This document shows positions 1-64,000 of a stretch of 64,000 bases of DNA, one piece after another. Source of the stretch: Patescibacteria group bacterium (GTDB lineage: Bacteria > Patescibacteriota > Saccharimonadia > Saccharimonadales > UBA4665); contig JBBTTF010000001.1 in NCBI GenBank assembly GCA_038064375.1, forward strand, positions 125,572 to 189,571, given 5' to 3'. Positions within the stretch are counted from its first letter, which is position 1, and the number at the start of each line of letters is the position of its first letter. Below the pieces are notes generated by a model. It saw only the letters and a program-made list of their open reading frames with translations, was not told the origin of the DNA and did not search any database. Both the position numbers and the translations under genes were made by a program.

Positions 1-186
1 AAGCACTATGCTTTTTAGGGCTGCGTCGGGTTTTTCTGCGCTGGGCGCGGCTTGAGCACTGGGCGAAAGCCCAATAGATAAGAGACTAAAGGCCATCAGC
101 AAAACCATGCCAAAGAGCTTGGTCACTTTGGGTATTTTGTAGCCGGCCTTAGACCTCTGGTGGTATTTTTGTTTTATAGCGTTCAT
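1..186 (-). CDS. partial CDS (first 62 codons, runs off the left edge): secreted protein of unknown function
   Basis: My own translation of the reverse complement starts at ATG 186..184 and gives MNAIKQKYHQRSKAGYKIPKVTKLFGMVLLMAFSLLSIGLSPSAQAAPSAEKPDAALKSIVL, with no stop before position 1. A basic n-region, a hydrophobic core and an AQA motif indicate a Sec signal peptide. It is not in the supplied ORF track because it is open at the window edge. It is divergent from the T4SS genes. Confidence 0.45.
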   Translation of the reverse strand, partial: MNAIKQKYHQRSKAGYKIPKVTKLFGMVLLMAFSLLSIGLSPSAQAAPSAEKPDAALKSIVL

Positions 187-283
187 TTAATAAAAACTAT
201 ACTATCAGCGACGCTTGTTGGCAAGTTGCAGTCAGCTCCAAGACCGTCTCAGCTCTGGTACACCATAGCGCTTGTGCTATAGT

Positions 284-2632
284 ATGAGTAAAAATGAAAA
301 CGGTATGAAACGTCGCTTATTATATATCATCCCCCTCCTCACGTTTGTCTTCTTGGTATTGGCCACGACTATTGTTCCGTCTCCAAAAACTTATGCCGCG
401 CCAATAACAACCTTTGCAGTAACACCTCCAGTGCTTGAGTGTGAATCTATAACCATCAACCCGTTGCACTGGATAGTTTGTCCGGTTGTTGACGGCATGG
501 CGACAGCCGTCGCCCAGCTTGACTCCTTTATTAATAAGCAGATGTCAGTCGGGACGCCAGGTGACTCCAGCGACCCGAATCAGATTTTCTGTAACAGCGC
601 CTCGACAGGCAGCGCCAGAGTAAGTTGTGACGCCTACCACTCGGCATGGGTGAGCGTGCGCAACATTGCACTCGGTCTGATGGTAATCGCTATTATGTTG
701 GTCTTGATAGCTCAGGCTTTGGGCTTAGAGATCCTTGATGCTTATACGATACGCAAAATACTACCCAGGCTACTGGTCTGTGCGCTCGCCATAACCCTGT
801 CATGGCAATTGATGCAGTTCTTTGTAACTCTTAGCAACGATCTAGCTTATGGAATTCGGTTCATAATATACCAGCCGTTCGTGGGCATAGATTCGGCCAA
901 ACTCGGTGGTGGCGCCAGCGCTATCAGCAGCCTATTTGGTCTTGGCGCTTTGACCATCCTAGGCTGGGTCGGCTTATTGACCTACATCGGTACCGCGCTA
1001 ATTGCCGTCTTTATTGCCGTCTTGGTACTAATCCTGAGGCAGCTTGTCGTAATCATGCTTATTATATTGGCGCCTTTGGCAATCGCGGCCTATATTCTGC
1101 CTAACACTGCTAAGTACTTTAAGTTCTGGTGGGAATCGTTTAGCAAAGCGCTGCTGATGTTTGCCATGATATCTGGCCTGATTGCTGTTGGTCGAGTATT
1201 CTCCGCAGTTTCTGCGGTTAACGATAATGGCCCTATCGCCCAATTGGCCGGTTTTGCAGCTTACTTCTTGCCTTACTTCTTGATCCCAGCTACCTTCAAG
1301 TTTGCCGGTGGAGCTCTGAGCCAAATCGGTGGCTTTGTTAACTCCCGCGGTCAGGGCGCCTTTGGAATGCTCAAGAACTACCGCGGCAACGTCGCCAAAA
1401 AGAATGTTCAGGATCTCAAGGACGGCAACCGACTACGGGGCGAAAACTATCGTGGTCCATATGGCGCCTTTGCTCGTCGCTTTAACGCAGCCACCCGCGA
1501 GACCGCCAACCTCAAGAACGCTGGCTACAACCCAGCCAGAATGCGCTCTCGAATGAGTGCCGCAAGATCAACTGCTATGGCTGACATGGCGATGGAGGCC
1601 TTGGAGAAAAACAAAGATGTCTCGGCAATTAAGTCTGATGACGACTTGGTCGAGTCGGCATTGTACGCCTCGCGCGAGGAGAAGGAAGGCCGTCGAGGTG
1701 GTGACCACGCCGTACGCGAAGCACTTAGAGATCGCGGCTATGCCAACGTGGAGCAGGGTGTTGCCCTAGTCCGCTCCGCCCGCAACTCAATGCAAACCGA
1801 TGCCTTTGATACGTCCATGGCCATTGCCAGCTTTGGTACCAGCAGCGGTTGGACGCCTAAGTACCACACCGACCCAGTAACTGGCCAGAAGACCTTGATG
1901 AAGGGAAGCGGCGGTGCTGGTGAAGCCCGTCAAATGATCAACCAAGTTGTCGGCGACGATCGCCAACGCGGTATTAGGGTGCTTGGCATGTCTCGTCAAA
2001 TGGCCGAATCTAAGGGACGTTACGACCTATCCGGTGGTAGCTTCACAGAAGATGCTGAGATGCTAGAACTAGCTCACGACGGCAAGCTAACCACCGCTCA
2101 ACTGACAGAACGCGTCCACCGCGGCGTACTCGACGGTACTGGCCGTGGCCGAATCTTTGGTGGTCACCGACGCGCCATCGATGCCTTGGCGCCAATGGTC
2201 AAGACTGAGCTTGACGAAGCCTTCATGGGCGGCAATGGCAAGGTCGCCTCAGGTGATGCGGCCTTCCAGCAATTGGCCTTTGCGGCTGACACTCTTGATG
2301 CCGCCGGCTCCAACTCGGCAGAGAGCGCGCGCGAGTTTAATGAGAAAGTGCTTCAGCAGACCGTTGATCTCGGTCAAATTGATAATTCAGTTATTACAGC
2401 TATCGGGCCTGACACATTGGCTCGCATTGCTCCTAGTGGTAAGACTACTTATGGAGAAATTATGGAAGCCGTGCGCACAAACCCACAGTTTGGTCGCTAC
2501 CGCCGCGAATATGGTGCCAGCTCACGTGAAGCTGCTGCGAGTGGCGCATTCAATCCTCAAGCACCTCCACCAGCTGCACCTCCACCCGGACAAGCACCTC
2601 CGGCAGGTGGTGGCGGGGCACCGGGTGCTTAG
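284..2632 (+). CDS. polytopic membrane protein, VirB6/TrbL-like T4SS channel component with long soluble C-terminal extension
   Basis: The track ORF is 272..2632 (TTG at 272). The first ATG is at 284, and a signal-peptide-like MKRRLLYIIPLL start is at 305. About 6-7 hydrophobic helices lie between aa 125 and 350 (IALGLMVIAIMLVLIA, LLVCALAITLSW, IAVFIAVLVLIL, VVIMLIILAPLAIAAYIL). A soluble tail of about 430 aa follows and ends in PPPAAPPPGQAPPAGGGGAPGA. The family call rests on topology and on clustering with the PrgI-like and VirB4 genes, not on a diagnostic motif. Confidence 0.5.
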   Translation: MSKNENGMKRRLLYIIPLLTFVFLVLATTIVPSPKTYAAPITTFAVTPPVLECESITINPLHWIVCPVVDGMATAVAQLDSFINKQMSVGTPGDSSDPNQIFCNSASTGSARVSCDAYHSAWVSVRNIALGLMVIAIMLVLIAQALGLEILDAYTIRKILPRLLVCALAITLSWQLMQFFVTLSNDLAYGIRFIIYQPFVGIDSAKLGGGASAISSLFGLGALTILGWVGLLTYIGTALIAVFIAVLVLILRQLVVIMLIILAPLAIAAYILPNTAKYFKFWWESFSKALLMFAMISGLIAVGRVFSAVSAVNDNGPIAQLAGFAAYFLPYFLIPATFKFAGGALSQIGGFVNSRGQGAFGMLKNYRGNVAKKNVQDLKDGNRLRGENYRGPYGAFARRFNAATRETANLKNAGYNPARMRSRMSAARSTAMADMAMEALEKNKDVSAIKSDDDLVESALYASREEKEGRRGGDHAVREALRDRGYANVEQGVALVRSARNSMQTDAFDTSMAIASFGTSSGWTPKYHTDPVTGQKTLMKGSGGAGEARQMINQVVGDDRQRGIRVLGMSRQMAESKGRYDLSGGSFTEDAEMLELAHDGKLTTAQLTERVHRGVLDGTGRGRIFGGHRRAIDALAPMVKTELDEAFMGGNGKVASGDAAFQQLAFAADTLDAAGSNSAESAREFNEKVLQQTVDLGQIDNSVITAIGPDTLARIAPSGKTTYGEIMEAVRTNPQFGRYRREYGASSREAAASGAFNPQAPPPAAPPPGQAPPAGGGGAPGA

Positions 2633-2650
2633 TATCTAGCTTTTTAGTTT

Positions 2651-4252
2651 TTAGTTGTTTTCGTCGTCTGGGTTTTGTTGAGCCTGTTGCGCTCGTGCAG
2701 CTTCAGCGATTATCTCTGCCTGCATGTGGTCGTTGATGTCGTGGGCTTCGTTATAGTCAGCTGTAATAGCTTGTTCTCGTTGGGCTTGAGCTTGAGCAGC
2801 CCCAAGGGCACCAACTACTGCTTGTCCTGTAGCTGCAGCCTGTCTTTGTATCAATTGCTCTTGCTGGGCTTCTGCCTTGGCTTGCTGGTCGCGTGCTTCA
2901 TTTTCGGCATGTGCATTAAATTCGTCCCACCATTTTTCGCCAAATTGATGTGGCTGATTAGGATTAGGGTCAAAGAGCTGAGGCGCATCTCCCTCTTGAA
3001 TAGCTAATATCTTCTCTTCTACTTCTTTAAGCTTTTCGATCTGGGCAGGCAAGTGTTGAGGAGTAGTAATTCTCTTATGTGTGCCCGCCAACTGGTCCAA
3101 GTCCTGTCCAAATACTTGGCGGTCTTTGCCTAGCAACCTTGCAAATTTACCCTTGGAGTCATTTGAAAAGCTTTGTGGTGCGCCCAGTACGTCAAGATCT
3201 TCGCCAACTGCAACAGTCCTTTTGCGCTGGCTTTCGTTCTCTGGGGTAACGTGGGCTTCAAGAGCACCAGCAAAAGTTTTCTTCCCATGCTTATCAACAA
3301 CTAAGGCGTCGGTTCGATTGCGCTCCGCAACACTAGTACTCCTAGCAGTAGCGACACCATTCGTAGGATTGTTGCGTGGGCGCACTACATCTGGCAATAA
3401 CCAGCCCTGCATTTCTTCGACCACACGATAGCGTTGGTGGCGACGGTCATCTGGTGCTTCGCCTGTCTGATATTCAGCCAGACTGAAAGTATTACTGCCG
3501 GCGTGCGGGAAAATCACGCGACCAATACGACCCGGCTGCATAAACTTGGACTCTAGGATGCGTTGCTGACTCCATGGGATCTTCTCGATTTGCTCAATTT
3601 TGTACTCTACGTCTGGACGATCAACCGAACCAACTAGATCTATTGCTGCGTCAACATCTCTGCGAGCCTCTCGGTGAAGTTGTTGGTTGACGCTTTCTTC
3701 ATTTTCTTGCAAGTTTTGAGTAGACCTCCGCGCAGCGACTGCTGGATCGTTGGGGTCCATGGTTGGCTGATCATTAGCATCGTCTTCGTTGCCGTTATTA
3801 CGAGAGCGTCGAAAACGCGCGAATCGTCCACCATTGTTGCCATTGGCATCGTTTTGACCGTCGTTGGGGTCGGTTTGGTCAACTGGGCCCTCTGGTCCTT
3901 CAGGCGCGTCTGGTTGTACTGCGGTGTTCTCAACTGTCGGGTCGTCTGGGTTACCGTGAGGGAAGCCTTCTACAGGAGGCATGTTTGCGTTGTCTTGTGG
4001 TGCATGAGGGTCGGCAATAACCCAGTTTGGGTCTTCTGGGGTAGTTGGAGTGGCGGTCGTGGTTGGGTCTGTAGGGATAGGCGCCTCAAAAGGAGTTGCT
4101 GGAGGGGCGTTTGGGTCAACTGGTACAATTGGATCAACAGGGGCTTGGTCGCCTAGCTGGTCGTGAGGGTTGCCAAAAGGGAACTCGTCTGGGTTTTGCG
4201 GAGGGTTTTGGCCGTTGTTTTCTGGACCGTTATTGTTTATGTTTTCTGCCAT
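2651..4252 (-). CDS. acidic, largely disordered protein with Gln/Ala-rich coiled-coil C-terminus, unknown function
   Basis: The track ORF is 2651..4288 and starts at TTG. The first ATG (4252..4250) gives MAENINNNGPENNGQNPPQNPDE. The N-terminal ~180 aa are rich in Pro, Asn and Asp and low in complexity. The C-terminus (ENEARDQQAKAEAQQEQLIQRQAAA...AQAQAQREQ) looks coiled-coil. No TM segment and no recognisable catalytic motif. Confidence 0.6.
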   Translation of the reverse strand: MAENINNNGPENNGQNPPQNPDEFPFGNPHDQLGDQAPVDPIVPVDPNAPPATPFEAPIPTDPTTTATPTTPEDPNWVIADPHAPQDNANMPPVEGFPHGNPDDPTVENTAVQPDAPEGPEGPVDQTDPNDGQNDANGNNGGRFARFRRSRNNGNEDDANDQPTMDPNDPAVAARRSTQNLQENEESVNQQLHREARRDVDAAIDLVGSVDRPDVEYKIEQIEKIPWSQQRILESKFMQPGRIGRVIFPHAGSNTFSLAEYQTGEAPDDRRHQRYRVVEEMQGWLLPDVVRPRNNPTNGVATARSTSVAERNRTDALVVDKHGKKTFAGALEAHVTPENESQRKRTVAVGEDLDVLGAPQSFSNDSKGKFARLLGKDRQVFGQDLDQLAGTHKRITTPQHLPAQIEKLKEVEEKILAIQEGDAPQLFDPNPNQPHQFGEKWWDEFNAHAENEARDQQAKAEAQQEQLIQRQAAATGQAVVGALGAAQAQAQREQAITADYNEAHDINDHMQAEIIAEAARAQQAQQNPDDENN

Positions 4253-4362
4253 GGTTAACACTATACTACATTCTTTCAATAAACGCAAGCACTTTGTGTA
4301 ATATGTTTTAGGTAGGGAAGTCGGTTACGCTTATTCAAGGTGTTTGATATACTTAGGAAAGC

Positions 4363-5484
4363 ATGGCAACATACAAATTAATTCAGGATATTGAGGCTGA
4401 GGATCACATTCTTGGTCCTTTGTCGTTGCGTCAGTTTATCTTTGCCTTGGTTGCGGTGTTTTTGTTCTATGTGAACTATATGTTGCTGGTCAAGGGCGCA
4501 GCGTTTTTGCTTGTTATTTTGCTGCCGCCAGCTCTGTTTTGCGCGTTTTTTGCGGTGCCATTTGGGCGTGATCAGCCGACTGAAGTTTGGGCTTTGGCTA
4601 AGCTGCGGTTTTGGTTCAAGCCACGTCGACGGGTGTGGAATCAGAGCGGTGTCAAAGAGTTGGTGACAATTACTGTTCCTAAGAAAGTAGAGCGCGTGTT
4701 GACCAATGGACTGGATCAAAGAGAGGTTAGTAGTCGGCTGACGGCGCTAGCCAATACGATTGATAGTCGCGGTTGGGCTGTTAAGAATGTCGATTTTGGG
4801 GCACATTCTATGTTTCCTAGTAGTTCTGATCGGCTGATCGATCTTAATACGATGCCGCAAGAAGTGCCTAGTTATGAAAACTACCCAGCAAACGACATTA
4901 TGGATGCTTCGACTAGCCCGATTGCGAGGCAGTTTGACACGATGATTAATGAGTCGAGTGTGGCGCACCGACAGCAATTGATAAATGAGATGAACAACCC
5001 AGCGCCATCACCGCAACAAGCAGCCCCGCAGCATGACAACTGGTTTGTGGAGCGGGCTGGGGCAGCCATGGGGACGTCTTCACCGGCTTTACCTGCGCAA
5101 ATGGCCCCACCACCAGCGCCAGTGTCATCTGCACCAGCGCCAGTACCGACGCCTATGCCGGCGACGGTCGCTGACCCAAATGCTGAGACTGAGCTGTCAG
5201 AACAATTGGCGGCAAGGTCAAATTCTAGCCATGTATCGCTTAACAATATGCACTCTTTGCAGCCTGTTGCTGACGTTGCTTCGGCCGACGATAGCACAAG
5301 CGCTATGGACGACCCTCAAACAGATCAGCAATTGGCATCGAACAGCCCGTCTACTGCGGTGACATCACCTAGTGACCCTGCTATACTATCCTTGGCGAAT
5401 AACAACGATCTCAATGTGTCGACTTTGGCTCGTGAGGCTCACAAGGCGAAGGGTGACGACGAGGTCGTGATCTCGTTGCGCTGA
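4363..5484 (+). CDS. PrgI-family (VirB3-like) T4SS membrane protein
   Basis: The N-terminus MATYKLIQDIEAEDHILGPLSLRQFIFALVAVFLFYV is followed by two TM helices, which is the signature arrangement of PrgI/TcpE-type proteins in Gram-positive conjugation systems. An AGGAAAG Shine-Dalgarno sequence lies 4 nt upstream. A long Pro/Ala/Ser-rich C-terminal tail follows. The gene sits just upstream of the VirB4 genes. Confidence 0.7.
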   Translation: MATYKLIQDIEAEDHILGPLSLRQFIFALVAVFLFYVNYMLLVKGAAFLLVILLPPALFCAFFAVPFGRDQPTEVWALAKLRFWFKPRRRVWNQSGVKELVTITVPKKVERVLTNGLDQREVSSRLTALANTIDSRGWAVKNVDFGAHSMFPSSSDRLIDLNTMPQEVPSYENYPANDIMDASTSPIARQFDTMINESSVAHRQQLINEMNNPAPSPQQAAPQHDNWFVERAGAAMGTSSPALPAQMAPPPAPVSSAPAPVPTPMPATVADPNAETELSEQLAARSNSSHVSLNNMHSLQPVADVASADDSTSAMDDPQTDQQLASNSPSTAVTSPSDPAILSLANNNDLNVSTLAREAHKAKGDDEVVISLR

Positions 5485-5536
5485 TCAGTCATGCAAACAT
5501 GAAGCGTGGGTACAAAATAAAGGTGGGCAACCAGTA

Positions 5537-6421
5537 ATGAATCCTTCGGCACCGAATCAACCGAACCCTAACATGGGGGCTACTCAAGCACCTTTGATTC
5601 CTGGGCAGCAGATTCAACCAGTTATGCCCGGTGGCATGGGCGGTCCGGCACCTGTTAACCTGCCCAACGGTCGACCACCAGCCAAGCTAGCAACACACCC
5701 CAACAGCACCCAGAACTCCTTACAAATTGCCGAAGTTCGCGATGGTATTGTGATTATGAATGACGGTTCTTTCCGCTCGGTTGTGATGGTTAAAAGTATT
5801 AACTTTGATCTTATGAGCCCGCAGGAACAAGAAGCCGTGGAGAGCGGTTATCAGGGGTTTTTGAACTCTTTGTACTTCCCGATTCAGATATTTATCCGTT
5901 CGCAAAAGGTTGATCTGCGACCGTACATCGAAAAGCTTGATAAGATCCGTACCGAGCATGACAACATGCTTTTGGCGCTATTGATGGAAGACTATATTGG
6001 CTACATTGGTAACCTTAGTGAGCAAACCAATATCATGGATAAGAAGTTTTATATTGTCATACCTTTCTTCCCTGTTGTTGATGTTCAAAAAGGGCTGACC
6101 CAAAGCAAAAACTTTCTTGGCGGTTTGGGTGGAGTTTTTCGACCTAAGGAGCAGCACGTTACGATCAATGAGGCTGACCTTGAGAATGCTAAGACTGAGC
6201 TACGCAACCGAGTTCAGGCAGTTCTGGCCGGTGTTCGGCAGTGCGGAATACAGGGACTGCCCTTGGACACCCAAGAGTTGATCGAGCTTTACTACGATAC
6301 CTACAACCCAGATACTGCCACCCGTCAGCAACTCAAAGACTTTGGTAGTATGACGGCTGACGTAATCACCAAGGGTGAAGGCGTGGCACCTCAAGAACAC
6401 CTAAAACGGGAGCTACAGTAA
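5537..6421 (+). CDS. VirB4 N-terminal-domain protein (part 1 of an apparently split VirB4)
   Basis: After a Pro/Gly-rich leader, the segment SLQIAEVRDGIVIMNDGSFRSVVMVKSINFDLMSPQEQEAVESGYQGFLNSLYFPIQIFIRSQKVD matches my recollection of the extreme N-terminal domain of Gram-positive VirB4 proteins (PrgJ/TrsE/Tn916 Orf16 type: IPI..I.DG.I....YVKILE..PINF.LRS..EQ). An AAGGTGGG Shine-Dalgarno sequence lies upstream. The ORF stops at TAA 6419..6421, 2 nt before the ATPase ORF. Confidence 0.6.
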   Translation: MNPSAPNQPNPNMGATQAPLIPGQQIQPVMPGGMGGPAPVNLPNGRPPAKLATHPNSTQNSLQIAEVRDGIVIMNDGSFRSVVMVKSINFDLMSPQEQEAVESGYQGFLNSLYFPIQIFIRSQKVDLRPYIEKLDKIRTEHDNMLLALLMEDYIGYIGNLSEQTNIMDKKFYIVIPFFPVVDVQKGLTQSKNFLGGLGGVFRPKEQHVTINEADLENAKTELRNRVQAVLAGVRQCGIQGLPLDTQELIELYYDTYNPDTATRQQLKDFGSMTADVITKGEGVAPQEHLKRELQ

Positions 6422-6423
6422 TC

Positions 6424-8349
6424 ATGTTGGGTCGTAAGAAACAGCCACCACTAGATCCTGTCGCTATCGCTCAGATGCAGCGGGCGCACGAGGAACAAGA
6501 GGTTCAGGCCGCCTTCCAAAAGGGCATTACGGCGCTGCGCGACTTTATCGCACCAAGCTCTTTGGAATTTAGTAGTACTCACTTTCAGCTAGGCACCCGT
6601 TATGCCAGAACCTACTACGTCTATGGCTACCCGCGGCAGCTTTACACCGGCTGGTTGAGCAGCATGGTTAACCTCGATGAAGTTATTGACATCAGTATGT
6701 ACGTTTATCCGGTTGAGAGTCAGGTTGTGCTGGAGAATTTACGCAAGAAGGTAACTCAGCTCGAGGCTGGTATTCAGATTGAGTCTGAGAAGGGTCACGT
6801 TCGTGATCCGGGCAAGCAGGCGGCGATTCAGGACGCCGAGGAAATGCGTGATAAGTTGCAAGTTGGCGAGGAACGCTTCTTTAGGTTTGGCCTGTACTTT
6901 ACGCTCTACACGAGCAGCTTGGAAGAGCTGGAGTTTGTGTCCCACAAGGTGGAGTCGATGCTTGGTCAACAGCTTGTTTATAGCAAAGCGGCGACTTCGC
7001 AACAGGAGCAGGGCCTGAATAGTAATGTTCCGCAACTTATTGATCAGCTGCAGATCAGACGCAACATGAGCACTGGCGCTTTGTCGACAAGCTTTCCTTT
7101 TACCAGTGCTGACCTGAGTCAAGACACCGGTATTTTGTACGGAATTAACATGCACAACTCCGGTCTGGTTATCTTTGACCGCTTTAGCCTAGAGAACGGC
7201 AACTCAGTGGTGTTTGCTAAGTCTGGAGCTGGTAAGAGCTTTACTGTTAAGCTCGAGGCTCTACGCAGCATGATGTTTGGTACCGAAATCTTTATTATTG
7301 ATCCTGAGAACGAATATCAACGTATGTGTGATGCGGTTGGTGGCGCCTATGTTCGGCTTAGCCTAAACTCTTCGACACGTATTAATCCTTTTGATCTGCC
7401 TAAGGTTGTTGATTCTGATGAGGCCGATAATGCACTGCGCAGCAACCTTATAACCTTGCATGGATTGCTGCGACTGATGATGGGCGGAGCACAAGTTCAA
7501 TTACAAGGCTCAGCGGGCATGATGGCGCCAGCTCTATCGCCTTCAGAGGAAGCCGATCTCGACGCCGCCTTGATCGAGACCTACGCCAAGGCCGGTATTA
7601 CCAATGATCCGTTGACCCATAACGCTCAGCCGCCAGCTATTGTTGATCTTTATGACACCTTACTACACATGGGTGGTACTGGGCCGCAACTGGCTCAACG
7701 CCTTCGCAAATACACTACAGGCACTTTTGCAGGCATCTTCTCGCAGCAGAGCAACATCAACATCGACAACCCGCTTGTTGTCTTTAATCTTCGTGACCTT
7801 GAGGACGAACTTCGTCCCGTGGCCATGTACATCGTCCTTAATTACATCTGGAATAAGACCAAGAGCGATCAAAAACGACGACTATTGATCGTTGATGAGG
7901 CGTGGCAACTGATGAAGTACGAAGACTCGGCTAACTTCTTATTTAGCCTTGCTAAGCGAGCTCGTAAGTACAACCTTGGCATAACTACTATCTCGCAGGA
8001 CGTTGAAGACTTCATGGGATCACGAATGGGTCGAGCGATTGTGGCTAACGCCTCAATGCAATTCTTGCTTAAGCAGTCGCCGAGTGCGGTTGATGTGTTG
8101 AGTGACGTCTTTAAGCTAACTAGTGAGGAGCGTAAGCGGTTGAGTCAGTTCCCAGTCGGACAAGGATTGTTCTTTGCTGGTCAAAACCACGTTCACATTC
8201 AGATCGTGGCCAGTCCGACCGAGACCGGACTTATTACAACCAATCCAGACGAAATCCAACAAATGGCCGCCTCAGAAGCTGGGGGCGAACTAGACCAGCC
8301 ACAGGGAACCATCGACCTCAACAACCGACTGTATCCCGGTGGCGTATAA
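6424..8349 (+). CDS. virB4: VirB4/TrsE/PrgJ-type T4SS ATPase (part 2: middle domain plus ATPase domain)
   Basis: Walker A is FAKSGAGKSFTVK and Walker B is RRLLIVDEAWQL. The preceding segment FIAPSSLEFSSTHFQLGTRYARTYYVYGYPRQLYTGWLSSMVNLDEVIDISMYVYP is typical of the VirB4 middle domain. A GGGAG Shine-Dalgarno sequence lies 11 nt upstream. Confidence 0.85.
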   Translation: MLGRKKQPPLDPVAIAQMQRAHEEQEVQAAFQKGITALRDFIAPSSLEFSSTHFQLGTRYARTYYVYGYPRQLYTGWLSSMVNLDEVIDISMYVYPVESQVVLENLRKKVTQLEAGIQIESEKGHVRDPGKQAAIQDAEEMRDKLQVGEERFFRFGLYFTLYTSSLEELEFVSHKVESMLGQQLVYSKAATSQQEQGLNSNVPQLIDQLQIRRNMSTGALSTSFPFTSADLSQDTGILYGINMHNSGLVIFDRFSLENGNSVVFAKSGAGKSFTVKLEALRSMMFGTEIFIIDPENEYQRMCDAVGGAYVRLSLNSSTRINPFDLPKVVDSDEADNALRSNLITLHGLLRLMMGGAQVQLQGSAGMMAPALSPSEEADLDAALIETYAKAGITNDPLTHNAQPPAIVDLYDTLLHMGGTGPQLAQRLRKYTTGTFAGIFSQQSNINIDNPLVVFNLRDLEDELRPVAMYIVLNYIWNKTKSDQKRRLLIVDEAWQLMKYEDSANFLFSLAKRARKYNLGITTISQDVEDFMGSRMGRAIVANASMQFLLKQSPSAVDVLSDVFKLTSEERKRLSQFPVGQGLFFAGQNHVHIQIVASPTETGLITTNPDEIQQMAASEAGGELDQPQGTIDLNNRLYPGGV

Positions 8350-8388
8350 GCGTATAATGCTAGTGTTAATGTGTAGAGTAAAACCAAC

Positions 8389-11300
8389 ATGCCAAACAAA
8401 GTCTATGACCCCGAGACTGACGATGAGTCGGTCGATGGCGTTTCCAGTCTAGGTGCCGGTCACGACCGAGCAGCTGGGATAGCGGGCGACCCGCGCGGTG
8501 AAAATGTGGCGGCGGGTGATCCTTCTGACCCTCGTGGCGATGGTTTAAGTCGTAGCGGCCTCCTTCGTAGTGAGAACGAGGCCGTGGGCGACCCTTCTGA
8601 TCCTCGTGGTGATGAGGCCAGCGTTGATCCAGAAGGCCTAAATGAATCCGAGGCGGCGGCTGGTGGCTATGCGCCAAATTATGATTCTAGCCAAAAGCAA
8701 TCCCGTGGCGAGCAGGCAAGGTCTTTTGGTAAGAGAAATCGTGGCAAACTTCTTATTTTTGGCACTTTGGGTGGCACAAGCGTCATCTCAATCGTGATTG
8801 GTATGTTTACGCTTATCCCTCTTAAGATCGAGCACATGGTCTCAAACTTGGACGACAGATTCTACTCAGCGGCTAACGAGGCCGTAGGGGAGATGACTCA
8901 GCATCTGACGAGCCACTATATAAGAAAATATGTAATCCCAGCGTACAAAAACTGCGGTACGACGATTGATAGACACTGTAAAGTGGCGATAGGCGGCGGC
9001 GGGAGTAACCCCGTAACGAACATGTATAGATCGTGGGCGAAGGCAAGATTTGAGAATGATCTTTACTACAAATACCAGATTGAGTTTAAGTTTGATACGG
9101 CTAGTGGTAAATGGCGTATAGTAGACCATCGACCTGGAGGTACTAGCACAGACATTGGCAAGAATGGTGAGCATTTCGACGATTTGATGAGCAGAAAAGA
9201 TCGCAAAGAGGTGTTCAACAGACTATTGGATAGTGTAGATGGCATGACCAAGCGCGAGAAAGTCCAATACCGATACAAGATGGGTACTTTAGTAGATAGA
9301 ACATGGGGCACGACTCGGTGTATGTTGTACTGTGCTCTTAAGAAGAAGGTGCTGGCACCAGTTAAGGAGGCGAAAAAGGCGGCCAAGTACTTGCTTGCAG
9401 AACGTGTCCTTGCGCCACGAAGCGAGCTAACAGCCATCGCTATGGCCTGCTTTATTAACCCCGACTGCCAGCCCGATCATACTAAAGTAGACCCTGACAA
9501 CCCAGACAAACCGCCAAGCGACGGAACAACCGATGAGCAGAGAGAAAAGCTTAAAGCCATGGCGGCGGAGCATGGGCTAAATGCTGGCGACACAGAAAAG
9601 CTTATAAAGCTACACGCTGAGATGTCAGAAAACGGCTTTCAAAATTATCTAATCAAAAAAATGACAACTACTTTCGTCAAGGGAGCTGCGGGCGACGTTG
9701 CTGCCAAAAGAATATCTGGCGCCATACCCTATATTGGCTGGATAGACCTAAGTGCGAGAACGATTGATGCCGCCAGCAACGCAGGACCCAAGATAAAGAA
9801 GTTGGGCTATATGGTTGGAGCGGCCTCTGCCGTCCAAGTCTACATGGAATATCGTACTTATGCCGACGAGGCGCATACCGGCAATGTTGATCCTGTAGAA
9901 ATGGGGTCAATGGCTGACTCACTTGGAAAGGGAGTCGAGGATCCAAAAGATCCGTTAGTGGGCGGCACTGCCAGCGCCGAAGAAGCACCTTTGTACAACG
10001 AGCTTGTCAACGGCGGCGGAGCTCCGGCCCAATCTCCTAACTACCTCTGCAACAACGGCAAGCCGCCCGCTACTGGTAAGCCTTGTAGCGAAGAGATGTT
10101 GGGACAGGGCGGTAATGGGGTTGCTAATGCGGTTAGCGATTTTGTGAACTCGCCAGGTGTTGATGTGCTGGTTACCACCGCCAAATTATGGAAAGCCACC
10201 GTGGGCAAGCTCTTTGACGCTGTAAACTGGCTAGCTAGCGAGACAATCGGGGGCGCCGCTGGCGTGGCGCTTAAGGCTGTAGATGCTGGGTGTAGCGTAA
10301 AAATACCCGTTCCCTTTGCACCCGATATTTATCCAGCCAACGCAGCCTTGCTCAACTTCCCCTTCTGTCAAACAATTGACAAAGCCAAAGAGATTACGGA
10401 GCTAACCATAAAAGGCATAACCAACTACCTGCTGCCGAATGCTCTCGGCAGCAACATGGGCGGCGGTCGAACATTCACACTTATGGCAGCAGGCTCTAAC
10501 GTAGCGGCTAATGATACTTGTGAGCAAATGGGCTGCCAAGCCGTTGATGATACTACAGCCACTGCTATCATAAATAAGCAAAGGGACAAAGCACGTGAGG
10601 AGTTCGCGAGGCAACCTTTCTTTGCTCGTATGTTTAGTACTGATAGTTCTTACTCATTAGTTTCCAAGATGGCGATGGCAACACCTTTTGACATGCGCAG
10701 CTCCGCCGCAACAAGTGTGGCCAGTCTACTGAGCAATCCTTTTAGTGTTTTTGGCAATAGCTTTGGGTCTATTGTTGGCGGGCGGGCTTCCGCAGCAAAC
10801 GGCACTACGCCAGACCCATTTGGAATCGGGAACCAAGCATTCCCGTCAAGCAAAATACCCGATAACCCAGAGGCTTACTGGAACGCCAACAATTGCGGTG
10901 ACGAGACCGAAAGCGGACCAATTGCTCAGTGGCAAAAAGCAGCGGCCTCACCTGACGGCAATGGACCAACCAACGAGAACACGGGCATGCCTGTTCATGT
11001 AGACTCTGAGCCATGCTTACTTATAAAGTACTCGACAGGAGTTAACGGAGGATTCTTCGACAAAGATAATTTGAACGAGGAAGATTTGGCTGAATTGCCG
11101 GGCGCAGGCAGTACCGCAGCCAGTAGCACTGCAACCGAAAAAATAGACATGGACACTCTTTTTGAATCTTCAGCAAACGTAGGCTGTGCTGAGAACACCA
11201 AAGATATTGGCGTTGAAGACGGCTATACCAACGGCAAAAAAGTCAGAATTCGTCTATGTGCGATCTCTAATTTGCCGAGTAGCGGCGAAGAATCAAGTGG

Positions 11301-11664
11301 TGGTTACGGCATAGAGGGCGCTGATGGCAAGTGCATAATAAACTCTCGGGCTTCCGGCGCTGTTTATGCGATGGTTGCCGAGGCAAAGAAGGCAAAAGTT
11401 ACGCTATCTGCTAACAGCTGTTTTAGAACCATGAATCACCAAAAAGCTTTGTGGTCACAATACGGTATGGATCCCGCAAGAGTCGCAAGACCAGGATATT
11501 CTAACCACCAAATGGGTCTTGCCATAGACATTAGTGGTCTGCCAGGGGATCCTGGACCTGTAAGTGGCAGTAAAGTATGGGCTTGGCTCAGCAAAAACGC
11601 CGACAAGTTTAGTTATAAGAATTACCCAGCGGAAGCATGGCACTGGTCGCCAACAGGAAATTAA
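8389..11664 (+). CDS. 1091-aa membrane-anchored protein with C-terminal M15 (VanY-type) peptidoglycan peptidase domain
   Basis: The acidic N-terminus carries repeats, followed by one TM helix (LLIFGTLGGTSVISIVIGMFTLIPL, preceded by KRNRGK). The C-terminal ~130 aa carry the zinc-peptidase M15/VanY motifs PGYSNHQMGLAIDI (SxHxxGxAxD) and AEAWHWSP (ExWH). The gene sits directly downstream of VirB4. Confidence 0.75.
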   Translation: MPNKVYDPETDDESVDGVSSLGAGHDRAAGIAGDPRGENVAAGDPSDPRGDGLSRSGLLRSENEAVGDPSDPRGDEASVDPEGLNESEAAAGGYAPNYDSSQKQSRGEQARSFGKRNRGKLLIFGTLGGTSVISIVIGMFTLIPLKIEHMVSNLDDRFYSAANEAVGEMTQHLTSHYIRKYVIPAYKNCGTTIDRHCKVAIGGGGSNPVTNMYRSWAKARFENDLYYKYQIEFKFDTASGKWRIVDHRPGGTSTDIGKNGEHFDDLMSRKDRKEVFNRLLDSVDGMTKREKVQYRYKMGTLVDRTWGTTRCMLYCALKKKVLAPVKEAKKAAKYLLAERVLAPRSELTAIAMACFINPDCQPDHTKVDPDNPDKPPSDGTTDEQREKLKAMAAEHGLNAGDTEKLIKLHAEMSENGFQNYLIKKMTTTFVKGAAGDVAAKRISGAIPYIGWIDLSARTIDAASNAGPKIKKLGYMVGAASAVQVYMEYRTYADEAHTGNVDPVEMGSMADSLGKGVEDPKDPLVGGTASAEEAPLYNELVNGGGAPAQSPNYLCNNGKPPATGKPCSEEMLGQGGNGVANAVSDFVNSPGVDVLVTTAKLWKATVGKLFDAVNWLASETIGGAAGVALKAVDAGCSVKIPVPFAPDIYPANAALLNFPFCQTIDKAKEITELTIKGITNYLLPNALGSNMGGGRTFTLMAAGSNVAANDTCEQMGCQAVDDTTATAIINKQRDKAREEFARQPFFARMFSTDSSYSLVSKMAMATPFDMRSSAATSVASLLSNPFSVFGNSFGSIVGGRASAANGTTPDPFGIGNQAFPSSKIPDNPEAYWNANNCGDETESGPIAQWQKAAASPDGNGPTNENTGMPVHVDSEPCLLIKYSTGVNGGFFDKDNLNEEDLAELPGAGSTAASSTATEKIDMDTLFESSANVGCAENTKDIGVEDGYTNGKKVRIRLCAISNLPSSGEESSGGYGIEGADGKCIINSRASGAVYAMVAEAKKAKVTLSANSCFRTMNHQKALWSQYGMDPARVARPGYSNHQMGLAIDISGLPGDPGPVSGSKVWAWLSKNADKFSYKNYPAEAWHWSPTGN
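8485..8614 (+). repeat. three in-frame copies of a GDP(SDP)RG(D/E) peptide motif (two near-identical 28-nt DNA copies)
   Basis: ggtgatccttctgaccctcgtggcgatg (8515..8542) and ggcgacccttctgatcctcgtggtgatg (8587..8614) both encode GDPSDPRGD. A degenerate copy, ggcgacccgcgcggtgaaaatg (8485..8506), encodes GDPRGEN. Confidence 0.8.
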
Positions 11665-12939
11665 ATGAAGATTAAAGATTTACCTCGAATATTTTTTATA
11701 GCCCTGTGCTTGTTGGTACTAACCGCGACCAATGTGTCGCCGATTTTTGCCGAACCCTTGCCCGAAGATGAGCTAACAGCACTTGAGGACTACCCAAACT
11801 GGGTTGCTAGCAACGGCTGCACTGATTCGGGAAGCGGATCCATTAGTACTGCAAGTGGCCTGCCAGACGACCTAGTTAAGGCAATTAACAAACTAAAGCC
11901 GGACTATGTTAGGGCTAGTGAGGCCAAAAAGGTGCCTTGGCAGCTGCTGGCAGCAGTTCACTATAGAGAGGCAAGCAACAATCCCAATCAAGACCTTCAG
12001 GCAGGAAATCCTATAGGTGGCGGTGGTGGTCAGTTTGGTAGCTACCCTCAAGGGCGGCCTAAGTCCCTCGAACAGTCAGCTGAGTTTGCGGCCGATGAGC
12101 TTATGCAAAAAGCCAAGGAGGGTATCGTAAAAAAGCCAATTAATGTGCCTGCCCCCGATCCTAATGCAATAAAGGACGCGCTTTTTGGTTATAACGGTAG
12201 GGCTTCTGTTTATGCTGAGCAGGCTGCTTCCCTTGGATTTAATAAGAATACCCAGCCTTTTGAGGGGTCGCCATACGTAATGAATAATGCTGACAGCAAA
12301 CACAAAGACATGAAGATAATCACGCAGGATTTTGGTGGACTTGATGGTGTAGACACAAGATTCGGAGCGTTTACTCTGTATGTTAAGTTGGGCGGCGGCA
12401 CCGGTGGTAGCAGCGATAACTGCAGTACTACTGCGGGCGGCACTATTGCGGCTGCAGTTCAAACCGCAGTTAAATACTCGTGGCCTGAGTACCACGCTGC
12501 GCCATATTTTAAGATGAAGCCTGAGTATAAAACGGCAATCACCAAAGCGATTGGGGCTGGCGAATACGTTGGTGGTGGCCCGAACCCTGGGATCGATTGT
12601 GGGGGATTTGTAACTAGGGTTATGCGCGATAGTGCGGCAGACCCCAACTATAACTGGGGGCCAAAGAATGCCAAACAAGGGCCAACTAGCTCTCAACAAG
12701 CCTATATGGACGCCAATCCTGACAAGTACCAAAACCTAGGGAATGTTAACAATACGGACAAGCTTCAGCCTGGGGACATAGCAATAAACTCAACCCATAC
12801 ATATATGTATGTCGGTAAGCAGCCGGGCTTCAAAGGCAACGCAGCCTCTGCATCATACAGCACGAGCGGCACAAGCTGGCGAACCCCTATGGCCAGCAAT
12901 ACATATTGGGGTTTTGCTTGGTATAGGCTTAAGGGATGA
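11665..12939 (+). CDS. secreted bifunctional cell-wall hydrolase, CwlT-like (lysozyme/SLT-like N-domain plus NlpC/P60 papain-fold C-domain)
   Basis: The ATG abuts the TAA of the previous gene. A signal peptide is present (IFFIALCLLVLTATNVSPIFA). The N-domain has SLT-like motifs WQLLAAVHYREAS (E-x-S) and LFGYNGR (an AYNAG-like motif). The C-domain has IDCGGFVTRVM (catalytic Cys) and GDIAINSTHTYMYVG (His), as in NlpC/P60. Confidence 0.65.
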   Translation: MKIKDLPRIFFIALCLLVLTATNVSPIFAEPLPEDELTALEDYPNWVASNGCTDSGSGSISTASGLPDDLVKAINKLKPDYVRASEAKKVPWQLLAAVHYREASNNPNQDLQAGNPIGGGGGQFGSYPQGRPKSLEQSAEFAADELMQKAKEGIVKKPINVPAPDPNAIKDALFGYNGRASVYAEQAASLGFNKNTQPFEGSPYVMNNADSKHKDMKIITQDFGGLDGVDTRFGAFTLYVKLGGGTGGSSDNCSTTAGGTIAAAVQTAVKYSWPEYHAAPYFKMKPEYKTAITKAIGAGEYVGGGPNPGIDCGGFVTRVMRDSAADPNYNWGPKNAKQGPTSSQQAYMDANPDKYQNLGNVNNTDKLQPGDIAINSTHTYMYVGKQPGFKGNAASASYSTSGTSWRTPMASNTYWGFAWYRLKG

Positions 12940-12958
12940 TATTAGTTGGAGGCAAGTC

Positions 12959-13603
12959 ATGAGTAATGGTCAAAGGGTTCTGGTGGTGTTTGGTTTGGTA
13001 CTTGTAGTCGTGTTGGGATTCAACATCACCACCTATATAAAACATAGGGGCATGGTAAAGATAACTGTGGCGGTTCTGCCCTCCGACTCTACACTCTTAC
13101 TTGATGATAAAAAAGTTAAGCCTGGCGGCATATATGTGACCGCCGGATCACACAAGCTTACGGCGTCGAGGCAATACTTCACTACTGTTTCCAAAACAAT
13201 TAACACGACCGATTCGAACTCCTCGGACATTATCTATCTAATGCCTAGCCCTGACTCTGAGGAGGCAAAAAAATGGCTCGAAGAACACCCGAAAGAACAA
13301 TTAGCACGTGAAGCACAAGGAGGCGTCGAGGCAGTAAAAACACAGACTCTGTTAGACGATAAGTATCCTGTTATTAAGAAATTGCCTGAATATAATTCAC
13401 GCTACAAGATAGACTACGCCCTAGACTCCAATAACAATATAAGCTTCTCGATAACTCTATACGCAATCATAAACAGGCCCGAGCAATATCCTCAATATCA
13501 GCAACAGCTGAAGCAATATAAGGCCGAAGCTCTAAAGTTTTTGACGGATAATAAAATTAACGTGCAAAAGACACCTATAACATACACACCAGACGTTGAT
13601 TAG
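12959..13603 (+). CDS. single-pass membrane protein with PEGA-like beta-sandwich domain, unknown function
   Basis: The track ORF 12809..13603 overlaps the previous gene by 131 nt. The internal ATG at 12959 gives MSNGQRVLVVFGLVLVVVLGFNITTYI, a TM anchor. KITVAVLPSDSTLLLDDKKVKPGGIYVTAGSHKLTASRQYF resembles a PEGA domain. Confidence 0.55.
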   Translation: MSNGQRVLVVFGLVLVVVLGFNITTYIKHRGMVKITVAVLPSDSTLLLDDKKVKPGGIYVTAGSHKLTASRQYFTTVSKTINTTDSNSSDIIYLMPSPDSEEAKKWLEEHPKEQLAREAQGGVEAVKTQTLLDDKYPVIKKLPEYNSRYKIDYALDSNNNISFSITLYAIINRPEQYPQYQQQLKQYKAEALKFLTDNKINVQKTPITYTPDVD

Positions 13604-14661
13604 GCTTTACGCTCAAGCGGAATAACATTGCAGTCGTCAGTAAAGTGCTGGGTCACTATGTCTGCGTCGGTCGTTGTTATAAACGTCTGGTAGGGTGCGA
13701 GATAATCGGTCAGGGCGTGGCGGCGCTTGCCGTCTAGCTCGCTGAAGACGTCATCCAACAATAGAAGGGGAGTCGCGTCTCGGACTTTCTCGATGATTTT
13801 GAGCTCGATGATTTTGAGCGCCAGCACTGCGGTACGAACTTCGCCGCGAGAGGCGACTTCTTGTGCTGGTCTTTCGTCAAAGTTTATTAGTAAGTCCTCG
13901 CGGTGTGGGCCGTTGCCGGTGAAACCTCGTAGTTGATCATCATCAAAGCTGGTTTCAAGCTTTTTGAGCAGCTGGGTTTCGTATCTGTCGACTGGCCATT
14001 TGTGATCATAGCTAATTGATACTTTTGTTTTGGTGTTGGACAGTTTTTTGTACAAACCACTTAGGTCTTTGTTGATGGTCTCTGTTAGGTCAGTGCGTGC
14101 GCGAACAATTTGGCCACCTAGTTGGCTGAGTCTAACGTCCCACGGGAACATTTGTGACTGATTCGGGTTTGAGTTTTTGAGCAGACGGTTGCGTTGAGCC
14201 AATGTGCGCTTATATTGACGGCGAATGGTTCCGTAGTTGGGTGTTGTTTGCTCCAGTAGGTCGTCGAGGTAGTCACGGCGGCGGTCTGGGCCACCGGCGA
14301 ATAGTCGCAGGTGGTTTGGTTCAAACAAAACAATTGGCAGAGTGCCCTGCATACTTAGGCGCTTGTAGGTTTTGCCGTCTATCTCGTATTGTTTGCTTGG
14401 CGAAGGCTCGGCGATTATCTTAATGGTTCGTTGGGTGTTGTTGTCACAGTGGCCATCAATGCGTGACCAAGGCTTGTTGAACTGTATTAGCTCACTGTCT
14501 TTGGCACGATATGATGAACCGCGAGACAGCACCAATACCGCCTCTAGTAGGTTGGTTTTGCCGCTAGCATTCGGCCCAACCACAATATTTACCCCAGAGC
14601 TTAGCTCAAAAGAAGCGTCGCTAAAAGAACGAAAATGCTGCAACCTCAAGTCAGTGATCAT
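13600..14661 (-). CDS. recF: DNA replication and repair protein RecF
   Basis: The N-terminus is MITDLRLQHFRSF. Walker A is VGPNASGKTNLLEAV and Walker B is PLLLLDDVFSELD. The protein is 353 aa and sits in the canonical dnaA-dnaN-recF order. Confidence 0.92.
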   Translation of the reverse strand: MITDLRLQHFRSFSDASFELSSGVNIVVGPNASGKTNLLEAVLVLSRGSSYRAKDSELIQFNKPWSRIDGHCDNNTQRTIKIIAEPSPSKQYEIDGKTYKRLSMQGTLPIVLFEPNHLRLFAGGPDRRRDYLDDLLEQTTPNYGTIRRQYKRTLAQRNRLLKNSNPNQSQMFPWDVRLSQLGGQIVRARTDLTETINKDLSGLYKKLSNTKTKVSISYDHKWPVDRYETQLLKKLETSFDDDQLRGFTGNGPHREDLLINFDERPAQEVASRGEVRTAVLALKIIELKIIEKVRDATPLLLLDDVFSELDGKRRHALTDYLAPYQTFITTTDADIVTQHFTDDCNVIPLERKA

Positions 14662-14686
14662 AGACTAATTGTAACGGAACTAGGTT

Positions 14687-15778
14687 TTAGCTCTTAAGGG
14701 GCATGATAATGTGCTGGTAGTCGGGCAAGGCGGGATCACTCAGTAGGGTTGGTTCGAGCTTACCATTAAAACCAAATGAGACATCTTCGCCATGCAGGGC
14801 ACCAAGACCATCTAGAAGATAGCGCGAGTTAACAGTAATACTGCCGCTACCTTTAACTTTAGCTGGTGCTGTGGCGGTGTTCTCTCCTAGTTGAGAGGCT
14901 ACAGAACGTATACTAAGCTGTTTTGAGGCCTCGTCTATCTCGATGGTTACGCTGCCTGCGCTTTCGCGGGCGAACAGACTGGAGACTTTGGTTACATTGA
15001 CTAGGTCGGATCTTTTGAGGGTAGCTTGAGTGGTAAAGCTATTTGGAATTAGCTTGCGGTAGTCAGGATACTTTCCATCAACTAAACGAGTTACTAACTC
15101 AATATCACCGACATGGAAGGAAACTTGTTGGTCATTGTGAGTTATATGCACGTCTTCGTCATCATCGTTCAAAACTCTTAGCAGGTCGTTCATGGCTGAG
15201 GCTGGAACGAGCAGATGAATGTCGTTCTTTTCGGCTACAAGTTGTTTTTCGGCAAGGCGATAACTGTCAGTTGCCGCCATGTATAGGTTTCCTTCGTGGG
15301 TTTGAAGTAGAACACCGGTGAGTACTGGTCGTGTTTCGTCGTTGGAGGCTGCAAAAACAACTTGTTGCAAAGACTTCTTAAACAAACCACCTTTGATAGT
15401 AAGTTTTTTGCCGTCAGCTATAACTGGCATAACAGGGAAGTCGTCAGCAACGATTCCATTAACTACAGATTGGTATTGGTCGGTTGTAACGTGAAGTTTT
15501 GTTTCTTGTAGATCTAACTCAATAACTCCGTCTGGTAGGCTACTCACAAAGTCTTGCATTAGGCGAGCTGGAACAGTTATAGAGCCTTCTTGTTTAACCT
15601 TGGCGCCGATGTAGTGGGTTATGGCGATATCTAGGTTGGTTGCAGACAGACTTAATCGGTTGTTACTGGTTTTGATAAGTACGTTGGCAAGTATTGGTAG
15701 TGTGCCTCGGCTGTTGGCAACACGTGCAACGGAGCCTAGTGCGCGGTTTAAGTTTTCTTGTGTGACTTGTAGTTTCAT
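14687..15778 (-). CDS. dnaN: DNA polymerase III beta sliding clamp
   Basis: The N-terminus is MKLQVTQENLNRALGSVARVANSRGTLPILANVLI. The length of 363 aa fits a three-domain clamp. The gene is immediately downstream of dnaA. The track ORF begins at TTG 15793, but the ATG at 15778 is more likely. Confidence 0.93.
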   Translation of the reverse strand: MKLQVTQENLNRALGSVARVANSRGTLPILANVLIKTSNNRLSLSATNLDIAITHYIGAKVKQEGSITVPARLMQDFVSSLPDGVIELDLQETKLHVTTDQYQSVVNGIVADDFPVMPVIADGKKLTIKGGLFKKSLQQVVFAASNDETRPVLTGVLLQTHEGNLYMAATDSYRLAEKQLVAEKNDIHLLVPASAMNDLLRVLNDDDEDVHITHNDQQVSFHVGDIELVTRLVDGKYPDYRKLIPNSFTTQATLKRSDLVNVTKVSSLFARESAGSVTIEIDEASKQLSIRSVASQLGENTATAPAKVKGSGSITVNSRYLLDGLGALHGEDVSFGFNGKLEPTLLSDPALPDYQHIIMPLKS

Positions 15779-15789
15779 ATGACCGCCCT

Positions 15790-16059
15790 TCAAGTATTAA
15801 TAACTAAATTATTTAAATAAAATCGTCGCTCGTTGTTATAGGTCGTGTGGAAACCTTGTAAAACTTGACCAGCAACAGACACAAAAAAGCTTTTTAGGAT
15901 GTGGGAAACACCTCGGAAAAGACCGGCTAACAACACGTATAACCCCACCAAACTATCAACACCCGCGCCAAGTGCACCAGCCATGGCTGTGCAAACACGA
16001 CCTAATTGACCACAAACACTGAACAGGCCACCCACAACTAATACACAGTTTTTACGCAT
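15790..16059 (-). CDS. possible 89-aa small hydrophobic protein filling the dnaA-dnaN spacer (doubtful)
   Basis: ATG 16059..16057 overlaps the last codons and the stop of dnaA (ATGCGTAA). The ORF ends at TGA 15792..15790, next to the dnaN ribosome-binding region. The sequence is Gly/Val/Leu-rich with 2-3 hydrophobic segments, and many codons start with G (GTT, GGT, GCT), which is coding-like. The same DNA carries degenerate DnaA-box-like 9-mers and an AT-rich end, so it may instead be origin DNA. Confidence 0.3.
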   Translation of the reverse strand: MRKNCVLVVGGLFSVCGQLGRVCTAMAGALGAGVDSLVGLYVLLAGLFRGVSHILKSFFVSVAGQVLQGFHTTYNNERRFYLNNLVINT

Positions 16060-17464
16060 ACAAATGCTCCTTGATTTCGCTGATTGCCATGCGCAAAGAT
16101 GCGTCAGTCCGAGCCTCTTCGTCTATTTTGTGTACAGAGTGAATGGCGGTGGTGTGGTCTTTGCGGCCAAGCTCACGAGCAATCTTAGGGAAGCTAAGCT
16201 TGAGCTCGTTACGTAGTATGTACATAGCGACTTGGCGCGGTACAACAATGTCTTTATCGCGCTTAGGACCAACAATATCCTCGTATGGTATCTGGAAGTG
16301 GCGGGCGGTGCGCTCAATTACCTGCTTGGCGCTAAGGTGCTTAGGTCGAACCTTGCTGACGTTGAGTAACCCGGTTGCAATATTGAGACTTGGCTCTAAG
16401 CCGCGCATCTCACAGTAAGCCATGAGTTGGTTGAGTGCACCCTCAAGCTCACGGATGTTGTTTTGAATATTAGTTGCTAGGTATTCGACGACGTCGTGAT
16501 CGAGTTCGTCAAAGTGGCCTTGAGCCTTGGTCTGTACGATTGCGCAACGTGTCTCAAAGTCAGGGATCTGCATGTCGATGCTCATTCCGCCAGCAAAGCG
16601 AGACCTTAAGCGGTCTTCTAGTGTTGGAATATCTTTTGGCGGCTTGTCTGCACTGATAATAATTTGCTTATTGGCTTGGTGAAGGGCATTAAAGGTGTGG
16701 AAGAACTCCTCTTGCATCTTCTCTTTGCCAGCAATGAACTGAACATCATCAACGATCAAAACATCAGCTGTTCGATAGTGACTAGCAAAAGCAGCGGTCT
16801 TACGGAATCTAAGCGCATCGACAAACTCCTGCACAAACTGCTCGGTAGATATGTATAAGACTTTAGCGTTGGGGTCGCGGGCAGCCAAGATGTTGCCAAC
16901 AGCCTGAATCAAGTGAGTCTTACCAATACCAACACCTCCATATAAGAACAGTGGGTTGTACTTGGTGCCCGGCTGACTTGCCACGGCTTGGCAAGCTGCA
17001 AATGCCAACTCATTACTACCACCAACAATAAAACTGTCCAGTGTGTAGCGCTCATTAAGGCCTTGTCGGTATGAGTGAGCGAGGCCACCGCCCAATGTTC
17101 CTTGGGTTCGTTTGGCTGCTGGTTCTTCTGTTGTAGTTTGTGGGCTGCTTGATTGTTGCGCTTGCTCGCTGTGAGACTCGCTCGCTGGGGTGTGTTTTGC
17201 ACGAGGTTTATCAGCATGTGTCGAGATAATCTTATACTCGATACCCTTGGAGGTTAGGCCATTCTTGGCTAGAGTTTCGACGATGACATCGCCATATTTG
17301 CGCTCAAGCTGTTGCTTGATAAAGATGTTGTTAACACCAATGGTAATAGTTTCGTCGGAGTGTTTGAGCAGACTGGTGCCTTTGAACCACGTCACAAAAT
17401 TCCCGTGCGAGACCGATAGTTCAATCTCTCCCAGAACCGCTTGCCACAACGCGTCTTGCTGCAT
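16052..17464 (-). CDS. dnaA: chromosomal replication initiator protein DnaA
   Basis: The AAA+ Walker A is LYGGVGIGKTHL and Walker B is VLIVDDVQF. The C-terminal DnaA-box-binding helix is GRKDHTTAIHSVHKI. A strong GAGGAG Shine-Dalgarno sequence lies upstream. The protein is 470 aa. Confidence 0.96.
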   Translation of the reverse strand: MQQDALWQAVLGEIELSVSHGNFVTWFKGTSLLKHSDETITIGVNNIFIKQQLERKYGDVIVETLAKNGLTSKGIEYKIISTHADKPRAKHTPASESHSEQAQQSSSPQTTTEEPAAKRTQGTLGGGLAHSYRQGLNERYTLDSFIVGGSNELAFAACQAVASQPGTKYNPLFLYGGVGIGKTHLIQAVGNILAARDPNAKVLYISTEQFVQEFVDALRFRKTAAFASHYRTADVLIVDDVQFIAGKEKMQEEFFHTFNALHQANKQIIISADKPPKDIPTLEDRLRSRFAGGMSIDMQIPDFETRCAIVQTKAQGHFDELDHDVVEYLATNIQNNIRELEGALNQLMAYCEMRGLEPSLNIATGLLNVSKVRPKHLSAKQVIERTARHFQIPYEDIVGPKRDKDIVVPRQVAMYILRNELKLSFPKIARELGRKDHTTAIHSVHKIDEEARTDASLRMAISEIKEHLYA

Positions 17465-17486
17465 ACCTCTCCTCTTAGTAGGATCT

Positions 17487-17515
17487 AATATACGACACTC
17501 GGGCTAACTTATCCA
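17487..17515 (-). promoter_or_regulatory. putative dnaA promoter (-35 TGGATA, 17-nt spacer, -10 TATATT), with the -35 inside a DnaA box
   Basis: On the minus strand, TGGATA is at 17515..17510 and TATATT is at 17492..17487, about 20 nt upstream of the GAGGAG Shine-Dalgarno sequence of dnaA. Confidence 0.5.
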
Positions 17516-17517
17516 CA
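17509..17517 (+). promoter_or_regulatory. DnaA box, perfect TTATCCACA
   Basis: Exact match to the consensus 9-mer. It overlaps the proposed -35 of the dnaA promoter. Confidence 0.75.
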
Positions 17518-17571
17518 CCCATAATTAACTTTCTTTGTGATTAGAGGTCGATAGGTCGACTAGAGGTATGT

Positions 17572-17580
17572 TTATGCACA
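17572..17580 (+). promoter_or_regulatory. DnaA box, one mismatch (TTATGCACA)
   Basis: Matches 8 of 9 positions of TTATCCACA. Confidence 0.5.
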
Positions 17581-17603
17581 GCAGAATCCCTCATCTGTTA
17601 ATG

Positions 17604-17612
17604 TGTGGATAA
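17604..17612 (-). promoter_or_regulatory. DnaA box, perfect (TGTGGATAA on the plus strand)
   Basis: Exact reverse complement of TTATCCACA. Confidence 0.75.
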
Positions 17613-17720
17613 CATGTCGCGTATGGGGGATAACTTAGCCCGTTTGGCGAAGAAGCATTGTCAAAACCACATGGTGCTGCCGTAAGGCACGAGTGGTTTG
17701 TTGAGTTGTCCGACTACGGC

Positions 17721-17785
17721 CTATAATAAAAATTATTAATATTTATTAGATTTTATTAAAGGCATAAATTGGTACAAAAAAACCG
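17721..17785. other. AT-rich putative DNA-unwinding element
   Basis: The sequence is ctataataaaaattattaatatttattagattttattaaaggcataaattggtacaaaaaaa. This is by far the most AT-rich stretch in the window. Confidence 0.5.
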
Positions 17786-17812
17786 AAGCGCAGGGACGCC
17801 GACCAAAACACC

Positions 17813-17841
17813 TTTACAAACAGGGGTAAGCAAGGTATAAT
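17813..17841 (+). promoter_or_regulatory. putative rpmH operon promoter (TTTACA, 17 nt, TATAAT)
   Basis: TTTACA is at 17813..17818 and TATAAT is at 17836..17841, about 46 nt upstream of the rpmH ATG. An AAGGAAA ribosome-binding site precedes the ATG. Confidence 0.55.
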
Positions 17842-17887
17842 TGGATCTAACATTCAATAGCAACAGCTACTTAAAGAAGGAAATCAC

Positions 17888-18025
17888 ATGCCAAAGCGAA
17901 CCTACCAACCCAAGAAACGTTCACGTGCCCGCGAACACGGCTTTTTAAAGCGAATGGCATCCAAGGCCGGTCGTAACGTTCTCAAGCGCCGCCGCACCAA
18001 AGGCCGAGCTAAACTTACTGCCTAG
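17888..18025 (+). CDS. rpmH: 50S ribosomal protein L34
   Basis: My own translation gives [45 protein letters not shown] (45 aa), the classic L34 sequence. It falls below the size cut-off of the ORF track. It lies 2 nt upstream of rnpA. Confidence 0.95.
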
Positions 18026-18027
18026 AA

Positions 18028-18381
18028 ATGATCAGCGTAGCTCACCGCTTTCATGGCTACGGCAGCCTACGCGGTGTCTATCAGGGTGGCAAAAACGTCC
18101 GCGGCTCATTAGTAAGCCTTAGGTTTCGTAGTAGAGGCCCAAACAAACCGTATCGCGTTGCGGTAGTTGTTAGTCGCAAGGTTAACAAGTCTGCTGTGGT
18201 GCGCAACCGTATTAGACGCAGGATTTATGAGGTTGTGCGACAATCCGAAGCCTCAATAGAGGCAGGCACTGATCTAGTGATAACGGTGTTTGACGATAAA
18301 GTTGCCGAGATAGAGGCCCAAAAGTTGCAGTCGGCGATCAGCGAATTATTGCAAAAAGCCTCCAGCCAACCCACCAAATAG
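18028..18381 (+). CDS. rnpA: ribonuclease P protein component
   Basis: 117 aa and basic. The RNR motif is KSAVVRNRIRRRIYE. The position is the canonical rpmH-rnpA-yidC one. Confidence 0.9.
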   Translation: MISVAHRFHGYGSLRGVYQGGKNVRGSLVSLRFRSRGPNKPYRVAVVVSRKVNKSAVVRNRIRRRIYEVVRQSEASIEAGTDLVITVFDDKVAEIEAQKLQSAISELLQKASSQPTK

Positions 18382-18446
18382 CCCCCAAACATCGGTCAGA
18401 CGTGCTATAGTAGAGAGCAAATAACGTAAAGGGAGTCCCGAGGCCC

Positions 18447-19391
18447 ATGTTTACGACATTAGTAGTCCAACCTCTTTTTAACCTGTTGGCATTGATCTAC
18501 GCCTTGATACCGGGGCACAACTTTGGCCTAGCGCTGATCATCTTCACGATAATTATTCGTTTGGCTTTGTGGCCAATGGTCAAAAAGCAGCTGCATCAAG
18601 CCAAGGCGATGCGCAAGCTACAACCCGAGATTAAGCGCGTTAAGAAGGCAACCAAGGGCAATCGTGCCCAAGAGTCGCAGATGTTGATGGAACTCTACAA
18701 AGAACGTGGCATCAACCCGTTTGCTACATTTCCAACCTTAATCGTTCAGTTTATTATCTTGATTGGCTTATATAGTGGTCTTAATAAGCTGATTCATGAT
18801 CCAAACGCTTTGGTAACATTCACCTATCCGTTTGTTCAGGGTTTGCCGTGGATGGAGCAGCTAGCCAAAAACATTCACCTGCTTGATAACACCTTATTTG
18901 GCTTTGTTGATCTGAGTCGCGCAGCTCTTGGAAAGGGCGGCGTGTATTGGCCAGCAATGTTCTTAGTTATTGGTAGTGCCGTAGCGCAGTTCTATCAGAC
19001 CAAGCAACTGATGCCTAGCAACAAAGACGGCCGTAGCCTGCGTACCATTCTCAAAGAAGCCGGTACAGGCAAGCAGGCCGATCAGTCAGAGGTGAATGCC
19101 GCTGTCTTTAGCAGTACAAAGTTCTTGCTGCCGGTGATGATCTTTGTCTTCACGGTTAACCTAGCCTCTGCCCTAAGCCTTTACTGGTTTGTCGGTGGAA
19201 TCGTTGCCTACATCCAGCAGAGCATTGTTCTTAACAAAGACGAAGAAGAGATGGAAGCTATCGCTGATAAGCCAGACAAGAAAAAGAAGAACCTAAGCAA
19301 AATCCCAGAGGCAGAAATCGTCTCCACAAACACCAAAAAGCCAACTCCCAAGGCCAAAAAACAGACTAAAAAACGGAGGAAAAAGAGATGA
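18447..19391 (+). CDS. yidC: YidC/Oxa1-family membrane protein insertase (short Gram-positive-type, polybasic C-terminal tail)
   Basis: The five-TM core includes IIRLALWPMVKKQ, MRKLQPEIKRVKK and MLMELYKERGINPF. The tail is KKPTPKAKKQTKKRRKKR. An AAGGGAG Shine-Dalgarno sequence is present. Confidence 0.9.
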   Translation: MFTTLVVQPLFNLLALIYALIPGHNFGLALIIFTIIIRLALWPMVKKQLHQAKAMRKLQPEIKRVKKATKGNRAQESQMLMELYKERGINPFATFPTLIVQFIILIGLYSGLNKLIHDPNALVTFTYPFVQGLPWMEQLAKNIHLLDNTLFGFVDLSRAALGKGGVYWPAMFLVIGSAVAQFYQTKQLMPSNKDGRSLRTILKEAGTGKQADQSEVNAAVFSSTKFLLPVMIFVFTVNLASALSLYWFVGGIVAYIQQSIVLNKDEEEMEAIADKPDKKKKNLSKIPEAEIVSTNTKKPTPKAKKQTKKRRKKR

Positions 19392-19852
19392 ACAGCTCAA
19401 TGGAAGAAGCAATCCAATACTCTAAGAAATACCTAGAAGATCTATTATCATTCTTTGGCCTAAACACTGACGTCTACGCAACTAGCGACGACGAAGTGAT
19501 CCAGCTAAGCGTCCCCAGCACACATCTCAATGGCTTTTTGATTGGTCAGCGCGGTGAGAACATGCGCTCATTGCAATATCTGACTAGCACAGCACTCAAG
19601 AACAATGATTACGAACACAATCGCATCAACGTCGACATCGCCGACTACAAGAAGCAGCGCGCCGAGCGCTTGCGTGAACGCGCTGAGGTCTGGGTTAAGC
19701 AAGTCCGTGACAGTGGTGAATCTATGGATGTAGAGCCCATGAACGCTGCCGACAGGCGCGTTGTTCACCAGCTTGCAGCTGAGTACGGTCTAACCAGCGA
19801 ATCTGCTGGTGAGGGTCGTGACCGACATATTGTGCTTAAGAAGGGTGACTAG
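19388..19852 (+). CDS. jag: Jag/KhpB-type RNA-binding protein (KH plus R3H domains)
   Basis: The KH-like segment is GFLIGQRGENMRSLQYL. The R3H segment is MNAADRRVVHQLAAEYGLTSESAGEGRDRHIVL. An ATGA overlap links it to yidC. Confidence 0.85.
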   Translation: MNSSMEEAIQYSKKYLEDLLSFFGLNTDVYATSDDEVIQLSVPSTHLNGFLIGQRGENMRSLQYLTSTALKNNDYEHNRINVDIADYKKQRAERLRERAEVWVKQVRDSGESMDVEPMNAADRRVVHQLAAEYGLTSESAGEGRDRHIVLKKGD

Positions 19853-21174
19853 CTAACGAGAACGGGTCGTCGGCCAATACTGTAATAGCTAAAACCAGCG
19901 GCCTGCATCTGCGCAGGCTGAAAAACGTTACGGCCGTCAAATACCAGTGGCTGCTCCAATGACTTAGCAACTATGCTCAGATCGCTATCACCAAACTCAG
20001 GCCACTCGGTGGCGATAAGCAAAGCCGTGGCACCAGACAAGGTGTCGTACTTATCATCAACTATCTTAACGCGGTCGTCACCTTCGTAGACGGCACGGAC
20101 ATTATCAGCAGCCTCCGGGTCGTAAGCGACAACCTTTGCCCCGGCCTCGAGTAGTCGATTAATAATCGTCAGGGCAGGCGCCTCGCGGATGTCATCGGTA
20201 TTGGGCTTGAAGGCTAGGCCCCACAGAGCAAAAGTCTTACCCGAAATGTTGCCATCAAAATGATCAAGTAGCTTGGTGACCAAAACTTCTTGCTGCTGGT
20301 CGTTGATAGCCATAGCAGCCGTTAGGAGCTTGAAGTCATAGTTGTGCTCCTCGGACATATGCTTGAGCGCACGCACGTCCTTAGGGAAGCAGCTGCCACC
20401 ACAACCAATACCTGGGTAAAGAAACTTTTCGCCAATGCGGCTATCGGCACCAATGGCTTGTCGCAACATGTCGACATCAGCGCCCATTCGCTCACTGAGC
20501 TGTGCCATTTCGTTCATAAAGCTGATCTTGGTTACCAAGAAGGTATTAGCAGCGTATTTAGTTAGTTCGGCGGTGCGGGGGTCGGTGACATAGAGAGGGC
20601 GTTCGTCATTGGTGAAAGAAGCATAGAGTTCGCGCATGACTGCCTCAGCCTCTTTGCTGCTAACGCCAACTACTACACGTTCTGGTTCCATAAAGTCAGC
20701 TATCGCGTGACCTTCCCGCAAGAACTCTGGGTTAGAGGCAACATCAAATGGACTAGTAGCTTTGGCAGCGATGGCTTCGTGTACGGCCTCAGCAGTGCCC
20801 ACGGGGACAGTGCTCTTGTCGATAACTACGCAATACTCAGAGGGTAGGCAGTCCCCCAAGGCTTCGGCGACTTTAAGTACAGCCGACAGATCGGCCGAAC
20901 CATCTTCCATCGGTGGTGTAGGCAATGCCAAGAAGATAGCTTTAGCATCAGCAATCCCTTCGGCGAGACTGGTTGTAAAGGTCAATCGACCTTGCTCGAT
21001 GGCGCGCGCCATGACCTCTTCTAGATTGGGCTCATAAATGGGAGAAACGCCCTGCTTGAGCTGCGCGACCTTAGCCTCGTTATTGTCGACACAAACAACA
21101 TTGTGCCCGCTATCCGCGAGACAACAACCAGTAACCAGTCCGACATAACCTGTCCCTACAATTGTCACATTCAT
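19849..21174 (-). CDS. ugd: UDP-glucose 6-dehydrogenase
   Basis: The Rossmann segment is MNVTIVGTGYVGLVTG. The catalytic-Cys segment is GCGGSCFPKDVRAL. The protein is 441 aa. Confidence 0.88.
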   Translation of the reverse strand: MNVTIVGTGYVGLVTGCCLADSGHNVVCVDNNEAKVAQLKQGVSPIYEPNLEEVMARAIEQGRLTFTTSLAEGIADAKAIFLALPTPPMEDGSADLSAVLKVAEALGDCLPSEYCVVIDKSTVPVGTAEAVHEAIAAKATSPFDVASNPEFLREGHAIADFMEPERVVVGVSSKEAEAVMRELYASFTNDERPLYVTDPRTAELTKYAANTFLVTKISFMNEMAQLSERMGADVDMLRQAIGADSRIGEKFLYPGIGCGGSCFPKDVRALKHMSEEHNYDFKLLTAAMAINDQQQEVLVTKLLDHFDGNISGKTFALWGLAFKPNTDDIREAPALTIINRLLEAGAKVVAYDPEAADNVRAVYEGDDRVKIVDDKYDTLSGATALLIATEWPEFGDSDLSIVAKSLEQPLVFDGRNVFQPAQMQAAGFSYYSIGRRPVLVS

Positions 21175-21209
21175 GAGGTTTTATTATACATGGCCCCGAG
21201 GCTAAAAGC

Positions 21210-22298
21210 TCAACCTGCTCGTTTGTAGACTTCGAGTGTTTGCGCGGCCGTACGCTGCCACGAGTATTCGGAGGCCTTGGCTTTGCCGTTGTTTATAAAG
21301 GTTTGCCGCAGCTCTTGGTTGGTCAGAACCTCGTTGATGGCGTGTGACATGGACTGAACGTCCAGAGGGTCAAAGTAGTGCGCAGCGTCACCATAGATCT
21401 CAGGCAGACAACTGGCGTTGCTACTGACTACTGGCGCGCCGTGCATCATGGCCTCTAATCCCGGCAGACCAAAACCTTCGCTCAAAGAAGGGAATACATA
21501 AGCTTGAGTCTGCTCATACAGCCAGCGCAACTGCCCTTCGCTGACAAAGTCGGTAAACACTACGTTTGCAATCCCGCGACTGGTGACCATTGCTTCGACA
21601 CGAGCGTAGTTGCTATCCTTCTTGCCTGCGAGCACTAGCACAAGATCAGGGTGCTGACCTTTGAGCAGAGCAAAGGCTTCTATCAAGCGCTCCAGATTCT
21701 TGTGGGGCATCGGGCGACCGACGTACATGATGAACGGCTTGCCTTCGAGCTCTGGCATAGTCTGTGCCGGTTCGATAATTGCGTCGGCCGCTTCAAGGGT
21801 CACAGTGATTTTATCCGGACTTACCCCGCTAAAATTAACCAAATCCTTTTTGGCAAACTGTGATCCTGTTATTATTGCCACGGATTTCTTAAGCACTCGT
21901 TTTATAACAAGCCGATAGATATGCTGCTTGAAGCGAAAGACGATCATGTTTTTGCTTGGATTATCGAAACGTAGAGCAGTCAGGTCGTGAACCGTAGACA
22001 CGACTCTGCCGCGGTACAAGATTGGCTGTTGCGCAAACGGAAAGTGCACCAGATCGGCTTGTTGACGCTTGATTAGACGCTTCAGCCCAAGCTGCTCCCC
22101 AAAGCTGAACTCCTTGTAAGGACAAATTATCTTGCTAAAACGATTATTGCTGGGCTGCCAGCCTTCGGCGTCTTGGGGCTTGAGCAGTACTCTATATTCG
22201 TTTTCATGGTCAATAAGTTGCAGATAGTGCAATAGTCTTTCAACATAACGACCGGAGCTGGTGCGAAGTTCGCGGGCGTCTATAACGATTCGTTTCAT
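21210..22298 (-). CDS. GT4-family glycosyltransferase (mannosyl/rhamnosyl-transferase-like)
   Basis: The start MKRIVIDARELRTSSGRYVERLL (ATG 22298) is typical of WbdC/MtfB-type enzymes. The E-x7-E region is PSLSEGFGLPGLEAMMHGAPVV. The 27-codon extension in the track ORF is unlikely to be translated. Confidence 0.8.
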   Translation of the reverse strand: MKRIVIDARELRTSSGRYVERLLHYLQLIDHENEYRVLLKPQDAEGWQPSNNRFSKIICPYKEFSFGEQLGLKRLIKRQQADLVHFPFAQQPILYRGRVVSTVHDLTALRFDNPSKNMIVFRFKQHIYRLVIKRVLKKSVAIITGSQFAKKDLVNFSGVSPDKITVTLEAADAIIEPAQTMPELEGKPFIMYVGRPMPHKNLERLIEAFALLKGQHPDLVLVLAGKKDSNYARVEAMVTSRGIANVVFTDFVSEGQLRWLYEQTQAYVFPSLSEGFGLPGLEAMMHGAPVVSSNASCLPEIYGDAAHYFDPLDVQSMSHAINEVLTNQELRQTFINNGKAKASEYSWQRTAAQTLEVYKRAG

Positions 22299-22407
22299 AG
22301 ACTTATAGTAACTTAGGCAAAATCTAAAAGTAAGAGGCAGACTTTGGCGCAGGCTAGATGTTATACTATTGCTTAGCAATAAAATCTAGACGGAGGCGAC
22401 GCGACTA

Positions 22408-23403
22408 ATGGCAAAGACTGCACTTATCACAGGCATTACTGGGCAAGATGGTTATCACTTGGCAGAACTATTGAACTCAAAAGGCTATGAAGTCTACGGC
22501 ATAATCCGCGGCCAACAAAACCCTAAGCGTCAGCGCGTTGAGCAAGAGCAGCCATACATCAAACTCATTGAGGCTGACCTTGTAGACCAGTCATCACTCG
22601 TCAACGCCATTCAGATATCTAAGCCTGACGAGGTGTACAACCTAGCCGCTATTAGCCACGTTGGATATTCTTTTAAGACGCCACAGCTAGTTGCTGATGT
22701 TACGGGCAAGGGTGTTCTTAACCTACTTGAAGCTATTCGTCAGACCGGCGGTGCTAAGACGATTCGCTTTTATCAAGCTTCAACTTCTGAGATGTTTGGT
22801 GGTCTGGACTACAACCGACCTGGCAAGGGCTATGACGAGGACGCCCTATTCCACCCAAGAAGCCCATATGGTGTAGCTAAGCTCTACGGACACTGGATTA
22901 CCAAGAACTATCGCGAGAGCTATGACATGCACGCTAGCTGTGGCATATTGTTCAACCACGAAGGCGAACGACGCGGCCTAGAGTTTGTAACTCGCAAGAT
23001 TAGTAATGCTGTTGCTCGCATTCACCTTGGTAAGCAAGACCACATTGAGCTCGGCAACCTCGAGCCTAAGCGAGACTGGGGCTACGCTGGTGACTACGTA
23101 GAAGGTATGTGGCGAATGCTGCAGCAAGACCAGCCTGATGACTTTGTCTTGGCAACTGGCGAGACGCACTCTATTGGTGAATTCTTGGAGCTGGCCTTTA
23201 AAGAAATCGGAATAGACGACTGGAAGCCTTACGTTAAAGAGAACCCTGCCTTTATGCGACCAGCAGAAGTCGACATCTTACTCGGCGACCCTTCAAAAGC
23301 CGAAAGAGTTCTTGGCTGGAAGCGCAAAGTCGACTTTGAAGGTCTTGTTAAGCTGATGGTCCAGAACGACATCGGCCTAGAATCAGCCGACACCCTTAAG
23401 TAG
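22408..23403 (+). CDS. gmd: GDP-mannose 4,6-dehydratase
   Basis: The N-terminus is ALITGITGQDGYHLAELLNSKGYEVYGIIRG. The YxxxK segment is SPYGVAKLYGHW. The protein is 331 aa. Confidence 0.92.
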   Translation: MAKTALITGITGQDGYHLAELLNSKGYEVYGIIRGQQNPKRQRVEQEQPYIKLIEADLVDQSSLVNAIQISKPDEVYNLAAISHVGYSFKTPQLVADVTGKGVLNLLEAIRQTGGAKTIRFYQASTSEMFGGLDYNRPGKGYDEDALFHPRSPYGVAKLYGHWITKNYRESYDMHASCGILFNHEGERRGLEFVTRKISNAVARIHLGKQDHIELGNLEPKRDWGYAGDYVEGMWRMLQQDQPDDFVLATGETHSIGEFLELAFKEIGIDDWKPYVKENPAFMRPAEVDILLGDPSKAERVLGWKRKVDFEGLVKLMVQNDIGLESADTLK

Positions 23404-23405
23404 TA

Positions 23406-24332
23406 CTAGCGAGAACGCCAGTCGGCAATAACGTCGGCCAGAGTAGTTTCTATATCAATTGCTGGTTGCCAGCCGGTATCCTGAGCTAGCTTGTCGTGAC
23501 TGCCGTATATCAACGGATTATCGGCAGGGCGCATCTTAGCTGGATCAGTCTTGATCTCAGGACTGGACTCAGTGGAGGCAAGCAGGCCTTTGAGAATGTC
23601 GTGGCCGCTGCGTGGTGTGCCAGAACAGATGTTATAGACTTGGCCGGCACGACCCTTTTGCAATAGCAGACGGTAGGCACGAACAATATCACGAACGTCG
23701 GTGTAGTCACGTTGAGCCTCGAGATTGCCTACCAGCACCTCTTGAGCATTGCCCTTCTCGACTTCAACAATCTGTTGAGCTAAGTCAGGAACAATAAAGC
23801 CAGGGCCTTGGCCGGGGCCAATGTGATTAAAAGGACGGGCGATTATCGAGTCAAAGCCACGCCCGTGATAGTAATGGGCCATTTGCTCTTGGCCGATCTT
23901 GCTGACGGAGTATGGTGAGCTTGGCTCGACAGGGGAGTCTTCGTTTAGAGGCAGAGACGCAGTTGCATCGTAGAGGCTGCCACTGCTGATAATCAAAAAG
24001 CGCGGTGATGCACCTTGAGACAAGGCGGCTTCAAACAAGTTAACCTCAATACCGACGTTTACAGACATGTAAAGCATCGGGTTATCAAAGGAGGCACCAA
24101 CGGCGGCTAGGCCAGCAAGGTGGATTACGCCATCTATGTCTGTGAAGTCTATTTGGGCGACCTGATCGGGCTTGGTTAGGTCGAGCTCCAGATAGGTCGC
24201 GACATAAGGTGATTTGTCCTTGGCTCCTTGTGGACCGCCAACACCAACGACGGCTATGCCGTGCTCGTGCAGTTCTTTAACTAGGTGTTGGCCGACAAAT
24301 CCGTTGGCTCCTGTGACTAAAATCTTTTTCAT
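23406..24332 (-). CDS. rmd: GDP-6-deoxy-D-lyxo-4-hexulose (GDP-4-keto-6-deoxy-D-mannose) reductase, Rmd-like
   Basis: MKKILVTGANGFVG, SPYSVSKIGQE, ARPFNHIGPGQ, VGNLEAQRDYTDVRDIVRAYRLL, AGQVYNICSG, DPAKMRPAD and TGWQPAIDIETTLADVIADWRSR track the P. aeruginosa Rmd sequence as I remember it. The gene is adjacent to gmd. Confidence 0.75.
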   Translation of the reverse strand: MKKILVTGANGFVGQHLVKELHEHGIAVVGVGGPQGAKDKSPYVATYLELDLTKPDQVAQIDFTDIDGVIHLAGLAAVGASFDNPMLYMSVNVGIEVNLFEAALSQGASPRFLIISSGSLYDATASLPLNEDSPVEPSSPYSVSKIGQEQMAHYYHGRGFDSIIARPFNHIGPGQGPGFIVPDLAQQIVEVEKGNAQEVLVGNLEAQRDYTDVRDIVRAYRLLLQKGRAGQVYNICSGTPRSGHDILKGLLASTESSPEIKTDPAKMRPADNPLIYGSHDKLAQDTGWQPAIDIETTLADVIADWRSR

Positions 24333-24415
24333 TATGAAGACCATTATATATGACTCTTCAAAACCAAGCCCAGATAAGTTGTAGTAAGGGGTTAATCAGG
24401 GTAAAATAGAGCATA

Positions 24416-25222
24416 ATGCACAACCTGACCCAGCGTTACCGCTACTCTATCATTTTGCTCAAGCAGCTTGTTAAAACTGATTTCAAGTTACGCTACCAAG
24501 GCTCTATTTTGGGCTATGCGTGGTCACTGCTCCGTCCACTGTTTCTGTTTATTATTCTTTACATTGTTTTTGCTAAATTCTTGAAAGTTGGCGGAAGTAT
24601 TCCACACTTTCCGGTGTACTTATTGCTTGGTATTGTGCTCTGGAACTACTTTGCTGAGGTGACTATGGGTGGGGTAAGTGCGATAGTCGGCAGAGGTGAT
24701 CTACTAAGAAAAATTAACTTCCCTAAGTATGTTTTGATCTTGGCTGGATCCTTTTCAGCGTTCATTAACTTGATACTAAACTTTATAGTAATTGCCTTAT
24801 TTATGGTTTTGACTGATGTCAGCATCTCGTGGAGCGCAATAATTATGATTCCGATAATTGCTGAGCTATTTATATTTTCTATAGCAATGGCCTTTTTCTT
24901 GAGCGCACTGTACGTTAAGTTCCGTGACGTGTCTTACATCTGGGAGGTTATTATGCAGGGCGCGTTCTACGCGACGCCAATTCTGTATCCCCTGAGTCTA
25001 ATACCGGTGGCCGCCGCCAAACTTTTGATCCTAAATCCTATGGCGCAGATCATACAGGACTCTAGATACGTGCTTGTAACTAAGGATACTGACACGATTC
25101 ATACGCTTTACGGTGGAAACAACTGGGTCTGGGCTATACCAATCGGCATTACCTTAGTGACAGCAGTATTGGCGGCATCCTATTTCCGATCACAGTCTAA
25201 GCATTTCGCGGAGGAAATTTAG
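24416..25222 (+). CDS. wzm: ABC-2 type polysaccharide export permease (Wzm/TagG-like)
   Basis: 268 aa with about 6 TM helices. The N-terminal motif is FKLRYQGSILGYAWSLLRPL. The gene lies 1 nt upstream of the ATPase gene. Confidence 0.88.
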   Translation: MHNLTQRYRYSIILLKQLVKTDFKLRYQGSILGYAWSLLRPLFLFIILYIVFAKFLKVGGSIPHFPVYLLLGIVLWNYFAEVTMGGVSAIVGRGDLLRKINFPKYVLILAGSFSAFINLILNFIVIALFMVLTDVSISWSAIIMIPIIAELFIFSIAMAFFLSALYVKFRDVSYIWEVIMQGAFYATPILYPLSLIPVAAAKLLILNPMAQIIQDSRYVLVTKDTDTIHTLYGGNNWVWAIPIGITLVTAVLAASYFRSQSKHFAEEI

Positions 25223-25223
25223 T

Positions 25224-26423
25224 ATGTCTGACGAAATCGCCATCAAAGTCGACAACGTATCCAAGAACTTTGTTCTACCGCATGAGAAGGTTAGTTCCGT
25301 AAAGAGTCTGTTTACTAGCTCTACCAAGAAACGTGATAAAGGCAAAGAAACCCAGCATGCTCTAAAAGACATTTCATTCGAGATAAAAAAAGGTGAGTTC
25401 TTTGGCATCGTGGGGCGTAACGGCAGCGGTAAGAGCACACTTCTTAAGATACTTGCGGGTATCTATCAGCCTACTGTGGGCAGTGTTTCAACAAAAGGTA
25501 AGCTAGTACCTTTTATTGAGCTTGGAGTGGGTTTTAATCCAGAGCTAACCGGTCGAGAGAACGTTTATCTTAACGGCGCTCTACTCGGTTTCTCTAAAAA
25601 AGATCTAGACTCCATGTATGACGCTATAGTCGAGTTCGCTGAGCTTGAGAGGTTTATGGACCAAAAGCTAAAAAACTATTCATCAGGTATGCAGGTGCGT
25701 TTGGCCTTCTCGATGGCAACACGTGCGGAAGCGGACATTTTGCTAGTCGATGAGGTATTGGCTGTTGGTGATGCTGATTTTCAACGCAAGTGTTACAACT
25801 ACTTCCGTGAGCTCAAAAAGAATAAGAAAACTGTAGTGTTTGTTAGTCACGACATGGATGCCATCAAAGAATATTGCGACAAAGCTATTATGATCGAACA
25901 AAGCGTTTTGATATCTAGTGGAGCTCCATCTGATGTTGCGGTTGAGTACCAGCGCCTATTTACGGAGTCTGAGACTTCTGGTGGCAAAGATGGCACTGGC
26001 AAAAGATGGGGAGACGGGCATATTAAATTCAAATCAGTGGAACTCCACCCTACTGATCTAAAAACAGAGAAAGAACTAGAGATAACAGCATCGGCCGTTG
26101 CCCATGCAGACATAGATAACCCCATATTTGGTTTTTCAATTTCAAACTCTGCCGGACAAGAAATACTGGGCACCAATACCAAGATAAAACAAGTTCATGT
26201 ACCGCCAATGAAAAAAGGAGAAACACTCCAAATACATTGGAGTCTACCTCACATATTCGGAGATGGTAAATATTACGTTAACTTGGCTGTTGTCGAAGGA
26301 GACGGAATAACCAATTGCGACAACTGGCGAGAAGCAACAAGCTTCGATGTGTTTAAAGAAGAGCGCACCCCTTATGTAATTACACCAGATGTCAGTGTAC
26401 GTATAATGGGCCATAACAGATAG
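25224..26423 (+). CDS. wzt: polysaccharide ABC exporter ATP-binding protein with C-terminal glycan-binding-type extension (Wzt-like)
   Basis: Walker A is GRNGSGKST, the ABC signature is YSSGMQVRLAF, and Walker B is ILLVDEVLAVGD. An extra beta-rich domain of about 150 aa (aa 250-399) sits where the Wzt C-terminal carbohydrate-binding domains are found. Confidence 0.88.
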   Translation: MSDEIAIKVDNVSKNFVLPHEKVSSVKSLFTSSTKKRDKGKETQHALKDISFEIKKGEFFGIVGRNGSGKSTLLKILAGIYQPTVGSVSTKGKLVPFIELGVGFNPELTGRENVYLNGALLGFSKKDLDSMYDAIVEFAELERFMDQKLKNYSSGMQVRLAFSMATRAEADILLVDEVLAVGDADFQRKCYNYFRELKKNKKTVVFVSHDMDAIKEYCDKAIMIEQSVLISSGAPSDVAVEYQRLFTESETSGGKDGTGKRWGDGHIKFKSVELHPTDLKTEKELEITASAVAHADIDNPIFGFSISNSAGQEILGTNTKIKQVHVPPMKKGETLQIHWSLPHIFGDGKYYVNLAVVEGDGITNCDNWREATSFDVFKEERTPYVITPDVSVRIMGHNR

Positions 26424-26429
26424 CGCTTT

Positions 26430-27608
26430 ATGAAAAATCAGAGTAAGTCAGTTGCATTTGAGAACCTATTCATAGATGCCATGGTGCTGGCGCCTGAGAA
26501 AACTAGTGGCGTAGGCCACCTGACTCAACACTTGGTTGACGCTCTGATTGATAACAAGACTCTCGCTGCACACTATCGAGTACGTCTTGTGGTGCCGTTC
26601 AACAAGGCAAAAATGGTAAGGCAAAAATTTGGTGACAAGCAAGTTAACATTAAGAAATTATGGTTACCCGCAAGGGTAATTGAGTTGCTAGCGCGGCTAC
26701 ACCTACTCCCGCCAATAGATATCTTTCTGGGTAGAGGTGTATATCTATTCCCGAACTACAAGAACTGGCCTCTTGTAAGGTCTAAGTCCTACACTTATTT
26801 TCACGACCTCTCATTCATACAGCACCCCGAATACGTTCAGCCAAAAAATCTAAGGTATCTACAGAGACATGCAGAAAGTTGGATAAAACGCAGCTCCCAC
26901 GTACTTACAATTTCAAAGTTTTCAAAAGAGGCGATAGTCAAACATTACAGAATATCACCAGATAAGATTTCGATAGTGTATGCGGGTGTCGACACCAATA
27001 CCTTTAAACCTAAAACTTACAAAGAGATTGAACTTGTTTGCAAAAAATACAGTCTGCCCAGAAGTCCATACTTTCTCTTCATTGGCAATATAGAGCCGCG
27101 AAAAAACCTAGAACGCCTCGTTGAAGCCTATAGTATCTTGCCAACAGACATCAAAAATAAATACGGTCTAGTATTGATAGGCGGCGGCGGGTGGCTTAAT
27201 GATAAGCTTCTCAACAAGATTGCGAAATTACAAGAAAACGGTGACAATATTAAGATGCCGTCGAAATATGTTAGTGACGAAGACCTACCATCTATATATA
27301 GCGGCGCTACAGCCTTAATGCACCCAGCACTCTACGAAGGTTTTGGCATAACACCTATTGAGGCAATGGCTTGCTATACTCCTGTTGCCTTGTCTAAAAT
27401 TGAACCTATGATTGAAGTAACGAAAGGCGCGGCGTTACTTTTTAATCCGTATAGCGTGGATGCGATTAAAAACAGCATGCTTGACGTGGTCACTAATCGA
27501 GAGTTAAGAAAAGACTTGAAGCGTCGTGGAGCAAAACGTTCAAAAGAAATGGAATGGTCTAAAACTACTAGGCCTCTAGTCGATCTATTAATCAAGGACG
27601 CCAAATGA
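26430..27608 (+). CDS. GT4-family glycosyltransferase
   Basis: The motifs are FIGNIEPRKNLERLVEAY and HPALYEGFGITPIEAMACYTPV (E-x7-E). The protein is 392 aa. Confidence 0.8.
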   Translation: MKNQSKSVAFENLFIDAMVLAPEKTSGVGHLTQHLVDALIDNKTLAAHYRVRLVVPFNKAKMVRQKFGDKQVNIKKLWLPARVIELLARLHLLPPIDIFLGRGVYLFPNYKNWPLVRSKSYTYFHDLSFIQHPEYVQPKNLRYLQRHAESWIKRSSHVLTISKFSKEAIVKHYRISPDKISIVYAGVDTNTFKPKTYKEIELVCKKYSLPRSPYFLFIGNIEPRKNLERLVEAYSILPTDIKNKYGLVLIGGGGWLNDKLLNKIAKLQENGDNIKMPSKYVSDEDLPSIYSGATALMHPALYEGFGITPIEAMACYTPVALSKIEPMIEVTKGAALLFNPYSVDAIKNSMLDVVTNRELRKDLKRRGAKRSKEMEWSKTTRPLVDLLIKDAK

Positions 27609-28669
27609 TTAAGCCAAGAGTAAGCTACGCACAAAATCGTGAAGATATAATTCTTGACGGACTAGTTAAGGGTGCAAAAAAAGGTTTTTACGTAGATGTT
27701 GGAGCCAATCACTCGGTACTAGATTCGGTTACAAAGCTTTTCTACGACAGGGGCTGGAACGGTATTAATATAGAGCCTGCTCATGACTTGTGTGCACTAC
27801 TTAAGCTCAGTAGGCCTCGCGACATCAATCTTGAATATGGTGTTTCTGATAAAACAAGTGAACTTACCTTCAGGGAGTACTTATTGGGTGATGGACTTTC
27901 AACCTTCTCAGATGAAGTGCAAAAAATATATGAAAATGACGAGCATTATCGATACTTTGCCAAAGAGTACGTTGACCACAAAGTCCCAGTAACAACACTT
28001 GCTAAGCTATTGAAAGAGCATGCAAAAGATAAGAAAATTGACTTTATGAAGATAGATGTAGAGGGCTATGAGTATGAAGTTGTAGCCGGCAATGACTGGA
28101 CTAAGTATCGCCCAGTCATACTTTGCATAGAGGCCAATCATGTCGTTAGGGATTGGCATCCAATGATTAAGGACGCTGGGTATGAACTTGTTTTCTGGGA
28201 TGGCCTAAATGAATATTTTGTCGCAAAAGAGCACAAGCAACTCACCAAGGATTTTTCGTATGCAGATTCTGTATTCCTAGGAGAGCCTTTTGTTAGTTGG
28301 GGCGAATACAAAACACGTCAAGACTTTGAGAGCGAGAAAGCTATTCTTAAGCTTGAGTTGTCGAGAAAAGATAAAGAGATCACCAACTTAAAACAGGGCC
28401 TTGTAAGCAGCGTCGCTCACCGGGATACGTCAAAGATAAAGCGAGGCCTTCTAAAAGTGGACAGGAAACTTAACAGCATGCTTACGACAGAAGTATCTGA
28501 GCCTGCCCATGATGTAGGAGTTGATCCAACGACATTACCCGAGCTTAGCGCTCAATTACGGGATCAATTGATTCAAACAAAGCCATCAAGAAAAGCAGCA
28601 AAAAACCTTGCGCATAAAAGCTATGGTAAAAGTAAGGACGCACTAAAACATGTAAGGCACAAGAAATGA
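27605..28669 (+). CDS. FkbM-family SAM-dependent methyltransferase with C-terminal coiled-coil/basic extension
   Basis: The FkbM-type motifs are FYVDVGANHSVLDSVTKLF and IDFMKIDVEGYEYEVV. The last ~120 aa (ESEKAILKLELSRKDKEITNLKQG and onwards, ending KHVRHKK) are helical and basic. An ATGA overlap links it to the upstream GT. Confidence 0.75.
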   Translation: MIKPRVSYAQNREDIILDGLVKGAKKGFYVDVGANHSVLDSVTKLFYDRGWNGINIEPAHDLCALLKLSRPRDINLEYGVSDKTSELTFREYLLGDGLSTFSDEVQKIYENDEHYRYFAKEYVDHKVPVTTLAKLLKEHAKDKKIDFMKIDVEGYEYEVVAGNDWTKYRPVILCIEANHVVRDWHPMIKDAGYELVFWDGLNEYFVAKEHKQLTKDFSYADSVFLGEPFVSWGEYKTRQDFESEKAILKLELSRKDKEITNLKQGLVSSVAHRDTSKIKRGLLKVDRKLNSMLTTEVSEPAHDVGVDPTTLPELSAQLRDQLIQTKPSRKAAKNLAHKSYGKSKDALKHVRHKK

Positions 28670-30429
28670 GCATGAATAATTCGAACAAGCCACTCATTAT
28701 TGATGCACAGCTTCTTCAAACAACAGCGTGGGACAGGGGAATGGGGCACTACTGCCGCTCCTTAATAGAGGCATTTGGTAAGACCGAAGACAGCAATAAT
28801 GTAACAATAATTGTTAATAAGCACCTGCATCTGGACGAACAAAGAAAGACACAAATTCAAGACCTTTTGCCTAAGGCTACACTGGCTATCTTGGACTTAC
28901 CTACCTTAAGTGGCAATATTGAAAGAACGAAACACATTGCCACTCAAAAGCTAGACAAGTTTATAAAAGAAAAATATCGAGAAGAGGAAGTTAATTTCTT
29001 AATACTACAGCTCTTTACGTTTGATTATTGCGCGGCCTTTCCTACATCAGCAAATAAATTTGTATTGTGCTACGATCTTATACCTTTATTGAATTGGCAG
29101 AAATTTTCAAACTACTTCGCTCCTCACATGTATTTCCCGCATCTAGTAACGCTACTCGAAGCGAACACCGTGTTGGCGATCTCAAACACTACAAAACAAC
29201 AGCTACAAGACCAGCTATCAATAAATAAAGACAGAATTGTTGTTATCAACGGTGCCTATATAGAACGACAGCCGATAATAGAGTTTGCTCTTGTTGATAG
29301 AGGCACGCCCTTTATATTAATGCCAACTGCCGATTTACCCCACAAGAATAATGAAGTAGCAGTCAAGGCATTCGAACAATTTAATAGAGAGCTGGGGGGT
29401 ATCTTCAAGCTTGTAATCACGTCTGAGATTTCTGAGGACACACAACAGCTACTAAATTGCTATTCTGACAATCTGATTTTCAGTGGCAATATAAGTGATC
29501 AGCAACTCGAGTACCTATATCAAAAAAGTCACGCAGTACTATTCTTGTCATCTGTTGAGGGTCTTGGGCTTCCGATACTAGAGGCAATAAATAGCAACAA
29601 GCCGGTAGTATGCTCGAACATCCCAGTTTTCGAAGAGATTTCGCAGAGCGCATTTTATTACTGTGACCCCAAACAGTCAGACTCAGTTGCAAGCGCTCTT
29701 AGGGCGGCAGTCATACAGTCTGGATGGGAGAACAAACAGCCCGAATACAATAGAATACGTATAAAATACACTTGGATGAACAGCGCCAAGCAGCTAGTCG
29801 GCAGCTTGAAAAATAAACAAGTGGCTGTCGAGAAAAAAAAGAAGCGCAAAATAAACATTGCATTACCACACCCCTCCAGTACAAGTAGCAGCCTAGGTGC
29901 CATTGCCCAATCTTTAGTCCCTGCTTTAAAAGACGCATTCGAGATAAATTCATTCGTATCAAGCGACAAGTATGTCAATGAAAACGTAATGCCTTTGTTC
30001 TTAGATTATATGACTACGGTCGAACCTATTGAGAAGATATTGGACACAAAAAACCCATCAGTTTATTTTATCGATCGTTCTTCTGCTAGCAGAGATGTTC
30101 TAAGAATGGCAATTTTACGGCCTGGCGTATGTTTCATTACTACCAAAGACACCACTCAGCTATTAGAATACCTTGCTCAAACCGGCCAAATTACTAACAA
30201 GCTTGCTTCTGCTGGCGGACGAATAGCTAAGAACAACTTAGCAGGTATTTTGACTCAAACCGGCAACAAGGTTTACTTGCTTGATGCTGAAGGAGCTAAC
30301 ATCAGCAGCGGTCAGGACAATAACACTAAGTCTTACACACAGACGGATGATAGATGGGGATTGGCACAGACAATAATTCAACAAGTCATGAAAAAGACAG
30401 AAGAACAAGGCGGGGGCGCCGATGACTAA
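28666..30429 (+). CDS. glycosyltransferase (GT4-like N-terminal ~380 aa) with ~200-aa C-terminal domain of unknown function
   Basis: The motifs are LPHKNNEVAVKAFEQF and LSSVEGLGLPILEAINSNKPVVCSNIPVFEEI. The protein is 587 aa. An ATGA overlap links it to the methyltransferase gene. Confidence 0.65.
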   Translation: MSMNNSNKPLIIDAQLLQTTAWDRGMGHYCRSLIEAFGKTEDSNNVTIIVNKHLHLDEQRKTQIQDLLPKATLAILDLPTLSGNIERTKHIATQKLDKFIKEKYREEEVNFLILQLFTFDYCAAFPTSANKFVLCYDLIPLLNWQKFSNYFAPHMYFPHLVTLLEANTVLAISNTTKQQLQDQLSINKDRIVVINGAYIERQPIIEFALVDRGTPFILMPTADLPHKNNEVAVKAFEQFNRELGGIFKLVITSEISEDTQQLLNCYSDNLIFSGNISDQQLEYLYQKSHAVLFLSSVEGLGLPILEAINSNKPVVCSNIPVFEEISQSAFYYCDPKQSDSVASALRAAVIQSGWENKQPEYNRIRIKYTWMNSAKQLVGSLKNKQVAVEKKKKRKINIALPHPSSTSSSLGAIAQSLVPALKDAFEINSFVSSDKYVNENVMPLFLDYMTTVEPIEKILDTKNPSVYFIDRSSASRDVLRMAILRPGVCFITTKDTTQLLEYLAQTGQITNKLASAGGRIAKNNLAGILTQTGNKVYLLDAEGANISSGQDNNTKSYTQTDDRWGLAQTIIQQVMKKTEEQGGGADD

Positions 30430-31636
30430 CAAACGCGTTCTCGTGGTCTCAACTTATCCTATCAAAGACCCTAAGCATGGCGGGCAAAAGCGCCTGAATG
30501 CTATTTTTCAGCAGTACAAAGAAAACTTTAAGTCTGCAAAATTTGCAGCTGTCTTTTACAAGGGCTTTTACTCAACATACGGCCCAAATGACATACACAT
30601 TAGTTTGCAGACAGAATCGAAAATCCAGAGATCGCCATACACAAGCGATATAATCTGCGGAGAAGCAATCTATAATGACGCCAGAGTCCGTAAAAAATTC
30701 ACAAAACTACTCCTTGCATACAAGCCAGACATAATTCATATCGAACAGCCATATCCATATGCGGGACTCAAGCCGCTACTACAAGACTTAGGCATGCGCC
30801 CCAAAATTATTTTTGGTTCTCAGAATATTGAGGCACCCATGAAGCGAGAAATACTTGAAGGAGTAGGCGTCGACAAAAAGGATATTCGGGAAGCAGAACG
30901 CACGATATTTAATCTCGAGTCCGAGTTGTCGCGGAAGAGTGACCTAGTCATAGCCTGTACAGATGGTGACATGACAGCTCACAAAAAGATGGGCGCTAAG
31001 AGGGTGGTTTTGGCACAGAATGGTATAGCGCCTATTCAGTATTCAGCACAATCTTTAAGATACTGGCAAAGACGGTTTAAAAAGAAACACATTGCAAGGA
31101 ATGTGTTATTTGTGGGCAGTGCCCATCCTCCTAATTGGACTGGATTTTTCGACATGATAGGTAAAGGTCTGGGGTTTGTGCCCCATGATACGAGAATAGT
31201 AATTGCTGGTAGTATCTGTGACTACTTCGACCAAAATATTAAAGAGAATTCGCTCAACATAGAAGATGCAACCTTTTGGTTGAGGGCCTTTTCAGCTGGT
31301 CGGTTGAGCGAAGATAGGCTTGGTGCATTGATAGAACTAGCAGACGTTATAGTGTTGCCGATAACTGAGGGCGGAGGCTCCAACCTTAAGACAGCAGAGG
31401 CAATAATTGCAAATAAAAAAGTCGTCGCAACAACCCATGCGCTGCGATCATATGAGTGGTTTGAAGACTTTCCGAATGTTTGGGTTGCAAGTACGCAAGC
31501 CGAATTCCAAAAGGGTATTATTCAGGCTCTCAACACCCCTTACGTAAAACGTTCAAGTGAACAAAACCGACTTGCTGAGCGAGTTGAGTGGCGACATCGA
31601 TTATCTGATATGGTAGAGGACGTAAGCAGCATATGA
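30422..31636 (+). CDS. putative glycosyltransferase (GT-B fold)
   Basis: The motifs are VLVVSTYPIKDPKHGGQKRLNAI and LPITEGGGSNLKTAEAIIANKKVVATTHALRSYE. It sits inside the GT operon and overlaps both neighbours. Confidence 0.5.
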   Translation: MTNKRVLVVSTYPIKDPKHGGQKRLNAIFQQYKENFKSAKFAAVFYKGFYSTYGPNDIHISLQTESKIQRSPYTSDIICGEAIYNDARVRKKFTKLLLAYKPDIIHIEQPYPYAGLKPLLQDLGMRPKIIFGSQNIEAPMKREILEGVGVDKKDIREAERTIFNLESELSRKSDLVIACTDGDMTAHKKMGAKRVVLAQNGIAPIQYSAQSLRYWQRRFKKKHIARNVLFVGSAHPPNWTGFFDMIGKGLGFVPHDTRIVIAGSICDYFDQNIKENSLNIEDATFWLRAFSAGRLSEDRLGALIELADVIVLPITEGGGSNLKTAEAIIANKKVVATTHALRSYEWFEDFPNVWVASTQAEFQKGIIQALNTPYVKRSSEQNRLAERVEWRHRLSDMVEDVSSI

Positions 31637-32973
31637 AAAGAATATTAATAGACCTTACTGACCTAGAGCTTTGGAGCGGGCATCATGGAGGCACCCAGAG
31701 GGTTGTCTACGGGATTGCTAGTAACTATTATCTGCACCAAGAATCCCTAGACGATAAAGTTGTGTTCATTGCTTTCTCAGCACGTCATAAAAGATTTTAT
31801 GAGACTAGCTTTAAGCCAATATATGAGCGAGTAGAGTCACTTAAGGCGGCCACTCCCACGAGTGTCTCGGCGACGCCTTCACTAAAAGGTAGGCTTAAGC
31901 ATGGCATAAGGCCTTTTGTTCCAAAGATTGTTCGCCGAAACGATGCGGCAAAAAAAATGGTTAGGGGATCTATGAAGGTTGTGCGGCATACCGTGGTTGC
32001 TGTTAGGGCAGGCTCATCCTCGCGCAGACTAAAAATTGGCAACTCTTCAAACGGCCAAGTGGTGTTTAGTAGAAACGACACTGTATTAATGTTGGGCAAG
32101 CCATGGGACGATCTAAATATTCAAAAGAAACTTACCGAAGAAAAGTCTAAAACTAACTTCAAGTTAGTTCAAGTAGTCTATGATTTGATAATTCCCCTCT
32201 ACCCAAACTTGCACCACCCAGATATCTTTGCTGCTTACACGCAACACATGTTTGAGGCAGTGGCCACGTCGGATCTATTATTGCCAATATCGAATTCTTC
32301 AGCGAATGACTTGAGGAAGTTTTGTAAACGCCTGAGCTTACCAATACCTGAGATTAAAGTCATAAGGCTAGGGGATGAAATTATAGATATTGTTAGTAAA
32401 AAGAAACCGGACCAACGCATAAAAGAGGACTTCATCGCATGTGTAGGCACTGTAGAGATACGTAAGAACCACACCCTACTTTTCTATGCTTACAAGCTTG
32501 GCCTTGAGCGTGGTTTAGAACTGCCTCAGCTGGTTATAGTTGGAGGGAAGGGATGGTTAACCGGAGACCTCCAATATATCTTAAAGAATGACCCAGCGCT
32601 TAAAGACAAGATAATCATTCTAAATAATATAAACGACTCTGGGCTGAGCTGGATATACGAAAATTGTCGATTCACAGTGTATCCAAGTATGTACGAAGGC
32701 TGGGGTTTGCCCGTTGCTGAATCGCTAGCTCACGGCAAAATGTGCGTGGCTTCTAAATCTTCTTCAATACCAGAGATAGCAGGAGAGCTGATTGATTACT
32801 TTTCACCATATAACTCTGAAGAGTGCCTTAACGTTATCAGCAGGCACCTAGATGCAAGCTTAGTTCAGTCCAAAGAACAGGCAATAAAGGCTAAGTACGG
32901 CATTACAACGTGGAACGATACATTTAATTTTGTCAATAAGTCGATCTCTAGCCTGCAGACCAAACTAGATTAA
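31633..32973 (+). CDS. GT4-family glycosyltransferase
   Basis: The motifs are VGTVEIRKNHTLLFYAYKL and YPSMYEGWGLPVAESLAHGKMCVASKSSSIPEIAG. The protein is 446 aa. Confidence 0.78.
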   Translation: MKRILIDLTDLELWSGHHGGTQRVVYGIASNYYLHQESLDDKVVFIAFSARHKRFYETSFKPIYERVESLKAATPTSVSATPSLKGRLKHGIRPFVPKIVRRNDAAKKMVRGSMKVVRHTVVAVRAGSSSRRLKIGNSSNGQVVFSRNDTVLMLGKPWDDLNIQKKLTEEKSKTNFKLVQVVYDLIIPLYPNLHHPDIFAAYTQHMFEAVATSDLLLPISNSSANDLRKFCKRLSLPIPEIKVIRLGDEIIDIVSKKKPDQRIKEDFIACVGTVEIRKNHTLLFYAYKLGLERGLELPQLVIVGGKGWLTGDLQYILKNDPALKDKIIILNNINDSGLSWIYENCRFTVYPSMYEGWGLPVAESLAHGKMCVASKSSSIPEIAGELIDYFSPYNSEECLNVISRHLDASLVQSKEQAIKAKYGITTWNDTFNFVNKSISSLQTKLD

Positions 32974-34883
32974 TTTGTTAGTTCGACCTTAATGTTAGGC
33001 GTTTGTTCCAGACTGGTTTTTAGCCCGGCGTAGTTAATACTCGATGCTAGTACAAAATATTGTTGACTCGGGTTTTCTTTAGCACATGAGCGTATAAGGT
33101 CGGTTAGCTTACTATCCTGACTCGAAATCTGATACCAAGTTATTGTTTTCTCGCAAAAGGTATATTCACGGGACATCATGTTGAGAAAGTGTGTTGTTAT
33201 CACGTCCTCTTCGTAATTCAGATGTTTGGTAACTATGATGTTTCCTCTCGCTCCACCTCCGTTTATCAGTACATCTGACACCTGGCTGGCGGTGTACGGA
33301 GACAGATTTCTAAATGCCCCATCTATATATTTTAAGTTCAGGAGATTCATATTGCTTGCCACAGGCACAAAAGCCAGTAAGGATGCAGTAAATATGAAAG
33401 CGCCCATGACGCCTACTTGTGGCTTGATTTTTTCGGCGAACAGAACAAATACGCTACCTACTAACACGGCGAGCAACATAAAAGGCAGAAACGAAAGCTT
33501 TACAGAGTAGTAGGTCTGTCTGCCAGCACTAATAAATTGATAGAAGTAAATGCCGCTTGTAAGCAACAAACTTCCGCTCAGTGCTGCAGCGAAAGTTTTT
33601 TTAAGTGCAGAACTTTTGGTTATGTATATCAGAACCATCGCAATAACAAAAAGACCAAAAAGTATAGTGTAGTTGGTTGGAGCAATCCCACCGTCCTCAT
33701 TAAGTTGATTAACTTTAGTGCTATACAAAATTTGCAAAATTCCCTGAATTGAAGCTAAGCCCAGAAGTAATAATGTGCCTGCAACGACAGGTAGACTACT
33801 GACGAACCATTTGAAAGCAGCCTTGAAGTCTTCAGAAAATATGCTCAACAGACCCATGAGTACAAGTATGTACCCAACTGGGGCTGCTAGTAGCCAGGAA
33901 AAGCCCATACCCCCTGAGATAATTAGACCAGAAATCCAGAACCTATTGGCCTTAACACGCAATCCCGTAGAATCCCTTAAGGAAGCAAACAAAAGCACGG
34001 TTAAGGACAGCAGGTAAAGCATCGGGGCTAAAAAGTTTGCGAAGCCATACTGCTGTATGCCAAAGAAAAGGAACAGCTCAGCAATAGAAGTAAAGCCGAT
34101 TCCGGCCAAGAGCCCGACACTAGAAAGTCTTGATCCTAACACCTCCTCGGTAACCATAAATAGAAGGCGACAGAAGATGAATACAAGAGCGCCGTACCAC
34201 ATCTGCACAGTCAAGAAATACATAAGTAAAAGCTTGGTAGGGTGTTCCTTGGCGCTTATAGTTGAATCAATAGCTCTCCAAACTATCGAGTTCGAGAGGT
34301 GCCATCCTTGTGGGTAAGAAGTGAAATCACGATAAAGTATCTTTGGTACAACTGACTTTGCTTCTCCATAGGCATAGCCTTGATTGTCGTACACCGATAA
34401 TGTCATGGAAATATGAGTTGTGTGATCAAACCCAGTAGTGCTATAGCGAATAAGCTGTTGTAGAATTGGCCCGCCATGGAGAGTGCCTAGAGTCATAATT
34501 CCGACACTTGCCGCGCTTACAAGTAGGGCTGCAATATCTGTTCGACTAACTAGAGTTACCGCCACCTCACCGCTGCCTCTTAATCGCATACGCATCAGGA
34601 GTAAGTATGCTAACACTTGCGCTACAACTACATAAGGCACCGTCAAGCGTAGATTTAGAGCCCAAAAAACTATGGCAAGTATCTGCTGAGAAGCTGTTAT
34701 TAACGTAAAAGCAAGCACTAATCTTAAGAGAAACGAATCTATCTTTTTTGAAAATGGCCAATAAACTGCCCACAGAATAACGCAGAACATAAGCGCCAAT
34801 AGCTTAAAGGGCGTAAAAGATAAGCACACCAATACAATGCTAATAACTGCGGCAGATTTAGTATTTGATAAATTAGTCAACAT
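32970..34883 (-). CDS. large polytopic membrane protein (>=12 TM), possible GT-C-type extracytoplasmic glycosyltransferase
   Basis: 637 aa and almost entirely hydrophobic helices, with a C-terminal soluble domain of about 130 aa. No motif recognised. The functional suggestion comes only from the neighbouring GT2 and GtrA genes. Confidence 0.35.
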   Translation of the reverse strand: MLTNLSNTKSAAVISIVLVCLSFTPFKLLALMFCVILWAVYWPFSKKIDSFLLRLVLAFTLITASQQILAIVFWALNLRLTVPYVVVAQVLAYLLLMRMRLRGSGEVAVTLVSRTDIAALLVSAASVGIMTLGTLHGGPILQQLIRYSTTGFDHTTHISMTLSVYDNQGYAYGEAKSVVPKILYRDFTSYPQGWHLSNSIVWRAIDSTISAKEHPTKLLLMYFLTVQMWYGALVFIFCRLLFMVTEEVLGSRLSSVGLLAGIGFTSIAELFLFFGIQQYGFANFLAPMLYLLSLTVLLFASLRDSTGLRVKANRFWISGLIISGGMGFSWLLAAPVGYILVLMGLLSIFSEDFKAAFKWFVSSLPVVAGTLLLLGLASIQGILQILYSTKVNQLNEDGGIAPTNYTILFGLFVIAMVLIYITKSSALKKTFAAALSGSLLLTSGIYFYQFISAGRQTYYSVKLSFLPFMLLAVLVGSVFVLFAEKIKPQVGVMGAFIFTASLLAFVPVASNMNLLNLKYIDGAFRNLSPYTASQVSDVLINGGGARGNIIVTKHLNYEEDVITTHFLNMMSREYTFCEKTITWYQISSQDSKLTDLIRSCAKENPSQQYFVLASSINYAGLKTSLEQTPNIKVELTN

Positions 34884-34961
34884 GACAACATTTGGTTAAA
34901 TAGCTCAACATTGAGTATTATAATCGTAAGACTTAGATTAGCATAGAAACGCGGAGGACTT

Positions 34962-35657
34962 TTGAGTAAAACTACATTTGCATATACTGGCTGTGAAAAC
35001 TTGGAAGTTATGGCAGATGCCGACAACTACAATAATTTCTTAGTTGAACTTGTGGCCAGCCAGCTTAATGGTAAAGGATCAGGCAAGGTGCTTGATTTTG
35101 GCGCTGGCACAGGAACGTACGCAAAGATGCTTAGTAAGAAAGGTGTCAAAATTGATTGTCTGGAGCCAGATGCTTCACTTCAGAAAGCGCTCAAAAAAGA
35201 CGGTTTCAATGTCCTGAAGGGCTCTAATGAGCTTAAGGCCAACACTTACGATCTTATATATTCATTGAATGTGTTTGAGCACATAGAAGACGATTTTGCA
35301 GAAGTTGCCAAGCTCCAGAAAGCGCTCAAAAAAGGTGGCCGACTGGTTATATATGTTCCCGCTTATCAAATATTATTTTCCTCGATGGACAAGCAGGTTG
35401 GACACTTCAGGCGTTATAGAGCTAAGAGACTAAGGATGATGGCTGAGCACGCAGGCATTAATATTAATAGACTTGCGTACTATGACCCAATTGGTTTCTT
35501 TGCAGCATTTGCGTACAGACTCTTTGGCGGCGGCGGAGTTCTTAATCCTAAGTCTGTTCGTCTGTATGATAAGTATGCGTTCCCTTTCAGCAAAACGCTT
35601 CATCCAGTAACCAAAAAGTTTATAGGCAAGAATGCAATCTTGGTCGCTGAAAAATGA
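34962..35657 (+). CDS. class I SAM-dependent methyltransferase
   Basis: The TTG start is preceded by GGAGGA. Motif I is VLDFGAGTGTYA, and the post-I/II motifs are DLIYSLNVFEHIED and GGRLVIYVP. Confidence 0.8.
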   Translation: MSKTTFAYTGCENLEVMADADNYNNFLVELVASQLNGKGSGKVLDFGAGTGTYAKMLSKKGVKIDCLEPDASLQKALKKDGFNVLKGSNELKANTYDLIYSLNVFEHIEDDFAEVAKLQKALKKGGRLVIYVPAYQILFSSMDKQVGHFRRYRAKRLRMMAEHAGININRLAYYDPIGFFAAFAYRLFGGGGVLNPKSVRLYDKYAFPFSKTLHPVTKKFIGKNAILVAEK

Positions 35658-36391
35658 AATCAGCAAAAACAAAAAAACGCCCACAACCCGTACTAAGTAT
35701 ATTGATACCGGTATATAACGAAGAGAACACACTCAATAAAATACTGACTAAAACTACTGACCTTAAAATTTCAAATTACGAAGTGATAATTGTAAACGAT
35801 GCCTCTTATGACAAGACAGCAAGCATTATAAAAAAATTTGCCAACTCATTTAAAAGCACCAACGTTAATCTATCTGTTTTCACGCACAAAATTAATAAGG
35901 GGAAAGGAGCAGCAATCAAGACTGCTTTGAAGCAAGCTAAAGGGGAATATTTTGTTATTCAGGACGCAGATTTGGAGTATGACCCAAAAGATATACAGCC
36001 CCTGTTAAATAGGGCAATTACAGACGATCTTCCTGCTGTTTATGGATCTCGCTTCCTCGGCACAATAAAGAATATGCCACGAGCAAATTACTTCGCAAAC
36101 AAGTTCTATAATTTTATGCTAAGGCGGCTCTATGATACTGACATCACAGACATGCACACTTGCTATAAATTGGTCAGGACTGATCTTATGAAAGAATTTA
36201 AGATGCAGTCAGAGGGGTTTGGGTATGCCACAGAATTAGTGAGCAGGCTGCTTAAAAGGAACGTAAATATTACAGATATGCCCATTAATTTTAATGGCAG
36301 AACAAAGAAGCAAGGCAAGAAAATTGGTGTCAAGGATGGCGTCGACTGCATATACATGATGTTTAAGTACAGGTTCAGCAAAAGCGCATGA
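35654..36391 (+). CDS. GT2-family polyprenol-phosphate glycosyltransferase (GtrB/CsbB/DPM1-like)
   Basis: The motifs are LSILIPVYNEENTL, VIIVNDASYDKT, NKGKGAAIK and QDADLEYDP. The protein is 245 aa. An ATGA overlap links it to the upstream methyltransferase gene. Confidence 0.82.
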   Translation: MKSAKTKKRPQPVLSILIPVYNEENTLNKILTKTTDLKISNYEVIIVNDASYDKTASIIKKFANSFKSTNVNLSVFTHKINKGKGAAIKTALKQAKGEYFVIQDADLEYDPKDIQPLLNRAITDDLPAVYGSRFLGTIKNMPRANYFANKFYNFMLRRLYDTDITDMHTCYKLVRTDLMKEFKMQSEGFGYATELVSRLLKRNVNITDMPINFNGRTKKQGKKIGVKDGVDCIYMMFKYRFSKSA

Positions 36392-36813
36392 AGGAGTACA
36401 TCTATGAAATTTACAGAGACAAGAACTTAACCATTAAGTTTGGCATTATTGGTGCCATTGGATTTGTATGTAACTTCATGGTTCTAAAAACCGCAACTGA
36501 TCAGCTAGACCTCAACAAGATTTTAGCAGAGCTGATTGCAGCGGCCATTGCTTTGCATGTAACTTTCCTACTGCATGACAAGTGGACTTATCGCATCAAC
36601 AAAACGGTACATAAATATCACCTCAAGTTTTCACAACGCTACAGAGCGTATCTTTTGAGCAATTCGTTCGCGTCTCTTTTAACAGTAATATTCTTTGCCA
36701 TTTTCTCGACATTCTTAAGTCATTTACCGGCACTTGCGCTAGCTGCGCTAGCAGGCCTTACATGGAACTTTTTCGTTAACAAAAAGATAATATGGCATCA
36801 CAAGCCTCACTAA
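36388..36813 (+). CDS. GtrA-family small membrane protein (putative lipid-linked sugar flippase)
   Basis: 141 aa with four TM helices. The motifs are FGIIGAIGFVCNFMVL and NFFVNKKIIW. An ATGA overlap links it to the GT2 gene. Confidence 0.75.
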   Translation: MKEYIYEIYRDKNLTIKFGIIGAIGFVCNFMVLKTATDQLDLNKILAELIAAAIALHVTFLLHDKWTYRINKTVHKYHLKFSQRYRAYLLSNSFASLLTVIFFAIFSTFLSHLPALALAALAGLTWNFFVNKKIIWHHKPH

Positions 36814-36829
36814 TCCGAGTAGTGACAGA

Positions 36830-38527
36830 CTAATTAACTGTTACGCCGAGCCAAGAATCTGCGTTCATGTTCCATGTATAGCCTGGAGCGCCCTCCACGA
36901 TTGGCTGGAAGTGCTCCTGATAGAATCCTGTCTGTGCTCCAGCCAAAGCAGTCAGAGGAAACTCGTACTGTACAATCTGACTAGGCTGAACCGTGTGCTG
37001 CGCGCTAGATAAAGTAACCCCGTCTGCTTGGTATACCTTACTAAAGGTTAGATTAGTGCGGTTAGAAGACGGCCAACCAGTGTTGAAGATGCTGACACGA
37101 TTAATTGGCCACCCAGTAGCCAGATGGACTGGGAGCTTGCCCGTTGGAACTGATATGTCATCAAACCACGGAGATCCTCCAACATTCTTAAATCTCAGAT
37201 ATGAATTTGCTGCAACGCCTCCGCGAGAAATAGTTGGGTATGCGCTTTGGCCGGCATATGCTGCTTTATACGATGGCTTGTGTACGCCAATATCGAGGTA
37301 TGCCCAGCCACCAAGATTCCACATGTATCCGGGAGCACCTTCAAGTATTGGCTGGAAGTATTCACGGTATACGCCCCCTGGGATGTTAGGATTGGCATAG
37401 ACGGTAAAAGCAAACTTAGCAATTTGTCCTGGCTGAACCGTGTGTTGCTCACTTGCTAATGTAACCCCGTCTGCTTCATAAACGGCTGAGAAAAAGCCTG
37501 TTGCTCGGTTTGAAGATAGCCACCCATTTGCCTTGAATGCCGAGTTTCGATTTATAGGGAAAGTGGAGGCAAAGTGAATCGGGGAGTACCCAGGAAAATT
37601 ACTAGCGTCATCTTTCCAGAATGAGGTACCGGTGTTTTTAAACATAAAGTATACGGATACGCCCACACCAGAATCAATTACAGGGTAGGCACTTTGCGAT
37701 ACGTATTGTGCAGAGAAGGAGGGATCATATGTTGACCCAAACCACTGGTTGAAGTAGTAGACAAACCAATAACTCCCTGAATAGTATTGTTGGGAGCTAC
37801 CTGGGTATACGTGTGGAGTGTAGCAGTATAAGGTTGCAGTCGCAGCATTTGGAATAACAAACTGTGCGTAAACATTGCCAGCATCGTCTTTGAAAGCGAC
37901 ATTGTTGCCTGCCTTTAGTGCGGCCGTGTAATATCTAGTGGCACCATTGCATGGATAGCTAGCAGGGGTGTAGCCCCAGTAGTTATTACCACTAGACAGT
38001 TCCATATCAACACGAAACTGCCATGTTCCATTGTCTACCTGATTAAAGAAACCTGGGTAACTGCAACTTCCAGAGTCAGGACAACCATAGCCCATGGCGT
38101 ACGTTATTTGTGACGCAATGGGGTTCGGAGTGGTAACCAGAGATTGTTCTTTTTGCAAAGTAGCTAAAATCACACGCGGGTTTATGCCGTATGCACGCGC
38201 TGAGTCATAAATGATCTTTGCAGCACTAACTCTACTGCCGCAAGAGTAATAAGTAGCATAGAATGCATAATGAGTGCCCGAAGGACTGCCGCAATCTTCA
38301 ATTTCGGTGAAGCTTGCAAGGCCGCTACCCTTGCTTTGCAAAAAAGCTTGAATATCAGCCGCGCTCATAGTAGAGGCATCTCTCATGACACCGTTATCTA
38401 TTAGGTGGTCAGAATACTGAGATGGCGTTGCAGCACTAGCCAACGGCGCACCAATAAACGAAAAAGCCAAAAGCATCAGCAATGTACCGGAGCCAACCAT
38501 GCTAATTTTTTTAAAAAGATTATTCAT
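36830..38527 (-). CDS. secreted protein: Cys-rich N-domain (possibly lysozyme-like) plus two tandem ~144-aa beta-rich repeats
   Basis: The signal peptide is LLMLLAFSFIGAPLASA. The N-domain contains INPRVILATLQKEQSLV (a possible E-x-S glycosidase motif) and six Cys. Repeats at aa 272-415 and 421-564 align residue for residue. The functional call is weak. Confidence 0.35.
   Translation of the reverse strand: MNNLFKKISMVGSGTLLMLLAFSFIGAPLASAATPSQYSDHLIDNGVMRDASTMSAADIQAFLQSKGSGLASFTEIEDCGSPSGTHYAFYATYYSCGSRVSAAKIIYDSARAYGINPRVILATLQKEQSLVTTPNPIASQITYAMGYGCPDSGSCSYPGFFNQVDNGTWQFRVDMELSSGNNYWGYTPASYPCNGATRYYTAALKAGNNVAFKDDAGNVYAQFVIPNAATATLYCYTPHVYPGSSQQYYSGSYWFVYYFNQWFGSTYDPSFSAQYVSQSAYPVIDSGVGVSVYFMFKNTGTSFWKDDASNFPGYSPIHFASTFPINRNSAFKANGWLSSNRATGFFSAVYEADGVTLASEQHTVQPGQIAKFAFTVYANPNIPGGVYREYFQPILEGAPGYMWNLGGWAYLDIGVHKPSYKAAYAGQSAYPTISRGGVAANSYLRFKNVGGSPWFDDISVPTGKLPVHLATGWPINRVSIFNTGWPSSNRTNLTFSKVYQADGVTLSSAQHTVQPSQIVQYEFPLTALAGAQTGFYQEHFQPIVEGAPGYTWNMNADSWLGVTVN
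36836..37714 (-). repeat. tandem intragenic duplication (2 x ~432 nt, encoding two ~144-aa domains)
   Basis: Copy A (37283..37714) reads SAQYVSQSAYPVIDSG...HTVQPGQIAKFAF...YREYFQPILEGAPGYMWNLGGWAYLDIGV. Copy B (36836..37267) reads KAAYAGQSAYPTISRG...HTVQPSQIVQYEF...YQEHFQPIVEGAPGYTWNMNADSWLGVTV. Confidence 0.85.
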
Positions 38528-39078
38528 TAAAACTTGATCGCTATCTGCACTTCATTAATTTCATTACCAGACGCACTAATACTGAAAACATCGAGACGCC
38601 CACTACTGCCTTTTGGGCTGAAGCCAAGCGCTACCGAATACTTACCATTGCTTACATCGATGATGCCTTGTGATATTACCCCAGAAGAATCATCAATAAG
38701 CCGATACTGTATTTGACCTACAGAAGCGGTACCGCTAAGCGTGGCGCCTGACTTTATTGTTTGATCTTTTATTGGTTGCTGAACAACGATAACGCCTGAT
38801 TCAGAGCTGATCCACTGATTTGGCTTCGTTGTTACTGCCTGAGGATTCTGGTTTGGTGTCGCAGTCCCTTGATTGTTTGAGGCAGCTCCAGACAGCTCCT
38901 TCTCCCCAGTATTTGTGGTGGCTGCCGGCAATTTTTTAATTGTTGCAACGGGTGTTTTTTGTTTCGGTACAGGGTCGCGGTTGACCCATGAGTAAACACC
39001 AACTCCTACTAAAACGACTACGACAGCGCCCAGAAAGAGCCGTTGACGATTTGACAGGGAGCGTTTTTTCGTGACCAT
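38527..39078 (-). CDS. membrane-anchored protein with Ig-like (Gmad2-like) domain, unknown function
   Basis: An N-terminal TM helix (LFLGAVVVVLVGVGVYSWV) is followed by a low-complexity linker and then a beta domain, VVQQPIKDQTIKSGATLSGTASVGQIQYRLIDDSSGVISQG. A TAATG overlap links it to the downstream secreted-protein gene. Confidence 0.45.
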   Translation of the reverse strand: MVTKKRSLSNRQRLFLGAVVVVLVGVGVYSWVNRDPVPKQKTPVATIKKLPAATTNTGEKELSGAASNNQGTATPNQNPQAVTTKPNQWISSESGVIVVQQPIKDQTIKSGATLSGTASVGQIQYRLIDDSSGVISQGIIDVSNGKYSVALGFSPKGSSGRLDVFSISASGNEINEVQIAIKF

Positions 39079-39180
39079 ACTTCTATTTTAACAATTTGTA
39101 TATAAATAGTATCACCCAACAGGACAATATTCAAGATAACAACATTCAAATATGTAGCTTTTTTGGTATCATAGAAGACA

Positions 39181-40218
39181 ATGATATTAGTAATTATAGC
39201 CGGAGGGTCCGGATCGCGCCTCTGGCCGCTTTCTACACCCGAGTACCCTAAGCACTTGCTGAAGATTAATGGCGACTCGCGGTCGCTGTTACAGAAGACT
39301 TATGACCGTGCCCGCAGCCTGACCGACAAGATCTACATCGTCTCTGATAGCAGTCACATCCAGCACGTTAAAGAGCAGCTGTCAGAACTACCTGACGACG
39401 CCTTCATCGTCGAACCAGCCAGAAGAGGCACCGCTAACTGTATTGTCGCTGCCCTTGGCTACATCAGCAAAAAGCATGATAACGATGAGCCTATTGCCTC
39501 AATCCACGCCGACCACTACATCCGTGATCTAGAGGGCTTTAAGCATAGCTTTAAGATAGCCAATCAAATCTCCGAGCAAGAAGGTAAGATTGTTCTTGTT
39601 GGTATTGAGCCTGATCACCCAGCCACCGGCTTTGGTTATATTCAGAAGGGCGCACCTGCCGATGATTCCAGCCTTGTTTACGAAGTAAAGTCGTTCAAAG
39701 AGAAGCCTGACGCCGATGTAGCCCAAGAGTATTACACCAGCGGCAACTACTTATGGAACTCCGGCTTCTTTGTTGGCTCAGTCAATACATTCAAGCAAAA
39801 GATGGAAGCCTTTGCTCCCGATCTACTGGCTAACTACGACAAGCTTGTGTCTGCCCCCGACGACCAATACCAAGACACCTACCTCGGCCTAACCAGTGAA
39901 GCCATCGACTACGCACTAATAGAAAAGGTAGAGGATCTGCTAGTAGTCCCAGCCTCGTTTGACTGGATGGACCTAGGCTCGTTTAGCGATCTGCACAAGG
40001 CAGTTGGTGGCGATGAGCAAGGCAATCACACAGAAGGCAACGTCGAACTAGAAGCCGTCAGCAACTCCTTAGTCCACAACCAAGAGGACAAGCCAATCGC
40101 TGTCATTGGACTAGACAATGTGGTGGTCGTTAACACCCCACAAGGCCTACTAATCACCCGCAAAGATATGTCGCAAAAAGTCGGCGACGTTAGTAAACGA
40201 ATAGGAGAAAAATCTTGA
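39181..40218 (+). CDS. manC: mannose-1-phosphate guanylyltransferase
   Basis: The motifs are MILVIIAGGSGSRLWPLS and GFGYI. The protein is 345 aa and consists of the nucleotidyltransferase domain only. Confidence 0.88.
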   Translation: MILVIIAGGSGSRLWPLSTPEYPKHLLKINGDSRSLLQKTYDRARSLTDKIYIVSDSSHIQHVKEQLSELPDDAFIVEPARRGTANCIVAALGYISKKHDNDEPIASIHADHYIRDLEGFKHSFKIANQISEQEGKIVLVGIEPDHPATGFGYIQKGAPADDSSLVYEVKSFKEKPDADVAQEYYTSGNYLWNSGFFVGSVNTFKQKMEAFAPDLLANYDKLVSAPDDQYQDTYLGLTSEAIDYALIEKVEDLLVVPASFDWMDLGSFSDLHKAVGGDEQGNHTEGNVELEAVSNSLVHNQEDKPIAVIGLDNVVVVNTPQGLLITRKDMSQKVGDVSKRIGEKS

Positions 40219-40988
40219 AGAAACTAATCGCCTTTGATCTCGATGGAACCCTAGCCGACAGCAAATCTCCACCCGATGACCGCATGACCGAGCTACTCGC
40301 TCAGTTGCTGACTAAGTTTGAGGTCTGCGTGATTTCTGGAGGCAAGTTTGAGCAGTTTAAGAAGCAGCTTTTGAATGGCCTGCAAGCGACTCCAACCCAA
40401 CTAGAGAGCCTTCACCTAATGCCAACCTGCGGCACGCAGTATTATCGCTACGACATTGGCAAAGATGATTGGCACCAGATCTACGCCGAGAATCTAACTG
40501 AGCCCGAGAAGAAACAAATTGTTGACGCTCTCAACAAAGGTTTTGACCACTTTGGTATCAAAGAGAAGGAAACCTACGGCGAGATTATCGAAGACCGTGG
40601 CTCACAGATCACCTACTCGGTCCTAGGGCAGGATATTGTTGATGTTCTTGGCAAAGAAGGCGTTAAGCGCAAAGAAGAATGGGATCCCGACAACTCCAAG
40701 AAGCTGGCCGTTAGGGATTATGTAGCTGACCTGATACCTGACTTTGAAGTTCGTGCCGGCGGCGTCACATCTATCGACGTAACCAAGCAAGGCATCGACA
40801 AAGCCTACGGTATGCGTAAGCTAATGGAAATGCTCGAGATCGGCAAAGACGACATCTTGTTTGTCGGTGACCGCTTGCAAGAAGGCGGCAACGACTACCC
40901 AGTCAAAGCCTACGGCATCGACAGTCTAGAAATCTCTCGCTGGCAGGACACGGCGATTGCCGTTCAGGCTATTTTGCACGTGGCTTAA
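40215..40988 (+). CDS. HAD-IIB hydrolase, eukaryote-type phosphomannomutase-like
   Basis: The TTG start lies 7 nt after AGGAG and overlaps the manC stop (TTGA). The motifs are IAFDLDGTLADS, VISGGKFEQF and FVGDRLQEGGNDYPV, which compare with FFGDKTMPGGNDHEI in human PMM2 as I recall it. The protein is 257 aa. Confidence 0.6.
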   Translation: MKKLIAFDLDGTLADSKSPPDDRMTELLAQLLTKFEVCVISGGKFEQFKKQLLNGLQATPTQLESLHLMPTCGTQYYRYDIGKDDWHQIYAENLTEPEKKQIVDALNKGFDHFGIKEKETYGEIIEDRGSQITYSVLGQDIVDVLGKEGVKRKEEWDPDNSKKLAVRDYVADLIPDFEVRAGGVTSIDVTKQGIDKAYGMRKLMEMLEIGKDDILFVGDRLQEGGNDYPVKAYGIDSLEISRWQDTAIAVQAILHVA

Positions 40989-41003
40989 AGCGCCACAAAG
41001 GAC

Positions 41004-42830
41004 TTATTCGACAGTAACAGATTTAGCCAAGTTGCGAGGGCGGTCTACATCGTAACCGCGCTTCATAGCGATGTAGTAGGCGAATAGTTGAGTCACGATG
41101 GCTTGCAGTATGGGCTGAGTCTCAAGCGCTGTCGCAGGAATATAAATCACGTCGTCACAGAACTTGGCAATCTCGGTGTTGCCCTCTGTCGCGATAGCAA
41201 CAACTGGACCTTTGCGAGCGCGAACTTCTTGAATGTTTGAGTAAGTCTTCTCGAGTAGCGGTGAGTCAGTAGCAATAGCGAAGGTTGGGAAGTTCTCGTC
41301 GATCATGGCTAGCGGGCCGTGCTTCATCTCGCCAGCGGCATAGCCCTCAGCGTGCATGTAGGAGACTTCTTTGAGCTTTAGAGCACCCTCAAGAGCTGAC
41401 GGGAAGGCGTTGTGACGGCCGATGAATAGGAAGTCACGGTAATCAGCGTACTTCTCGGCGATTTTCTTGATGTCTTCGGCACTGTCTAGGACTGCTTGAG
41501 CCTTTGCTGGCAACTCCGACAGCTCCTCTAGGATTGGCTTAAAGCGTTTGCTCTTGCCATTGTTGAGGTGAAGTGCGATCTCAGCAAGTACAGTAACTTG
41601 GGCGATAAAGGCCTTGGTGCTGGCGACGGCGCGCTCAGGACCAGCGTGACAGTAGACACCAGCGTCAGTCATACGGGCAATCGTGCTACCTACGGAGTTA
41701 ACAATACCCAGTCTCAGGACACCGTAGTCTTCTACTTTCTTGAGTGCTGCAATCGTGTCGGCTGTTTCGCCAGATTGAGATATGGCAATAAGTGCCGTGC
41801 TACGTGAGAAAGGTTCGCTACGGTACTTAAACTCGCTAGCCAAGTGGACTTCGACAGGGATGCCAGCTAGTTCCTCGATCAAGTATTCGCCAACTAGGCC
41901 GGCGTAATAGGATGTGCCGCAGGCGACGATAACGATACGGTCGATGTACTTGAGCTGACCTAGGACGTTTTCTAGTCCACCGAGCTTGACGATGTTCTGA
42001 TCGGGGAGGGCGCGACCTAGAGTGGCAGAGCGAATGGTGATCGGCGCCTCAAAGATCTCTTTGAGCATAAAGTTGGGGTAATCACCAAGGACGGCCTCAA
42101 CGTTGTCATAGTCCAGAAGTTCGGCCTCTGGCGTCTCACGTTGTTTATCCTTGAGGTTGTGAATAACGACGTTGTCCTTGGTGATGACTGCGATGTCGTA
42201 ATCTTCTAGGTAGATGACCTTTTTGGTGTGTTCCATGATGGCTGAGCTGTCAGAAGCTAAAATGTTCTCGCCCTTGCCAACACCAACTACCAATGGGCTT
42301 GAGAGGCGCGCTGCGTACAGTGTGTCGGGCTCTAGGGCATAAATGGCAGCAATGGCGTAGGCGCCGCGGACATCGCCCAGAGCAGTCGCAAAGGCCTCCT
42401 CAAAAGAAGGCAACTGCTTGAGATAATAATCGATCAGGTTAGGCATGACCTCAGTGTCGGTCTCGGAGATGAACTTGTAGCCTTCTTTTTGCAGCTTGTC
42501 ACGGAGCTCGGCGAAGTTCTCGATAATACCGTTGTGAACCACCGAAATGGTTTGTGCCTCGTTAGTTTGCGGGTGTGCATTGATGCTAGTTGGTGATCCG
42601 TGAGTTGCCCAACGAGTGTGGCCAATTACCAGGTTAGAATCGGCCTTTTGAGCCTCAACAGTCTTAACTAGACCACTGACGCGACCAGCTTGCTTAATAA
42701 CTTGGTTCTTGCCGTTCTCGCAGAGGGCAATACCGGCGGAGTCATAGCCACGGTACTCTAAAGCCTCGAGACCTTGTAAAACAACGTCTGCACCAGATTT
42801 GTTACCGATATAACCGACGATTCCGCACAT
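41004..42830 (-). CDS. glmS: glutamine--fructose-6-phosphate aminotransferase
   Basis: The start MCGIVGYIG is followed by two SIS domains, and the protein ends in VTVE. It is 608 aa. Confidence 0.96.
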   Translation of the reverse strand: MCGIVGYIGNKSGADVVLQGLEALEYRGYDSAGIALCENGKNQVIKQAGRVSGLVKTVEAQKADSNLVIGHTRWATHGSPTSINAHPQTNEAQTISVVHNGIIENFAELRDKLQKEGYKFISETDTEVMPNLIDYYLKQLPSFEEAFATALGDVRGAYAIAAIYALEPDTLYAARLSSPLVVGVGKGENILASDSSAIMEHTKKVIYLEDYDIAVITKDNVVIHNLKDKQRETPEAELLDYDNVEAVLGDYPNFMLKEIFEAPITIRSATLGRALPDQNIVKLGGLENVLGQLKYIDRIVIVACGTSYYAGLVGEYLIEELAGIPVEVHLASEFKYRSEPFSRSTALIAISQSGETADTIAALKKVEDYGVLRLGIVNSVGSTIARMTDAGVYCHAGPERAVASTKAFIAQVTVLAEIALHLNNGKSKRFKPILEELSELPAKAQAVLDSAEDIKKIAEKYADYRDFLFIGRHNAFPSALEGALKLKEVSYMHAEGYAAGEMKHGPLAMIDENFPTFAIATDSPLLEKTYSNIQEVRARKGPVVAIATEGNTEIAKFCDDVIYIPATALETQPILQAIVTQLFAYYIAMKRGYDVDRPRNLAKSVTVE

Positions 42831-42831
42831 T

Positions 42832-43941
42832 CTAGCTATTTGACCTTTCTGATGTACATTCTTTGATATAGTTTAGCATATTTTGCTTAAATGTCAATAC
42901 TGAGAACTGTTTGGCGTGCTCTGAAATGGCGTCGTAATTGAAGGATTTGGTCGTTGCTACCTCAAGAACTGAGGTCAAAGCTTTGACAGTTTGCTTCTCA
43001 AAGAACAATCCAGTCTTGCCCTCGATGACGTAATCCAAAGCACCACCTTTATTATAGGCTATAACAGGAGTGCTGGCAGCCATTGCCTCGATCGCCACAA
43101 TGCCAAAATCGTCCATATTAGGCATGATAAAGCCGAGTGCCGACTGAAAATGATCAACAATCTCACTGTCATTAACGTTGGTCAAGAAGGTGGTGCCACG
43201 ACCAGCCATCTTTTCGAGGCGTTTGTGATCCGGTCCGTCGCCGATAACTATCAAAGGCACACTAAGCTTGTCACAGGCCTCAATCGCCAGATCAAACCGC
43301 TTGTACGGCGTCTGACGGCCAGCTACAACGAAGCCGTGCCTTAGTGGAGCCTTGTTGCTCGGCTTAAAGCGGTCAATCTCAACCGGCGGGAAGATAACAG
43401 TCGAATCGCGCTTATAGAAGCGCTTAATCATGGCTTGGGTGTGAGTTGAATTGGCAATAATGTAATCCGGTTGCTTGGCGGCATGGCGGTCCCAGCGCTT
43501 AAGCGGGCCAACGAGCAGCTTGAGGCCGAGTCTGGCTAGCCAGTTGAGCCCTCTCGGGAAGCCAGGATTCTCCAGATATTCGTCGTGTCTGATCCAATAA
43601 TAGTGAGTTGGAGAGTGACAATAACAGATATGAGTGGTGTTTTTGCCGGTTTTGACGCCTTTGGCTTCGGCGCCGCTGGAGGATATTACCAAATCGTACT
43701 CGCTGAGGTCGAGGCGGCTAAAAGTCCATGCTCTGAGCATTGGCAGGAACTTTTTGAGACTGGTTGGCAGCTTTTGCAGCCACGAGGTGCGGATATCGGC
43801 ATCCTCAAACCAGCTAAGCTTGCTGGGGTCGTATTGAGAGGTGTAGATTGGGGCGTCTGGATACATTTTGTGAAGCTCCAGAACTACTCGCTCGGCCCCG
43901 CCGATGCCTGTTAGCCAATCGCAAACTATGGCGACTTTCAT
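42832..43941 (-). CDS. GT4-family glycosyltransferase
   Basis: The ATG at 43941 (MKVAIVCDWLTGIGGAERVV) forms an ATGA overlap with the stop of the upstream sugar transferase. Another motif is NMDDFGIVAIEAMAASTPVIA. The 11-codon extension in the track ORF is unlikely to be translated. Confidence 0.8.
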   Translation of the reverse strand: MKVAIVCDWLTGIGGAERVVLELHKMYPDAPIYTSQYDPSKLSWFEDADIRTSWLQKLPTSLKKFLPMLRAWTFSRLDLSEYDLVISSSGAEAKGVKTGKNTTHICYCHSPTHYYWIRHDEYLENPGFPRGLNWLARLGLKLLVGPLKRWDRHAAKQPDYIIANSTHTQAMIKRFYKRDSTVIFPPVEIDRFKPSNKAPLRHGFVVAGRQTPYKRFDLAIEACDKLSVPLIVIGDGPDHKRLEKMAGRGTTFLTNVNDSEIVDHFQSALGFIMPNMDDFGIVAIEAMAASTPVIAYNKGGALDYVIEGKTGLFFEKQTVKALTSVLEVATTKSFNYDAISEHAKQFSVLTFKQNMLNYIKECTSERSNS

Positions 43942-45380
43942 CCGCGCGTACCCTTGTGGAATAGCACAACCCAAAACGTCTTAATCAAGATCACCATATC
44001 GCCCCAGAAGCTCCAGTTTTGAACATAATATAGGTCGAGTTTGCGGCGCTCCGAAAAGCTGAGGTCACTGACACCAGATATTTGGGCTAAGCCTGTCAGG
44101 CCGGATTTGACGCTTAGGATCAGGTTCTTTTGGTCGTACTTGTCTAGCTCGTAGGCTACCAAGGCACGTGGACCAACAAGACTAATATCGCCGCGGACGA
44201 CGTTGATTAACTGGGGTAGTTCGTCAATCGAAGTTCTGCGCAAGAATCGACCGATACGGGTTGTGCGCGGGTCGTTGTCTAGACGGTCGCCATTTTTGCG
44301 GTATTCGTCCACTAGTTCTGGCCGACCCATTTTGACAAAGGCTTCCTCAGGCTGCATGCCGCTGTACTTAGGGTTGTGTGAGCGGAACTTAAAGATCTTG
44401 ACGCGAGTATTAAAGCGGCTTAACCGTTCCTGTCGGAAGAATATTGGCCCGCCATCGGACAGCTTAACGGCGATTGCCGCCACTAACATGATTGGCGAGG
44501 CCGCAATCAGCATAATTGTACCCAAGAACAGATCACTCAGACGTTTAACAACACGTCCCCAACCGATCAAAGCGGTCTGGTGAACGGCAATAATCGGTAC
44601 GGCGTGGAAGAGGTCGACCTCGATTTTGCCAACAAACAGTTCGCTATTGCCCGGCACAAAGCGGTAGGCGGAGTGGTTCTCTTGGGCGTAGGTTAGGATT
44701 TCGTCGTTCTTGTCGTTGTCGGCGTAGAGTTCGGTCTGAATGATGGTGTGTAGCGGCTGGCCATGCTTGTGGGCTATAGCGTCTGTAAAGCTTTTGTACT
44801 GGTGGTAAGGCGCTTCTTCCTTAAAGGGGTTCTTAACCCCGCCAACAACACCTAAAATCTTGTAGCCCGTTATCCGTGTATTAATCAGGGCGTCAATAAG
44901 GCGCTGAGTAGTCTTGGTGTCACCAACTAGCAGAACGTTATTAATACCAAAACCATAGCTAAACAATCTTCGACGTATGCCGCGGGCTATGGTGCGGAAA
45001 ATGAGCACGCAGAAGAAAGCCAAGGCAAAGCCGTAAACAGTCACTAGACGAGCAGGGAATATAGCCGTATCGGTAAAGTAGCTGTAGCTGATAACAAACA
45101 GAATGCCGATGAATGTTCCAATCAACAGTCTGCCAAATTCGGCGAAGCGCTTTTCGTAGATCCGTAGATTATAAAGGCCGAGCAGACCGAAGATAAAAAT
45201 CCAAAACGGCAACAGGCTAACAAGGATGGTCAGGTAGGTGTGTGCACGGACGTCGGCACTCAATGGTTGGTGGCTAAGACTGACTCGCAGCAGATAGGCA
45301 ATACTAAAAGCAACGATAATCGCCAAGGCGTCACCAATTATCAGACAAACGTTATAGATGAGCGAAGCGTTGTTTTTCAT
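43938..45380 (-). CDS. polyprenyl-phosphate glycosyl-1-phosphate transferase (WbaP/CpsE/WsaP-type initiating enzyme)
   Basis: Four or five N-terminal TM helices are followed by a C-terminal bacterial sugar-transferase domain: DGGPIFFRQERLS, SIDELPQLINVVRGDISLVGPRA, GLTGLAQISG. The protein is 480 aa. Confidence 0.88.
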   Translation of the reverse strand: MKNNASLIYNVCLIIGDALAIIVAFSIAYLLRVSLSHQPLSADVRAHTYLTILVSLLPFWIFIFGLLGLYNLRIYEKRFAEFGRLLIGTFIGILFVISYSYFTDTAIFPARLVTVYGFALAFFCVLIFRTIARGIRRRLFSYGFGINNVLLVGDTKTTQRLIDALINTRITGYKILGVVGGVKNPFKEEAPYHQYKSFTDAIAHKHGQPLHTIIQTELYADNDKNDEILTYAQENHSAYRFVPGNSELFVGKIEVDLFHAVPIIAVHQTALIGWGRVVKRLSDLFLGTIMLIAASPIMLVAAIAVKLSDGGPIFFRQERLSRFNTRVKIFKFRSHNPKYSGMQPEEAFVKMGRPELVDEYRKNGDRLDNDPRTTRIGRFLRRTSIDELPQLINVVRGDISLVGPRALVAYELDKYDQKNLILSVKSGLTGLAQISGVSDLSFSERRKLDLYYVQNWSFWGDMVILIKTFWVVLFHKGTRG

Positions 45381-45407
45381 GGGTAAGCTATAATAAATTG
45401 TAACATT

Positions 45408-46721
45408 ATGAAAGTATCGGCACTGAAGTACACGGTTCTGTCGTGGGCAAGTGGACTAACCATGGCCATCTTGTTGTTGACGCCCTTCCACGCTCTCCTT
45501 ACTGTTTGGGGCTCTAGTCTGATTGGTCACTATACGGCGCTTCGCCTCTGGAAAGAGAGTCTTTTGGCGCTTTGTATCATCGGTGTTGTCTATCTAATAG
45601 CCACCGATCACAAGATACGAAGTCACACCATGTCACGGCGACTTGTCTGGCTGATCTTGGTCTACATGTTGCTCAATGTTGTATGGGGTCTTTTGGCTCT
45701 AAATGAGCACAATATAACCGCCAAAGCCATGGGCTACGGGCTTATTATCAATCTAAGATTTTTGGCTTTCTTCTTGGTAACATGGGCGATTGCGCTGCGA
45801 CTGGGGCGATTGCGTGGTAACTGGTGGCGCTTAGCGCTGTGGCCGGCTGCTGGCGTTGTTGGCTTTGGGCTACTGCAGATTATTGTTTTGCCGCATGACT
45901 TTTTGCGACATTTTGGCTACAGTGTGGCCACGATTGAGCCGTTTGAGACGATTAACAATAACCTCAACTACGTACGAATTTCGTCTACGCTGCGAGGTGC
46001 AAATCCACTCGGCGCCTATCTGTTAATTCCAATCAGCTTGTTGACCGTGGGGTTACTGCGAACGGGGCGGAACTGGCGTCAAGCTGCCTTTTTGGCTTCA
46101 GCTTTACTGGTGCTCTTCTTTAGCTTTTCGCGTAGTGCGTGGATCGGTGCAGCCTTGAGCATTGCGGTTGTCGCCTTTTATAGCCTAAAAACTGCGCGCG
46201 CCAAGCAGTATGCCATCATTACTGTCAGTTGTTTGATGTTCTTTGGAGTGGGTTTGTACGCTGGCCTACGACACAATACGCATTTTGAGAACTTTGTATT
46301 CCATACCCAGACCAACTCTACTGTTAAGGTAAGCTCTAATGACGGACATATATCAGCGCTTAGAAACGGGTTGAGCGACATCAAGCACGAACCGCTCGGC
46401 TCTGCACCGGGAACGGCGGGGCCAGCTAGTGTCTACAATGATGGCAAGACACGCATAGCCGAGAACTACTTTATCCAAATTGGGCAGGAGACTGGTCTCT
46501 TGGGGTTGCTAATGTTTGTGATGATTAACGCCGGTGTTGGCTATCTTTTGTGGTCTCGTCGAGCTGATCCTTTGGCACTTGGTTTGTTTGCTAGCTTGAT
46601 CGGGCTGACATTTATCAATCTGTTATCGCATGCTTGGACTGACGATACCTTGGCTTATGTTTGGTGGGGTCTGGCCGGTATTGCCATGGTTATGCCTAAC
46701 AAGATTAAGAAAGATTTCTAA
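45408..46721 (+). CDS. O-antigen ligase/polymerase-family membrane protein (Wzy_C-type)
   Basis: 437 aa with about 11 TM helices. The motifs are LVLFFSFSRSAWIGAALSIAVV and a downstream loop with HISALRNGL...GPASVYNDG, as in WaaL/O-OTase-type proteins. Confidence 0.7.
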   Translation: MKVSALKYTVLSWASGLTMAILLLTPFHALLTVWGSSLIGHYTALRLWKESLLALCIIGVVYLIATDHKIRSHTMSRRLVWLILVYMLLNVVWGLLALNEHNITAKAMGYGLIINLRFLAFFLVTWAIALRLGRLRGNWWRLALWPAAGVVGFGLLQIIVLPHDFLRHFGYSVATIEPFETINNNLNYVRISSTLRGANPLGAYLLIPISLLTVGLLRTGRNWRQAAFLASALLVLFFSFSRSAWIGAALSIAVVAFYSLKTARAKQYAIITVSCLMFFGVGLYAGLRHNTHFENFVFHTQTNSTVKVSSNDGHISALRNGLSDIKHEPLGSAPGTAGPASVYNDGKTRIAENYFIQIGQETGLLGLLMFVMINAGVGYLLWSRRADPLALGLFASLIGLTFINLLSHAWTDDTLAYVWWGLAGIAMVMPNKIKKDF

Positions 46722-46787
46722 AAAACAGCCCGCGTAACGGAATACTACGGATTTGCAAACAAGCACATAGCGTGGCATTATTGGATT

Positions 46788-47195
46788 ATGGATATAGAAA
46801 AAGCTCAAGAGGGTGGAAAATCGATCGTAACCTTTAATGATGCAGATGAACGATTTCTGTTCGGACGGCATACTTTCATGGAGGTGCCCACGCTCATTGG
46901 ACAAGGCCACAAGACGGTCGCCTTTGACCAAACACCACCAACTCCATTAGATTTGTTTAGGCCTACAAGTCGCTACTATCTAAAGCAGTTGCAAAGATTT
47001 GAAGAAAACGCAGTCGAGACTTTTGAACAGCCCGTAGAAGTATCCGACGAACAGCTTATACAACTTGGTGCCGAGCTTTTAAGAATCCAAGCATACGGCC
47101 CAGAACGAACTGCCAAAGCTAGAAATATGGCGGTAGTTATTACTGGACATTTCGCAGAACAAGCGGAAGAAGCTGCAGAAGCCGCACACGTGTAG
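46788..47195 (+). CDS. hypothetical protein (135 aa, acidic)
   Basis: A clean ORF with no recognised motif. Confidence 0.5.
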   Translation: MDIEKAQEGGKSIVTFNDADERFLFGRHTFMEVPTLIGQGHKTVAFDQTPPTPLDLFRPTSRYYLKQLQRFEENAVETFEQPVEVSDEQLIQLGAELLRIQAYGPERTAKARNMAVVITGHFAEQAEEAAEAAHV

Positions 47196-47233
47196 ACTTT
47201 AACTATAGACTCCAACCGTGGCATAATTAGGAT

Positions 47234-47713
47234 ATGAACGAAAAGCAAACATCCGCCCAAAAATCAGTCCGACCAACCAAGAAGCAAAAAGAGCTGTTAG
47301 ATTTTATCAGCTCGTTTATTGCTGAGCATGGCTATAGCCCCAGTTACCGCGAGATAATGAGTGGCCTTAGCTACAACTCTGTGGCGACAGTCTCGCTGCA
47401 CGTCAACAGCCTTATTAAGCGCGGTCATTTGCGCAAACGGGATCACTCCGCACGGTCGCTAGAGGTTGTTCAGTCGTCGTCAGAGTCAGCGAAGATTGTT
47501 TCGAACCAGATAGCACCAAGTGAAGAAAAGTGGCTAGTCGAGAAGGTCGAACACGCCTTCCAACAAGTTGAGAATCTCGGTGGTGAGCTTGCCGAAGCCG
47601 GCTTTGATCATCTCTACGTATTGATCGGTGCGCTAAAGGTCTTGGGTCTAGAAGGTGCCGCGCAGAGCTTCATGCCACGATTAACAGCGCTCAAGCAACG
47701 CCAAACCACCTAA
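47234..47713 (+). CDS. LexA-like winged-helix DNA-binding protein lacking the S24 peptidase domain
   Basis: LexA N-terminal-domain pattern: TKKQKELLDFISSFIAEHGYSPSYREIMSGLSYNSVATVSLHVNSLIKRGHLRK. The remaining ~85 aa have no Ala-Gly cleavage site and no Ser/Lys dyad context. An AGGA ribosome-binding site is present. Confidence 0.65.
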   Translation: MNEKQTSAQKSVRPTKKQKELLDFISSFIAEHGYSPSYREIMSGLSYNSVATVSLHVNSLIKRGHLRKRDHSARSLEVVQSSSESAKIVSNQIAPSEEKWLVEKVEHAFQQVENLGGELAEAGFDHLYVLIGALKVLGLEGAAQSFMPRLTALKQRQTT

Positions 47714-47784
47714 ACTACGAAGAGTATTTGCAGTAATTAATACTATATCTAGCGTAGCGACGGCCTGCTACACTACTAAATAGT

Positions 47785-47890
47785 AAAGGTGAGTTAACAA
47801 ACAGATGCTGGAATCCCGTGTAATTCGGGAACTGTGCCGCAACGGTAAATCCTCTGGTCAACCCATGCAGGAAAGTCCGATACAGCTGAC
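47785..47890 (+). promoter_or_regulatory. cobalamin (B12) riboswitch-like aptamer, compact form
   Basis: GGUGAGUUAA...GCUGGAAUCCCGUGUAAUUCGGGAACUGUGCCGCAACGGUAAA (core 47807..47849) parallels the E. coli btuB leader GUGAGUUAAUAGGGAAUCCAGUGCGAAUCUGGAGCUGACGCGCAGCGGUAAGG as I remember it, including the 4-bp stem with a 7-nt loop (CCCG-UGUAAUU-CGGG). A B12-box-like AGUCCGAUACAGCUG lies at 47874..47888. GCUG (47807..47810) can pair with CAGC (47883..47886) as a closing stem. Confidence 0.6.
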
Positions 47891-47938
47891 AAAAAGTCTC
47901 TCGAGCAAGAGCAAATGAAGCCCTAACCGTCTTCTTAG

Positions 47939-47969
47939 CCCTCGCTCGATAGAGTAGAGGGTATTTTTT
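47939..47969 (+). terminator. intrinsic terminator / SD-sequestering hairpin (riboswitch expression platform)
   Basis: The hairpin is CCCUC-G-CUC GAUA GAG-UA-GAGGG, followed by UAUUUUUU and then directly by the ATG at 47970. The 3' arm GAGGG is the only Shine-Dalgarno-like element for the downstream CDS. Confidence 0.6.
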
Positions 47970-49550
47970 ATGGCCGTTGCAGCCGCCGAGCAAATCAATT
48001 ATTCATCAGGTACAGAACAGCCGCATCTAGCTGAAGCTGTTCAGCGACCAGCCGCAATCCTAGTATCCGAACTGACTGGATACGAGTTTATACAGCGACG
48101 AGCTGACCGTTTTGTTAGTCAAGCAATCGGTTCTGTCGCTTTATCCGCAGAGGTCGAGAAGTCACACGAAAACCGTCCTATAACATCACTCCATGACGCT
48201 ATTCATCGTGCCCCAACAGAGTCGGAGGCGCGCAAGGTGGTTTACGCCAATGCAGCCTCTGACGTCATTGAGAGGACTCTCAAGACTGGCCATGTACGAT
48301 CAACCATAATGGAGGTTGATGAAGATGGCGTAATACAGCAGCATGGCCAGAGCCTTGAGTCGGTTCAGGCCAACAGTCTTCTCTATACGACTGATGAATG
48401 GAAGATGCGTGAGCGAACCGTCGCCGAGGCAAACAATGCAATTAGAATGCAATGGCTACATTCACAGGGTCTACTCGAAGAATATAGTTTTGTGACCATA
48501 TCTTGTGCAGCAGACAATATGAGTGTTCAAGAAATGAAGGACAACGGCTTCTTTACGGATACTATGAGCTTATCCATACAGGCAACCGGCTCGAGAGAGA
48601 CGACTGTCACTACGGAGTCTGCTTTTGCTTCTGGGGTTAAGTCTCCAAATGCACCAAGACACGATCTGCAGGCAGTTGTAGCCTTGGCCAAAAAGTACAA
48701 CATTGACCTGACAGGTAAGTCGGCAGCCGAAATTATTGATACGCCGTTTCTTGTTCGGAACGATTTGATACCCAACGGGGTAGTTGATTTGGTCAGAGAT
48801 TTTGACGATTGTGTCGACAGTACTGGCAACACTTTCTTTGGAGAGGATAGACCCCGCCAAGACTATATTGAGTATCTACGATCTTGTAGTCAGCGCGAAA
48901 AAACATTCCAATCAAAAGTCGAGTTAATCACACAGGATCTAATTAATCAGAGACATACGATTAATACACCTATGGATGCTATTGAAAGACTCAATGAACT
49001 ATCTGAGGAGTATATGGTTTTGAAGGCCGTAGAGGACACCTCAATTAACCCTCAGGTCTTTGGTCCAGTTTCTGCTGGGCATATTGAGCAAGCTCGAGCC
49101 CACGCAGCTTTGGGTAACAAAGAGCTTAGTCGGGCGGCAACCAAGAAAGCTATAGAAACAGCCGATTCTGATTCTTGCTCAGCAGTTTATAAGAAAAACG
49201 CCGCCAAAGAGCCAGACGAAGGCATAGAGGGCTCATCAAAGGAAGAATGGCATAGCGGCAAAATATTTCGTAACACCAAATGCAAATCCTGCGACAAAAC
49301 CAAAAAAGAAGTAGGCGCATGTCATATTTGCGAGGATTGCGTTAACAACCCGACAAAGCGAGAAAAAAAGTACAATCAGTACAAGGCTGACCAAAAAGCT
49401 AAGCAAGCAAACTCGAATATATTTTTACTAGGGCTTAATAACAACAAGCCACCCAAAAAACTTGCGGATGTAATCTCTCTAGCAGAAAAACGTCGAGCAA
49501 AGATTGCAAATGAGCGTAAAGCTGCCAAGCTGGCAATGCAGGCTGCTTAG
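47970..49550 (+). CDS. hypothetical 526-aa soluble protein with C-terminal CxxC...CxxC zinc-ribbon-like motif and Lys-rich tail
   Basis: A clean ORF immediately after the riboswitch terminator. The Cys4 motif is TKCKSCDKTKKEVGACHICEDC. No TM segment, signal peptide or recognisable enzyme motif. Confidence 0.6.
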   Translation: MAVAAAEQINYSSGTEQPHLAEAVQRPAAILVSELTGYEFIQRRADRFVSQAIGSVALSAEVEKSHENRPITSLHDAIHRAPTESEARKVVYANAASDVIERTLKTGHVRSTIMEVDEDGVIQQHGQSLESVQANSLLYTTDEWKMRERTVAEANNAIRMQWLHSQGLLEEYSFVTISCAADNMSVQEMKDNGFFTDTMSLSIQATGSRETTVTTESAFASGVKSPNAPRHDLQAVVALAKKYNIDLTGKSAAEIIDTPFLVRNDLIPNGVVDLVRDFDDCVDSTGNTFFGEDRPRQDYIEYLRSCSQREKTFQSKVELITQDLINQRHTINTPMDAIERLNELSEEYMVLKAVEDTSINPQVFGPVSAGHIEQARAHAALGNKELSRAATKKAIETADSDSCSAVYKKNAAKEPDEGIEGSSKEEWHSGKIFRNTKCKSCDKTKKEVGACHICEDCVNNPTKREKKYNQYKADQKAKQANSNIFLLGLNNNKPPKKLADVISLAEKRRAKIANERKAAKLAMQAA

Positions 49551-49572
49551 TTTGAGCTCAACAGACTATAAT

Positions 49573-50184
49573 ATGCCCATGACTCACAAGACACACCGCA
49601 GAATAGGTATCTACGCCGGCACCTTCGATCCAGTGCATTCCGGCCACGTAACCTTTGCCCTGCAAGCCCTGCAAGCTGCCAACCTCGACAAAGTTTACTT
49701 CTTGCCAGAGCGTCAACCGCGCAACAAGCAGAACGCCGAGCATTTTGGCCATCGTGTGGCCATGCTCAATCGAGCCATTAAGCCCCATCCGCAGTTCGAC
49801 ATAATCGAGCTAGTTGATGTTAACTTTAGCGTTGATAGAACGCTTCCCAAGTTGCAGAAGCAATTTGAAGATGATCAACTGGTGTTTTTATTTGGATCCG
49901 ATGTATTGGCGGGCCTGCAATCATGGCCAAAAGTTGAGAGGTTGCTGTCAGAAACCGAACTTGTGATTGGTCTAAGGCATCAAGATAGCCGTGAGGATAT
50001 GCACAAACTTATCGAAGCATGGCCACTGCAGCCAAAAGTGCTGACTATGTTCCCGAGCTATGCCCCAGAAGTGTCATCAGGCCGTGTTCGTGAGGCGCTG
50101 CGCGAGCGCAAACCAACCAATGGAATCCTGACCAGCGTAGAGCGCTACAGCAACAAAAACTGGCTCTACGTCTCTCTTACCTAG
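49573..50184 (+). CDS. nadD: nicotinate/nicotinamide-nucleotide adenylyltransferase (cytidylyltransferase fold)
   Basis: The start at ATG 49573 (MPMTHKTHRRIGIYAGTFDPVHSGHV) carries the (H/T)xGH motif. A C-terminal EVSSGRVREAL (SxxxxR motif) is also present. The track ORF start at 49504 would overlap the previous gene. Confidence 0.7.
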   Translation: MPMTHKTHRRIGIYAGTFDPVHSGHVTFALQALQAANLDKVYFLPERQPRNKQNAEHFGHRVAMLNRAIKPHPQFDIIELVDVNFSVDRTLPKLQKQFEDDQLVFLFGSDVLAGLQSWPKVERLLSETELVIGLRHQDSREDMHKLIEAWPLQPKVLTMFPSYAPEVSSGRVREALRERKPTNGILTSVERYSNKNWLYVSLT

Positions 50185-50213
50185 TTGACAGAGCTTAAGC
50201 GTATTGATAGTAT
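50185..50213 (+). promoter_or_regulatory. near-consensus sigma70-type promoter with no annotated gene downstream (TTGACA, 17 nt, TAGTAT)
   Basis: TTGACA is at 50185..50190, beginning 1 nt after the nadD stop. TAGTAT is at 50208..50213. Confidence 0.45.
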
Positions 50214-50219
50214 AGGTGC

Positions 50220-50420
50220 ACTTCATTGATTCGCAATCTAGCATTTCATGAGAGACAAAAACTACAACTAAAAAAGTTCGTATGCGACAGGCATTGTTGT
50301 GCGTTGTCGCGGTGACAGTGAGAGGGAAAGTGTCCGTAAAAATAAAGATAGTTAAGACGCCCGAAGTTCGGGTTAAAGTCCATGTTAGCCGCCCTGAGTG
50401 GCGTGAATTTTTGTCCTACT
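50220..50420 (+). ncRNA. candidate ~200-nt small RNA (or tiny-ORF transcript), identity unknown
   Basis: It lies between the 3' ends of convergent nadD and the DsbA-like gene. It contains several tight hairpins: GCGACA-15 nt-UGUCGC at about 50285..50311 and CCCGA-AGU-UCGGG at about 50360..50372. It ends in a weak CGCC/GGCG hairpin followed by UGAAUUUUU. It did not match RNase P, SRP, tmRNA or 6S motifs that I can recall. Confidence 0.3.
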
Positions 50421-50426
50421 AAGTTA

Positions 50427-51092
50427 CTAGTTCTGGCTGGTTGAGCTAGACTTGCTCTTGATAGCTGCGTCGATGATCTTTTGGAAAGATTCGACACTAT
50501 TAGTGATTTCGGTTTTTTTGCCGTTTACGAAGAAGGCAGGAGTGCCGGTGACTTCTAACTTGGTAGCTTCGGCGGTGTCGGCATTGATTGTGTCGTTAAC
50601 TTTGCTGCTGGCAAAATCTGATGCGAACTGAGTCGTGTTAAGTCCTAGGCCCTTAGCGTATTCCTTAAAGTACGGTGTTGGGTCGCTAGCCTTAGTCCAT
50701 GTCTGCCAGTCGGAAGCTTGGTACAAAGCATCGTGCATCTCCCAGAATTTACCCTGAAGCGCAGCGGCTTGAGCAGCACGGGCGGCAGCGAAGGCGTTCT
50801 GGTGGATGTTAACTAGAGGAAAGTTGCGGAACTGGAACTTAATCTTGTCGCCATAGATGGCTTTGACTTGAGCTACGGTTGGCGCATATTGCTGGCAGTA
50901 AGGACATTGGAAGTCGCCATACTCTACAATCGTTACGCCTGCGGTTCCGGCACCTTGAATGTTTTGACTTAACGCGGGGGCGTTGGCCTTGCCATCAGAG
51001 CTTTTGGATCCACTATCTTTACCTGTTAATGCAACAATTCCAACAAATACTAGGATAATCGCTACTAAGACTCCCAAAAACTGCTTTGACAT
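50427..51092 (-). CDS. membrane-anchored DsbA-family thiol:disulfide oxidoreductase
   Basis: An N-terminal TM helix (LGVLVAIILVFVGIVAL) is followed by a thioredoxin-fold CxxC motif, GDFQCPYCQ. The protein is 221 aa. Confidence 0.85.
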   Translation of the reverse strand: MSKQFLGVLVAIILVFVGIVALTGKDSGSKSSDGKANAPALSQNIQGAGTAGVTIVEYGDFQCPYCQQYAPTVAQVKAIYGDKIKFQFRNFPLVNIHQNAFAAARAAQAAALQGKFWEMHDALYQASDWQTWTKASDPTPYFKEYAKGLGLNTTQFASDFASSKVNDTINADTAEATKLEVTGTPAFFVNGKKTEITNSVESFQKIIDAAIKSKSSSTSQN

Positions 51093-51179
51093 GTATAACT
51101 CCCAATTACTTTAATAAAGTATACAGCAATCTCTGGCTGGCTTTGTAATGAACGGTAGACGTTATAAGCTAAAGAGGTA

Positions 51180-52220
51180 ATGTCTAACCTAACTTTTGCG
51201 ATCATATTGCTACTGCTGGCGTTAGCGGGCGTTGTAATACGCAAGACCTACTTTTATTTGCCGGTCAAAGAGCTAAAACGACAAGCCGAAAAGCATCAGC
51301 CTTTGGCGTCGCAATTATACCGAGCCGTTGCCTACGGCAATAGCTTGCGTGGCTTGCTGTGGCTCTACATAGGTCTGACCAGCGCGGCCAGTCTTGTGCT
51401 ACTTGCTCGTGAGCTGCCCATCTGGGTGAGTCTACTGATTGTTGGGCCTCTGCTGTGGATTGCCTTCTCACTGATTCCCGCAACAAGGATTACTAAGATT
51501 GGTGCCAAACTGACAATGTTAGTTACGCCCCCCATTGCTTGGCTACTCAACTACCTGCACCCTATCTTAAGTCGCGGCGCTGAAGTTGTTGAGCAACGCT
51601 ATGTAGCCTCTGACCATACTGGACTATATGAGCGAGGCGATCTAATCGAATTGATTAAGCAGCAGCAACACCAAACCGACAGTCGTATTAGTGACGAGGA
51701 GCTCGACATTGCCAAGCGAGCTCTGAGCTTTGAAGATCACACAGTCGGTGACGTAATGACACCACGTAAGGGGATAAAGATTATTCTGGCTGATGACACT
51801 GTAGGGCCGATTCTGATCGATGAGGTTCACAAGAGCGGGCATGACTACGCTTTGGTGCGAGAGACTCGCAAAGGTCCTTTTGTAGGTAGTCTTGGCGTTG
51901 GCCAGTTGGACCTGCATAGTACAGGCAAGGTCAGTGGCATCATGAAGCCAACAGTTTACTACTTGCACGAGGACGATCCGCTAAACCAAGCATTGCATGC
52001 CTTTTATGTAACCAACTCATCTCTTTTTGTTGTGGTTAATGGCTTTGAGGAATACATAGGAATCTTGACCATCGAGAATGTTCTTAACCAGCTACTTGGT
52101 CATGTGCCGGGTGATGACTTTGATCAATATGCGGACATGGCGTTTGTTGCGGCGCGCCACGCAAAGTCTCAAAAATCTGATGAAACCCCTGTTAAAACAG
52201 ACGAAGAAGTGGTAGAATAG
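51180..52220 (+). CDS. CNNM/CorC-HlyC-family transporter (DUF21 membrane domain plus CBS pair)
   Basis: Four N-terminal TM helices are followed by ISDEELDIAKRALSFEDHTVGDVMTPR and a second CBS-like segment, LFVVVNGFEEYIGILTIENVL. Confidence 0.8.
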   Translation: MSNLTFAIILLLLALAGVVIRKTYFYLPVKELKRQAEKHQPLASQLYRAVAYGNSLRGLLWLYIGLTSAASLVLLARELPIWVSLLIVGPLLWIAFSLIPATRITKIGAKLTMLVTPPIAWLLNYLHPILSRGAEVVEQRYVASDHTGLYERGDLIELIKQQQHQTDSRISDEELDIAKRALSFEDHTVGDVMTPRKGIKIILADDTVGPILIDEVHKSGHDYALVRETRKGPFVGSLGVGQLDLHSTGKVSGIMKPTVYYLHEDDPLNQALHAFYVTNSSLFVVVNGFEEYIGILTIENVLNQLLGHVPGDDFDQYADMAFVAARHAKSQKSDETPVKTDEEVVE

Positions 52221-52226
52221 CACCTT

Positions 52227-53537
52227 ATGAGAATTCTGAGTAGTGATTTAAAAGACCATATTGGCGAGACGGTTCATGTTGAGGGATGGTTACACAAAAA
52301 GCGATTGCTTGGCGGCCTGACCTTTATTAACATTCGTGATCGTCGTGGTTTGGTGCAAGTTGTCATCAAGGATAAGGCCGAAGTTGAGAAGCTTCGTGGT
52401 TTGCAAATCGGTACGGTCGTTACTATCGACGGTAAGGCTATCGAGGAGCCGCGTGCTCCAGGCGGTGCTGAGCTCCATGACGCCGTGGTGACTGTTCTTG
52501 TGCCAGTATCTGAGGAGCCTTCGATCGAAATCGACAAGCCGCTAAGTCACCGACCAGACAACTTAGACACACTTTTTGAGTATCGTGCAGTGGGCCTTCG
52601 TAACTTGCAGGAGACTGCGATATTTAAGGTTCAATCAGCTATCACCAAAGCTGCCCGCGAATACTTCTACAGCCAAGAGTTCACAGAAATTCGTACCCCT
52701 AAGCTACTAGCTGCCGCCACAGAAGGCGGCGCCGAAGTCTTTAAGATCGACTACTTTGGCCGTGAAGCTACTTTGGCCCAGAGCCCGCAGTTTTATAAGC
52801 AAATCATGGTTGGTGTCTTTGAGCGAGTTTTTGAGATCGCACCCGTTTACCGCGCTGAACCAAGCGCTACAACTCGTCACATGACAGAGTACATATCAAT
52901 CGACGGCGAAATGGGCTTTATATCAATCAAAGACCTCAACGAGTTTTTGAGTGGACTACTCAATTTCGTTAGTGACTACATTTGGGAACACAACGAAGCC
53001 GATCTTAAGTCACTACGCGCTACCAAGCCAGTTTTAGCCAAGGCCATTCCAGAGATCTCCATGGAAGAGATTCACAAACTTTACACTGAAGCCAACGGTG
53101 AAAGCACAATCGGCGAGAAAGATCTTCGCCCAGATGAAGAGCGTTGGATCTGCGAATATGCCAGCAAAAATCTCGGCAGCGAAGCCGTCTTTGTAACCGA
53201 CTGGCCAGCTAGCGATATGAAGTTTTATCACAAGGCGCAGGCTGACAAGCCAGAGCTCGCCGACCGTGTTGATCTATTATTCCGCGGTGTAGAAATCGCC
53301 ACTGGTTCAATGCGCGAGAACAACTACGAAGTTGTCCTCAAGCAGCTCAAAGAAATGGCAGGCGGAAATCCGGACGACGAAGGCTTTAAGCCACTACTCA
53401 CCGCAATGCAGTCTGGTATGCCAACTCACGGCGGCTTTGGAATGGGACTAGAGCGCCTGACCCAGAAGTTTATTGGTCTAAACAACGTCAAAGAGGCGAC
53501 CCTCTTCCCGCGTGACATTAACAGGCTTGCCCCATGA
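52227..53537 (+). CDS. aspS: aspartate--tRNA ligase, short archaeal/type-2 form
   Basis: An OB-fold N-terminus is followed by the class II motifs LAQSPQFYKQ (QSPQ) and FEIAPVYRAEPSATTRHMTEY, and by motif 3, GGFGMGLERL. At 436 aa there is no bacterial GAD insertion. Confidence 0.88.
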   Translation: MRILSSDLKDHIGETVHVEGWLHKKRLLGGLTFINIRDRRGLVQVVIKDKAEVEKLRGLQIGTVVTIDGKAIEEPRAPGGAELHDAVVTVLVPVSEEPSIEIDKPLSHRPDNLDTLFEYRAVGLRNLQETAIFKVQSAITKAAREYFYSQEFTEIRTPKLLAAATEGGAEVFKIDYFGREATLAQSPQFYKQIMVGVFERVFEIAPVYRAEPSATTRHMTEYISIDGEMGFISIKDLNEFLSGLLNFVSDYIWEHNEADLKSLRATKPVLAKAIPEISMEEIHKLYTEANGESTIGEKDLRPDEERWICEYASKNLGSEAVFVTDWPASDMKFYHKAQADKPELADRVDLLFRGVEIATGSMRENNYEVVLKQLKEMAGGNPDDEGFKPLLTAMQSGMPTHGGFGMGLERLTQKFIGLNNVKEATLFPRDINRLAP

Positions 53538-53992
53538 TTAAGCATGCATGGTCAATTGTTTGTCGCGAGAGCAAAATAGACGCGCAGACTAACAACATCA
53601 GCATTCTTGATACTTACGAGAGCTTGCAGTTTGGCATGAATATTGACGATCCCACATACAAGCAGGGCGCGCCGCTCGCATTACCCTTTAAGTTCGAAGT
53701 AGTAAACTTGTTTTACCGCGACAAAATTGCTGAGTATCCCGAATCACAAGCAGTGATTATCATTACAGATCCAAAGGGCAATGAGCTTGGCGAATTTAGT
53801 GCTGAAATTCGTTTTGTCGAAGATGAAACTAGAATGAGATCAATCTTTAAGTTCGAAGATATCAGCCTAAGCATCTCCGGCACTTATACCTACAGCGTCT
53901 ACATAAGGGATAGTAAGAAACCAGAAAAGCAGAAACTGGTTGCCGAAGCCCCACTACAAATAGCCATCAACGTTAACGGCCAAGAAATCTAA
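53534..53992 (+). CDS. hypothetical protein (152 aa), translationally coupled to aspS
   Basis: An ATGA overlap links it to the aspS stop. The sequence is beta-rich with no motif recognised. Confidence 0.55.
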   Translation: MIKHAWSIVCRESKIDAQTNNISILDTYESLQFGMNIDDPTYKQGAPLALPFKFEVVNLFYRDKIAEYPESQAVIIITDPKGNELGEFSAEIRFVEDETRMRSIFKFEDISLSISGTYTYSVYIRDSKKPEKQKLVAEAPLQIAINVNGQEI

Positions 53993-54020
53993 CCAAACAT
54001 AAGTTTGTTAAACTAACGTT

Positions 54021-54923
54021 ATGACAAAAGAAAATCTCAGCACCAAGGGTGCTGAAGCCTTATTCGGCGCTGCTATGGCTTATGCACTGACAGGTATTTT
54101 TGTGCGTGAAGTGTCGCCAATGTGGACTGACAAAGCTCAAGTTGCTGTCCGTTTTGGTATTGTATTATTCTTTTTAGCTATCTATCAATTGTTGCGCAAG
54201 AATCGGGTTTGGGTGCCCAGTAAGAAGCTGGCGCCAATTTTATTTGGTGGCTTGCTATCAACTATTATGATTCTCAGCTTCACCATTGCCATCGGTAAGA
54301 CTACGATAGCCAACGTGCTTTTTGTCTTTTATGCGGCCAATATGATTACGTCATTTTTGCTTGGCACGCTTGGCCTAAAAGAACATGTATCGCGCGCTAA
54401 GTTAATCGCTCTCGGATTTGCAATCTTGGGATTAGCTGTCTACTCAGGGTCAATTGCTAGCGGCAACCAAGGCATTATTCTATCAATCATTGCAGGGGTT
54501 GCCGGCGGCACCATCAACCTAATCAATAAGCAGTTAACTGGCGTAGATCGAACGGCTGTCTTGGTGCTATGGTTTGCACTAGTAGCTGCACTGTCTTCCA
54601 GCTGGTTGCTGCTATCAGGCGATCAGATTATCCGTACTGCAAGTCTGCACTTGTCGCTTCTAACGATAGTTTTCGCGTTGGTAATTATCGTCGGTGCATT
54701 TTTGACGCTCTACGGATTTCAGCATTTTGATGTCAATATTGGCAGCGTAATTATGTCGACAGAGCTGGTGTTTGCGGCCATCATGGCTTACTTTTTGTTT
54801 AACGAAGTGCCCCAAGCACACGAACTGGCGGGCGGCGCGTTTATCTTGATAGGATCGATTGTTGGTAGTGGCATATTTGATAAGCCCAAAAGCTCACTAC
54901 AGCCAATAGCGCAGCCTGATTAG
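54021..54923 (+). CDS. EamA/DMT-superfamily transporter
   Basis: 300 aa with ten TM helices arranged as two 5-TM repeats. Confidence 0.75.
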   Translation: MTKENLSTKGAEALFGAAMAYALTGIFVREVSPMWTDKAQVAVRFGIVLFFLAIYQLLRKNRVWVPSKKLAPILFGGLLSTIMILSFTIAIGKTTIANVLFVFYAANMITSFLLGTLGLKEHVSRAKLIALGFAILGLAVYSGSIASGNQGIILSIIAGVAGGTINLINKQLTGVDRTAVLVLWFALVAALSSSWLLLSGDQIIRTASLHLSLLTIVFALVIIVGAFLTLYGFQHFDVNIGSVIMSTELVFAAIMAYFLFNEVPQAHELAGGAFILIGSIVGSGIFDKPKSSLQPIAQPD

Positions 54924-54942
54924 ACTGCGGGCAAACTTGTAG

Positions 54943-55578
54943 CTACTTGGGCTCGTTGTCTAGGCTTTTCCAGATGTACCAGCTGGCAATAGATTCGTAA
55001 GGGTGCCAACTGTTTTTAGTAGCAATTTTTGATACTTCCGTTGGGGTCGGCACTGTCGACAGTCCGTAGAGTTTTTGCACGCCATTGCGAATACCCAAAT
55101 CACCTGTTGGCAAGACATTCATTCGTCCTATGCAGAACATTAAGAACATGTGGGCTGTCCATTCGCCGATGCCTTTCACGGCCACCAACTCAGCAATAAT
55201 TGTGGTGTTATCCATATCATCAAATTTTTCAAACTCCAGCTTGCCGTCAAGAATGTGCTGAGCCAAGTCCCTAATATATAGAGCCTTGGCGTTGCTTAGG
55301 CCGGCGGTTCGTAGCTCCTCGATGGTTTTGGCGAGAATCGCTTGTGGTGCAGGGAACTCTTCTTCGAACAGATCCTGAAAACGCTTTTCGATAGTGGCTG
55401 CAGCCTTAACACTAAGCTGTTGGCTGATAATGCTGTCGATCAGTTCCCAATAGTAATTTCGATGTGGCTCGATAGTGCAGCGACCTGTTCGCTTAATGAT
55501 CGGTGCGAGAAGCGGGTCTTGCTGGCTAAGATAGACTGCGGCCTTGTCGGCTAACTCGGGCGTAATAACTGACTGCAT
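54943..55578 (-). CDS. alkA: DNA-3-methyladenine glycosylase II-type HhH-GPD base-excision enzyme
   Basis: The motifs are IISQQLSVKAA, the helix-hairpin-helix LVAVKGIGEWTAHMFLMF, and the catalytic-Asp segment LPTGDLGIRNG. The protein is 211 aa. Confidence 0.8.
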   Translation of the reverse strand: MQSVITPELADKAAVYLSQQDPLLAPIIKRTGRCTIEPHRNYYWELIDSIISQQLSVKAAATIEKRFQDLFEEEFPAPQAILAKTIEELRTAGLSNAKALYIRDLAQHILDGKLEFEKFDDMDNTTIIAELVAVKGIGEWTAHMFLMFCIGRMNVLPTGDLGIRNGVQKLYGLSTVPTPTEVSKIATKNSWHPYESIASWYIWKSLDNEPK

Positions 55579-55592
55579 GCTAGCATTGTAAT

Positions 55593-56357
55593 ATGATCAC
55601 CCAGATTCTTCTCATCAATGCGGGGCTGCTGCTTGCGTATATGTCTCTGTGGTTTGTGATTGCTCGTTCGCGCCAGCGCCTAGATACAGTCGACACAGCA
55701 TGGGGACTGGGCTACGTGTTAGTGGCATGGGCTGTCGTGATTCAGGAGCCTAATACGATCAGTTTTCTGATAGCTTGTTTGGTTAGCGTATGGGGTCTCA
55801 GACTGGCCAATCATATCTGGCGACGATCTCTAAAGCATGACGAAGATCCGCGTTACGTTGAGTTGAGCTCCAAGTGGCGAGGTAATCTCTGGCTTAGAGC
55901 CTATTTTTCTATATTTCTGCTCCAAGGCGTGCTGATTTGGGCAATTAGCTTGCCGATTGTCATGGCCAGCAATCCCGCCCTAATAGGCTGGGGTTGGCTA
56001 GTTTTGCTTGGTAGTTTGGTATGGCTCAAAGGCTTCTGTATCGAGGCTTTAGCCGACAGGCAATTGCGCCAATTCTTATCCAACAAGAATCGTCCGAAGG
56101 TTTTGCAAACAGGCTTGTGGCGTTATAGCCGTCACCCTAACTATTTCGGCGAACTTACGCAGTGGTGGGGAATCGGTATCATAGCTTGTCAGGTTAGCTA
56201 CGGTTGGGTTGGTCTGTTTGGTCCAACAATCCTGAGCATTCTCATTATTTTTGTTACAGGAATACCACCAATTGAGAAGCGTCGCCTAAAAGACCCAGAG
56301 TATAAAGAATATAAGCGTCGAACAAGTCCACTTATTCTGTGGCCGCCTAAGTCCTAA
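55593..56357 (+). CDS. DUF1295 / steroid-5-alpha-reductase-like membrane protein
   Basis: A polytopic protein with the motifs GLWRYSRHPNYFGELTQWWG and EKRRLKDPEYKEYKRRTS. Confidence 0.75.
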   Translation: MITQILLINAGLLLAYMSLWFVIARSRQRLDTVDTAWGLGYVLVAWAVVIQEPNTISFLIACLVSVWGLRLANHIWRRSLKHDEDPRYVELSSKWRGNLWLRAYFSIFLLQGVLIWAISLPIVMASNPALIGWGWLVLLGSLVWLKGFCIEALADRQLRQFLSNKNRPKVLQTGLWRYSRHPNYFGELTQWWGIGIIACQVSYGWVGLFGPTILSILIIFVTGIPPIEKRRLKDPEYKEYKRRTSPLILWPPKS

Positions 56358-56399
56358 ACAGAGAGAACGCGATAGTTACTGAGCCTGATTTTTGCTAAA

Positions 56400-58559
56400 A
56401 TGACAGCACAAGGAAAGCATATGCATAATAAAGAATCTGACGAGCCGGACAAATCAGCTGAAGAGAAGGCCCTAGAACATAAGGTCGACCAGATGCTTAG
56501 CACTAAACCTGTTGCTGCTTCTCCTCCGCCAACTCCGCCCAAACCGCCCAAACTAGTCGAGCCAGTGACGCCAACCGTAGCCCGCGAGATCCAAACGGCC
56601 CCAAAGTTACCAGACACGACACCACCAGAGCCGCACAAAGCCTATAAGCTTGAGACACCTACAGAACCGCCAATTGTCATTGCTCTAGCTGACGCAGAAG
56701 AGCCAAAGTCGATCGAAGAACCAGTACTAAAACCAGCTGAAGAATCTGAATCCTCAGAGCCCATATCGCAACCCGTGGACGCCGAAACTCCCATCCCAGA
56801 CGACCCACTAGAAGATGGTGCAACCAACAAAGCAGTTGACGAAATCGTCGCCAAAGAGGGCGACACCCTCCTAGCATTAGACGATGCCAAAGCCGCCCGC
56901 TCACAACCCAAAGAGCCAACTGGCTTCAAAGCTAAACTAGCATCAATCTTTAAGAGCAAGCGAACTTGGGCAATAGTCTTGGCACTGTTTGTAGTAGCCA
57001 TGGCCGTGCCTGTTACGCGCTATAAGCTTTGTGGCCTCGTTATTAAAAAGTCAGTCACCATAGTAGTACTAGACAGCAAGACTTCAACACCAGTAAGTGG
57101 CGCTCAGGTTAGGTTGGACGGCACACCCGTCAAGACTGATGCCTATGGCAAAGCTCGACTTAAGGCTTCAGTTGGTCCGCACAACCTAGTAGTCGATAAG
57201 CAGTACTACAAAGCCGACGCGACGTCCTACTTTGTTGGCTTTAAGACCGCGCCTGCGCCAACTAATATTAGGCTTGTTGCAACCGGCCGGCTAGTCCCAC
57301 TTCTAATAACCAACAAAGTGACAGGTTTACCAATAAGCGGTGCCGAGATAAGAGTCCTAGACACCACAGCTAAGACAAATGCCAAAGGCGAAGCCGTAGT
57401 CGCTTTGCCAACAACCAAAGATAGCTACAGCGCCAAGGTATCGCTGCACGGCTACAACACCAGCACAGTTAACATCCAGATAACTAGTAGTTTTGTAAAA
57501 GCTAACAACTTTGAACTTACGCCTTCTGGCAAAATCTATTTCTTGTCTAACCTAAACGGCAAAATCGACGTAGTCAAAACAAACCTTGATGGCACCGAAC
57601 GCAAAACCGTTCTAGCTGGCACAGGCCTAGAAGATTCAATCAGCACTAGTCTACTTGCCTCACGCGACTGGCGTTACCTTGTGCTGAAGGCGCGTCGCGA
57701 TACGCCCTCAGCCGCTCTTTATCTAATTGATACCAACACCGATAAAGTCACTCAATTTGATAACAGTGAGTCGGACTTTAACTTAGTTGGTTGGTATGGT
57801 CATTCATTTGTCTACGACTTATCCAAAAAAGGCGTGCCGTATTGGCAAGCCGGTCGACAAATTGTTAAAGCCTACGATGCTGACAATTTGCAGCTCAACC
57901 AACTTGATCAAAACCAAGCCGAAGGTGACGCAGGCAACTACGCTTACCAGACGTTCTATAACTTCTACATCCTCAACGGGGTAGTTAGCTATACCACCCA
58001 ATGGAATAATTTTGGCACTGCTGATATTAGTTCCAAAACAGACAGCATTCGAGCCATTCACCCCAATGGCCAAGCCAAAAAAGACTATCAAACATTCCCA
58101 AGCCCAACAACTGACTACGTAGACGCCAAACTTTACGAACCACAAGCTGTGTACTACGCAGTTCATACTAGCGACAACAAAACGGCTTACTACGTTTACG
58201 AAAATCAGGCTGTCAAAATCGCCAATATAGAAAGTGGCAGCTTTGACCGCGACTACCCAACCTACTTGCTTTCTCCTTCCGCCAACGCGACCTTCTGGAG
58301 CGAACCGCGCGATGGCAAAAATGCTCTATTCTTAGGTGACTCCGAGGCCAAAACCAAAAAGCAGATCGCCAGCCTCAGCGAGTACGCAACTTACGGCTGG
58401 TTTAGTGACCACTACCTATTGGTATCCAAGGGCAGTAGCGAACTCTACATCATGCCCGACAGCACACAGCCAACTAATCGCAAGCCACTCAAGATCACCG
58501 ACTACTATAAGCCAAGCCAAACCTATAACGGCTATGGCTATGGTTACGGCGGACTCTAG
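56400..58559 (+). CDS. 719-aa envelope protein: Pro-rich N-terminus, one TM helix, two carboxypeptidase-regulatory-like beta-sandwich domains, beta-propeller-like C-terminal region
   Basis: The TM helix is WAIVLALFVVAMAV. The two beta-sandwich-like segments are VTIVVLDSKTSTPVSGAQVRLDG...YGKARL and LLITNKVTGLPISGAEIRVLD...KGEAVV. The segment GKIYFLSNLNGKIDVVKTNLDGTERK is TolB/PD40-like. Confidence 0.5.
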   Translation: MTAQGKHMHNKESDEPDKSAEEKALEHKVDQMLSTKPVAASPPPTPPKPPKLVEPVTPTVAREIQTAPKLPDTTPPEPHKAYKLETPTEPPIVIALADAEEPKSIEEPVLKPAEESESSEPISQPVDAETPIPDDPLEDGATNKAVDEIVAKEGDTLLALDDAKAARSQPKEPTGFKAKLASIFKSKRTWAIVLALFVVAMAVPVTRYKLCGLVIKKSVTIVVLDSKTSTPVSGAQVRLDGTPVKTDAYGKARLKASVGPHNLVVDKQYYKADATSYFVGFKTAPAPTNIRLVATGRLVPLLITNKVTGLPISGAEIRVLDTTAKTNAKGEAVVALPTTKDSYSAKVSLHGYNTSTVNIQITSSFVKANNFELTPSGKIYFLSNLNGKIDVVKTNLDGTERKTVLAGTGLEDSISTSLLASRDWRYLVLKARRDTPSAALYLIDTNTDKVTQFDNSESDFNLVGWYGHSFVYDLSKKGVPYWQAGRQIVKAYDADNLQLNQLDQNQAEGDAGNYAYQTFYNFYILNGVVSYTTQWNNFGTADISSKTDSIRAIHPNGQAKKDYQTFPSPTTDYVDAKLYEPQAVYYAVHTSDNKTAYYVYENQAVKIANIESGSFDRDYPTYLLSPSANATFWSEPRDGKNALFLGDSEAKTKKQIASLSEYATYGWFSDHYLLVSKGSSELYIMPDSTQPTNRKPLKITDYYKPSQTYNGYGYGYGGL

Positions 58560-59410
58560 CCTTTAGCTGACTTTTTGCGCTTCTTAATGTGTACAACGGT
58601 CATCATTCCATCAGTGTGTAGATAGCCACGCAGGGCTCGGTTAGATAATTTGTACGGATTGCCGAGTTTAACTTGATGCTGTTTGCCAGCCAAGCCTTTT
58701 GACTTCAGCTGACTGACAATTAGTTCACGCTCTTGGTTGGTGTCAGGATGAATCATGTGAGTGATTTGCATATTGTGCCTGATTGGCGCTAGACCAACAT
58801 CGAGCGAAGCGGCACCAACCCAAAGCAAGTTGTCGCCCAAGACGTGTGCCTTACGATGCTGCCAATGAACACTGCGAACAGTCAGCTTCTTATCCTCTTT
58901 GTAGGTAGTTGCCCAAAACCTAACGTGATGTCGACTACCTATGCCACCACTAACCGGTATCTCAAAAGCCAAATCTTGTTTGCGCCCAAAAAGATACAGG
59001 CTACTAACTGGGGCGTTATCGTATTGCTGACCCAACAGAACGCTCAGTCCGTGCCTCAGCAAGTATTTGCCTCGATGCGGATCGGCCATGTGCCAACCGG
59101 CTTGTTCCATGACACTTATTAATTCACGGCGAGTAGCAATGATGCCAATATTCAAGGGATCTGAGGCAAAACCATCAGGGGTCACGCAATAAACTGGCAG
59201 ATGGGAGGCAGGCATAAATATTCTGTATAAACGAATAAGCGCTGGCACCAAAACGTAGGCCCCCAAGGCGTAGGTCGCTAATATCGCCAGACCAAGAGGC
59301 AGCTGAGAATCAAAATAAGGAAAAATATCAGCCACCGAAAAGTAGGCAATAACAATACCGGGCAGAAGCACGGCGAAACGCTTAAAAAATCTAAAAACAC
59401 TCTGGATCAT
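58556..59410 (-). CDS. membrane protein with LssY-like C-terminal domain
   Basis: Two N-terminal TM helices are followed by DPLNIGIIATRRELISVMEQAGWHMADP and HHVRFW, motifs I associate with the LssY_C family. Moderate certainty. Confidence 0.45.
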   Translation of the reverse strand: MIQSVFRFFKRFAVLLPGIVIAYFSVADIFPYFDSQLPLGLAILATYALGAYVLVPALIRLYRIFMPASHLPVYCVTPDGFASDPLNIGIIATRRELISVMEQAGWHMADPHRGKYLLRHGLSVLLGQQYDNAPVSSLYLFGRKQDLAFEIPVSGGIGSRHHVRFWATTYKEDKKLTVRSVHWQHRKAHVLGDNLLWVGAASLDVGLAPIRHNMQITHMIHPDTNQERELIVSQLKSKGLAGKQHQVKLGNPYKLSNRALRGYLHTDGMMTVVHIKKRKKSAKG

Positions 59411-59452
59411 TGACTAATCCATCATACACTTACATAGCATAATTGACGACTG

Positions 59453-59839
59453 ATGATGAGCGCTCGGCTTGACCAAATAGCTTATGCTACAATGCATATA
59501 ATTATGGAACCGACAGCTGCACCGGCATCTACGCCGCCAGAAACACCACAGCCAACCACTGCTACAGCAATGGATGTAGTGGCAGCGCCGCCTTCTGCTA
59601 ATGATGGCCCTGCACCCGCGGAAGCACCTGCCAACGATGCTGGCGGGGCAGAGCAAACTAAGCCAGCCGACGCCGACACAAAGCCAAGAAAACTAGAAGT
59701 TACCAAAACCTCCGACAGCAAGCCTGCCAAGCCAAAAAATAACGGCAGCAGCGTCACGCTTGCCATCGTCTCAACTGTAATAATTGTCTTGGGTCTCGCT
59801 GCTCTTGCCGTACTAGCCTATATCAACCAACCCAAGTAA
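59453..59839 (+). CDS. tail-anchored Pro/Ala-rich protein, unknown function
   Basis: The sequence is low-complexity (PTAAPASTPPETPQPTTATA...) with a single C-terminal TM helix (LAIVSTVIIVLGLAALAVLAYI). The start is uncertain; the ATG at 59504 is possible. A TAATG overlap links it to tsaC. Confidence 0.5.
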   Translation: MMSARLDQIAYATMHIIMEPTAAPASTPPETPQPTTATAMDVVAAPPSANDGPAPAEAPANDAGGAEQTKPADADTKPRKLEVTKTSDSKPAKPKNNGSSVTLAIVSTVIIVLGLAALAVLAYINQPK

Positions 59840-60402
59840 TGTCTGTTGCCACAAAACTCCAAGCCACCGGCGCAGTCGGGGTGATTCCAACTGATACCGT
59901 TTATGGTTTGGTTGCTCGGGCAGCTGACCAAGAAGCCGTTGCTCGTGTTTATGAGATCAAAAAGCGAGACAGCAAACCCGGCACAATTATCGCCGCTAAC
60001 ATGCAACAACTCGAAGACCTAGGCCTCAAGCACCGCTACCTCAAGGCCGTTGAGCAGTTTTGGCCAGCCGCGGTTAGTGTAGTGGTTCCAGCTGTCGAGC
60101 CAGAACTAAAGTATTTGCACCAAGGCAAAATGAGCCTAGCAGTTCGTATTCCGTCAGACAAAAAGTTTTGCGAACTTCTAGAACAAACAGGACCACTACT
60201 AACCAGTAGTGCCAATCACTCTGGACAGACACCTGCAAATACCATCGATGAAGCCAAGGAATATTTTGGCAAAGAGGTAGACTTCTACGAAGACGGCGGT
60301 GACCTGTCTGGCCGTGAGGCATCAACGGTTATAAGAATCATTGACGACGCAGTAGAGGTCTTACGTGAAGGCGCAGTCCACATCGACGACGATCTAATTT
60401 AG
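59839..60402 (+). CDS. tsaC: L-threonylcarbamoyladenylate synthase (YrdC/TsaC family)
   Basis: The motifs are GVIPTDTVYGLVARA, VYEIKKRDSKPG and LLTSSANHSG. The protein is 187 aa. Confidence 0.85.
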   Translation: MSVATKLQATGAVGVIPTDTVYGLVARAADQEAVARVYEIKKRDSKPGTIIAANMQQLEDLGLKHRYLKAVEQFWPAAVSVVVPAVEPELKYLHQGKMSLAVRIPSDKKFCELLEQTGPLLTSSANHSGQTPANTIDEAKEYFGKEVDFYEDGGDLSGREASTVIRIIDDAVEVLREGAVHIDDDLI

Positions 60403-60417
60403 CTATACAATATTGCT

Positions 60418-60750
60418 ATGACATTTGAGGAATACCAAAAGAAGGCCCTAACGACCGTAATCAGCAGCGACGACCTTTTTAAAGATTCGCTTCATTGGGT
60501 TCTTGGCATCAACGGAGAAGCCGGCGAAATAGCCGAAAAAGTCAAAAAAATCATTCGTGACAAAAAAGGTGTAATCAGCGAGGAAGACAAAAAGGAGCTA
60601 GCCAAAGAAATAGGTGACGTGTTGTGGTACCTAGCCGTCTTTGCTCATGACCTAGGCTTTGAACTGGACGATATTGCTAACCAGAATCTAGAAAAACTTA
60701 AGAGCCGCAAAGCCCGTGGTGTTTTGGGCGGTGCTGGCGACAACCGCTAG
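60418..60750 (+). CDS. MazG-like nucleoside triphosphate pyrophosphohydrolase
   Basis: The EExGE-type motif is GINGEAGEIAEKVKK, followed by EIGDVLWYLAVFA. The protein is 110 aa. Confidence 0.8.
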   Translation: MTFEEYQKKALTTVISSDDLFKDSLHWVLGINGEAGEIAEKVKKIIRDKKGVISEEDKKELAKEIGDVLWYLAVFAHDLGFELDDIANQNLEKLKSRKARGVLGGAGDNR

Positions 60751-62042
60751 GCTAAAAACTCGGCTCGCAGCCAATCATCAAGTGAGTCGCCACCACCACC
60801 GGCCATGCCAACTACCATGTCGCCATTGTCCAAGTGCTTCTGGATAGCAGACTTTAGCTCGCTGTCTCGCTCCATGGCCACAGCGATCGACGGATCATCT
60901 AGGTGCGTGATCAACTCAGAAGGCGGAATAATGCGCTGCGCAGAATCTTCACGAGCTAGGTAGCTGGGAACCCAATACAGCTTTTGGGCACCAGCAAAAC
61001 AGTCCTTGTAATCGTCCATAATATAGTGCTGACGACGGTTGGTCAGAGGCTCGTAGACAACAACTAACTTTTTGCCAGCGGCACCAGCCATCTCAGAAGC
61101 CACGCTCATAGCGCCACGAATCTTCTCAGGGGTGTGAGCATAGTCGCTGTACAGGTCAGGAATTATCTGTTCCATGCGGCGAGACAGGCTAGGGAAGCGA
61201 TTAACTGCCTCGATAAGCTCAGCCAACGACTTGCCGGTAGCGTAATGAACGGCCTGAACTGCCAACCACGCATCAAGACGGTTATATTTGCCGACTAATG
61301 TGATCTCAGAAATGTGTTGATCACCACTGTCGAGCACTGTCACACCCGAGCCTGAGCCCAACTCCAGGTAATCGTTATCCTCACCCCAGATAAAAGTATG
61401 CTTAGTCTGATCTATAAACTCACGAAAGGCCGCTTGATAGTCCTCTCTAGTCGGGAAAATCTCGTGATGATCCCAGCTGACCCCTGTTATTAAGCTCACC
61501 GAAGGCTCATAGGCCAAGAAGTTACGATCAAACTCGTCAGCCTCATATACAAAATACTTGCTAGAGGGGTCAAACTCTCCCATTTCGCCAAAGCTGGTCT
61601 TGGCCGGTAACAGATAGCTAGCTGGCTCCTCAATCTGTTTGAACAACCATGTTACGAGAGCTGTAGTGGTGGTTTTGCCGTGTGTGCCGGCGATAGCTAT
61701 CAGATGCAGACCTTTGTCAGACAGGATAAGGTTGAGTAATTCGTCTCGCTTGCTGGTTCTGATGCCTTTGTCGGCACAGTAGGCTAGCTCTGGGGCGTTT
61801 GGATCCTCTAGAGGTAAAGCTGACGTATAGACGAACCAATCAATCGGAGAGCCCTCGTGAACGGTCTCAATGGCATCTTTAGATTGACCGATGTGAATAT
61901 CGGTAATTCCGTGTTTGCGGAGGTATTCGATGTAGCTAGAGTTCTGCTTATCTGATCCCGACACCTTATAGCCAGCTTGATGAGCTATCTGGGCCAGTGG
62001 TCCGATACCGGCACCACCGATGCCTGAGAAGTAAATATGCAT
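60747..62042 (-). CDS. murC: UDP-N-acetylmuramate--L-alanine ligase (Mur ligase family; Mpl not excluded)
   Basis: The start at ATG 62042 gives MHIYFSGIGGAGIGPLAQIAHQAGYKVSGSD. The ATP-binding P-loop is IAIAGTHGKTTTTALV. The 25-codon extension in the track ORF is unlikely to be translated. Confidence 0.78.
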   Translation of the reverse strand: MHIYFSGIGGAGIGPLAQIAHQAGYKVSGSDKQNSSYIEYLRKHGITDIHIGQSKDAIETVHEGSPIDWFVYTSALPLEDPNAPELAYCADKGIRTSKRDELLNLILSDKGLHLIAIAGTHGKTTTTALVTWLFKQIEEPASYLLPAKTSFGEMGEFDPSSKYFVYEADEFDRNFLAYEPSVSLITGVSWDHHEIFPTREDYQAAFREFIDQTKHTFIWGEDNDYLELGSGSGVTVLDSGDQHISEITLVGKYNRLDAWLAVQAVHYATGKSLAELIEAVNRFPSLSRRMEQIIPDLYSDYAHTPEKIRGAMSVASEMAGAAGKKLVVVYEPLTNRRQHYIMDDYKDCFAGAQKLYWVPSYLAREDSAQRIIPPSELITHLDDPSIAVAMERDSELKSAIQKHLDNGDMVVGMAGGGGDSLDDWLRAEFLA

Positions 62043-62109
62043 GTTTATAGGGTACAGGCTGCCGAGGTTAGCGTCCAGCGCCGACATCTGGGATATAATC
62101 ATATACAAG

Positions 62110-62706
62110 ATGAACAAAAGACGCGCTCACCACTACTGGAGAAAGTTTAGATTGATCAAGCCATGGTACTTCTTGGTCATAGCTTTGATCAGTGGCGTTG
62201 TCTGCGTATTAGCCCTCAGGGCTAATAACCAACATATGATTGAACTTAGAGACACAGTCTATTCTGTCGACAAAGATGGCGGGGACGTCAACGCAGCTCT
62301 CAAAGACCTACAATCTTACGTTTCATCGCACATGAACACTGACTTGAGCGCTGGCGGCAACACTGTTTATCCGCCAATTCAGCTTAAGTACACCTATGAG
62401 CGCCTTGTAAATGCCCAAAAGAATCAGGCATCTCTGACTGGCGCGCAAATCTACAGCGCAGCTCAGGCATACTGTGAGCAGCAGAACTCGCATGATGTAT
62501 CAGGCCGCAACCGTATTCCTTGTATTTCGGAGTATGTTCAAAGCCACACTGTTCCAAAGGGTGCAACCATTCCTGATGCTCTGTATAAGTTCGCTTTTGT
62601 AGCACCACAATGGTCACCTGATCTAGCGGGATGGAGCATGATTGTCGGGGTTCTTAGCGCTGTTACGTTTGTCTTTAGCTTTGCGCTTAGTCGCCTCTTT
62701 CGATAG
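62110..62706 (+). CDS. two-TM membrane protein, unknown function
   Basis: The ATG at 62110 gives MNKRRAHHYWRKFRLIKPWYFLVIALISGVVCVLAL. A second TM helix lies at the C-terminus (MIVGVLSAVTFVFSFAL). The track ORF start at 62041 would overlap murC. Confidence 0.55.
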   Translation: MNKRRAHHYWRKFRLIKPWYFLVIALISGVVCVLALRANNQHMIELRDTVYSVDKDGGDVNAALKDLQSYVSSHMNTDLSAGGNTVYPPIQLKYTYERLVNAQKNQASLTGAQIYSAAQAYCEQQNSHDVSGRNRIPCISEYVQSHTVPKGATIPDALYKFAFVAPQWSPDLAGWSMIVGVLSAVTFVFSFALSRLFR

Positions 62707-62731
62707 AGGCAGGGACAAATCCTAGATAGCA

Positions 62732-62757
62732 AAAGACCCCTCCGAAAAGGGGTCTTT
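62732..62757. terminator. bidirectional intrinsic terminator between convergent genes
   Basis: AAAGACCCCU ccgaaa AGGGGUCUUU forms a 10-bp perfect stem with A/U runs on both sides. Confidence 0.7.
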
Positions 62758-62778
62758 GAGCGTCTTGCCAACTAAGAA

Positions 62779-63387
62779 TTAGTTGTTAGAGGTACCTGTG
62801 TTAGGTGTAGCCTTTTGAACGCTGTTACTGCTGTTGGTGCTAGAGCTGCTGCTCTGGTCTGCACACTTTTGGCCGTTGGGGTTCTGCTTCTTGAAAGTAG
62901 AGACCGCTGTTGCCACTTGACCGTTGCTCTGGAGGTTCTCCCAGAAGGTGATCTGGTCACGGTTAATGATCATCTGATCATATGGCTCGTGAAGTTCACA
63001 ACCAAGCTTGACTAGAGAAACACTGCTGCCTGCGCTAGTAGTACCAGTAGTACCGGTGCTAGCTGTCTGTAGGTAGTAGATGTTAGTCAGTACAAGGTAC
63101 TTGTTGTTAAGAGTCTTGACGTTACCGAAGTAAACTTGTCCAGTGTTCAAGAAAACTGCTTGTAGCTTAGTACTGTCGACGTACTGGTCTTCGCTCTTGC
63201 CGCTACTGCTTGCTGCTGTAGCGATTACTGCACCTATCAAAATTACGACTGCTGCGACTAGAGCTACAGTTACGATACGACCCAGTTTACCTGAGTCAGA
63301 CTTCTTCTTTTTGCCACCAGCTGCTGCTGGCGCTGGTGCACCTGCGCTTGCAGGTTGCGGTTGTACACTGCGATTAGAAAAATCCAT
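62779..63387 (-). CDS. single-pass membrane protein with Ser/Thr-rich segments, unknown function
   Basis: The ORF has a GGGAG/GAGGG Shine-Dalgarno sequence. The TM helix is IVTVALVAAVVILIGAVIA. The conserved-looking core is LQAVFLNTGQVYFGNVKTLNNKYLVLTNIYYLQ. Confidence 0.55.
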   Translation of the reverse strand: MDFSNRSVQPQPASAGAPAPAAAGGKKKKSDSGKLGRIVTVALVAAVVILIGAVIATAASSSGKSEDQYVDSTKLQAVFLNTGQVYFGNVKTLNNKYLVLTNIYYLQTASTGTTGTTSAGSSVSLVKLGCELHEPYDQMIINRDQITFWENLQSNGQVATAVSTFKKQNPNGQKCADQSSSSSTNSSNSVQKATPNTGTSNN

Positions 63388-63571
63388 TCTTCCCTCACTC
63401 CCACCTTATCTTTATTACTTTTATGGTTACCGACATAGTGTAATACAACCAGCTAGGCCAGTGCAATACCAAAATGCTCATGATTTTCTAACAGTAGTAC
63501 ACTTGTGGAAATTAGCCTTGGTCAAAGCGCTTAACACAAAGCCCCAGATAAGCACGATTTGCTCTAAGGGG

Positions 63572-63601
63572 TTGACAACAAGAAAGCCACCAGAGTATGT
63601 T
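63572..63601 (+). promoter_or_regulatory. putative promoter (TTGACA, 18 nt, TATGTT) for the 65-aa gene
   Basis: TTGACA is at 63572..63577 and TATGTT is at 63596..63601. A GAGGGAG Shine-Dalgarno sequence lies at about 63627. Confidence 0.45.
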
Positions 63602-63642
63602 AGGTAGTACATTACTAATGGTAAGAAGAGGGAGATCCAGCA

Positions 63643-63840
63643 ATGGCTTACAAGCACACTAACTCAAAGGGCGTAACCTACTACCTGAACTCAAAGGCAG
63701 TTGTACTACGCGGCGGCAAAGAACAGACAATTTACTACTTCAGCAAGGACCAACGTCCAGAAGCTACTGACCTTCCATCAGGCATGGAAGTAAACGAGAA
63801 CCCACGCAACGGTTTCCTAACCGTTAAGCGCACTAAGTAA
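63643..63840 (+). CDS. small basic protein (65 aa), unknown function
   Basis: The sequence is MAYKHTNSKGVTYYLNSKAVVLRGGKEQTIYYFSKDQRPEATDLPSGMEVNENPRNGFLTVKRTK. It has a good Shine-Dalgarno sequence and its own promoter and terminator. Confidence 0.6.
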   Translation: MAYKHTNSKGVTYYLNSKAVVLRGGKEQTIYYFSKDQRPEATDLPSGMEVNENPRNGFLTVKRTK

Positions 63841-63859
63841 TAACACTTTACTTAGGGAA

Positions 63860-63894
63860 CGCCCAGTTTCGAGAGAGACTGGGCGTTTTTGTTT
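63860..63894 (+). terminator. intrinsic terminator
   Basis: CGCCCAGU uucgagagag ACUGGGCG is followed by UUUUUGUUU. Confidence 0.75.
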
Positions 63895-63926
63895 GGTCAA
63901 AACAGAGGTGAGCTGCACGAAGGGGA

Positions 63927-63955
63927 TTGCAAAATTAGCATAAACGTGATACAAT
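63927..63955 (+). promoter_or_regulatory. putative promoter (TTGCAA, 17 nt, TACAAT) placed for a leaderless mRNA
   Basis: TTGCAA is at 63927..63932 and TACAAT is at 63950..63955. The next ATG (63962) is only 6 nt downstream of the -10 element. Confidence 0.4.
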
Positions 63956-63961
63956 ACCAGT

Positions 63962-64000
63962 ATGAGCTCTAAAATAAACCCAGCAGAACTTGAAAGCCTA
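63962..64000 (+). CDS. possible start of a CDS running off the right edge (13 codons visible)
   Basis: The sequence ATGAGCTCTAAAATAAACCCAGCAGAACTTGAAAGCCTA encodes MSSKINPAELESL and is open to the edge. It is too short to judge. Confidence 0.25.
   Translation, partial: MSSKINPAELESL

What the first reader, a model, noticed from the sequence alone, without database searches (positions are those of the whole stretch)
19849..46721. 27-kb surface-glycan locus built around a complete GDP-D-rhamnose pathway and a Wzm/Wzt exporter
manC, a PMM-like HAD protein, gmd and an Rmd-like reductase together give mannose-6-P -> GDP-mannose -> GDP-4-keto-6-deoxymannose -> GDP-D-rhamnose. D-rhamnose is a rare sugar, best known from the P. 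aeruginosa common polysaccharide antigen, whose locus also combines rmd, gmd, wzm, wzt and GT4 rhamnosyltransferases.

This locus adds:
- ugd (UDP-glucuronate)
- glmS
- at least 7 GTs
- 2 methyltransferases
- a WbaP-type initiating transferase
- an O-antigen-ligase-like protein

No LPS-core, Lpt or outer-membrane genes are visible. The nearest functional analogy I know of in monoderms is the S-layer glycan (slg) cluster of Geobacillus stearothermophilus. That cluster encodes a methyl-capped rhamnan, Wzm/Wzt, the WbaP homologue WsaP and the ligase-like O-oligosaccharyltransferase WsaB.
Basis: partly seen in the sequence, partly recalled or inferred. Interest (0 to 1): 0.6.

Follow-up and report, generated by a model that had tools for sequence, protein, structure and literature searches.

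The report
D-rhamnose surface-glycan locus in Saccharibacteria
A tiny, outer-membrane-less Saccharibacterium devotes 3% of its genome, right beside its replication origin, to an assembly line of known enzyme types for a capped surface sugar polymer that probably contains the rare sugar D-rhamnose; what the polymer is attached to is unknown.

Summary
All 23 genes lie at the stated coordinates and have the stated family assignments.

**Organism.** It is a Saccharimonadales (Patescibacteria/CPR) bacterium with a 0.90-Mb, 98%-complete genome. The genome has no LpxC.

**Rmd.** The Rmd-like reductase's two best solved-structure matches are the two verified GDP-D-rhamnose reductases (E 3e-55 and 5e-55; next hit 4e-33). 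A tree and an AU test (p 0.004) reject grouping it with GDP-fucose synthase.

**Precursor caveats.**
- The 'PMM-like' HAD protein is closest to the Lactococcus alpha-phosphoglucomutase PgmH.
- The only PMI candidate is a small cupin outside the locus.

**New here.**
- The whole locus fills a conserved slot between jag and a lexA-like gene in six relatives. The left end (GT4-gmd-rmd-wzm-wzt) and right end (manC...GT4-PHPT-ligase-like) are conserved. The middle is variable and low in GC.
- The PHPT/ligase-like pair and Wzm are far more widespread in the lineage than Rmd.
- The locus PHPT is the genome's only glycopolymer initiator. No Wzx or TagO/WecA was found.

**Open question.** The final acceptor could be a protein or lipid via the WaaL-fold protein, or peptidoglycan via two distal LCP enzymes.

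**Verdict.** New member of a known kind, of moderate interest.

The parts
19849..21174 (-). ugd, UDP-glucose 6-dehydrogenase (UDP-glucuronate supply)
   Evidence: PF03721, PF00984 and PF03720 all match. TIGR03026 scores 457 bits, above its 190 cut-off. Its position next to jag is unique to this genome. In relatives G006 and G010, ugd sits before manC.
21210..22379 (-). GT4a, the conserved left-end GT4 glycosyltransferase (candidate rhamnosyltransferase)
   Evidence: Glycos_transf_1 at 4.8e-36. 58-70% identical and syntenic in 14 or more Saccharimonadales loci.
22408..23403 (+). gmd, GDP-mannose 4,6-dehydratase
   Evidence: PF16363 at 4e-124. TIGR01472 scores 391 bits, just under its 415 cut-off. 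48% identical to E. coli Gmd. The STSE and YxxxK motifs are kept.
23406..24344 (-). [quoted passage not shown]
   Evidence: Best PDB hits are 2pk3 (3e-55) and 6x3b (5e-55); the next hit is 4e-33. 38% identical to each solved Rmd. It carries the Rmd-type 'RPFNHIGPGQ' motif, and Gmd's catalytic Glu is replaced by Ser. Trees.
24416..25222 (+). wzm, ABC-2 permease of the glycan exporter
   Evidence: PF01061 matches. A homologue is present in 52 of 61 families of the order.
25224..26423 (+). wzt, exporter ATPase with a C-terminal carbohydrate-binding domain
   Evidence: ABC_tran plus Wzt_C at 7e-22. PDB 8dku and 7k2t (Aquifex Wzt, full length) at 5e-72, aligned over residues 44-380.
26430..27608 (+). 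GT4b glycosyltransferase (variable region)
   Evidence: Only 32-45% identical in relatives.
27605..28669 (+). FkbM-family methyltransferase (candidate chain-end capping enzyme)
   Evidence: PF05050 at 4e-27. TIGR01444 is above its cut-off. The start overlaps the upstream gene by 4 nt.
28666..30429 (+). GT4c, 587-aa GT4 glycosyltransferase with extra domains
   Evidence: Glycos_transf_1 at 1e-18.
30422..31636 (+). GT4d glycosyltransferase
   Evidence: Weak Glyco_transf_4 and Glyco_trans_1_4 matches.
31633..32973 (+). GT4e glycosyltransferase
   Evidence: Glycos_transf_1 at 4e-16.
32970..34883 (-). 637-aa polytopic membrane protein (candidate GT-C-type outer-face glycosyltransferase)
   Evidence: No Pfam, NCBIfam or PDB match. 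About 12 or more hydrophobic segments. The role is inferred only from its neighbours.
34962..35657 (+). class I SAM methyltransferase
   Evidence: Methyltransf_23 at 2e-16.
35654..36391 (+). GT2, polyprenyl-phosphate sugar synthase-like
   Evidence: PF00535 at 3e-34. Best NCBIfam matches are AglJ, PpgS and dolichyl-P hexose transferase.
36388..36813 (+). GtrA-family small membrane protein
   Evidence: PF04138 at 2e-14.
36830..38527 (-). secreted 565-aa protein: conserved N-domain plus two Ig-like repeats
   Evidence: No family or PDB sequence match. Homologues lie inside the locus in all six relatives. The fold search finds only Ig-like beta-sandwich matches.
38527..39078 (-). membrane-anchored Gmad2 Ig-like protein
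   Evidence: PF10648 at 1e-6. It is paired with the 565-aa protein in G005 and G006.
39181..40218 (+). manC, mannose-1-phosphate guanylyltransferase (no PMI domain)
   Evidence: PF00483 plus ManC beta-helix. 35% identical to residues 9-355 of E. coli CpsB.
40215..40988 (+). HAD-IIB phosphohexomutase (PMM and/or alpha-PGM)
   Evidence: Best PDB hit is 4bnd, L. lactis alpha-phosphoglucomutase, at 9e-48. PMMs score 1e-10 or weaker. Its start overlaps the end of manC by 4 nt. The only other phosphohexomutase in the genome is GlmM.
41004..42830 (-). glmS
   Evidence: TIGR01135 scores 762 bits.
42832..43974 (-). GT4f, conserved GT4 next to the initiator (candidate adaptor transferase)
   Evidence: 72-88% identical in family relatives and 45-54% in order-level relatives that lack Rmd.
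43938..45380 (-). PHPT, polyprenyl-phosphate hexose-1-phosphate transferase (initiator)
   Evidence: Bac_transf at 4e-56. TIGR03025 scores 351, above its 296 cut-off. It is the only glycopolymer initiator in the genome apart from MraY.
45408..46721 (+). WaaL-fold, Wzy_C-family ligase-like protein
   Evidence: PF04932 scores 42 bits. The AF2 model has pLDDT 86, and its best fold match is WaaL 7tpg at E 1e-5 with TM 0.57/0.61. Present, nearly always as one copy, in 121 of 151 genomes of the class.

Best explanation
The locus is a single ABC-transporter-dependent assembly line for a cell-surface heteroglycan in a monoderm Saccharimonadales bacterium.

**Precursor supply**
- ManC, probably with the HAD-IIB mutase, makes GDP-mannose. 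This step is inferred.
- Gmd dehydrates GDP-mannose, and the Rmd-like SDR reduces the 4-keto intermediate. The product is most likely GDP-D-rhamnose.
- Ugd supplies UDP-glucuronate and GlmS supplies hexosamine.

**Assembly**
- The large PHPT starts the chain on undecaprenyl phosphate at the cytoplasmic face.
- The conserved GT4f probably adds an adaptor sugar.
- GT4a and the variable GT4 enzymes extend the chain.
- A methyltransferase (FkbM type) probably caps the non-reducing end.

**Export and decoration**
- The carbohydrate-binding C-domain of Wzt recognises the finished chain, and Wzm/Wzt exports it.
- Outside the membrane, the GT2/GtrA/polytopic-protein trio may add side-chain sugars.

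**Final transfer**
- The WaaL-fold protein encoded back-to-back with the PHPT transfers the glycan from the lipid carrier to a non-LPS acceptor (protein or lipid).
- The two LCP enzymes encoded elsewhere may do this as well or instead, attaching it to peptidoglycan.

**Shown versus inferred**
- Shown: gene content, family and fold assignments, synteny and genome-wide absences.
- Inferred: the sugar's identity, the order of steps, capping and the acceptor.
For: **Families and fold.** Family assignments. The Rmd-like protein's two best solved relatives are the two verified Rmds. It shares Rmd motifs and lacks Gmd's catalytic Glu. Trees and the AU test exclude an Fcl/epimerase affinity.

**Only route to a 6-deoxyhexose.** Gmd and Rmd-like are the only extended SDRs found in the 98%-complete genome. 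No RmlB, RmlC, RmlD or Fcl was detected.

**Exporter.** Wzt carries Wzt_C and matches full-length Aquifex Wzt. No Wzx-type flippase (PF01943) is in the genome.

**One initiator.** There is one PHPT and one PNPT, and the PNPT is MraY. The locus PHPT must therefore initiate whatever Wzm/Wzt exports.

**Operon structure.** wzm through GT4e form a seven-gene run with gaps of at most 6 nt or overlapping stop/start codons.

**Synteny.** Six relatives share the jag...lexA-like slot, both conserved ends and a variable middle.

**PHPT and ligase-like pairing.**
- The two genes lie within 1.9 kb of each other in 23 of 33 same-order genomes that hold both.
- The ligase-like gene stays 61-70% identical while the glycosyltransferase set changes. 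That is how a ligase behaves, not a repeat-unit polymerase.
- The fold is WaaL-like, and Arg190, Arg242 and near-invariant His299 are conserved.

**Composition.** GC dips to 0.41-0.44 in the middle, against 0.48 for the genome.
Against: - No biochemical or compositional data exist for any Saccharibacterium.
- Product stereochemistry (D-rhamnose versus 6-deoxy-D-talose) cannot be read from sequence. The sister relation to P. aeruginosa Rmd is weak: SH-aLRT 85 in the quick tree and unresolved in the careful tree.
- The HAD-IIB enzyme is closest to a phosphoglucomutase, not a PMM.
- PMI rests on a 146-aa cupin with a 41-bit PF01050 match.
- No acceptor was identified.
- Two LCP genes exist. With only one initiator in the genome they may well be the real ligases.
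- Wzy_C also covers polymerases.
- The order-wide PHPT/GT4/ligase module occurs without Rmd. The D-rhamnose part may therefore be an add-on rather than the core.
Confidence: 0.68

Rival explanations
1. The polymer is a peptidoglycan-anchored wall polysaccharide, a functional stand-in for teichoic acid like streptococcal rhamnose-rich wall polysaccharides or pneumococcal capsule. After export, the two LCP phosphotransferases attach it to the cell wall. The Wzy_C protein has another or a secondary role.
For: - Two LCP proteins clear the Pfam cut-off.
- The genome has no TagO/WecA and only this one PHPT. The LCPs therefore have no other evident lipid-linked polymer substrate.
- LCP attachment of PHPT-initiated capsule to peptidoglycan is established in pneumococci (own knowledge).
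- One LCP gene sits next to a GT2 gene.
Against: - Neither LCP gene is in or near the locus in this genome, and none was seen among the window-protein homologues mapped in the six relatives' loci.
- The WaaL-fold gene is back-to-back with the initiator in 23 of 33 same-order genomes.
- A conserved, nearly always single-copy ligase-like gene would be left without a job.
Confidence: 0.3
2. The interval holds two separable systems that merely share a chromosomal slot. One is an ancient PHPT-GT4-Wzy_C module that makes and polymerises or ligates a short conserved glycan. The other is a later-acquired Gmd/Rmd/Wzm/Wzt rhamnan module.
For: - The right-end module occurs order-wide in genomes without Rmd. 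In G041 it sits next to dTDP-L-rhamnose genes instead.
- Rmd is in only 20 of 151 genomes in the class sample and 17 of 61 in the order sample, whereas PHPT is in 134 of 151.
- In Southlakia epibionticum a Wzy/WaaL-like gene sits with a Wzx flippase in an EPS cluster that affects fitness (PMC10633639).
Against: - This genome has no Wzx and no second initiator. Each half lacks a step that only the other half supplies.
- Wzm is itself order-wide, in 52 of 61 families, so the exporter is not a recent add-on.
- Most same-order genomes that keep the PHPT/Wzy_C pair also lack PF01943.
Confidence: 0.15
3. The SDR next to gmd is not an Rmd. It is a GDP-6-deoxy-D-talose synthase or another 4-keto reductase, so the polymer contains a different 6-deoxyhexose.
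For: - It is only 38% identical to each verified Rmd.
- Its placement within the Gmd/Rmd group is unresolved in the careful tree.
- No talose-synthase reference sequence was available for comparison.
Against: - The two best solved matches are both verified Rmds, about 70 bits ahead of the next hit.
- Rmd-type motifs are shared.
Confidence: 0.12

Closest known systems
S-layer glycan (slg) clusters of Gram-positive bacilli: Geobacillus stearothermophilus NRS 2004/3a (WsaP, Wzm/Wzt, WsaE, WsaB) and Aneurinibacillus thermoaerophilus L420-91T (D-rhamnose-containing glycan)
   Same: - Monoderm host.
- PHPT initiator rather than WecA.
- Wzm/Wzt export.
- Methyltransferase present for capping.
- A Wzy_C/WaaL-like protein serves as the last-step transferase.
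- The A. thermoaerophilus Rmd (2pk3) is one of the two best solved matches to the reductase here (PMC9415975).
   Different: - No S-layer protein or any other acceptor was identified.
- Different phylum (CPR), with a 0.9-Mb genome.
- The locus also carries ugd, glmS and a Gtr-like decoration trio.
- Two LCP ligases offer another endpoint.
- The details of the Geobacillus cluster come from my own knowledge and were not compared by sequence.
Pseudomonas aeruginosa common polysaccharide antigen (CPA) locus and similar Gram-negative D-rhamnan O-antigen clusters, e.g. Yersinia enterocolitica O:10 (PMC11380512)
   Same: - gmd + rmd + manC + wzm + wzt + GT4 transferases + a SAM methyltransferase.
- The reductase falls with P. 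aeruginosa Rmd 6x3b in the quick tree.
- Like CPA, it is a lineage-conserved locus.
   Different: - There is no lipid A-core acceptor here (no LpxC).
- The initiator is a PHPT, not WecA/WbpL.
- ManC lacks the PMI domain.
- The middle of the locus is hypervariable.
Streptococcal/lactococcal rhamnose-rich cell-wall polysaccharides (Rgp/Gac)
   Same: - ABC-transporter export of a deoxyhexose polymer in a monoderm.
- A GT2 + small membrane protein + polytopic-protein route for side-chain decoration.
- LCP enzymes present in the genome.
   Different: - Those systems use dTDP-L-rhamnose and a TagO/WecA-type initiator (GacO/RgpG), and they lack a WaaL-like gene.
- This genome has no Rml genes and no TagO.
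EPS cluster SEML1_0079-0083 of the cultivated Saccharibacterium Southlakia epibionticum (PMC10633639)
   Same: - Same phylum.
- PHPT + GT4 + a WaaL/Wzy-like membrane protein + GT2.
- Transposon data show a growth defect or essentiality.
   Different: - That cluster has a small PHPT and a Wzx flippase, and all its genes are on one strand.
- No gmd, rmd, wzm or wzt is among the genes SEML1_0079-0083 shown.
- Orthology with the genes here was not tested.

Membership tests
GDP-D-rhamnose pathway (ManC, Gmd, Rmd) | A GDP-mannose 4,6-dehydratase with the Thr/Glu/Tyr/Lys catalytic set | tested here: met
   PF16363 scores 415 bits. 48% identical to E. coli Gmd. The STSE and YxxxK motifs are present.
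GDP-D-rhamnose pathway (ManC, Gmd, Rmd) | A reductase closer to verified Rmd enzymes than to Fcl, RmlD or GalE | tested here: met
   2pk3 at 3e-55 and 6x3b at 5e-55, against 4e-33 for the next hit. The Fcl/RfbB clade excludes it at 97/96 support. AU p is 0.004.
GDP-D-rhamnose pathway (ManC, Gmd, Rmd) | The product is GDP-D-rhamnose, not its 4-epimer GDP-6-deoxy-D-talose | not testable with these tools
   This needs an enzyme assay with NMR or HPLC. No talose-synthase reference sequence was to hand.
GDP-D-rhamnose pathway (ManC, Gmd, Rmd) | Supply of mannose-1-phosphate (PMI and PMM) | tested here: inconclusive
   The HAD-IIB protein's best match is L. lactis alpha-PGM. The only alpha-phosphohexomutase is GlmM. 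There is no type-I PMI, but a 146-aa PF01050 cupin lies at genome C1:97708-98145.
ABC-transporter-dependent (Wzm/Wzt) glycan pathway with end-cap recognition | An ABC-2 permease plus an ATPase carrying a Wzt_C carbohydrate-binding domain | tested here: met
   PF01061, PF00005 and PF14524 match. Full-length match to Aquifex Wzt.
ABC-transporter-dependent (Wzm/Wzt) glycan pathway with end-cap recognition | No Wzx flippase or Wzy polymerase is needed | tested here: inconclusive
   PF01943 is absent from the genome. The Wzy_C protein is present, but it is conserved across loci with different GT sets, which fits a ligase rather than a polymerase.
ABC-transporter-dependent (Wzm/Wzt) glycan pathway with end-cap recognition | A chain-terminating modification enzyme | tested here: inconclusive
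   An FkbM methyltransferase lies in the wzm-wzt operon, one gene (GT4b) downstream of wzt. Its activity and target were not tested.
WaaL / O-antigen ligase (Wzy_C) family | Wzy_C domain and WaaL-type 10-12-helix fold with conserved Arg/Arg/His | tested here: met
   PF04932 scores 42.3, above its 31.7 cut-off. Fold match to 7tpg at E 1e-5, TM 0.57/0.61. R190 and R242 are invariant and H299 is at least 90% conserved in 24 homologues.
WaaL / O-antigen ligase (Wzy_C) family | The acceptor is lipid A-core | tested here: not met
   No LpxC in a 98%-complete genome, with positive controls. It is therefore not an LPS ligase, and the acceptor must be something else.
Gram-positive S-layer glycosylation (slg) cluster | PHPT initiator + Wzm/Wzt + ligase-like O-oligosaccharyltransferase in one locus | tested here: met
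Gram-positive S-layer glycosylation (slg) cluster | A glycosylated S-layer (or other) protein acceptor | not testable with these tools
   No S-layer gene was recognised. The secreted 565-aa protein in the locus is only a speculative candidate.
Rhamnose-rich wall polysaccharide (Rgp/Gac type) | TagO/WecA-type initiator and the dTDP-L-rhamnose pathway | tested here: not met
   MraY is the only PNPT. No RmlB, RmlC or RmlD was found.
Rhamnose-rich wall polysaccharide (Rgp/Gac type) | LCP-family ligase for attachment to peptidoglycan | tested here: met
   Two PF03816 proteins are in the genome, but both lie outside the locus.

The most novel reading that the evidence does not exclude
Saccharimonadales have no lipid A, yet they keep a lineage-wide, nearly always single-copy pair of a PHPT and a WaaL-fold protein, together with a Wzm/Wzt exporter. 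Under this reading the pair is a general O-linked protein-glycosylation system that decorates pili or other surface proteins. The hypervariable, origin-adjacent middle of the locus gives each lineage a different 'serotype', with a D-rhamnose-based one in this family. That glycan coat would govern recognition between the epibiont and its host bacterium, or by phages.
Probability: 0.25. Interest if true: 0.75.

Novelty: new member of a known kind. Interest (0 to 1): 0.45.

Why it matters
**Why the cell surface matters here.** Saccharibacteria are obligate epibionts, so their surface is the interface with their bacterial hosts. A recent paper calls their own glycosylation 'unexplored' (10.1101/2024.11.25.624915). 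This organism spends 3% of a 0.9-Mb genome on the locus. The exporter, initiator and ligase-like genes are kept across most of the order.

**A starting point for experiments.**
- The results define a conserved slot (jag...lexA-like) with a variable centre.
- They name the single initiator.
- They reduce the acceptor question to two enzyme candidates, the WaaL-like protein and the LCPs.
- All of these can be tested in the tractable cultivated relatives.

**A correction to the literature.** Patescibacterial gmd/rmd genes have been assumed to feed 'outer-membrane LPS' (PMC12911398). This genome has no LpxC.

Tried and rejected
- **Sequence searches of PDB.** The ligase-like protein, the 637-aa polytopic protein and the 565-aa secreted protein gave nothing.
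- **Fold search of the 565-aa protein.** The model has pLDDT 72. The search returned only generic Ig-like beta-sandwich hits from its C-terminal repeats and nothing for the conserved N-domain.
- **A GlmS paralogue.** I suspected a bifunctional PGI/PMI, but its sequence reads as a PurF-type amidotransferase, so I dropped it.
- **Type-I PMI.** Not found.
- **Literature.**
  - The King et al. 2009 GMD/RMD structure paper was not held, so Rmd-specific residues were read from my own alignment.
  - I found no held text giving PgmH substrate specificity. My recollection that it is glucose-specific is unverified.
- **The in-situ 42%-identical SDR of locus L016.** It could not be translated cleanly at the tblastn coordinates, and its extended frame exceeded the length filter. 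It was left out of the trees.
- **Wzy polymerase reading.** I considered that the Wzy_C protein is a Wzy polymerase and judged it unlikely (about 10%). The reasons are no Wzx, an ABC exporter with an end-recognition domain, and sequence conservation across loci with different transferase sets.
- **Horizontally acquired island.** I considered this for the whole locus and rejected it. Both ends are syntenic across the family. Only the middle looks exchanged, from its GC dip and low identity.

Full report
**What is there.**

The interval 19849-46721 holds 23 intact ORFs in at least eight transcription units.

- ugd, a conserved GT4 (GT4a), gmd and a convergent extended SDR.
- wzm and wzt, the latter with a Wzt_C domain.
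- A tightly packed run after wzt of GT4b, an FkbM methyltransferase, GT4c, GT4d and GT4e. Together with wzm and wzt this makes a seven-gene run.
- A convergent 637-aa polytopic protein with no family match.
- A class I methyltransferase, a GT2 and GtrA.
- A secreted 565-aa protein with an Ig-like anchor protein.
- manC overlapping a HAD-IIB gene.
- glmS, GT4f and a large PHPT.
- A Wzy_C protein, divergent from the PHPT and 27 nt away.

The flanks are dnaN, dnaA, yidC and jag on one side and a LexA-like gene on the other. GC falls to 0.41-0.44 across 24-38 kb, against 0.476 for the main contig of the genome.

**Organism.**

- Close homologues of the SDR (63-74% identity) come almost only from Saccharibacteria/Saccharimonadales MAGs.
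- The window's own genome is 902 kb in six contigs, 98% complete.
- LpxC is absent while the control genomes are positive. The 'no LPS' premise therefore holds genome-wide.

**Is the reductase an Rmd?**

- Its two best solved-structure matches are the verified Rmds of Aneurinibacillus thermoaerophilus (2pk3, 3e-55) and Pseudomonas aeruginosa (6x3b, 5e-55). The next hit is 4e-33, and no GDP-fucose synthase appears among the 60 matches listed.
- It is 38% identical to each Rmd, 27% to its own Gmd and 23% to E. coli Fcl.
- It keeps YxxxK and shares the Rmd-type RPFNHIGPGQ block.
- It has Ser where Gmd has its catalytic Glu, as P. aeruginosa Rmd has Asp.
- In an 80-sequence tree it forms a fully supported clade with 14 Saccharimonadales orthologues. 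That clade is sister to P. aeruginosa Rmd (SH-aLRT 85) inside a Gmd/Rmd group.
- In a careful 36-sequence tree, Fcl, RfbB and the other SDRs form a 97/96 clade that excludes it. Its position relative to the two Rmds is unresolved there.
- Forcing it together with Fcl is rejected (AU p 0.004).
- The product could still be the 4-epimer, 6-deoxy-D-talose. Sequence cannot settle that.
- tblastn with E. coli RfbB, RfbC, RfbD, Fcl and Gmd finds only these two SDRs in the genome. This is the organism's only route to a 6-deoxyhexose.

**Is the pathway complete?** Only partly shown.

- ManC has the guanylyltransferase part but no PMI domain.
- The HAD-IIB protein matches L. lactis alpha-phosphoglucomutase at 9e-48, and eukaryotic PMMs only around 1e-10.
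- The one alpha-phosphohexomutase in the genome scores as GlmM above its cut-off.
- The HAD protein is thus the best PMM candidate, and its start overlaps the end of manC by 4 nt. Its specificity remains open.
- No type-I PMI exists.
- A 146-aa cupin with a 41-bit PF01050 match lies about 27 kb upstream of the window.
- A GalU-like gene elsewhere could feed Ugd.

**One pathway, ABC-dependent.**

- Wzt aligns over residues 44-380 with the full-length Aquifex O-antigen Wzt, including its carbohydrate-binding domain.
- PF01943 (Wzx-type flippase) is absent from the genome.
- phmmer with E. coli WecA and MraY finds a single PNPT, MraY.
- E. coli WcaJ finds only the locus PHPT.
- The PHPT is therefore the only initiator available for the polymer that Wzm/Wzt exports.

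**Comparative anatomy (new).**

In six relatives the whole locus lies between jag and the lexA-like gene.

- The left end GT4a-gmd-rmd-wzm-wzt is conserved at 54-93% identity. G003 is the exception: it has no wzm/wzt at this end, only a distant pair (27-38%) in the middle.
- The right end manC-(HAD)-glmS-GT4f-PHPT-ligase-like is conserved at 61-92% identity, apart from manC at 48-49% in G004 and G006.
- The middle is variable, with GT4, FkbM, GT2 and secreted-protein genes at 24-55% identity.
- Some relatives add an Fcl-like gene.

*Class-wide sample (151 genomes)*

| Gene | Genomes with a match |
|---|---|
| Rmd-like | 20 |
| Ligase-like | 121, nearly always one copy |
| PHPT | 134 |
| PF01943, above cut-off | 64 |

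Most same-order genomes listed have no PF01943 match.

- PHPT and the ligase-like gene are within 1.9 kb of each other in 23 of 33 same-order genomes that hold both (coordinates).
- The arrangement GT4-PHPT / ligase-like-lexA also occurs in genomes without Rmd.
- In one of those genomes it sits beside an RmlC-RmlD fusion and an RmlB-like gene.

*Order sample (61 genomes, one per family)*

- Wzm is in 52 of 61 genomes.
- Rmd-like is in 17 of 61, usually next to wzm.

The exporter, initiator and ligase-like genes are therefore an order-wide trait. The D-rhamnose branch is one of several deoxyhexose options.

**The ligase-like protein.**

- An AF2 model (pLDDT 86, pTM 0.87) matches WaaL (7tpg) best, at E 1e-5 and TM 0.57/0.61. 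FtsW comes next.
- R190, S241-R242 and a Gly-rich loop are invariant in 24 homologues, and H299 is nearly invariant.
- It stays 61-70% identical while the transferase set changes. That argues for a ligase rather than a repeat-unit polymerase.
- Without lipid A, its acceptor must be a protein or another lipid.

**The main uncertainty.**

- Two LCP proteins are encoded elsewhere. One is beside a GT2 gene.
- With one initiator in the genome, they may act on this same polymer and fix it to peptidoglycan.
- I rate WaaL-like transfer to a protein or lipid acceptor at about 50% and LCP attachment at about 30%. The two are not exclusive.

**Literature.**

- No held paper links Saccharibacteria with an O-antigen ligase.
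- A pili study calls their glycosylation unexplored and predicts O-glycosylated pilins.
- In Southlakia epibionticum, transposon hits in a WaaL/Wzy-like gene, a GT2 and a Wzx of an EPS cluster cause growth defects or lethality.
- Groundwater Patescibacteria phages carry gmd and rmd, which the authors interpreted as LPS-related.
- D-rhamnan clusters with wzm, wzt and a methyltransferase are well known in Gram-negatives.
- A. thermoaerophilus is a Gram-positive with verified GDP-D-rhamnose enzymes.

**Verdict.**

This is a new member of a known kind of system. It gains value from its lineage-wide conservation in an understudied group.

Noticed in passing
window 36830-39078 (-); homologues in L001, L050, L052, L053, L055, L057, L059, L064: The secreted 565-aa protein has homologues inside the locus of all six relatives. 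Its N-domain (about aa 40-265) is conserved, with invariant K126-E127 in 'LQKEQSL'. The C-terminal Ig-like repeats vary from one to four copies. In two homologues (L001, L053) they are replaced by 'DGNLVLY' repeats reminiscent of bulb-type mannose-binding lectins. It looks like an enzyme or adhesin with carbohydrate-binding modules.
   Followed up: partly
own genome C1:97708-98145 (-), about 27 kb upstream of the window: A stand-alone 146-aa cupin matches the C-terminal mannose-6-phosphate isomerase domain (PF01050, 41 bits). It is the only PMI candidate in the genome.
   Followed up: partly
L062 (G041) 1267-3688: In a same-order genome without Rmd, the GT4-PHPT/ligase-like module lies next to an RmlC-RmlD fusion protein (544 aa) and an RmlB-like dehydratase. 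Different Saccharimonadales lineages appear to pair the same module with L-rhamnose instead of D-rhamnose.
   Followed up: partly
relatives G003 (rel. coords 22284-23216) and G006 (22931-23827): The variable middle of two relatives' loci holds an SDR that clusters with E. coli GDP-L-fucose synthase (100/100 support). Those genomes may make both GDP-D-rhamnose and GDP-L-fucose from the same Gmd product.
   Followed up: partly
L002 (labelled Dormiibacterota), L013 (labelled Verrucomicrobiia): L013 carries the Saccharimonadales dnaN-dnaA-yidC-jag-GT4-gmd-rmd-wzm-wzt arrangement at 52-89% protein identity. The 5-kb L002 carries wzm-rmd-gmd at 71-87%. Both contigs are probably mis-binned Saccharibacteria contigs.
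   Followed up: no
own genome C1:644464-646029 (-) and C4:33322-35190 (+): Two large LCP (LytR-CpsA-Psr) proteins have long disordered N-termini. The first is flanked by a GT2 gene and a 516-aa protein without family matches. An ABC-2 exporter pair lies about 4 kb away.
   Followed up: partly
window 19849-21174: ugd is wedged between jag and GT4a only in this genome. In relatives G006 and G010 it sits before manC, next to another SDR. This shows gene shuffling within the locus.
   Followed up: partly
L062 10379-12031 (-): A large serine recombinase gene lies just beyond the lexA-like boundary gene in relative G041. This hints at a mobile element inserted at the edge of the glycan slot.
   Followed up: no
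class-wide sample: One family (f17) lacks both the PHPT and the ligase-like gene in every sampled genome that the tables list. Three genera of family f2 keep the PHPT but have no ligase-like match. These may be lineage-specific losses, possibly in host-adapted clades.
   Followed up: no

What the first reader, a model, noticed from the sequence alone, without database searches (positions are those of the whole stretch)
47785..49550. Compact cobalamin-riboswitch-like leader whose terminator hides the SD of an uncharacterised 526-aa Cys4 protein
The 256-nt gap after the LexA-like gene is not empty. Its core, GCUGGAAUCCCGUGUAAUUCGGGAACUGUGCCGCAACGGUAAA, follows the conserved cobalamin-aptamer pattern (GGAA, a stem with a 7-nt GUG.AAU-type loop, then C.G..CCGC.AC.GUAA). 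Even the upstream GUGAGUUAA is shared with the E. coli btuB leader as I recall it. A B12-box-like AGUCCGAUACAGCUG follows, and GCUG/CAGC can close the aptamer. At only about 80-105 nt, it resembles the short class-II/AdoCbl-variant forms.

Downstream, a hairpin (CCCUCGCUC/GAGUAGAGGG) followed by UAUUUUUU ends immediately before the ATG at 47970. Its 3' arm, GAGGG, is the only available Shine-Dalgarno sequence, so both transcription and translation could be gated.

The controlled gene encodes a soluble 526-aa protein with no motif I recognise apart from a C-terminal CKSC...CHICEDC zinc-ribbon-like motif and a Lys-rich tail. It is not a known B12 transporter, a B12-independent isozyme or a cobalamin-biosynthesis gene. 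It is therefore a candidate new B12-related function (binding, scavenging, trafficking or regulation) in what seems to be a metabolically reduced organism. nadD follows directly downstream and may be co-transcribed.
Basis: partly seen in the sequence, partly recalled or inferred. Interest (0 to 1): 0.7.

Follow-up and report, generated by a model that had tools for sequence, protein, structure and literature searches.

The report
B12 riboswitch controlling orphan Saccharibacteria gene
The gap before this gene holds a genuine vitamin-B12-sensing RNA switch that very probably turns off a protein of unknown function and unrecognised fold, found only in the tiny parasitic Saccharibacteria, which marks that protein as a likely new player in B12 biology.

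Summary
Window 47793..47913 (+) is a cobalamin-clan riboswitch. On its own it misses Rfam's threshold (RF00174 22.7 bits against 31.5). However, orthologous leaders before the same gene in 7 of 23 Saccharibacteria genomes pass curated thresholds (AdoCbl-II, Cobalamin). A covariance model built without the window scores it at 108 bits (E 4e-24), the only hit in 64 kb.

The helices covary: 95.5% of cells are paired, against 30-49% in slid controls, and 10 of 19 pairs show double changes.

The expression platform matches the experimentally validated P. megaterium metE design. L13, CG(A)GCA, is complementary to L5, UGCCG. The 3' half of P13 can pair with the 5' arm of the terminator as an antiterminator. 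The terminator's 3' arm, GAGGG, is the Shine-Dalgarno sequence, and its U-tract abuts the ATG. The architecture is that of an OFF switch.

The same aptamer core precedes standard B12 genes elsewhere (DUF4430, BtuF, adenosyltransferases, CbiX, NrdD).

The 526-aa protein is soluble, folds confidently (pLDDT 86.6), and has no match in Pfam, NCBIfam, PHROGs, PADLOC, PDB or BFVD. A very divergent second form fills the same slot behind the same riboswitch in related genomes. Its function is unknown but very probably B12-related.

The parts
47740..47774 (+). Conserved upstream box AATACTATATCTAGCGT-N13-TGnTACACT. It is a likely extended -10 promoter (TG 47766-67, TACACT 47769-74), which puts the transcription start near 47781. 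TAGCGT/ACACTA form an imperfect inverted repeat that could be an operator.
   Evidence: Conserved in about 20 of 24 orthologous leaders whatever the upstream gene. The promoter assignment is inferred from the consensus only. The sigma-70 scan, which requires a -35 match, did not list it.
47793..47890 (+). Cobalamin aptamer. Elements: UUAACAA (47794-800); closing helix P3 47807-10/47883-86; P4 47814-18/47826-30 with T-loop-like L4 GUGUAAU; P5/L5 47833-41 (L5 UGCCG 47835-39); P6 47843-45/47877-79 with a 31-nt insert in its loop (47846-76, inner stem UCCU/AGGA); B12 box AAGUCCGAUACAGC 47873-86.
   Evidence: RF00174 22.7 bits, E 7e-4. Covariance model R1 108.2 bits, E 3.9e-24, all 19 pairs standard. 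Helix assignment taken from the Rfam structure lines and predicted identically by RNAalifold. Covariation.
47898..47911 (+). P13 regulatory hairpin CUCU-CGAGCA-AGAG. L13 CG(A)GCA is complementary to L5 UGCCG (5 bp with one bulged A), making it the kissing-loop partner. Its loop and 3' half also form the 5' strand of the antiterminator.
   Evidence: The stem covaries (CUCU/AGAG, CUCC/GGAG, CUUC/GAAG, CUUU/AAAG). An L13-type hairpin is present in 60 of 77 metagenome loci with this core, against 4.25 expected and 0 of 78 upstream. The hairpin alone is only -2.7 kcal/mol. Mechanistic precedent: PMC10327014.
47901..47949 (+). Antiterminator (ligand-free state): UCGAGC.AG.GC (47901-12) pairs with GC.CU.GCUCGA (about 47938-49), enclosing the small middle hairpin 47917-34.
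   Evidence: It is the minimum-free-energy structure of the nascent RNA up to 47950-52, at -15.6 kcal/mol. Cognate pairing across loci is -10.1 against -8.9 kcal/mol for non-cognate (6 of 10000 permutations) and -6.8 for shuffled. L014 shows a compensatory change, CGCGC with GCGCG.
47938..47969 (+). Intrinsic terminator and SD sequestor: stem 47938-47/47952-62 (10 bp, A47956 bulged), loop GAUA, then A + UUUUUU (47964-69). SD GAGGG 47957-61 lies in the 3' arm.
   Evidence: The consensus (A)GAGGGUAUUUUUAUG is kept in about 17 of 24 loci.
47970..49550 (+). 526-aa orphan protein ('type A'): a conserved globular core (about residues 25-400), a disordered acidic/Ser linker, a Cys-rich zinc-ribbon-like module (C438, C441, C451, C454, C457) and a Lys-rich helical tail.
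   Evidence: ORF. Family of 94 clusters at 90% identity and 448 at 50% identity; all 23 reference-genome loci and the few named clusters are Saccharibacteria/Patescibacteria MAGs. AF2 pLDDT 86.6, pTM 0.75. No match in any library. No TM segment or signal peptide.
49579..50184 (+). NadD-like nucleotidyltransferase, 28 nt downstream. It may be co-transcribed. A TATAAT hexamer lies just before its start codon.
   Evidence: Pfam CTP_transf_like 1.8e-17. NCBIfam nadD TIGR00482 107.7 bits, just under its cut-off of 112.45. It lies directly downstream in L024, L025/L026, L150 and L052, but is separated by one or two extra ORFs in L027 and L152.
47234..47713 (+). Upstream neighbour: a 159-aa protein with a LexA-type winged-helix DNA-binding domain only (no S24 peptidase domain). 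It is a syntenic partner of the locus.
   Evidence: Pfam LexA_DNA_bind 2.2e-14. NCBIfam lexA 56.3 bits against a cut-off of 110.95. Synteny.

Best explanation
Window 47793-47969 is the 5' leader of an mRNA that starts near 47781. It contains a corrinoid (vitamin B12) riboswitch of the cobalamin clan. The aptamer is compact and class-II-like, with a short insert in the P6 loop, and it is followed by a three-state expression platform.

With B12 bound (inferred), L5 (UGCCG) kisses L13 (CG(A)GCA) and locks the weak P13 hairpin. The downstream GC-rich hairpin plus U-tract then forms. It terminates transcription right at the start codon, and in any full-length transcript it buries the only Shine-Dalgarno sequence (GAGGG).

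Without B12, P13 is not held. Its loop and 3' half pair with the 5' arm of the terminator as an antiterminator, so transcription reads through and the SD is free.

The switch is therefore an OFF switch. The 526-aa Saccharibacteria-specific orphan protein, and possibly nadD behind it, is made when B12 is scarce.

Shown here: membership of the RNA in the cobalamin clan, the covarying helices, the conserved platform, the complementarity of the alternative pairings, and the strict linkage of riboswitch and gene.

Inferred: ligand binding, the sign and level of regulation, and the protein's role. By analogy with other OFF-regulated B12 regulon members, the protein most likely acts in corrinoid acquisition or intracellular processing, or substitutes for a B12-dependent activity.
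For: (1) Cobalamin-clan hits lie on the same strand directly upstream of the orthologue in 11 of 23 genome loci. Seven are above curated gathering scores: AdoCbl-II 47.7, 44.2 and 41.4; Cobalamin 34.7, 33.6, 33.0 and 32.3.

(2) All 23 loci plus the window share one leader architecture.

(3) Covariation on an unfitted MAFFT alignment: 95.5% of cells paired against 30-49% in slid controls; 10 of 19 pairs with double changes; score 0.348 against 0.132, with 0 of 500 shuffles reaching it. RNAalifold predicts the same 19 pairs on its own.

(4) Covariance model R1, built without the window, gives 108.2 bits, E 3.9e-24, the only hit in the window. It also hits upstream of every type-A and type-B gene tested, in 17 of 17 sources.

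(5) The same aptamer core in 80 metagenome loci precedes DUF4430 x9, Peripla_BP_2 x3, Cob_adeno_trans x2, CobA/BtuR, CbiX x2, NRDD and a TonB Plug.

(6) An L13-type hairpin is present in 60 of 77 loci, against 4.25 expected. L13 is complementary to L5 with one bulge, as described for env8HyCbl.

(7) Antiterminator: cognate pairing is stronger than non-cognate (6 of 10000 permutations), and L014 has a compensatory change. Window energies are -2.7 (P13), -15.6 (antiterminator) and -19.7 (P13 plus terminator).

(8) L009 has no terminator. There the 3' arm of P13, GGAG, is itself the SD, 7 nt before the AUG, as in classical translational class-II switches.

Against: The window copy alone is below Rfam gathering (22.7 against 31.5). 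The leader's overall MFE is not unusual (z -0.68).

L5 is nearly invariant, so the kissing loop itself cannot be supported by covariation here.

Several orthologues (L005, L007, L012, L013, L023) lack a U-tract, so termination is not universal and SD sequestration may be the conserved mode.

No ligand-binding or expression data exist.

No B12-dependent enzyme or B12 transporter is encoded in the 64-kb window, and I found no literature showing that these organisms use B12.
Confidence: 0.85

Rival explanations
1. The switch acts only on translation. The GC hairpin is an SD sequestor and the U-run is just an A/U-rich spacer, so there is no ligand-controlled termination.
For: Six of 24 orthologous leaders lack a U-tract, and L009 lacks the hairpin altogether and uses the 3' arm of P13 as the SD. 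A terminator that ends at the start codon is unusual. The terminator scan did not list the site.
Against: About 17 of 24 leaders keep 5-7 U directly after a GC-rich stem of 8-12 bp, which is the canonical intrinsic-terminator form. The antiterminator complementarity matches the transcriptional metE design.
Confidence: 0.2
2. The aptamer is real, but in these reduced epibionts corrinoid serves as a signal of the host or the community and not as a cofactor whose supply is being balanced. On this reading the protein has no biochemical link to B12.
For: No B12-dependent enzyme or transporter lies in the window or in any of the flanks examined. The gene sits in a housekeeping/cell-envelope synteny block. 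The central domain is replaced by a very divergent form in close relatives, which is unusual for a core metabolic enzyme.
Against: Every characterised gene behind this aptamer core is a B12 uptake, processing, biosynthesis or isozyme gene. Leaders with the same UUAACA and B12-box features also precede membrane-anchored DUF4430-type B12-binding proteins (L077), which suggests corrinoid uptake in the same or related lineages.
Confidence: 0.12
3. The resemblance is a decayed or chance cobalamin-like sequence with no regulatory function.
For: The Rfam score for the window copy is sub-threshold. The MFE z-score is unremarkable.
Against: The leader is conserved across 23 genome loci and 13 metagenome loci at protein identities of only 35-50%. 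The helices show compensatory changes. The window-blind covariance model gives 108 bits.
Confidence: 0.02
4. It is an activating (ON) corrinoid riboswitch like A. halodurans cobT.
For: ON corrinoid switches exist and also use P13 and L13.
Against: In the ON design, P13 and the terminator share bases and are mutually exclusive. Here they are separate and compatible (47898-911 and 47938-62), and it is the antiterminator that competes with both.
Confidence: 0.03

Closest known systems
Priestia (Bacillus) megaterium metE corrinoid riboswitch (repressing, transcriptional; PMC10327014)
   Same: The L5-L13 kissing loop stabilises P13. [quoted passage not shown] It is an OFF switch.
   Different: L5 here is UGCCG, not the consensus UCCCG, and L13 has a matching change plus one bulge. 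The aptamer is much shorter (class-II-like, small P6 insert). The terminator's 3' arm is also the SD and its U-tract abuts the AUG. The regulated gene is an orphan, not metE.
Rfam RF01689 AdoCbl-II (AdoCbl-variant, class-II cobalamin aptamers, e.g. env8HyCbl)
   Same: Same compact four-helix core (P3-P6), same L4 GUGAAAU and same B12 box. Three orthologous leaders score 41-48 bits, above the gathering score of 36.5. The kissing loop has a bulge, as in env8HyCbl. In L009 the 3' arm of P13 is the SD, as in env8.
   Different: The window copy carries a 31-nt insert in the P6 loop and does not reach the gathering score of any clan member. Other orthologues carry inserts of up to more than 150 nt. 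Ligand selectivity (MeCbl/HyCbl or AdoCbl) is unknown.
Rfam RF00174 Cobalamin (class I, e.g. E. coli btuB leader)
   Same: The core sequence is shared, down to GUGAGUUAA...GGAAUCC.GUG.AAU...GCUG...GC.GC.GUAA. Four orthologues pass the gathering score of 31.5.
   Different: It lacks the long P6 extension and the P1/P2 periphery of class I. In the Rfam alignment of the window, 66 model positions are replaced by 12 nt.
Known B12-regulon proteins (BtuF/Peripla_BP_2, DUF4430, PduO/CobA adenosyltransferases, CbiX, NrdD, MetE)
   Same: They occupy the same regulatory position, directly behind the same aptamer subtype.
   Different: There is no detectable sequence or fold similarity to any of them. 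The protein is soluble, with no TM segment or signal peptide, is found only in Saccharibacteria among the sequences sampled here, and has a tethered zinc ribbon.

Membership tests
Cobalamin riboswitch clan (Rfam CL00101: RF00174, RF01482, RF01689) | Score at or above the curated gathering threshold of a clan model | tested here: not met
   The window copy scores RF00174 22.7 bits against 31.5 (E 7e-4), and there is no gathering-level hit in the whole window. Orthologous leaders do meet it: 7 of 23 loci, namely RF01689 at 47.7, 44.2 and 41.4 and RF00174 at 34.7, 33.6, 33.0 and 32.3.
Cobalamin riboswitch clan (Rfam CL00101: RF00174, RF01482, RF01689) | Conserved core: GGAA, P4 with a GUGNAAU loop, L5/P5, and a B12 box (AGYCMG...) closing P6/P3 | tested here: met
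   All elements are present at 47811-47886 and nearly invariant across 24 leaders. They align to the Rfam consensus.
Cobalamin riboswitch clan (Rfam CL00101: RF00174, RF01482, RF01689) | Junction helices P3-P6 supported by covariation | tested here: met
   95.5% of cells paired, against 30-49% in slid controls. P3, P4, P5 and P6 each have at least one pair with changes on both sides (P4 has four of five). 0 of 500 shuffles reach the score. RNAalifold gives the same pairs.
Cobalamin riboswitch clan (Rfam CL00101: RF00174, RF01482, RF01689) | L5-L13 kissing loop linking the aptamer to the expression platform | tested here: inconclusive
   L13 CG(A)GCA is complementary to L5 UGCCG (5 bp with one bulge). 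The L13 hairpin is 14-fold enriched downstream of this L5 (60 of 77 against 4.25). L5 is nearly invariant, so no L5/L13 covariation could be scored, and the tertiary contact itself cannot be tested with these tools.
Cobalamin riboswitch clan (Rfam CL00101: RF00174, RF01482, RF01689) | Association with B12 uptake, biosynthesis or isozyme genes | tested here: met
   This holds for the aptamer subtype: DUF4430, Peripla_BP_2, Cob_adeno_trans, CobA/BtuR, CbiX, NRDD and Plug lie downstream in metagenome loci. The window's own gene is unannotated.
Cobalamin riboswitch clan (Rfam CL00101: RF00174, RF01482, RF01689) | Direct, selective binding of a corrinoid | not testable with these tools
   This needs in-line probing, ITC or a reporter assay.
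AdoCbl-II / class-II aptamer (RF01689) | No P6 extension: a short 7-nt P6 loop | tested here: not met
   The window has 31 nt between CGG (47843-45) and CCG (47877-79). L012, L014 and L015 have the 7-nt loop and pass the gathering score.
Intrinsic (Rho-independent) terminator | GC-rich hairpin immediately followed by a U-tract | tested here: met
   47938-47962 (10 bp, 7 G-C pairs, -15.4 kcal/mol with its flanks), then A + U6. The consensus scan did not list it. Actual termination was not tested.
Any described B12-related protein family, or any Pfam/NCBIfam/PHROG/PADLOC family | Significant profile or fold match | tested here: not met
   Zero families in Pfam, NCBIfam, PHROGs and PADLOC. PDB sequence search best E 0.042. 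Foldseek against PDB and BFVD best E 0.04-0.1 with TM about 0.1. The AlphaFold DB was not available.
LexA repressor (upstream gene) | N-terminal LexA DNA-binding domain plus C-terminal S24 autopeptidase domain | tested here: not met
   Only PF01726 is matched (residues 15-74). TIGR00498 scores 56.3 bits against a cut-off of 110.95. The protein is 159 aa.

The most novel reading that the evidence does not exclude
The riboswitch marks a previously undescribed superfamily of B12-related proteins, found here only in Saccharibacteria. It has two very divergent forms, 'type A' (this 526-aa protein) and 'type B', which share only the N-terminal motifs, a GGxF/WxxGxxxP..DY motif, an SxxCP motif and a tethered zinc ribbon. 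The fold has no relative in the PDB or BFVD. The protein would carry out a new step of corrinoid handling (intracellular capture, trafficking, reduction, adenosylation or remodelling), or it would replace a B12-dependent reaction in organisms that live off a host's metabolites.
Probability: 0.45. Interest if true: 0.75.

Novelty: new member of a known kind. Interest (0 to 1): 0.55.

Why it matters
There are three reasons.

(1) In the paper library available here I found no report of a cobalamin riboswitch in Saccharibacteria or Patescibacteria. This one is conserved across the sampled lineage. It implies that these ultrasmall epibionts monitor intracellular corrinoid, which bears on the open question of what they take from their hosts.

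(2) The strict pairing of the riboswitch with an orphan protein gives that protein a testable functional label, 'B12 regulon, made when B12 is low'. The pairing holds in every locus examined, for two very divergent protein forms in the same syntenic slot. Few conserved Patescibacteria genes of unknown function have such a label.

(3) A recent perspective noted that inducible expression tools are lacking for Patescibacteria and proposed riboswitches as candidates (PMC11665869). A native, compact leader of about 190 nt that responds to a cell-permeable vitamin is an obvious part to try.

The RNA itself is ordinary for its class. The interest lies in the gene it controls and the organisms that carry it.

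Tried and rejected
- Rfam at gathering level on the whole window gave nothing. It was replaced by comparative analysis.
- Single-sequence MFE and z-score of the leader were uninformative (z -0.68).
- The promoter/terminator consensus scan missed both the conserved extended -10 box and the bulged terminator.
- Protein annotation returned nothing usable. Pfam, NCBIfam, PHROGs and PADLOC gave 0 families. The PDB profile search gave only spurious Cys-rich matches.
- Foldseek against PDB and BFVD gave no hit with E <= 0.001. Repeated low-ranking rows for flavin monooxygenases and phage portal proteins have TM about 0.1 and rmsd of 18-30 A, so I rejected them as noise.
- The exhaustive HMM search returned only family members in the 150 rows shown. 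The weaker part of the 448 hits cannot be inspected.
- Gene neighbourhoods hold no B12 genes.
- The ten largest ORFs of the window contain no RNR and no other B12 enzyme.
- Literature searches for B12 use, B12-dependent RNR or riboswitches in Saccharibacteria found nothing relevant.
- Comparing A2 with single type-B proteins by hhalign gave only local, weak matches. Pooling them gave 83% probability over 72 columns, so the homology is probable but not proven.
- An outer P1 helix involving UUAACAA, as in the RF01689 consensus, was looked for by eye and with RNAalifold. It is not supported.
- Conservation of the MAVAAE N-terminus was considered as an RNA-level element. The codon comparison shows mostly protein-level conservation, so I dropped it.
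- The nadD/DsbA intergenic region was considered as a structured RNA and rejected.
Full report
**1. What is in the sequence**

- the core GCUGGAAUCCCGUGUAAUUCGGGAACUGUGCCGCAACGGUAAA (47807-47849)
- a B12-box-like AAGUCCGAUACAGC (47873-47886)
- GCUG/CAGC closing the element
- a GC-rich hairpin (47938-47962) followed by A + U6 that ends at the AUG (47970), with GAGGG (47957-61) in its 3' arm

The ORF encodes 526 aa with Cys at 438, 441, 451, 454 and 457 and a Lys/Arg-rich tail (26%). Its highest 19-residue hydropathy is 0.71, against 3.02 for the neighbouring DsbA-like protein, so it has no TM segment and no signal peptide.

In K-12 it sits directly before GGGAAUCCAGUGCGAAUCUGGAGCUG...GCAGCGGUAAGG. 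Across orthologues only UUAAC is conserved.

**2. Is it a cobalamin riboswitch?**

On its own the window copy does not pass Rfam. There is no gathering-level hit in the whole window. With permissive filters, RF00174 Cobalamin scores 22.7 bits against a gathering score of 31.5 (E 7e-4). The match covers model positions 48-166, with 66 model positions replaced by 12 nt. The MFE z-score is unremarkable (-0.68). The question therefore had to be settled by comparison with relatives.

The 526-aa protein has 94 homologue clusters, none with a useful name or a Pfam domain. A scan of reference genomes returned 23 loci, all from Saccharibacteria/Saccharimonadales MAGs.

Rfam finds a cobalamin-clan element on the coding strand immediately upstream of the orthologue in 11 of these 23 loci. 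Seven are above curated thresholds: AdoCbl-II RF01689 at 47.7, 44.2 and 41.4 bits (gathering 36.5), and Cobalamin RF00174 at 34.7, 33.6, 33.0 and 32.3.

Anchoring all leaders on UGCCGCAAC shows that all 23, plus the window, share one architecture. The variable part is an insert inside the P6 loop. It is 0 nt in the three AdoCbl-II hits, 31 nt in the window, and more than 150 nt in L008 and L010. That explains the window's poor Rfam score. It is too long in the P6 loop for RF01689, and it lacks the P6 extension and periphery that RF00174 expects.

I transferred the Rfam helices onto a plain MAFFT alignment of 22 leaders. The results:

- 95.5% of cells form standard pairs, against 30-49% when partners are slid by 1-3 columns.
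- 10 of 19 pairs show changes on both sides (53 cells).
- The covariation score is 0.348 against 0.132 in shuffles, and 0 of 500 shuffles reach it.
- Examples: P4 changes UCCCG/CGGGA to UCCUG/CAGGA, GCGGG/CCCGC and AUAGG/CCUAU. P6 changes CGG/CCG to CUG/CAG. P5 changes UGU/GCA to AGU/GCU. P3 changes GCUG/CAGC to GAUG/CAU and GCCG/CGGU.

RNAalifold predicted the same 19 pairs unaided.

A covariance model built from 21 orthologous leaders without the window finds exactly one match in the 64-kb window on either strand: 47793..47913 (+), 108.2 bits, E 3.9e-24, every pair standard.

**3. Independent check of ligand class through the regulon**

I scanned metagenomes with GTGNAAN8CTGTGCCGCAACNGT (19 specified bases). 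Only 5 have the 526-aa family downstream.

Among the 72 first downstream ORFs, the Pfam-recognisable ones are the standard B12 regulon:

- DUF4430 (9)
- Peripla_BP_2 / BtuF-type (3)
- PduO-type (2) and CobA/BtuR-type (1) adenosyltransferases
- CbiX (2)
- NRDD with an ATP-cone (1)
- TonB Plug (1)
- DUF6580, prenyltransferase-like and Fer4_16 proteins (1 each)

So this aptamer subtype is a corrinoid sensor wherever the regulated gene is interpretable.

**4. Expression platform and mechanism**

Eight to eleven nucleotides after the aptamer lies a small hairpin (window 47898-47911, CUCU-CGAGCA-AGAG). Its stem covaries and its loop is nearly invariant. A hairpin of this type (4-bp stem, loop CGNGC[AU]) follows the same core in 60 of 77 metagenome loci, against 4.25 expected from shuffles and 0 of 78 in the upstream control. 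It is therefore the P13/L13 element of cobalamin riboswitches.

PMC10327014 gives the L5 consensus as UCCCG. Here L5 is UGCCG (47835-39) and L13 is CG(A)GCA, which gives five Watson-Crick pairs with one bulged base. The same paper cites a bulged kissing loop for env8HyCbl.

The loop and 3' half of P13 are complementary to the 5' arm of the downstream hairpin. L001 has GAGCAGGAG opposite CUCCUGCUC. The window has UCGAGC/GCUCGA plus further pairs. Across loci, cognate pairings average -10.1 kcal/mol, against -8.9 for non-cognate (6 of 10000 permutations do as well) and -6.8 for shuffled sequence. In L014 the bulged loop base changes A to C together with U to G in the terminator arm. That is the behaviour expected of a base that is free in the kissing loop but paired in the antiterminator.

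In the window the energies are:

| Structure | Energy (kcal/mol) |
|---|---|
| P13 alone | -2.7 |
| Nascent RNA up to 47950-52 (MFE is the antiterminator) | -15.6 |
| Complete platform (P13 + terminator) | -19.7 |

This is the model that compensatory mutagenesis established for the P. megaterium metE riboswitch. [quoted passage not shown] P13 and the terminator do not share bases, so the architecture is of the repressing type and not the activating type described in the same paper.

Two features are particular to this lineage. First, the terminator's 3' arm (A)GAGGG is the SD, and its U-tract is the SD-AUG spacer. The consensus AGAGGGUAUUUUUAUG is kept in about 17 of 24 leaders. One hairpin can therefore gate both transcription and translation. 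Second, some orthologues have no U-tract, and L009 has no terminator at all. In L009 the 3' arm of P13, GGAG, lies 7 nt before the AUG, which is the classical class-II translational arrangement. SD occlusion may therefore be the ancestral, universal mode, with termination added on top.

Upstream, a conserved AATACTATATCTAGCGT-N13-TGnTACACT box (window 47740-47774) looks like an extended -10 promoter. It would put the transcription start near 47781. This is inferred from the consensus only.

**5. The regulated protein**

AlphaFold2 with a 92-sequence alignment gives a confident model: mean pLDDT 86.6, pTM 0.75, and residues 25-400 mostly above 90. The model has an alpha/beta core, long helices, a disordered acidic/Ser linker (415-429), a two-strand zinc-ribbon-like module and two C-terminal helices.

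Nothing recognises it. Pfam, NCBIfam, PHROGs and PADLOC return no family. A profile search of PDB sequences gives only a spurious Cys-rich match. Foldseek against PDB and BFVD gives no hit with E <= 0.001, and the best rows have TM about 0.1.

An exhaustive HMM search finds 448 clusters at 50% identity (327 at E <= 1e-30). The 150 rows shown are strong matches, nearly all full length.

The alignment has many invariant or nearly invariant polar residues (E101, K105, Q124, N135, R149, E153, N156, S178, D279, plus C306, C403, C438 and C457). That looks more like an enzyme or a ligand-binding protein than a structural one. This reading is an inference.

The gene sits in a conserved chromosomal block: Wzy_C - GtrA - LexA-DBD protein - X - NadD-like - DsbA - CBS - AspRS. 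There are no B12 genes nearby.

**6. A second, very divergent form in the same slot**

Several metagenome loci with Saccharibacteria-style leaders encode a different protein of 445-521 aa (L052, L065, L080, L103, L108). In L052 the neighbours are close to the window's (LexA-DBD protein 72%, NadD-like 65%, DsbA 50% identity), yet the family HMM barely detects the protein.

It keeps four features:

- the N-terminal motifs
- a GGxWxAGRRP...DY motif
- an SxxC(P/G) motif
- a nearly identical SWHGGKIHKNSKCxSC...GACHICKDC ribbon (60% identity over 40 aa)

A pooled profile comparison gives 83% probability (E 8.6e-6) over 72 N-terminal columns. This 'type B' family has 91 clusters, none with a Pfam domain; the few that a source names beyond 'hypothetical protein' are Saccharibacteria. 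It occupies the same syntenic slot.

The covariance model finds the riboswitch directly upstream of every type-A and type-B gene tested: 17 of 17 sources, at 52-108 bits. The riboswitch is thus tied to the slot and to both protein forms.

**7. What the protein does**

This is not shown. The architecture indicates repression by B12, so the product is wanted when B12 is scarce. In this aptamer subtype's interpretable regulon, uptake and binding proteins dominate, followed by adenosyltransferases, CbiX and one B12-independent isozyme. For a soluble cytoplasmic protein with a tethered Cys-rich module, I rank the possibilities by judgement, not measurement:

| Possible role | Rough weight |
|---|---|
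| Intracellular corrinoid processing or trafficking | 0.35 |
| B12-sparing substitute for a B12-dependent reaction | 0.25 |
| Cytoplasmic component of uptake | 0.2 |
| Something unrelated to B12 chemistry, with corrinoid used as a signal | 0.2 |

I could not establish whether these organisms encode a B12-dependent enzyme. None is among the ten largest ORFs of the window, and the literature held here is silent.

**8. Comparison, novelty and verdict**

The RNA works like, and is homologous to, known cobalamin riboswitches. It is a new member of a known kind: a compact class-II-like aptamer with a variable P6 insert, and a P13/antiterminator/terminator platform of the metE type in which the terminator doubles as the SD sequestor.

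Formal Rfam membership fails for the window copy alone but is met by its orthologues. Ligand binding is untested.

The interest lies in the cargo and the host lineage. The cargo is a conserved, confidently folded orphan superfamily with no recognisable relatives, and B12 riboswitches had not been reported for this lineage in the library searched.

Confidence that this is a functional corrinoid-responsive OFF switch: about 0.85. Interest: 0.55.

Noticed in passing
window 47740-47776 (and the equivalent position in L001-L023): A strongly conserved box AATACTATATCTAGCGT-N13-TGnTACACTA lies about 20 nt upstream of the riboswitch. The second half reads as an extended -10 promoter. TAGCGT/ACACTA form an imperfect inverted repeat whose spacer is partly self-complementary and covaries (GUAGCG/UGCUAC in the window, GUGUCA/UGAUAC in L002). 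It could be an operator, possibly for the adjacent LexA-DBD protein, or a 5' stem-loop.
   Followed up: partly
L052 1726-3135 (oriented), L065, L080, L103, L108, L150-L152: A second orphan family ('type B', 91 clusters, no Pfam domain; the few named clusters are Saccharibacteria) replaces the 526-aa family in the same syntenic slot behind the same riboswitch. In L052 the neighbours are 50-72% identical to the window's, while the central ~300 aa of the protein is beyond HMM detection and only the termini and the zinc ribbon are kept. This is either domain replacement or extreme divergence inside one gene.
   Followed up: partly
window 47234-47713: The 'LexA-like' gene encodes only the LexA winged-helix DNA-binding domain (159 aa, no S24 peptidase domain; below the NCBIfam lexA cut-off). 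It is a conserved syntenic neighbour of the riboswitch locus and also matches phage repressor PHROGs (phrog_362).
   Followed up: partly
window 49551-49578 and 49579-50184: The NadD-like gene starts 28 nt after the orphan gene's stop codon, with no terminator-like hairpin between them. A perfect TATAAT hexamer lies a few bases before its ATG, so it could have its own promoter, possibly giving a leaderless mRNA, as well as read-through from the riboswitch-controlled unit. Its best NCBIfam nadD score (107.7) is just under the cut-off (112.45).
   Followed up: no
L029-L108 (metagenome loci with the same aptamer core): Roughly two thirds of the 72 first ORFs behind this cobalamin aptamer core have no Pfam family at E <= 1e-5. 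They include several singletons of 400-670 aa. This is a pool of further unannotated candidates for the B12 regulon.
   Followed up: no
window 1-64000: No Rfam family reaches its gathering score anywhere in the 64 kb, on either strand. That includes tRNA, rRNA and other housekeeping RNAs.
   Followed up: no
window 16052-17464 (-), 6424-8349 (+), 8389-11664 (+): DnaA is encoded here, so the window lies near the replication origin. Nearby are a TraG/VirD4-like P-loop ATPase and a 1091-aa protein with a C-terminal VanY D-Ala-D-Ala carboxypeptidase domain. Four ORFs of 545-786 aa have no Pfam match at all.
   Followed up: no
window 47970-47990 and the orthologues' first codons: The extreme N-terminus M-A-V/E-A-A-E is unusually conserved for a cytoplasmic protein, often with the same codons (AUG GCC GUU GCA GCC GA.). 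The conservation is mostly at the protein level. It is shared with type B (MAATAE, MGANAE). Its meaning is unknown.
   Followed up: partly
L012 3420-3488: A weak FMN riboswitch (RF00050) match (20.8 bits against a gathering score of 66.2) overlaps the AdoCbl-II hit. It is caused by the shared GGGUGAAAUUCCC T-loop hairpin and the GUCCG motif. It is a cross-match, not a second riboswitch.
   Followed up: yes
window 50185-50426: The convergent gap between the NadD-like and DsbA-like genes has a good sigma-70-like site (TTGACA-17-TAGTAT with TG) and a GAGGGAAAGUGUCCG motif. It has no Rfam match at E <= 1 and an unremarkable fold (z -0.52). Nothing was found.
   Followed up: yes
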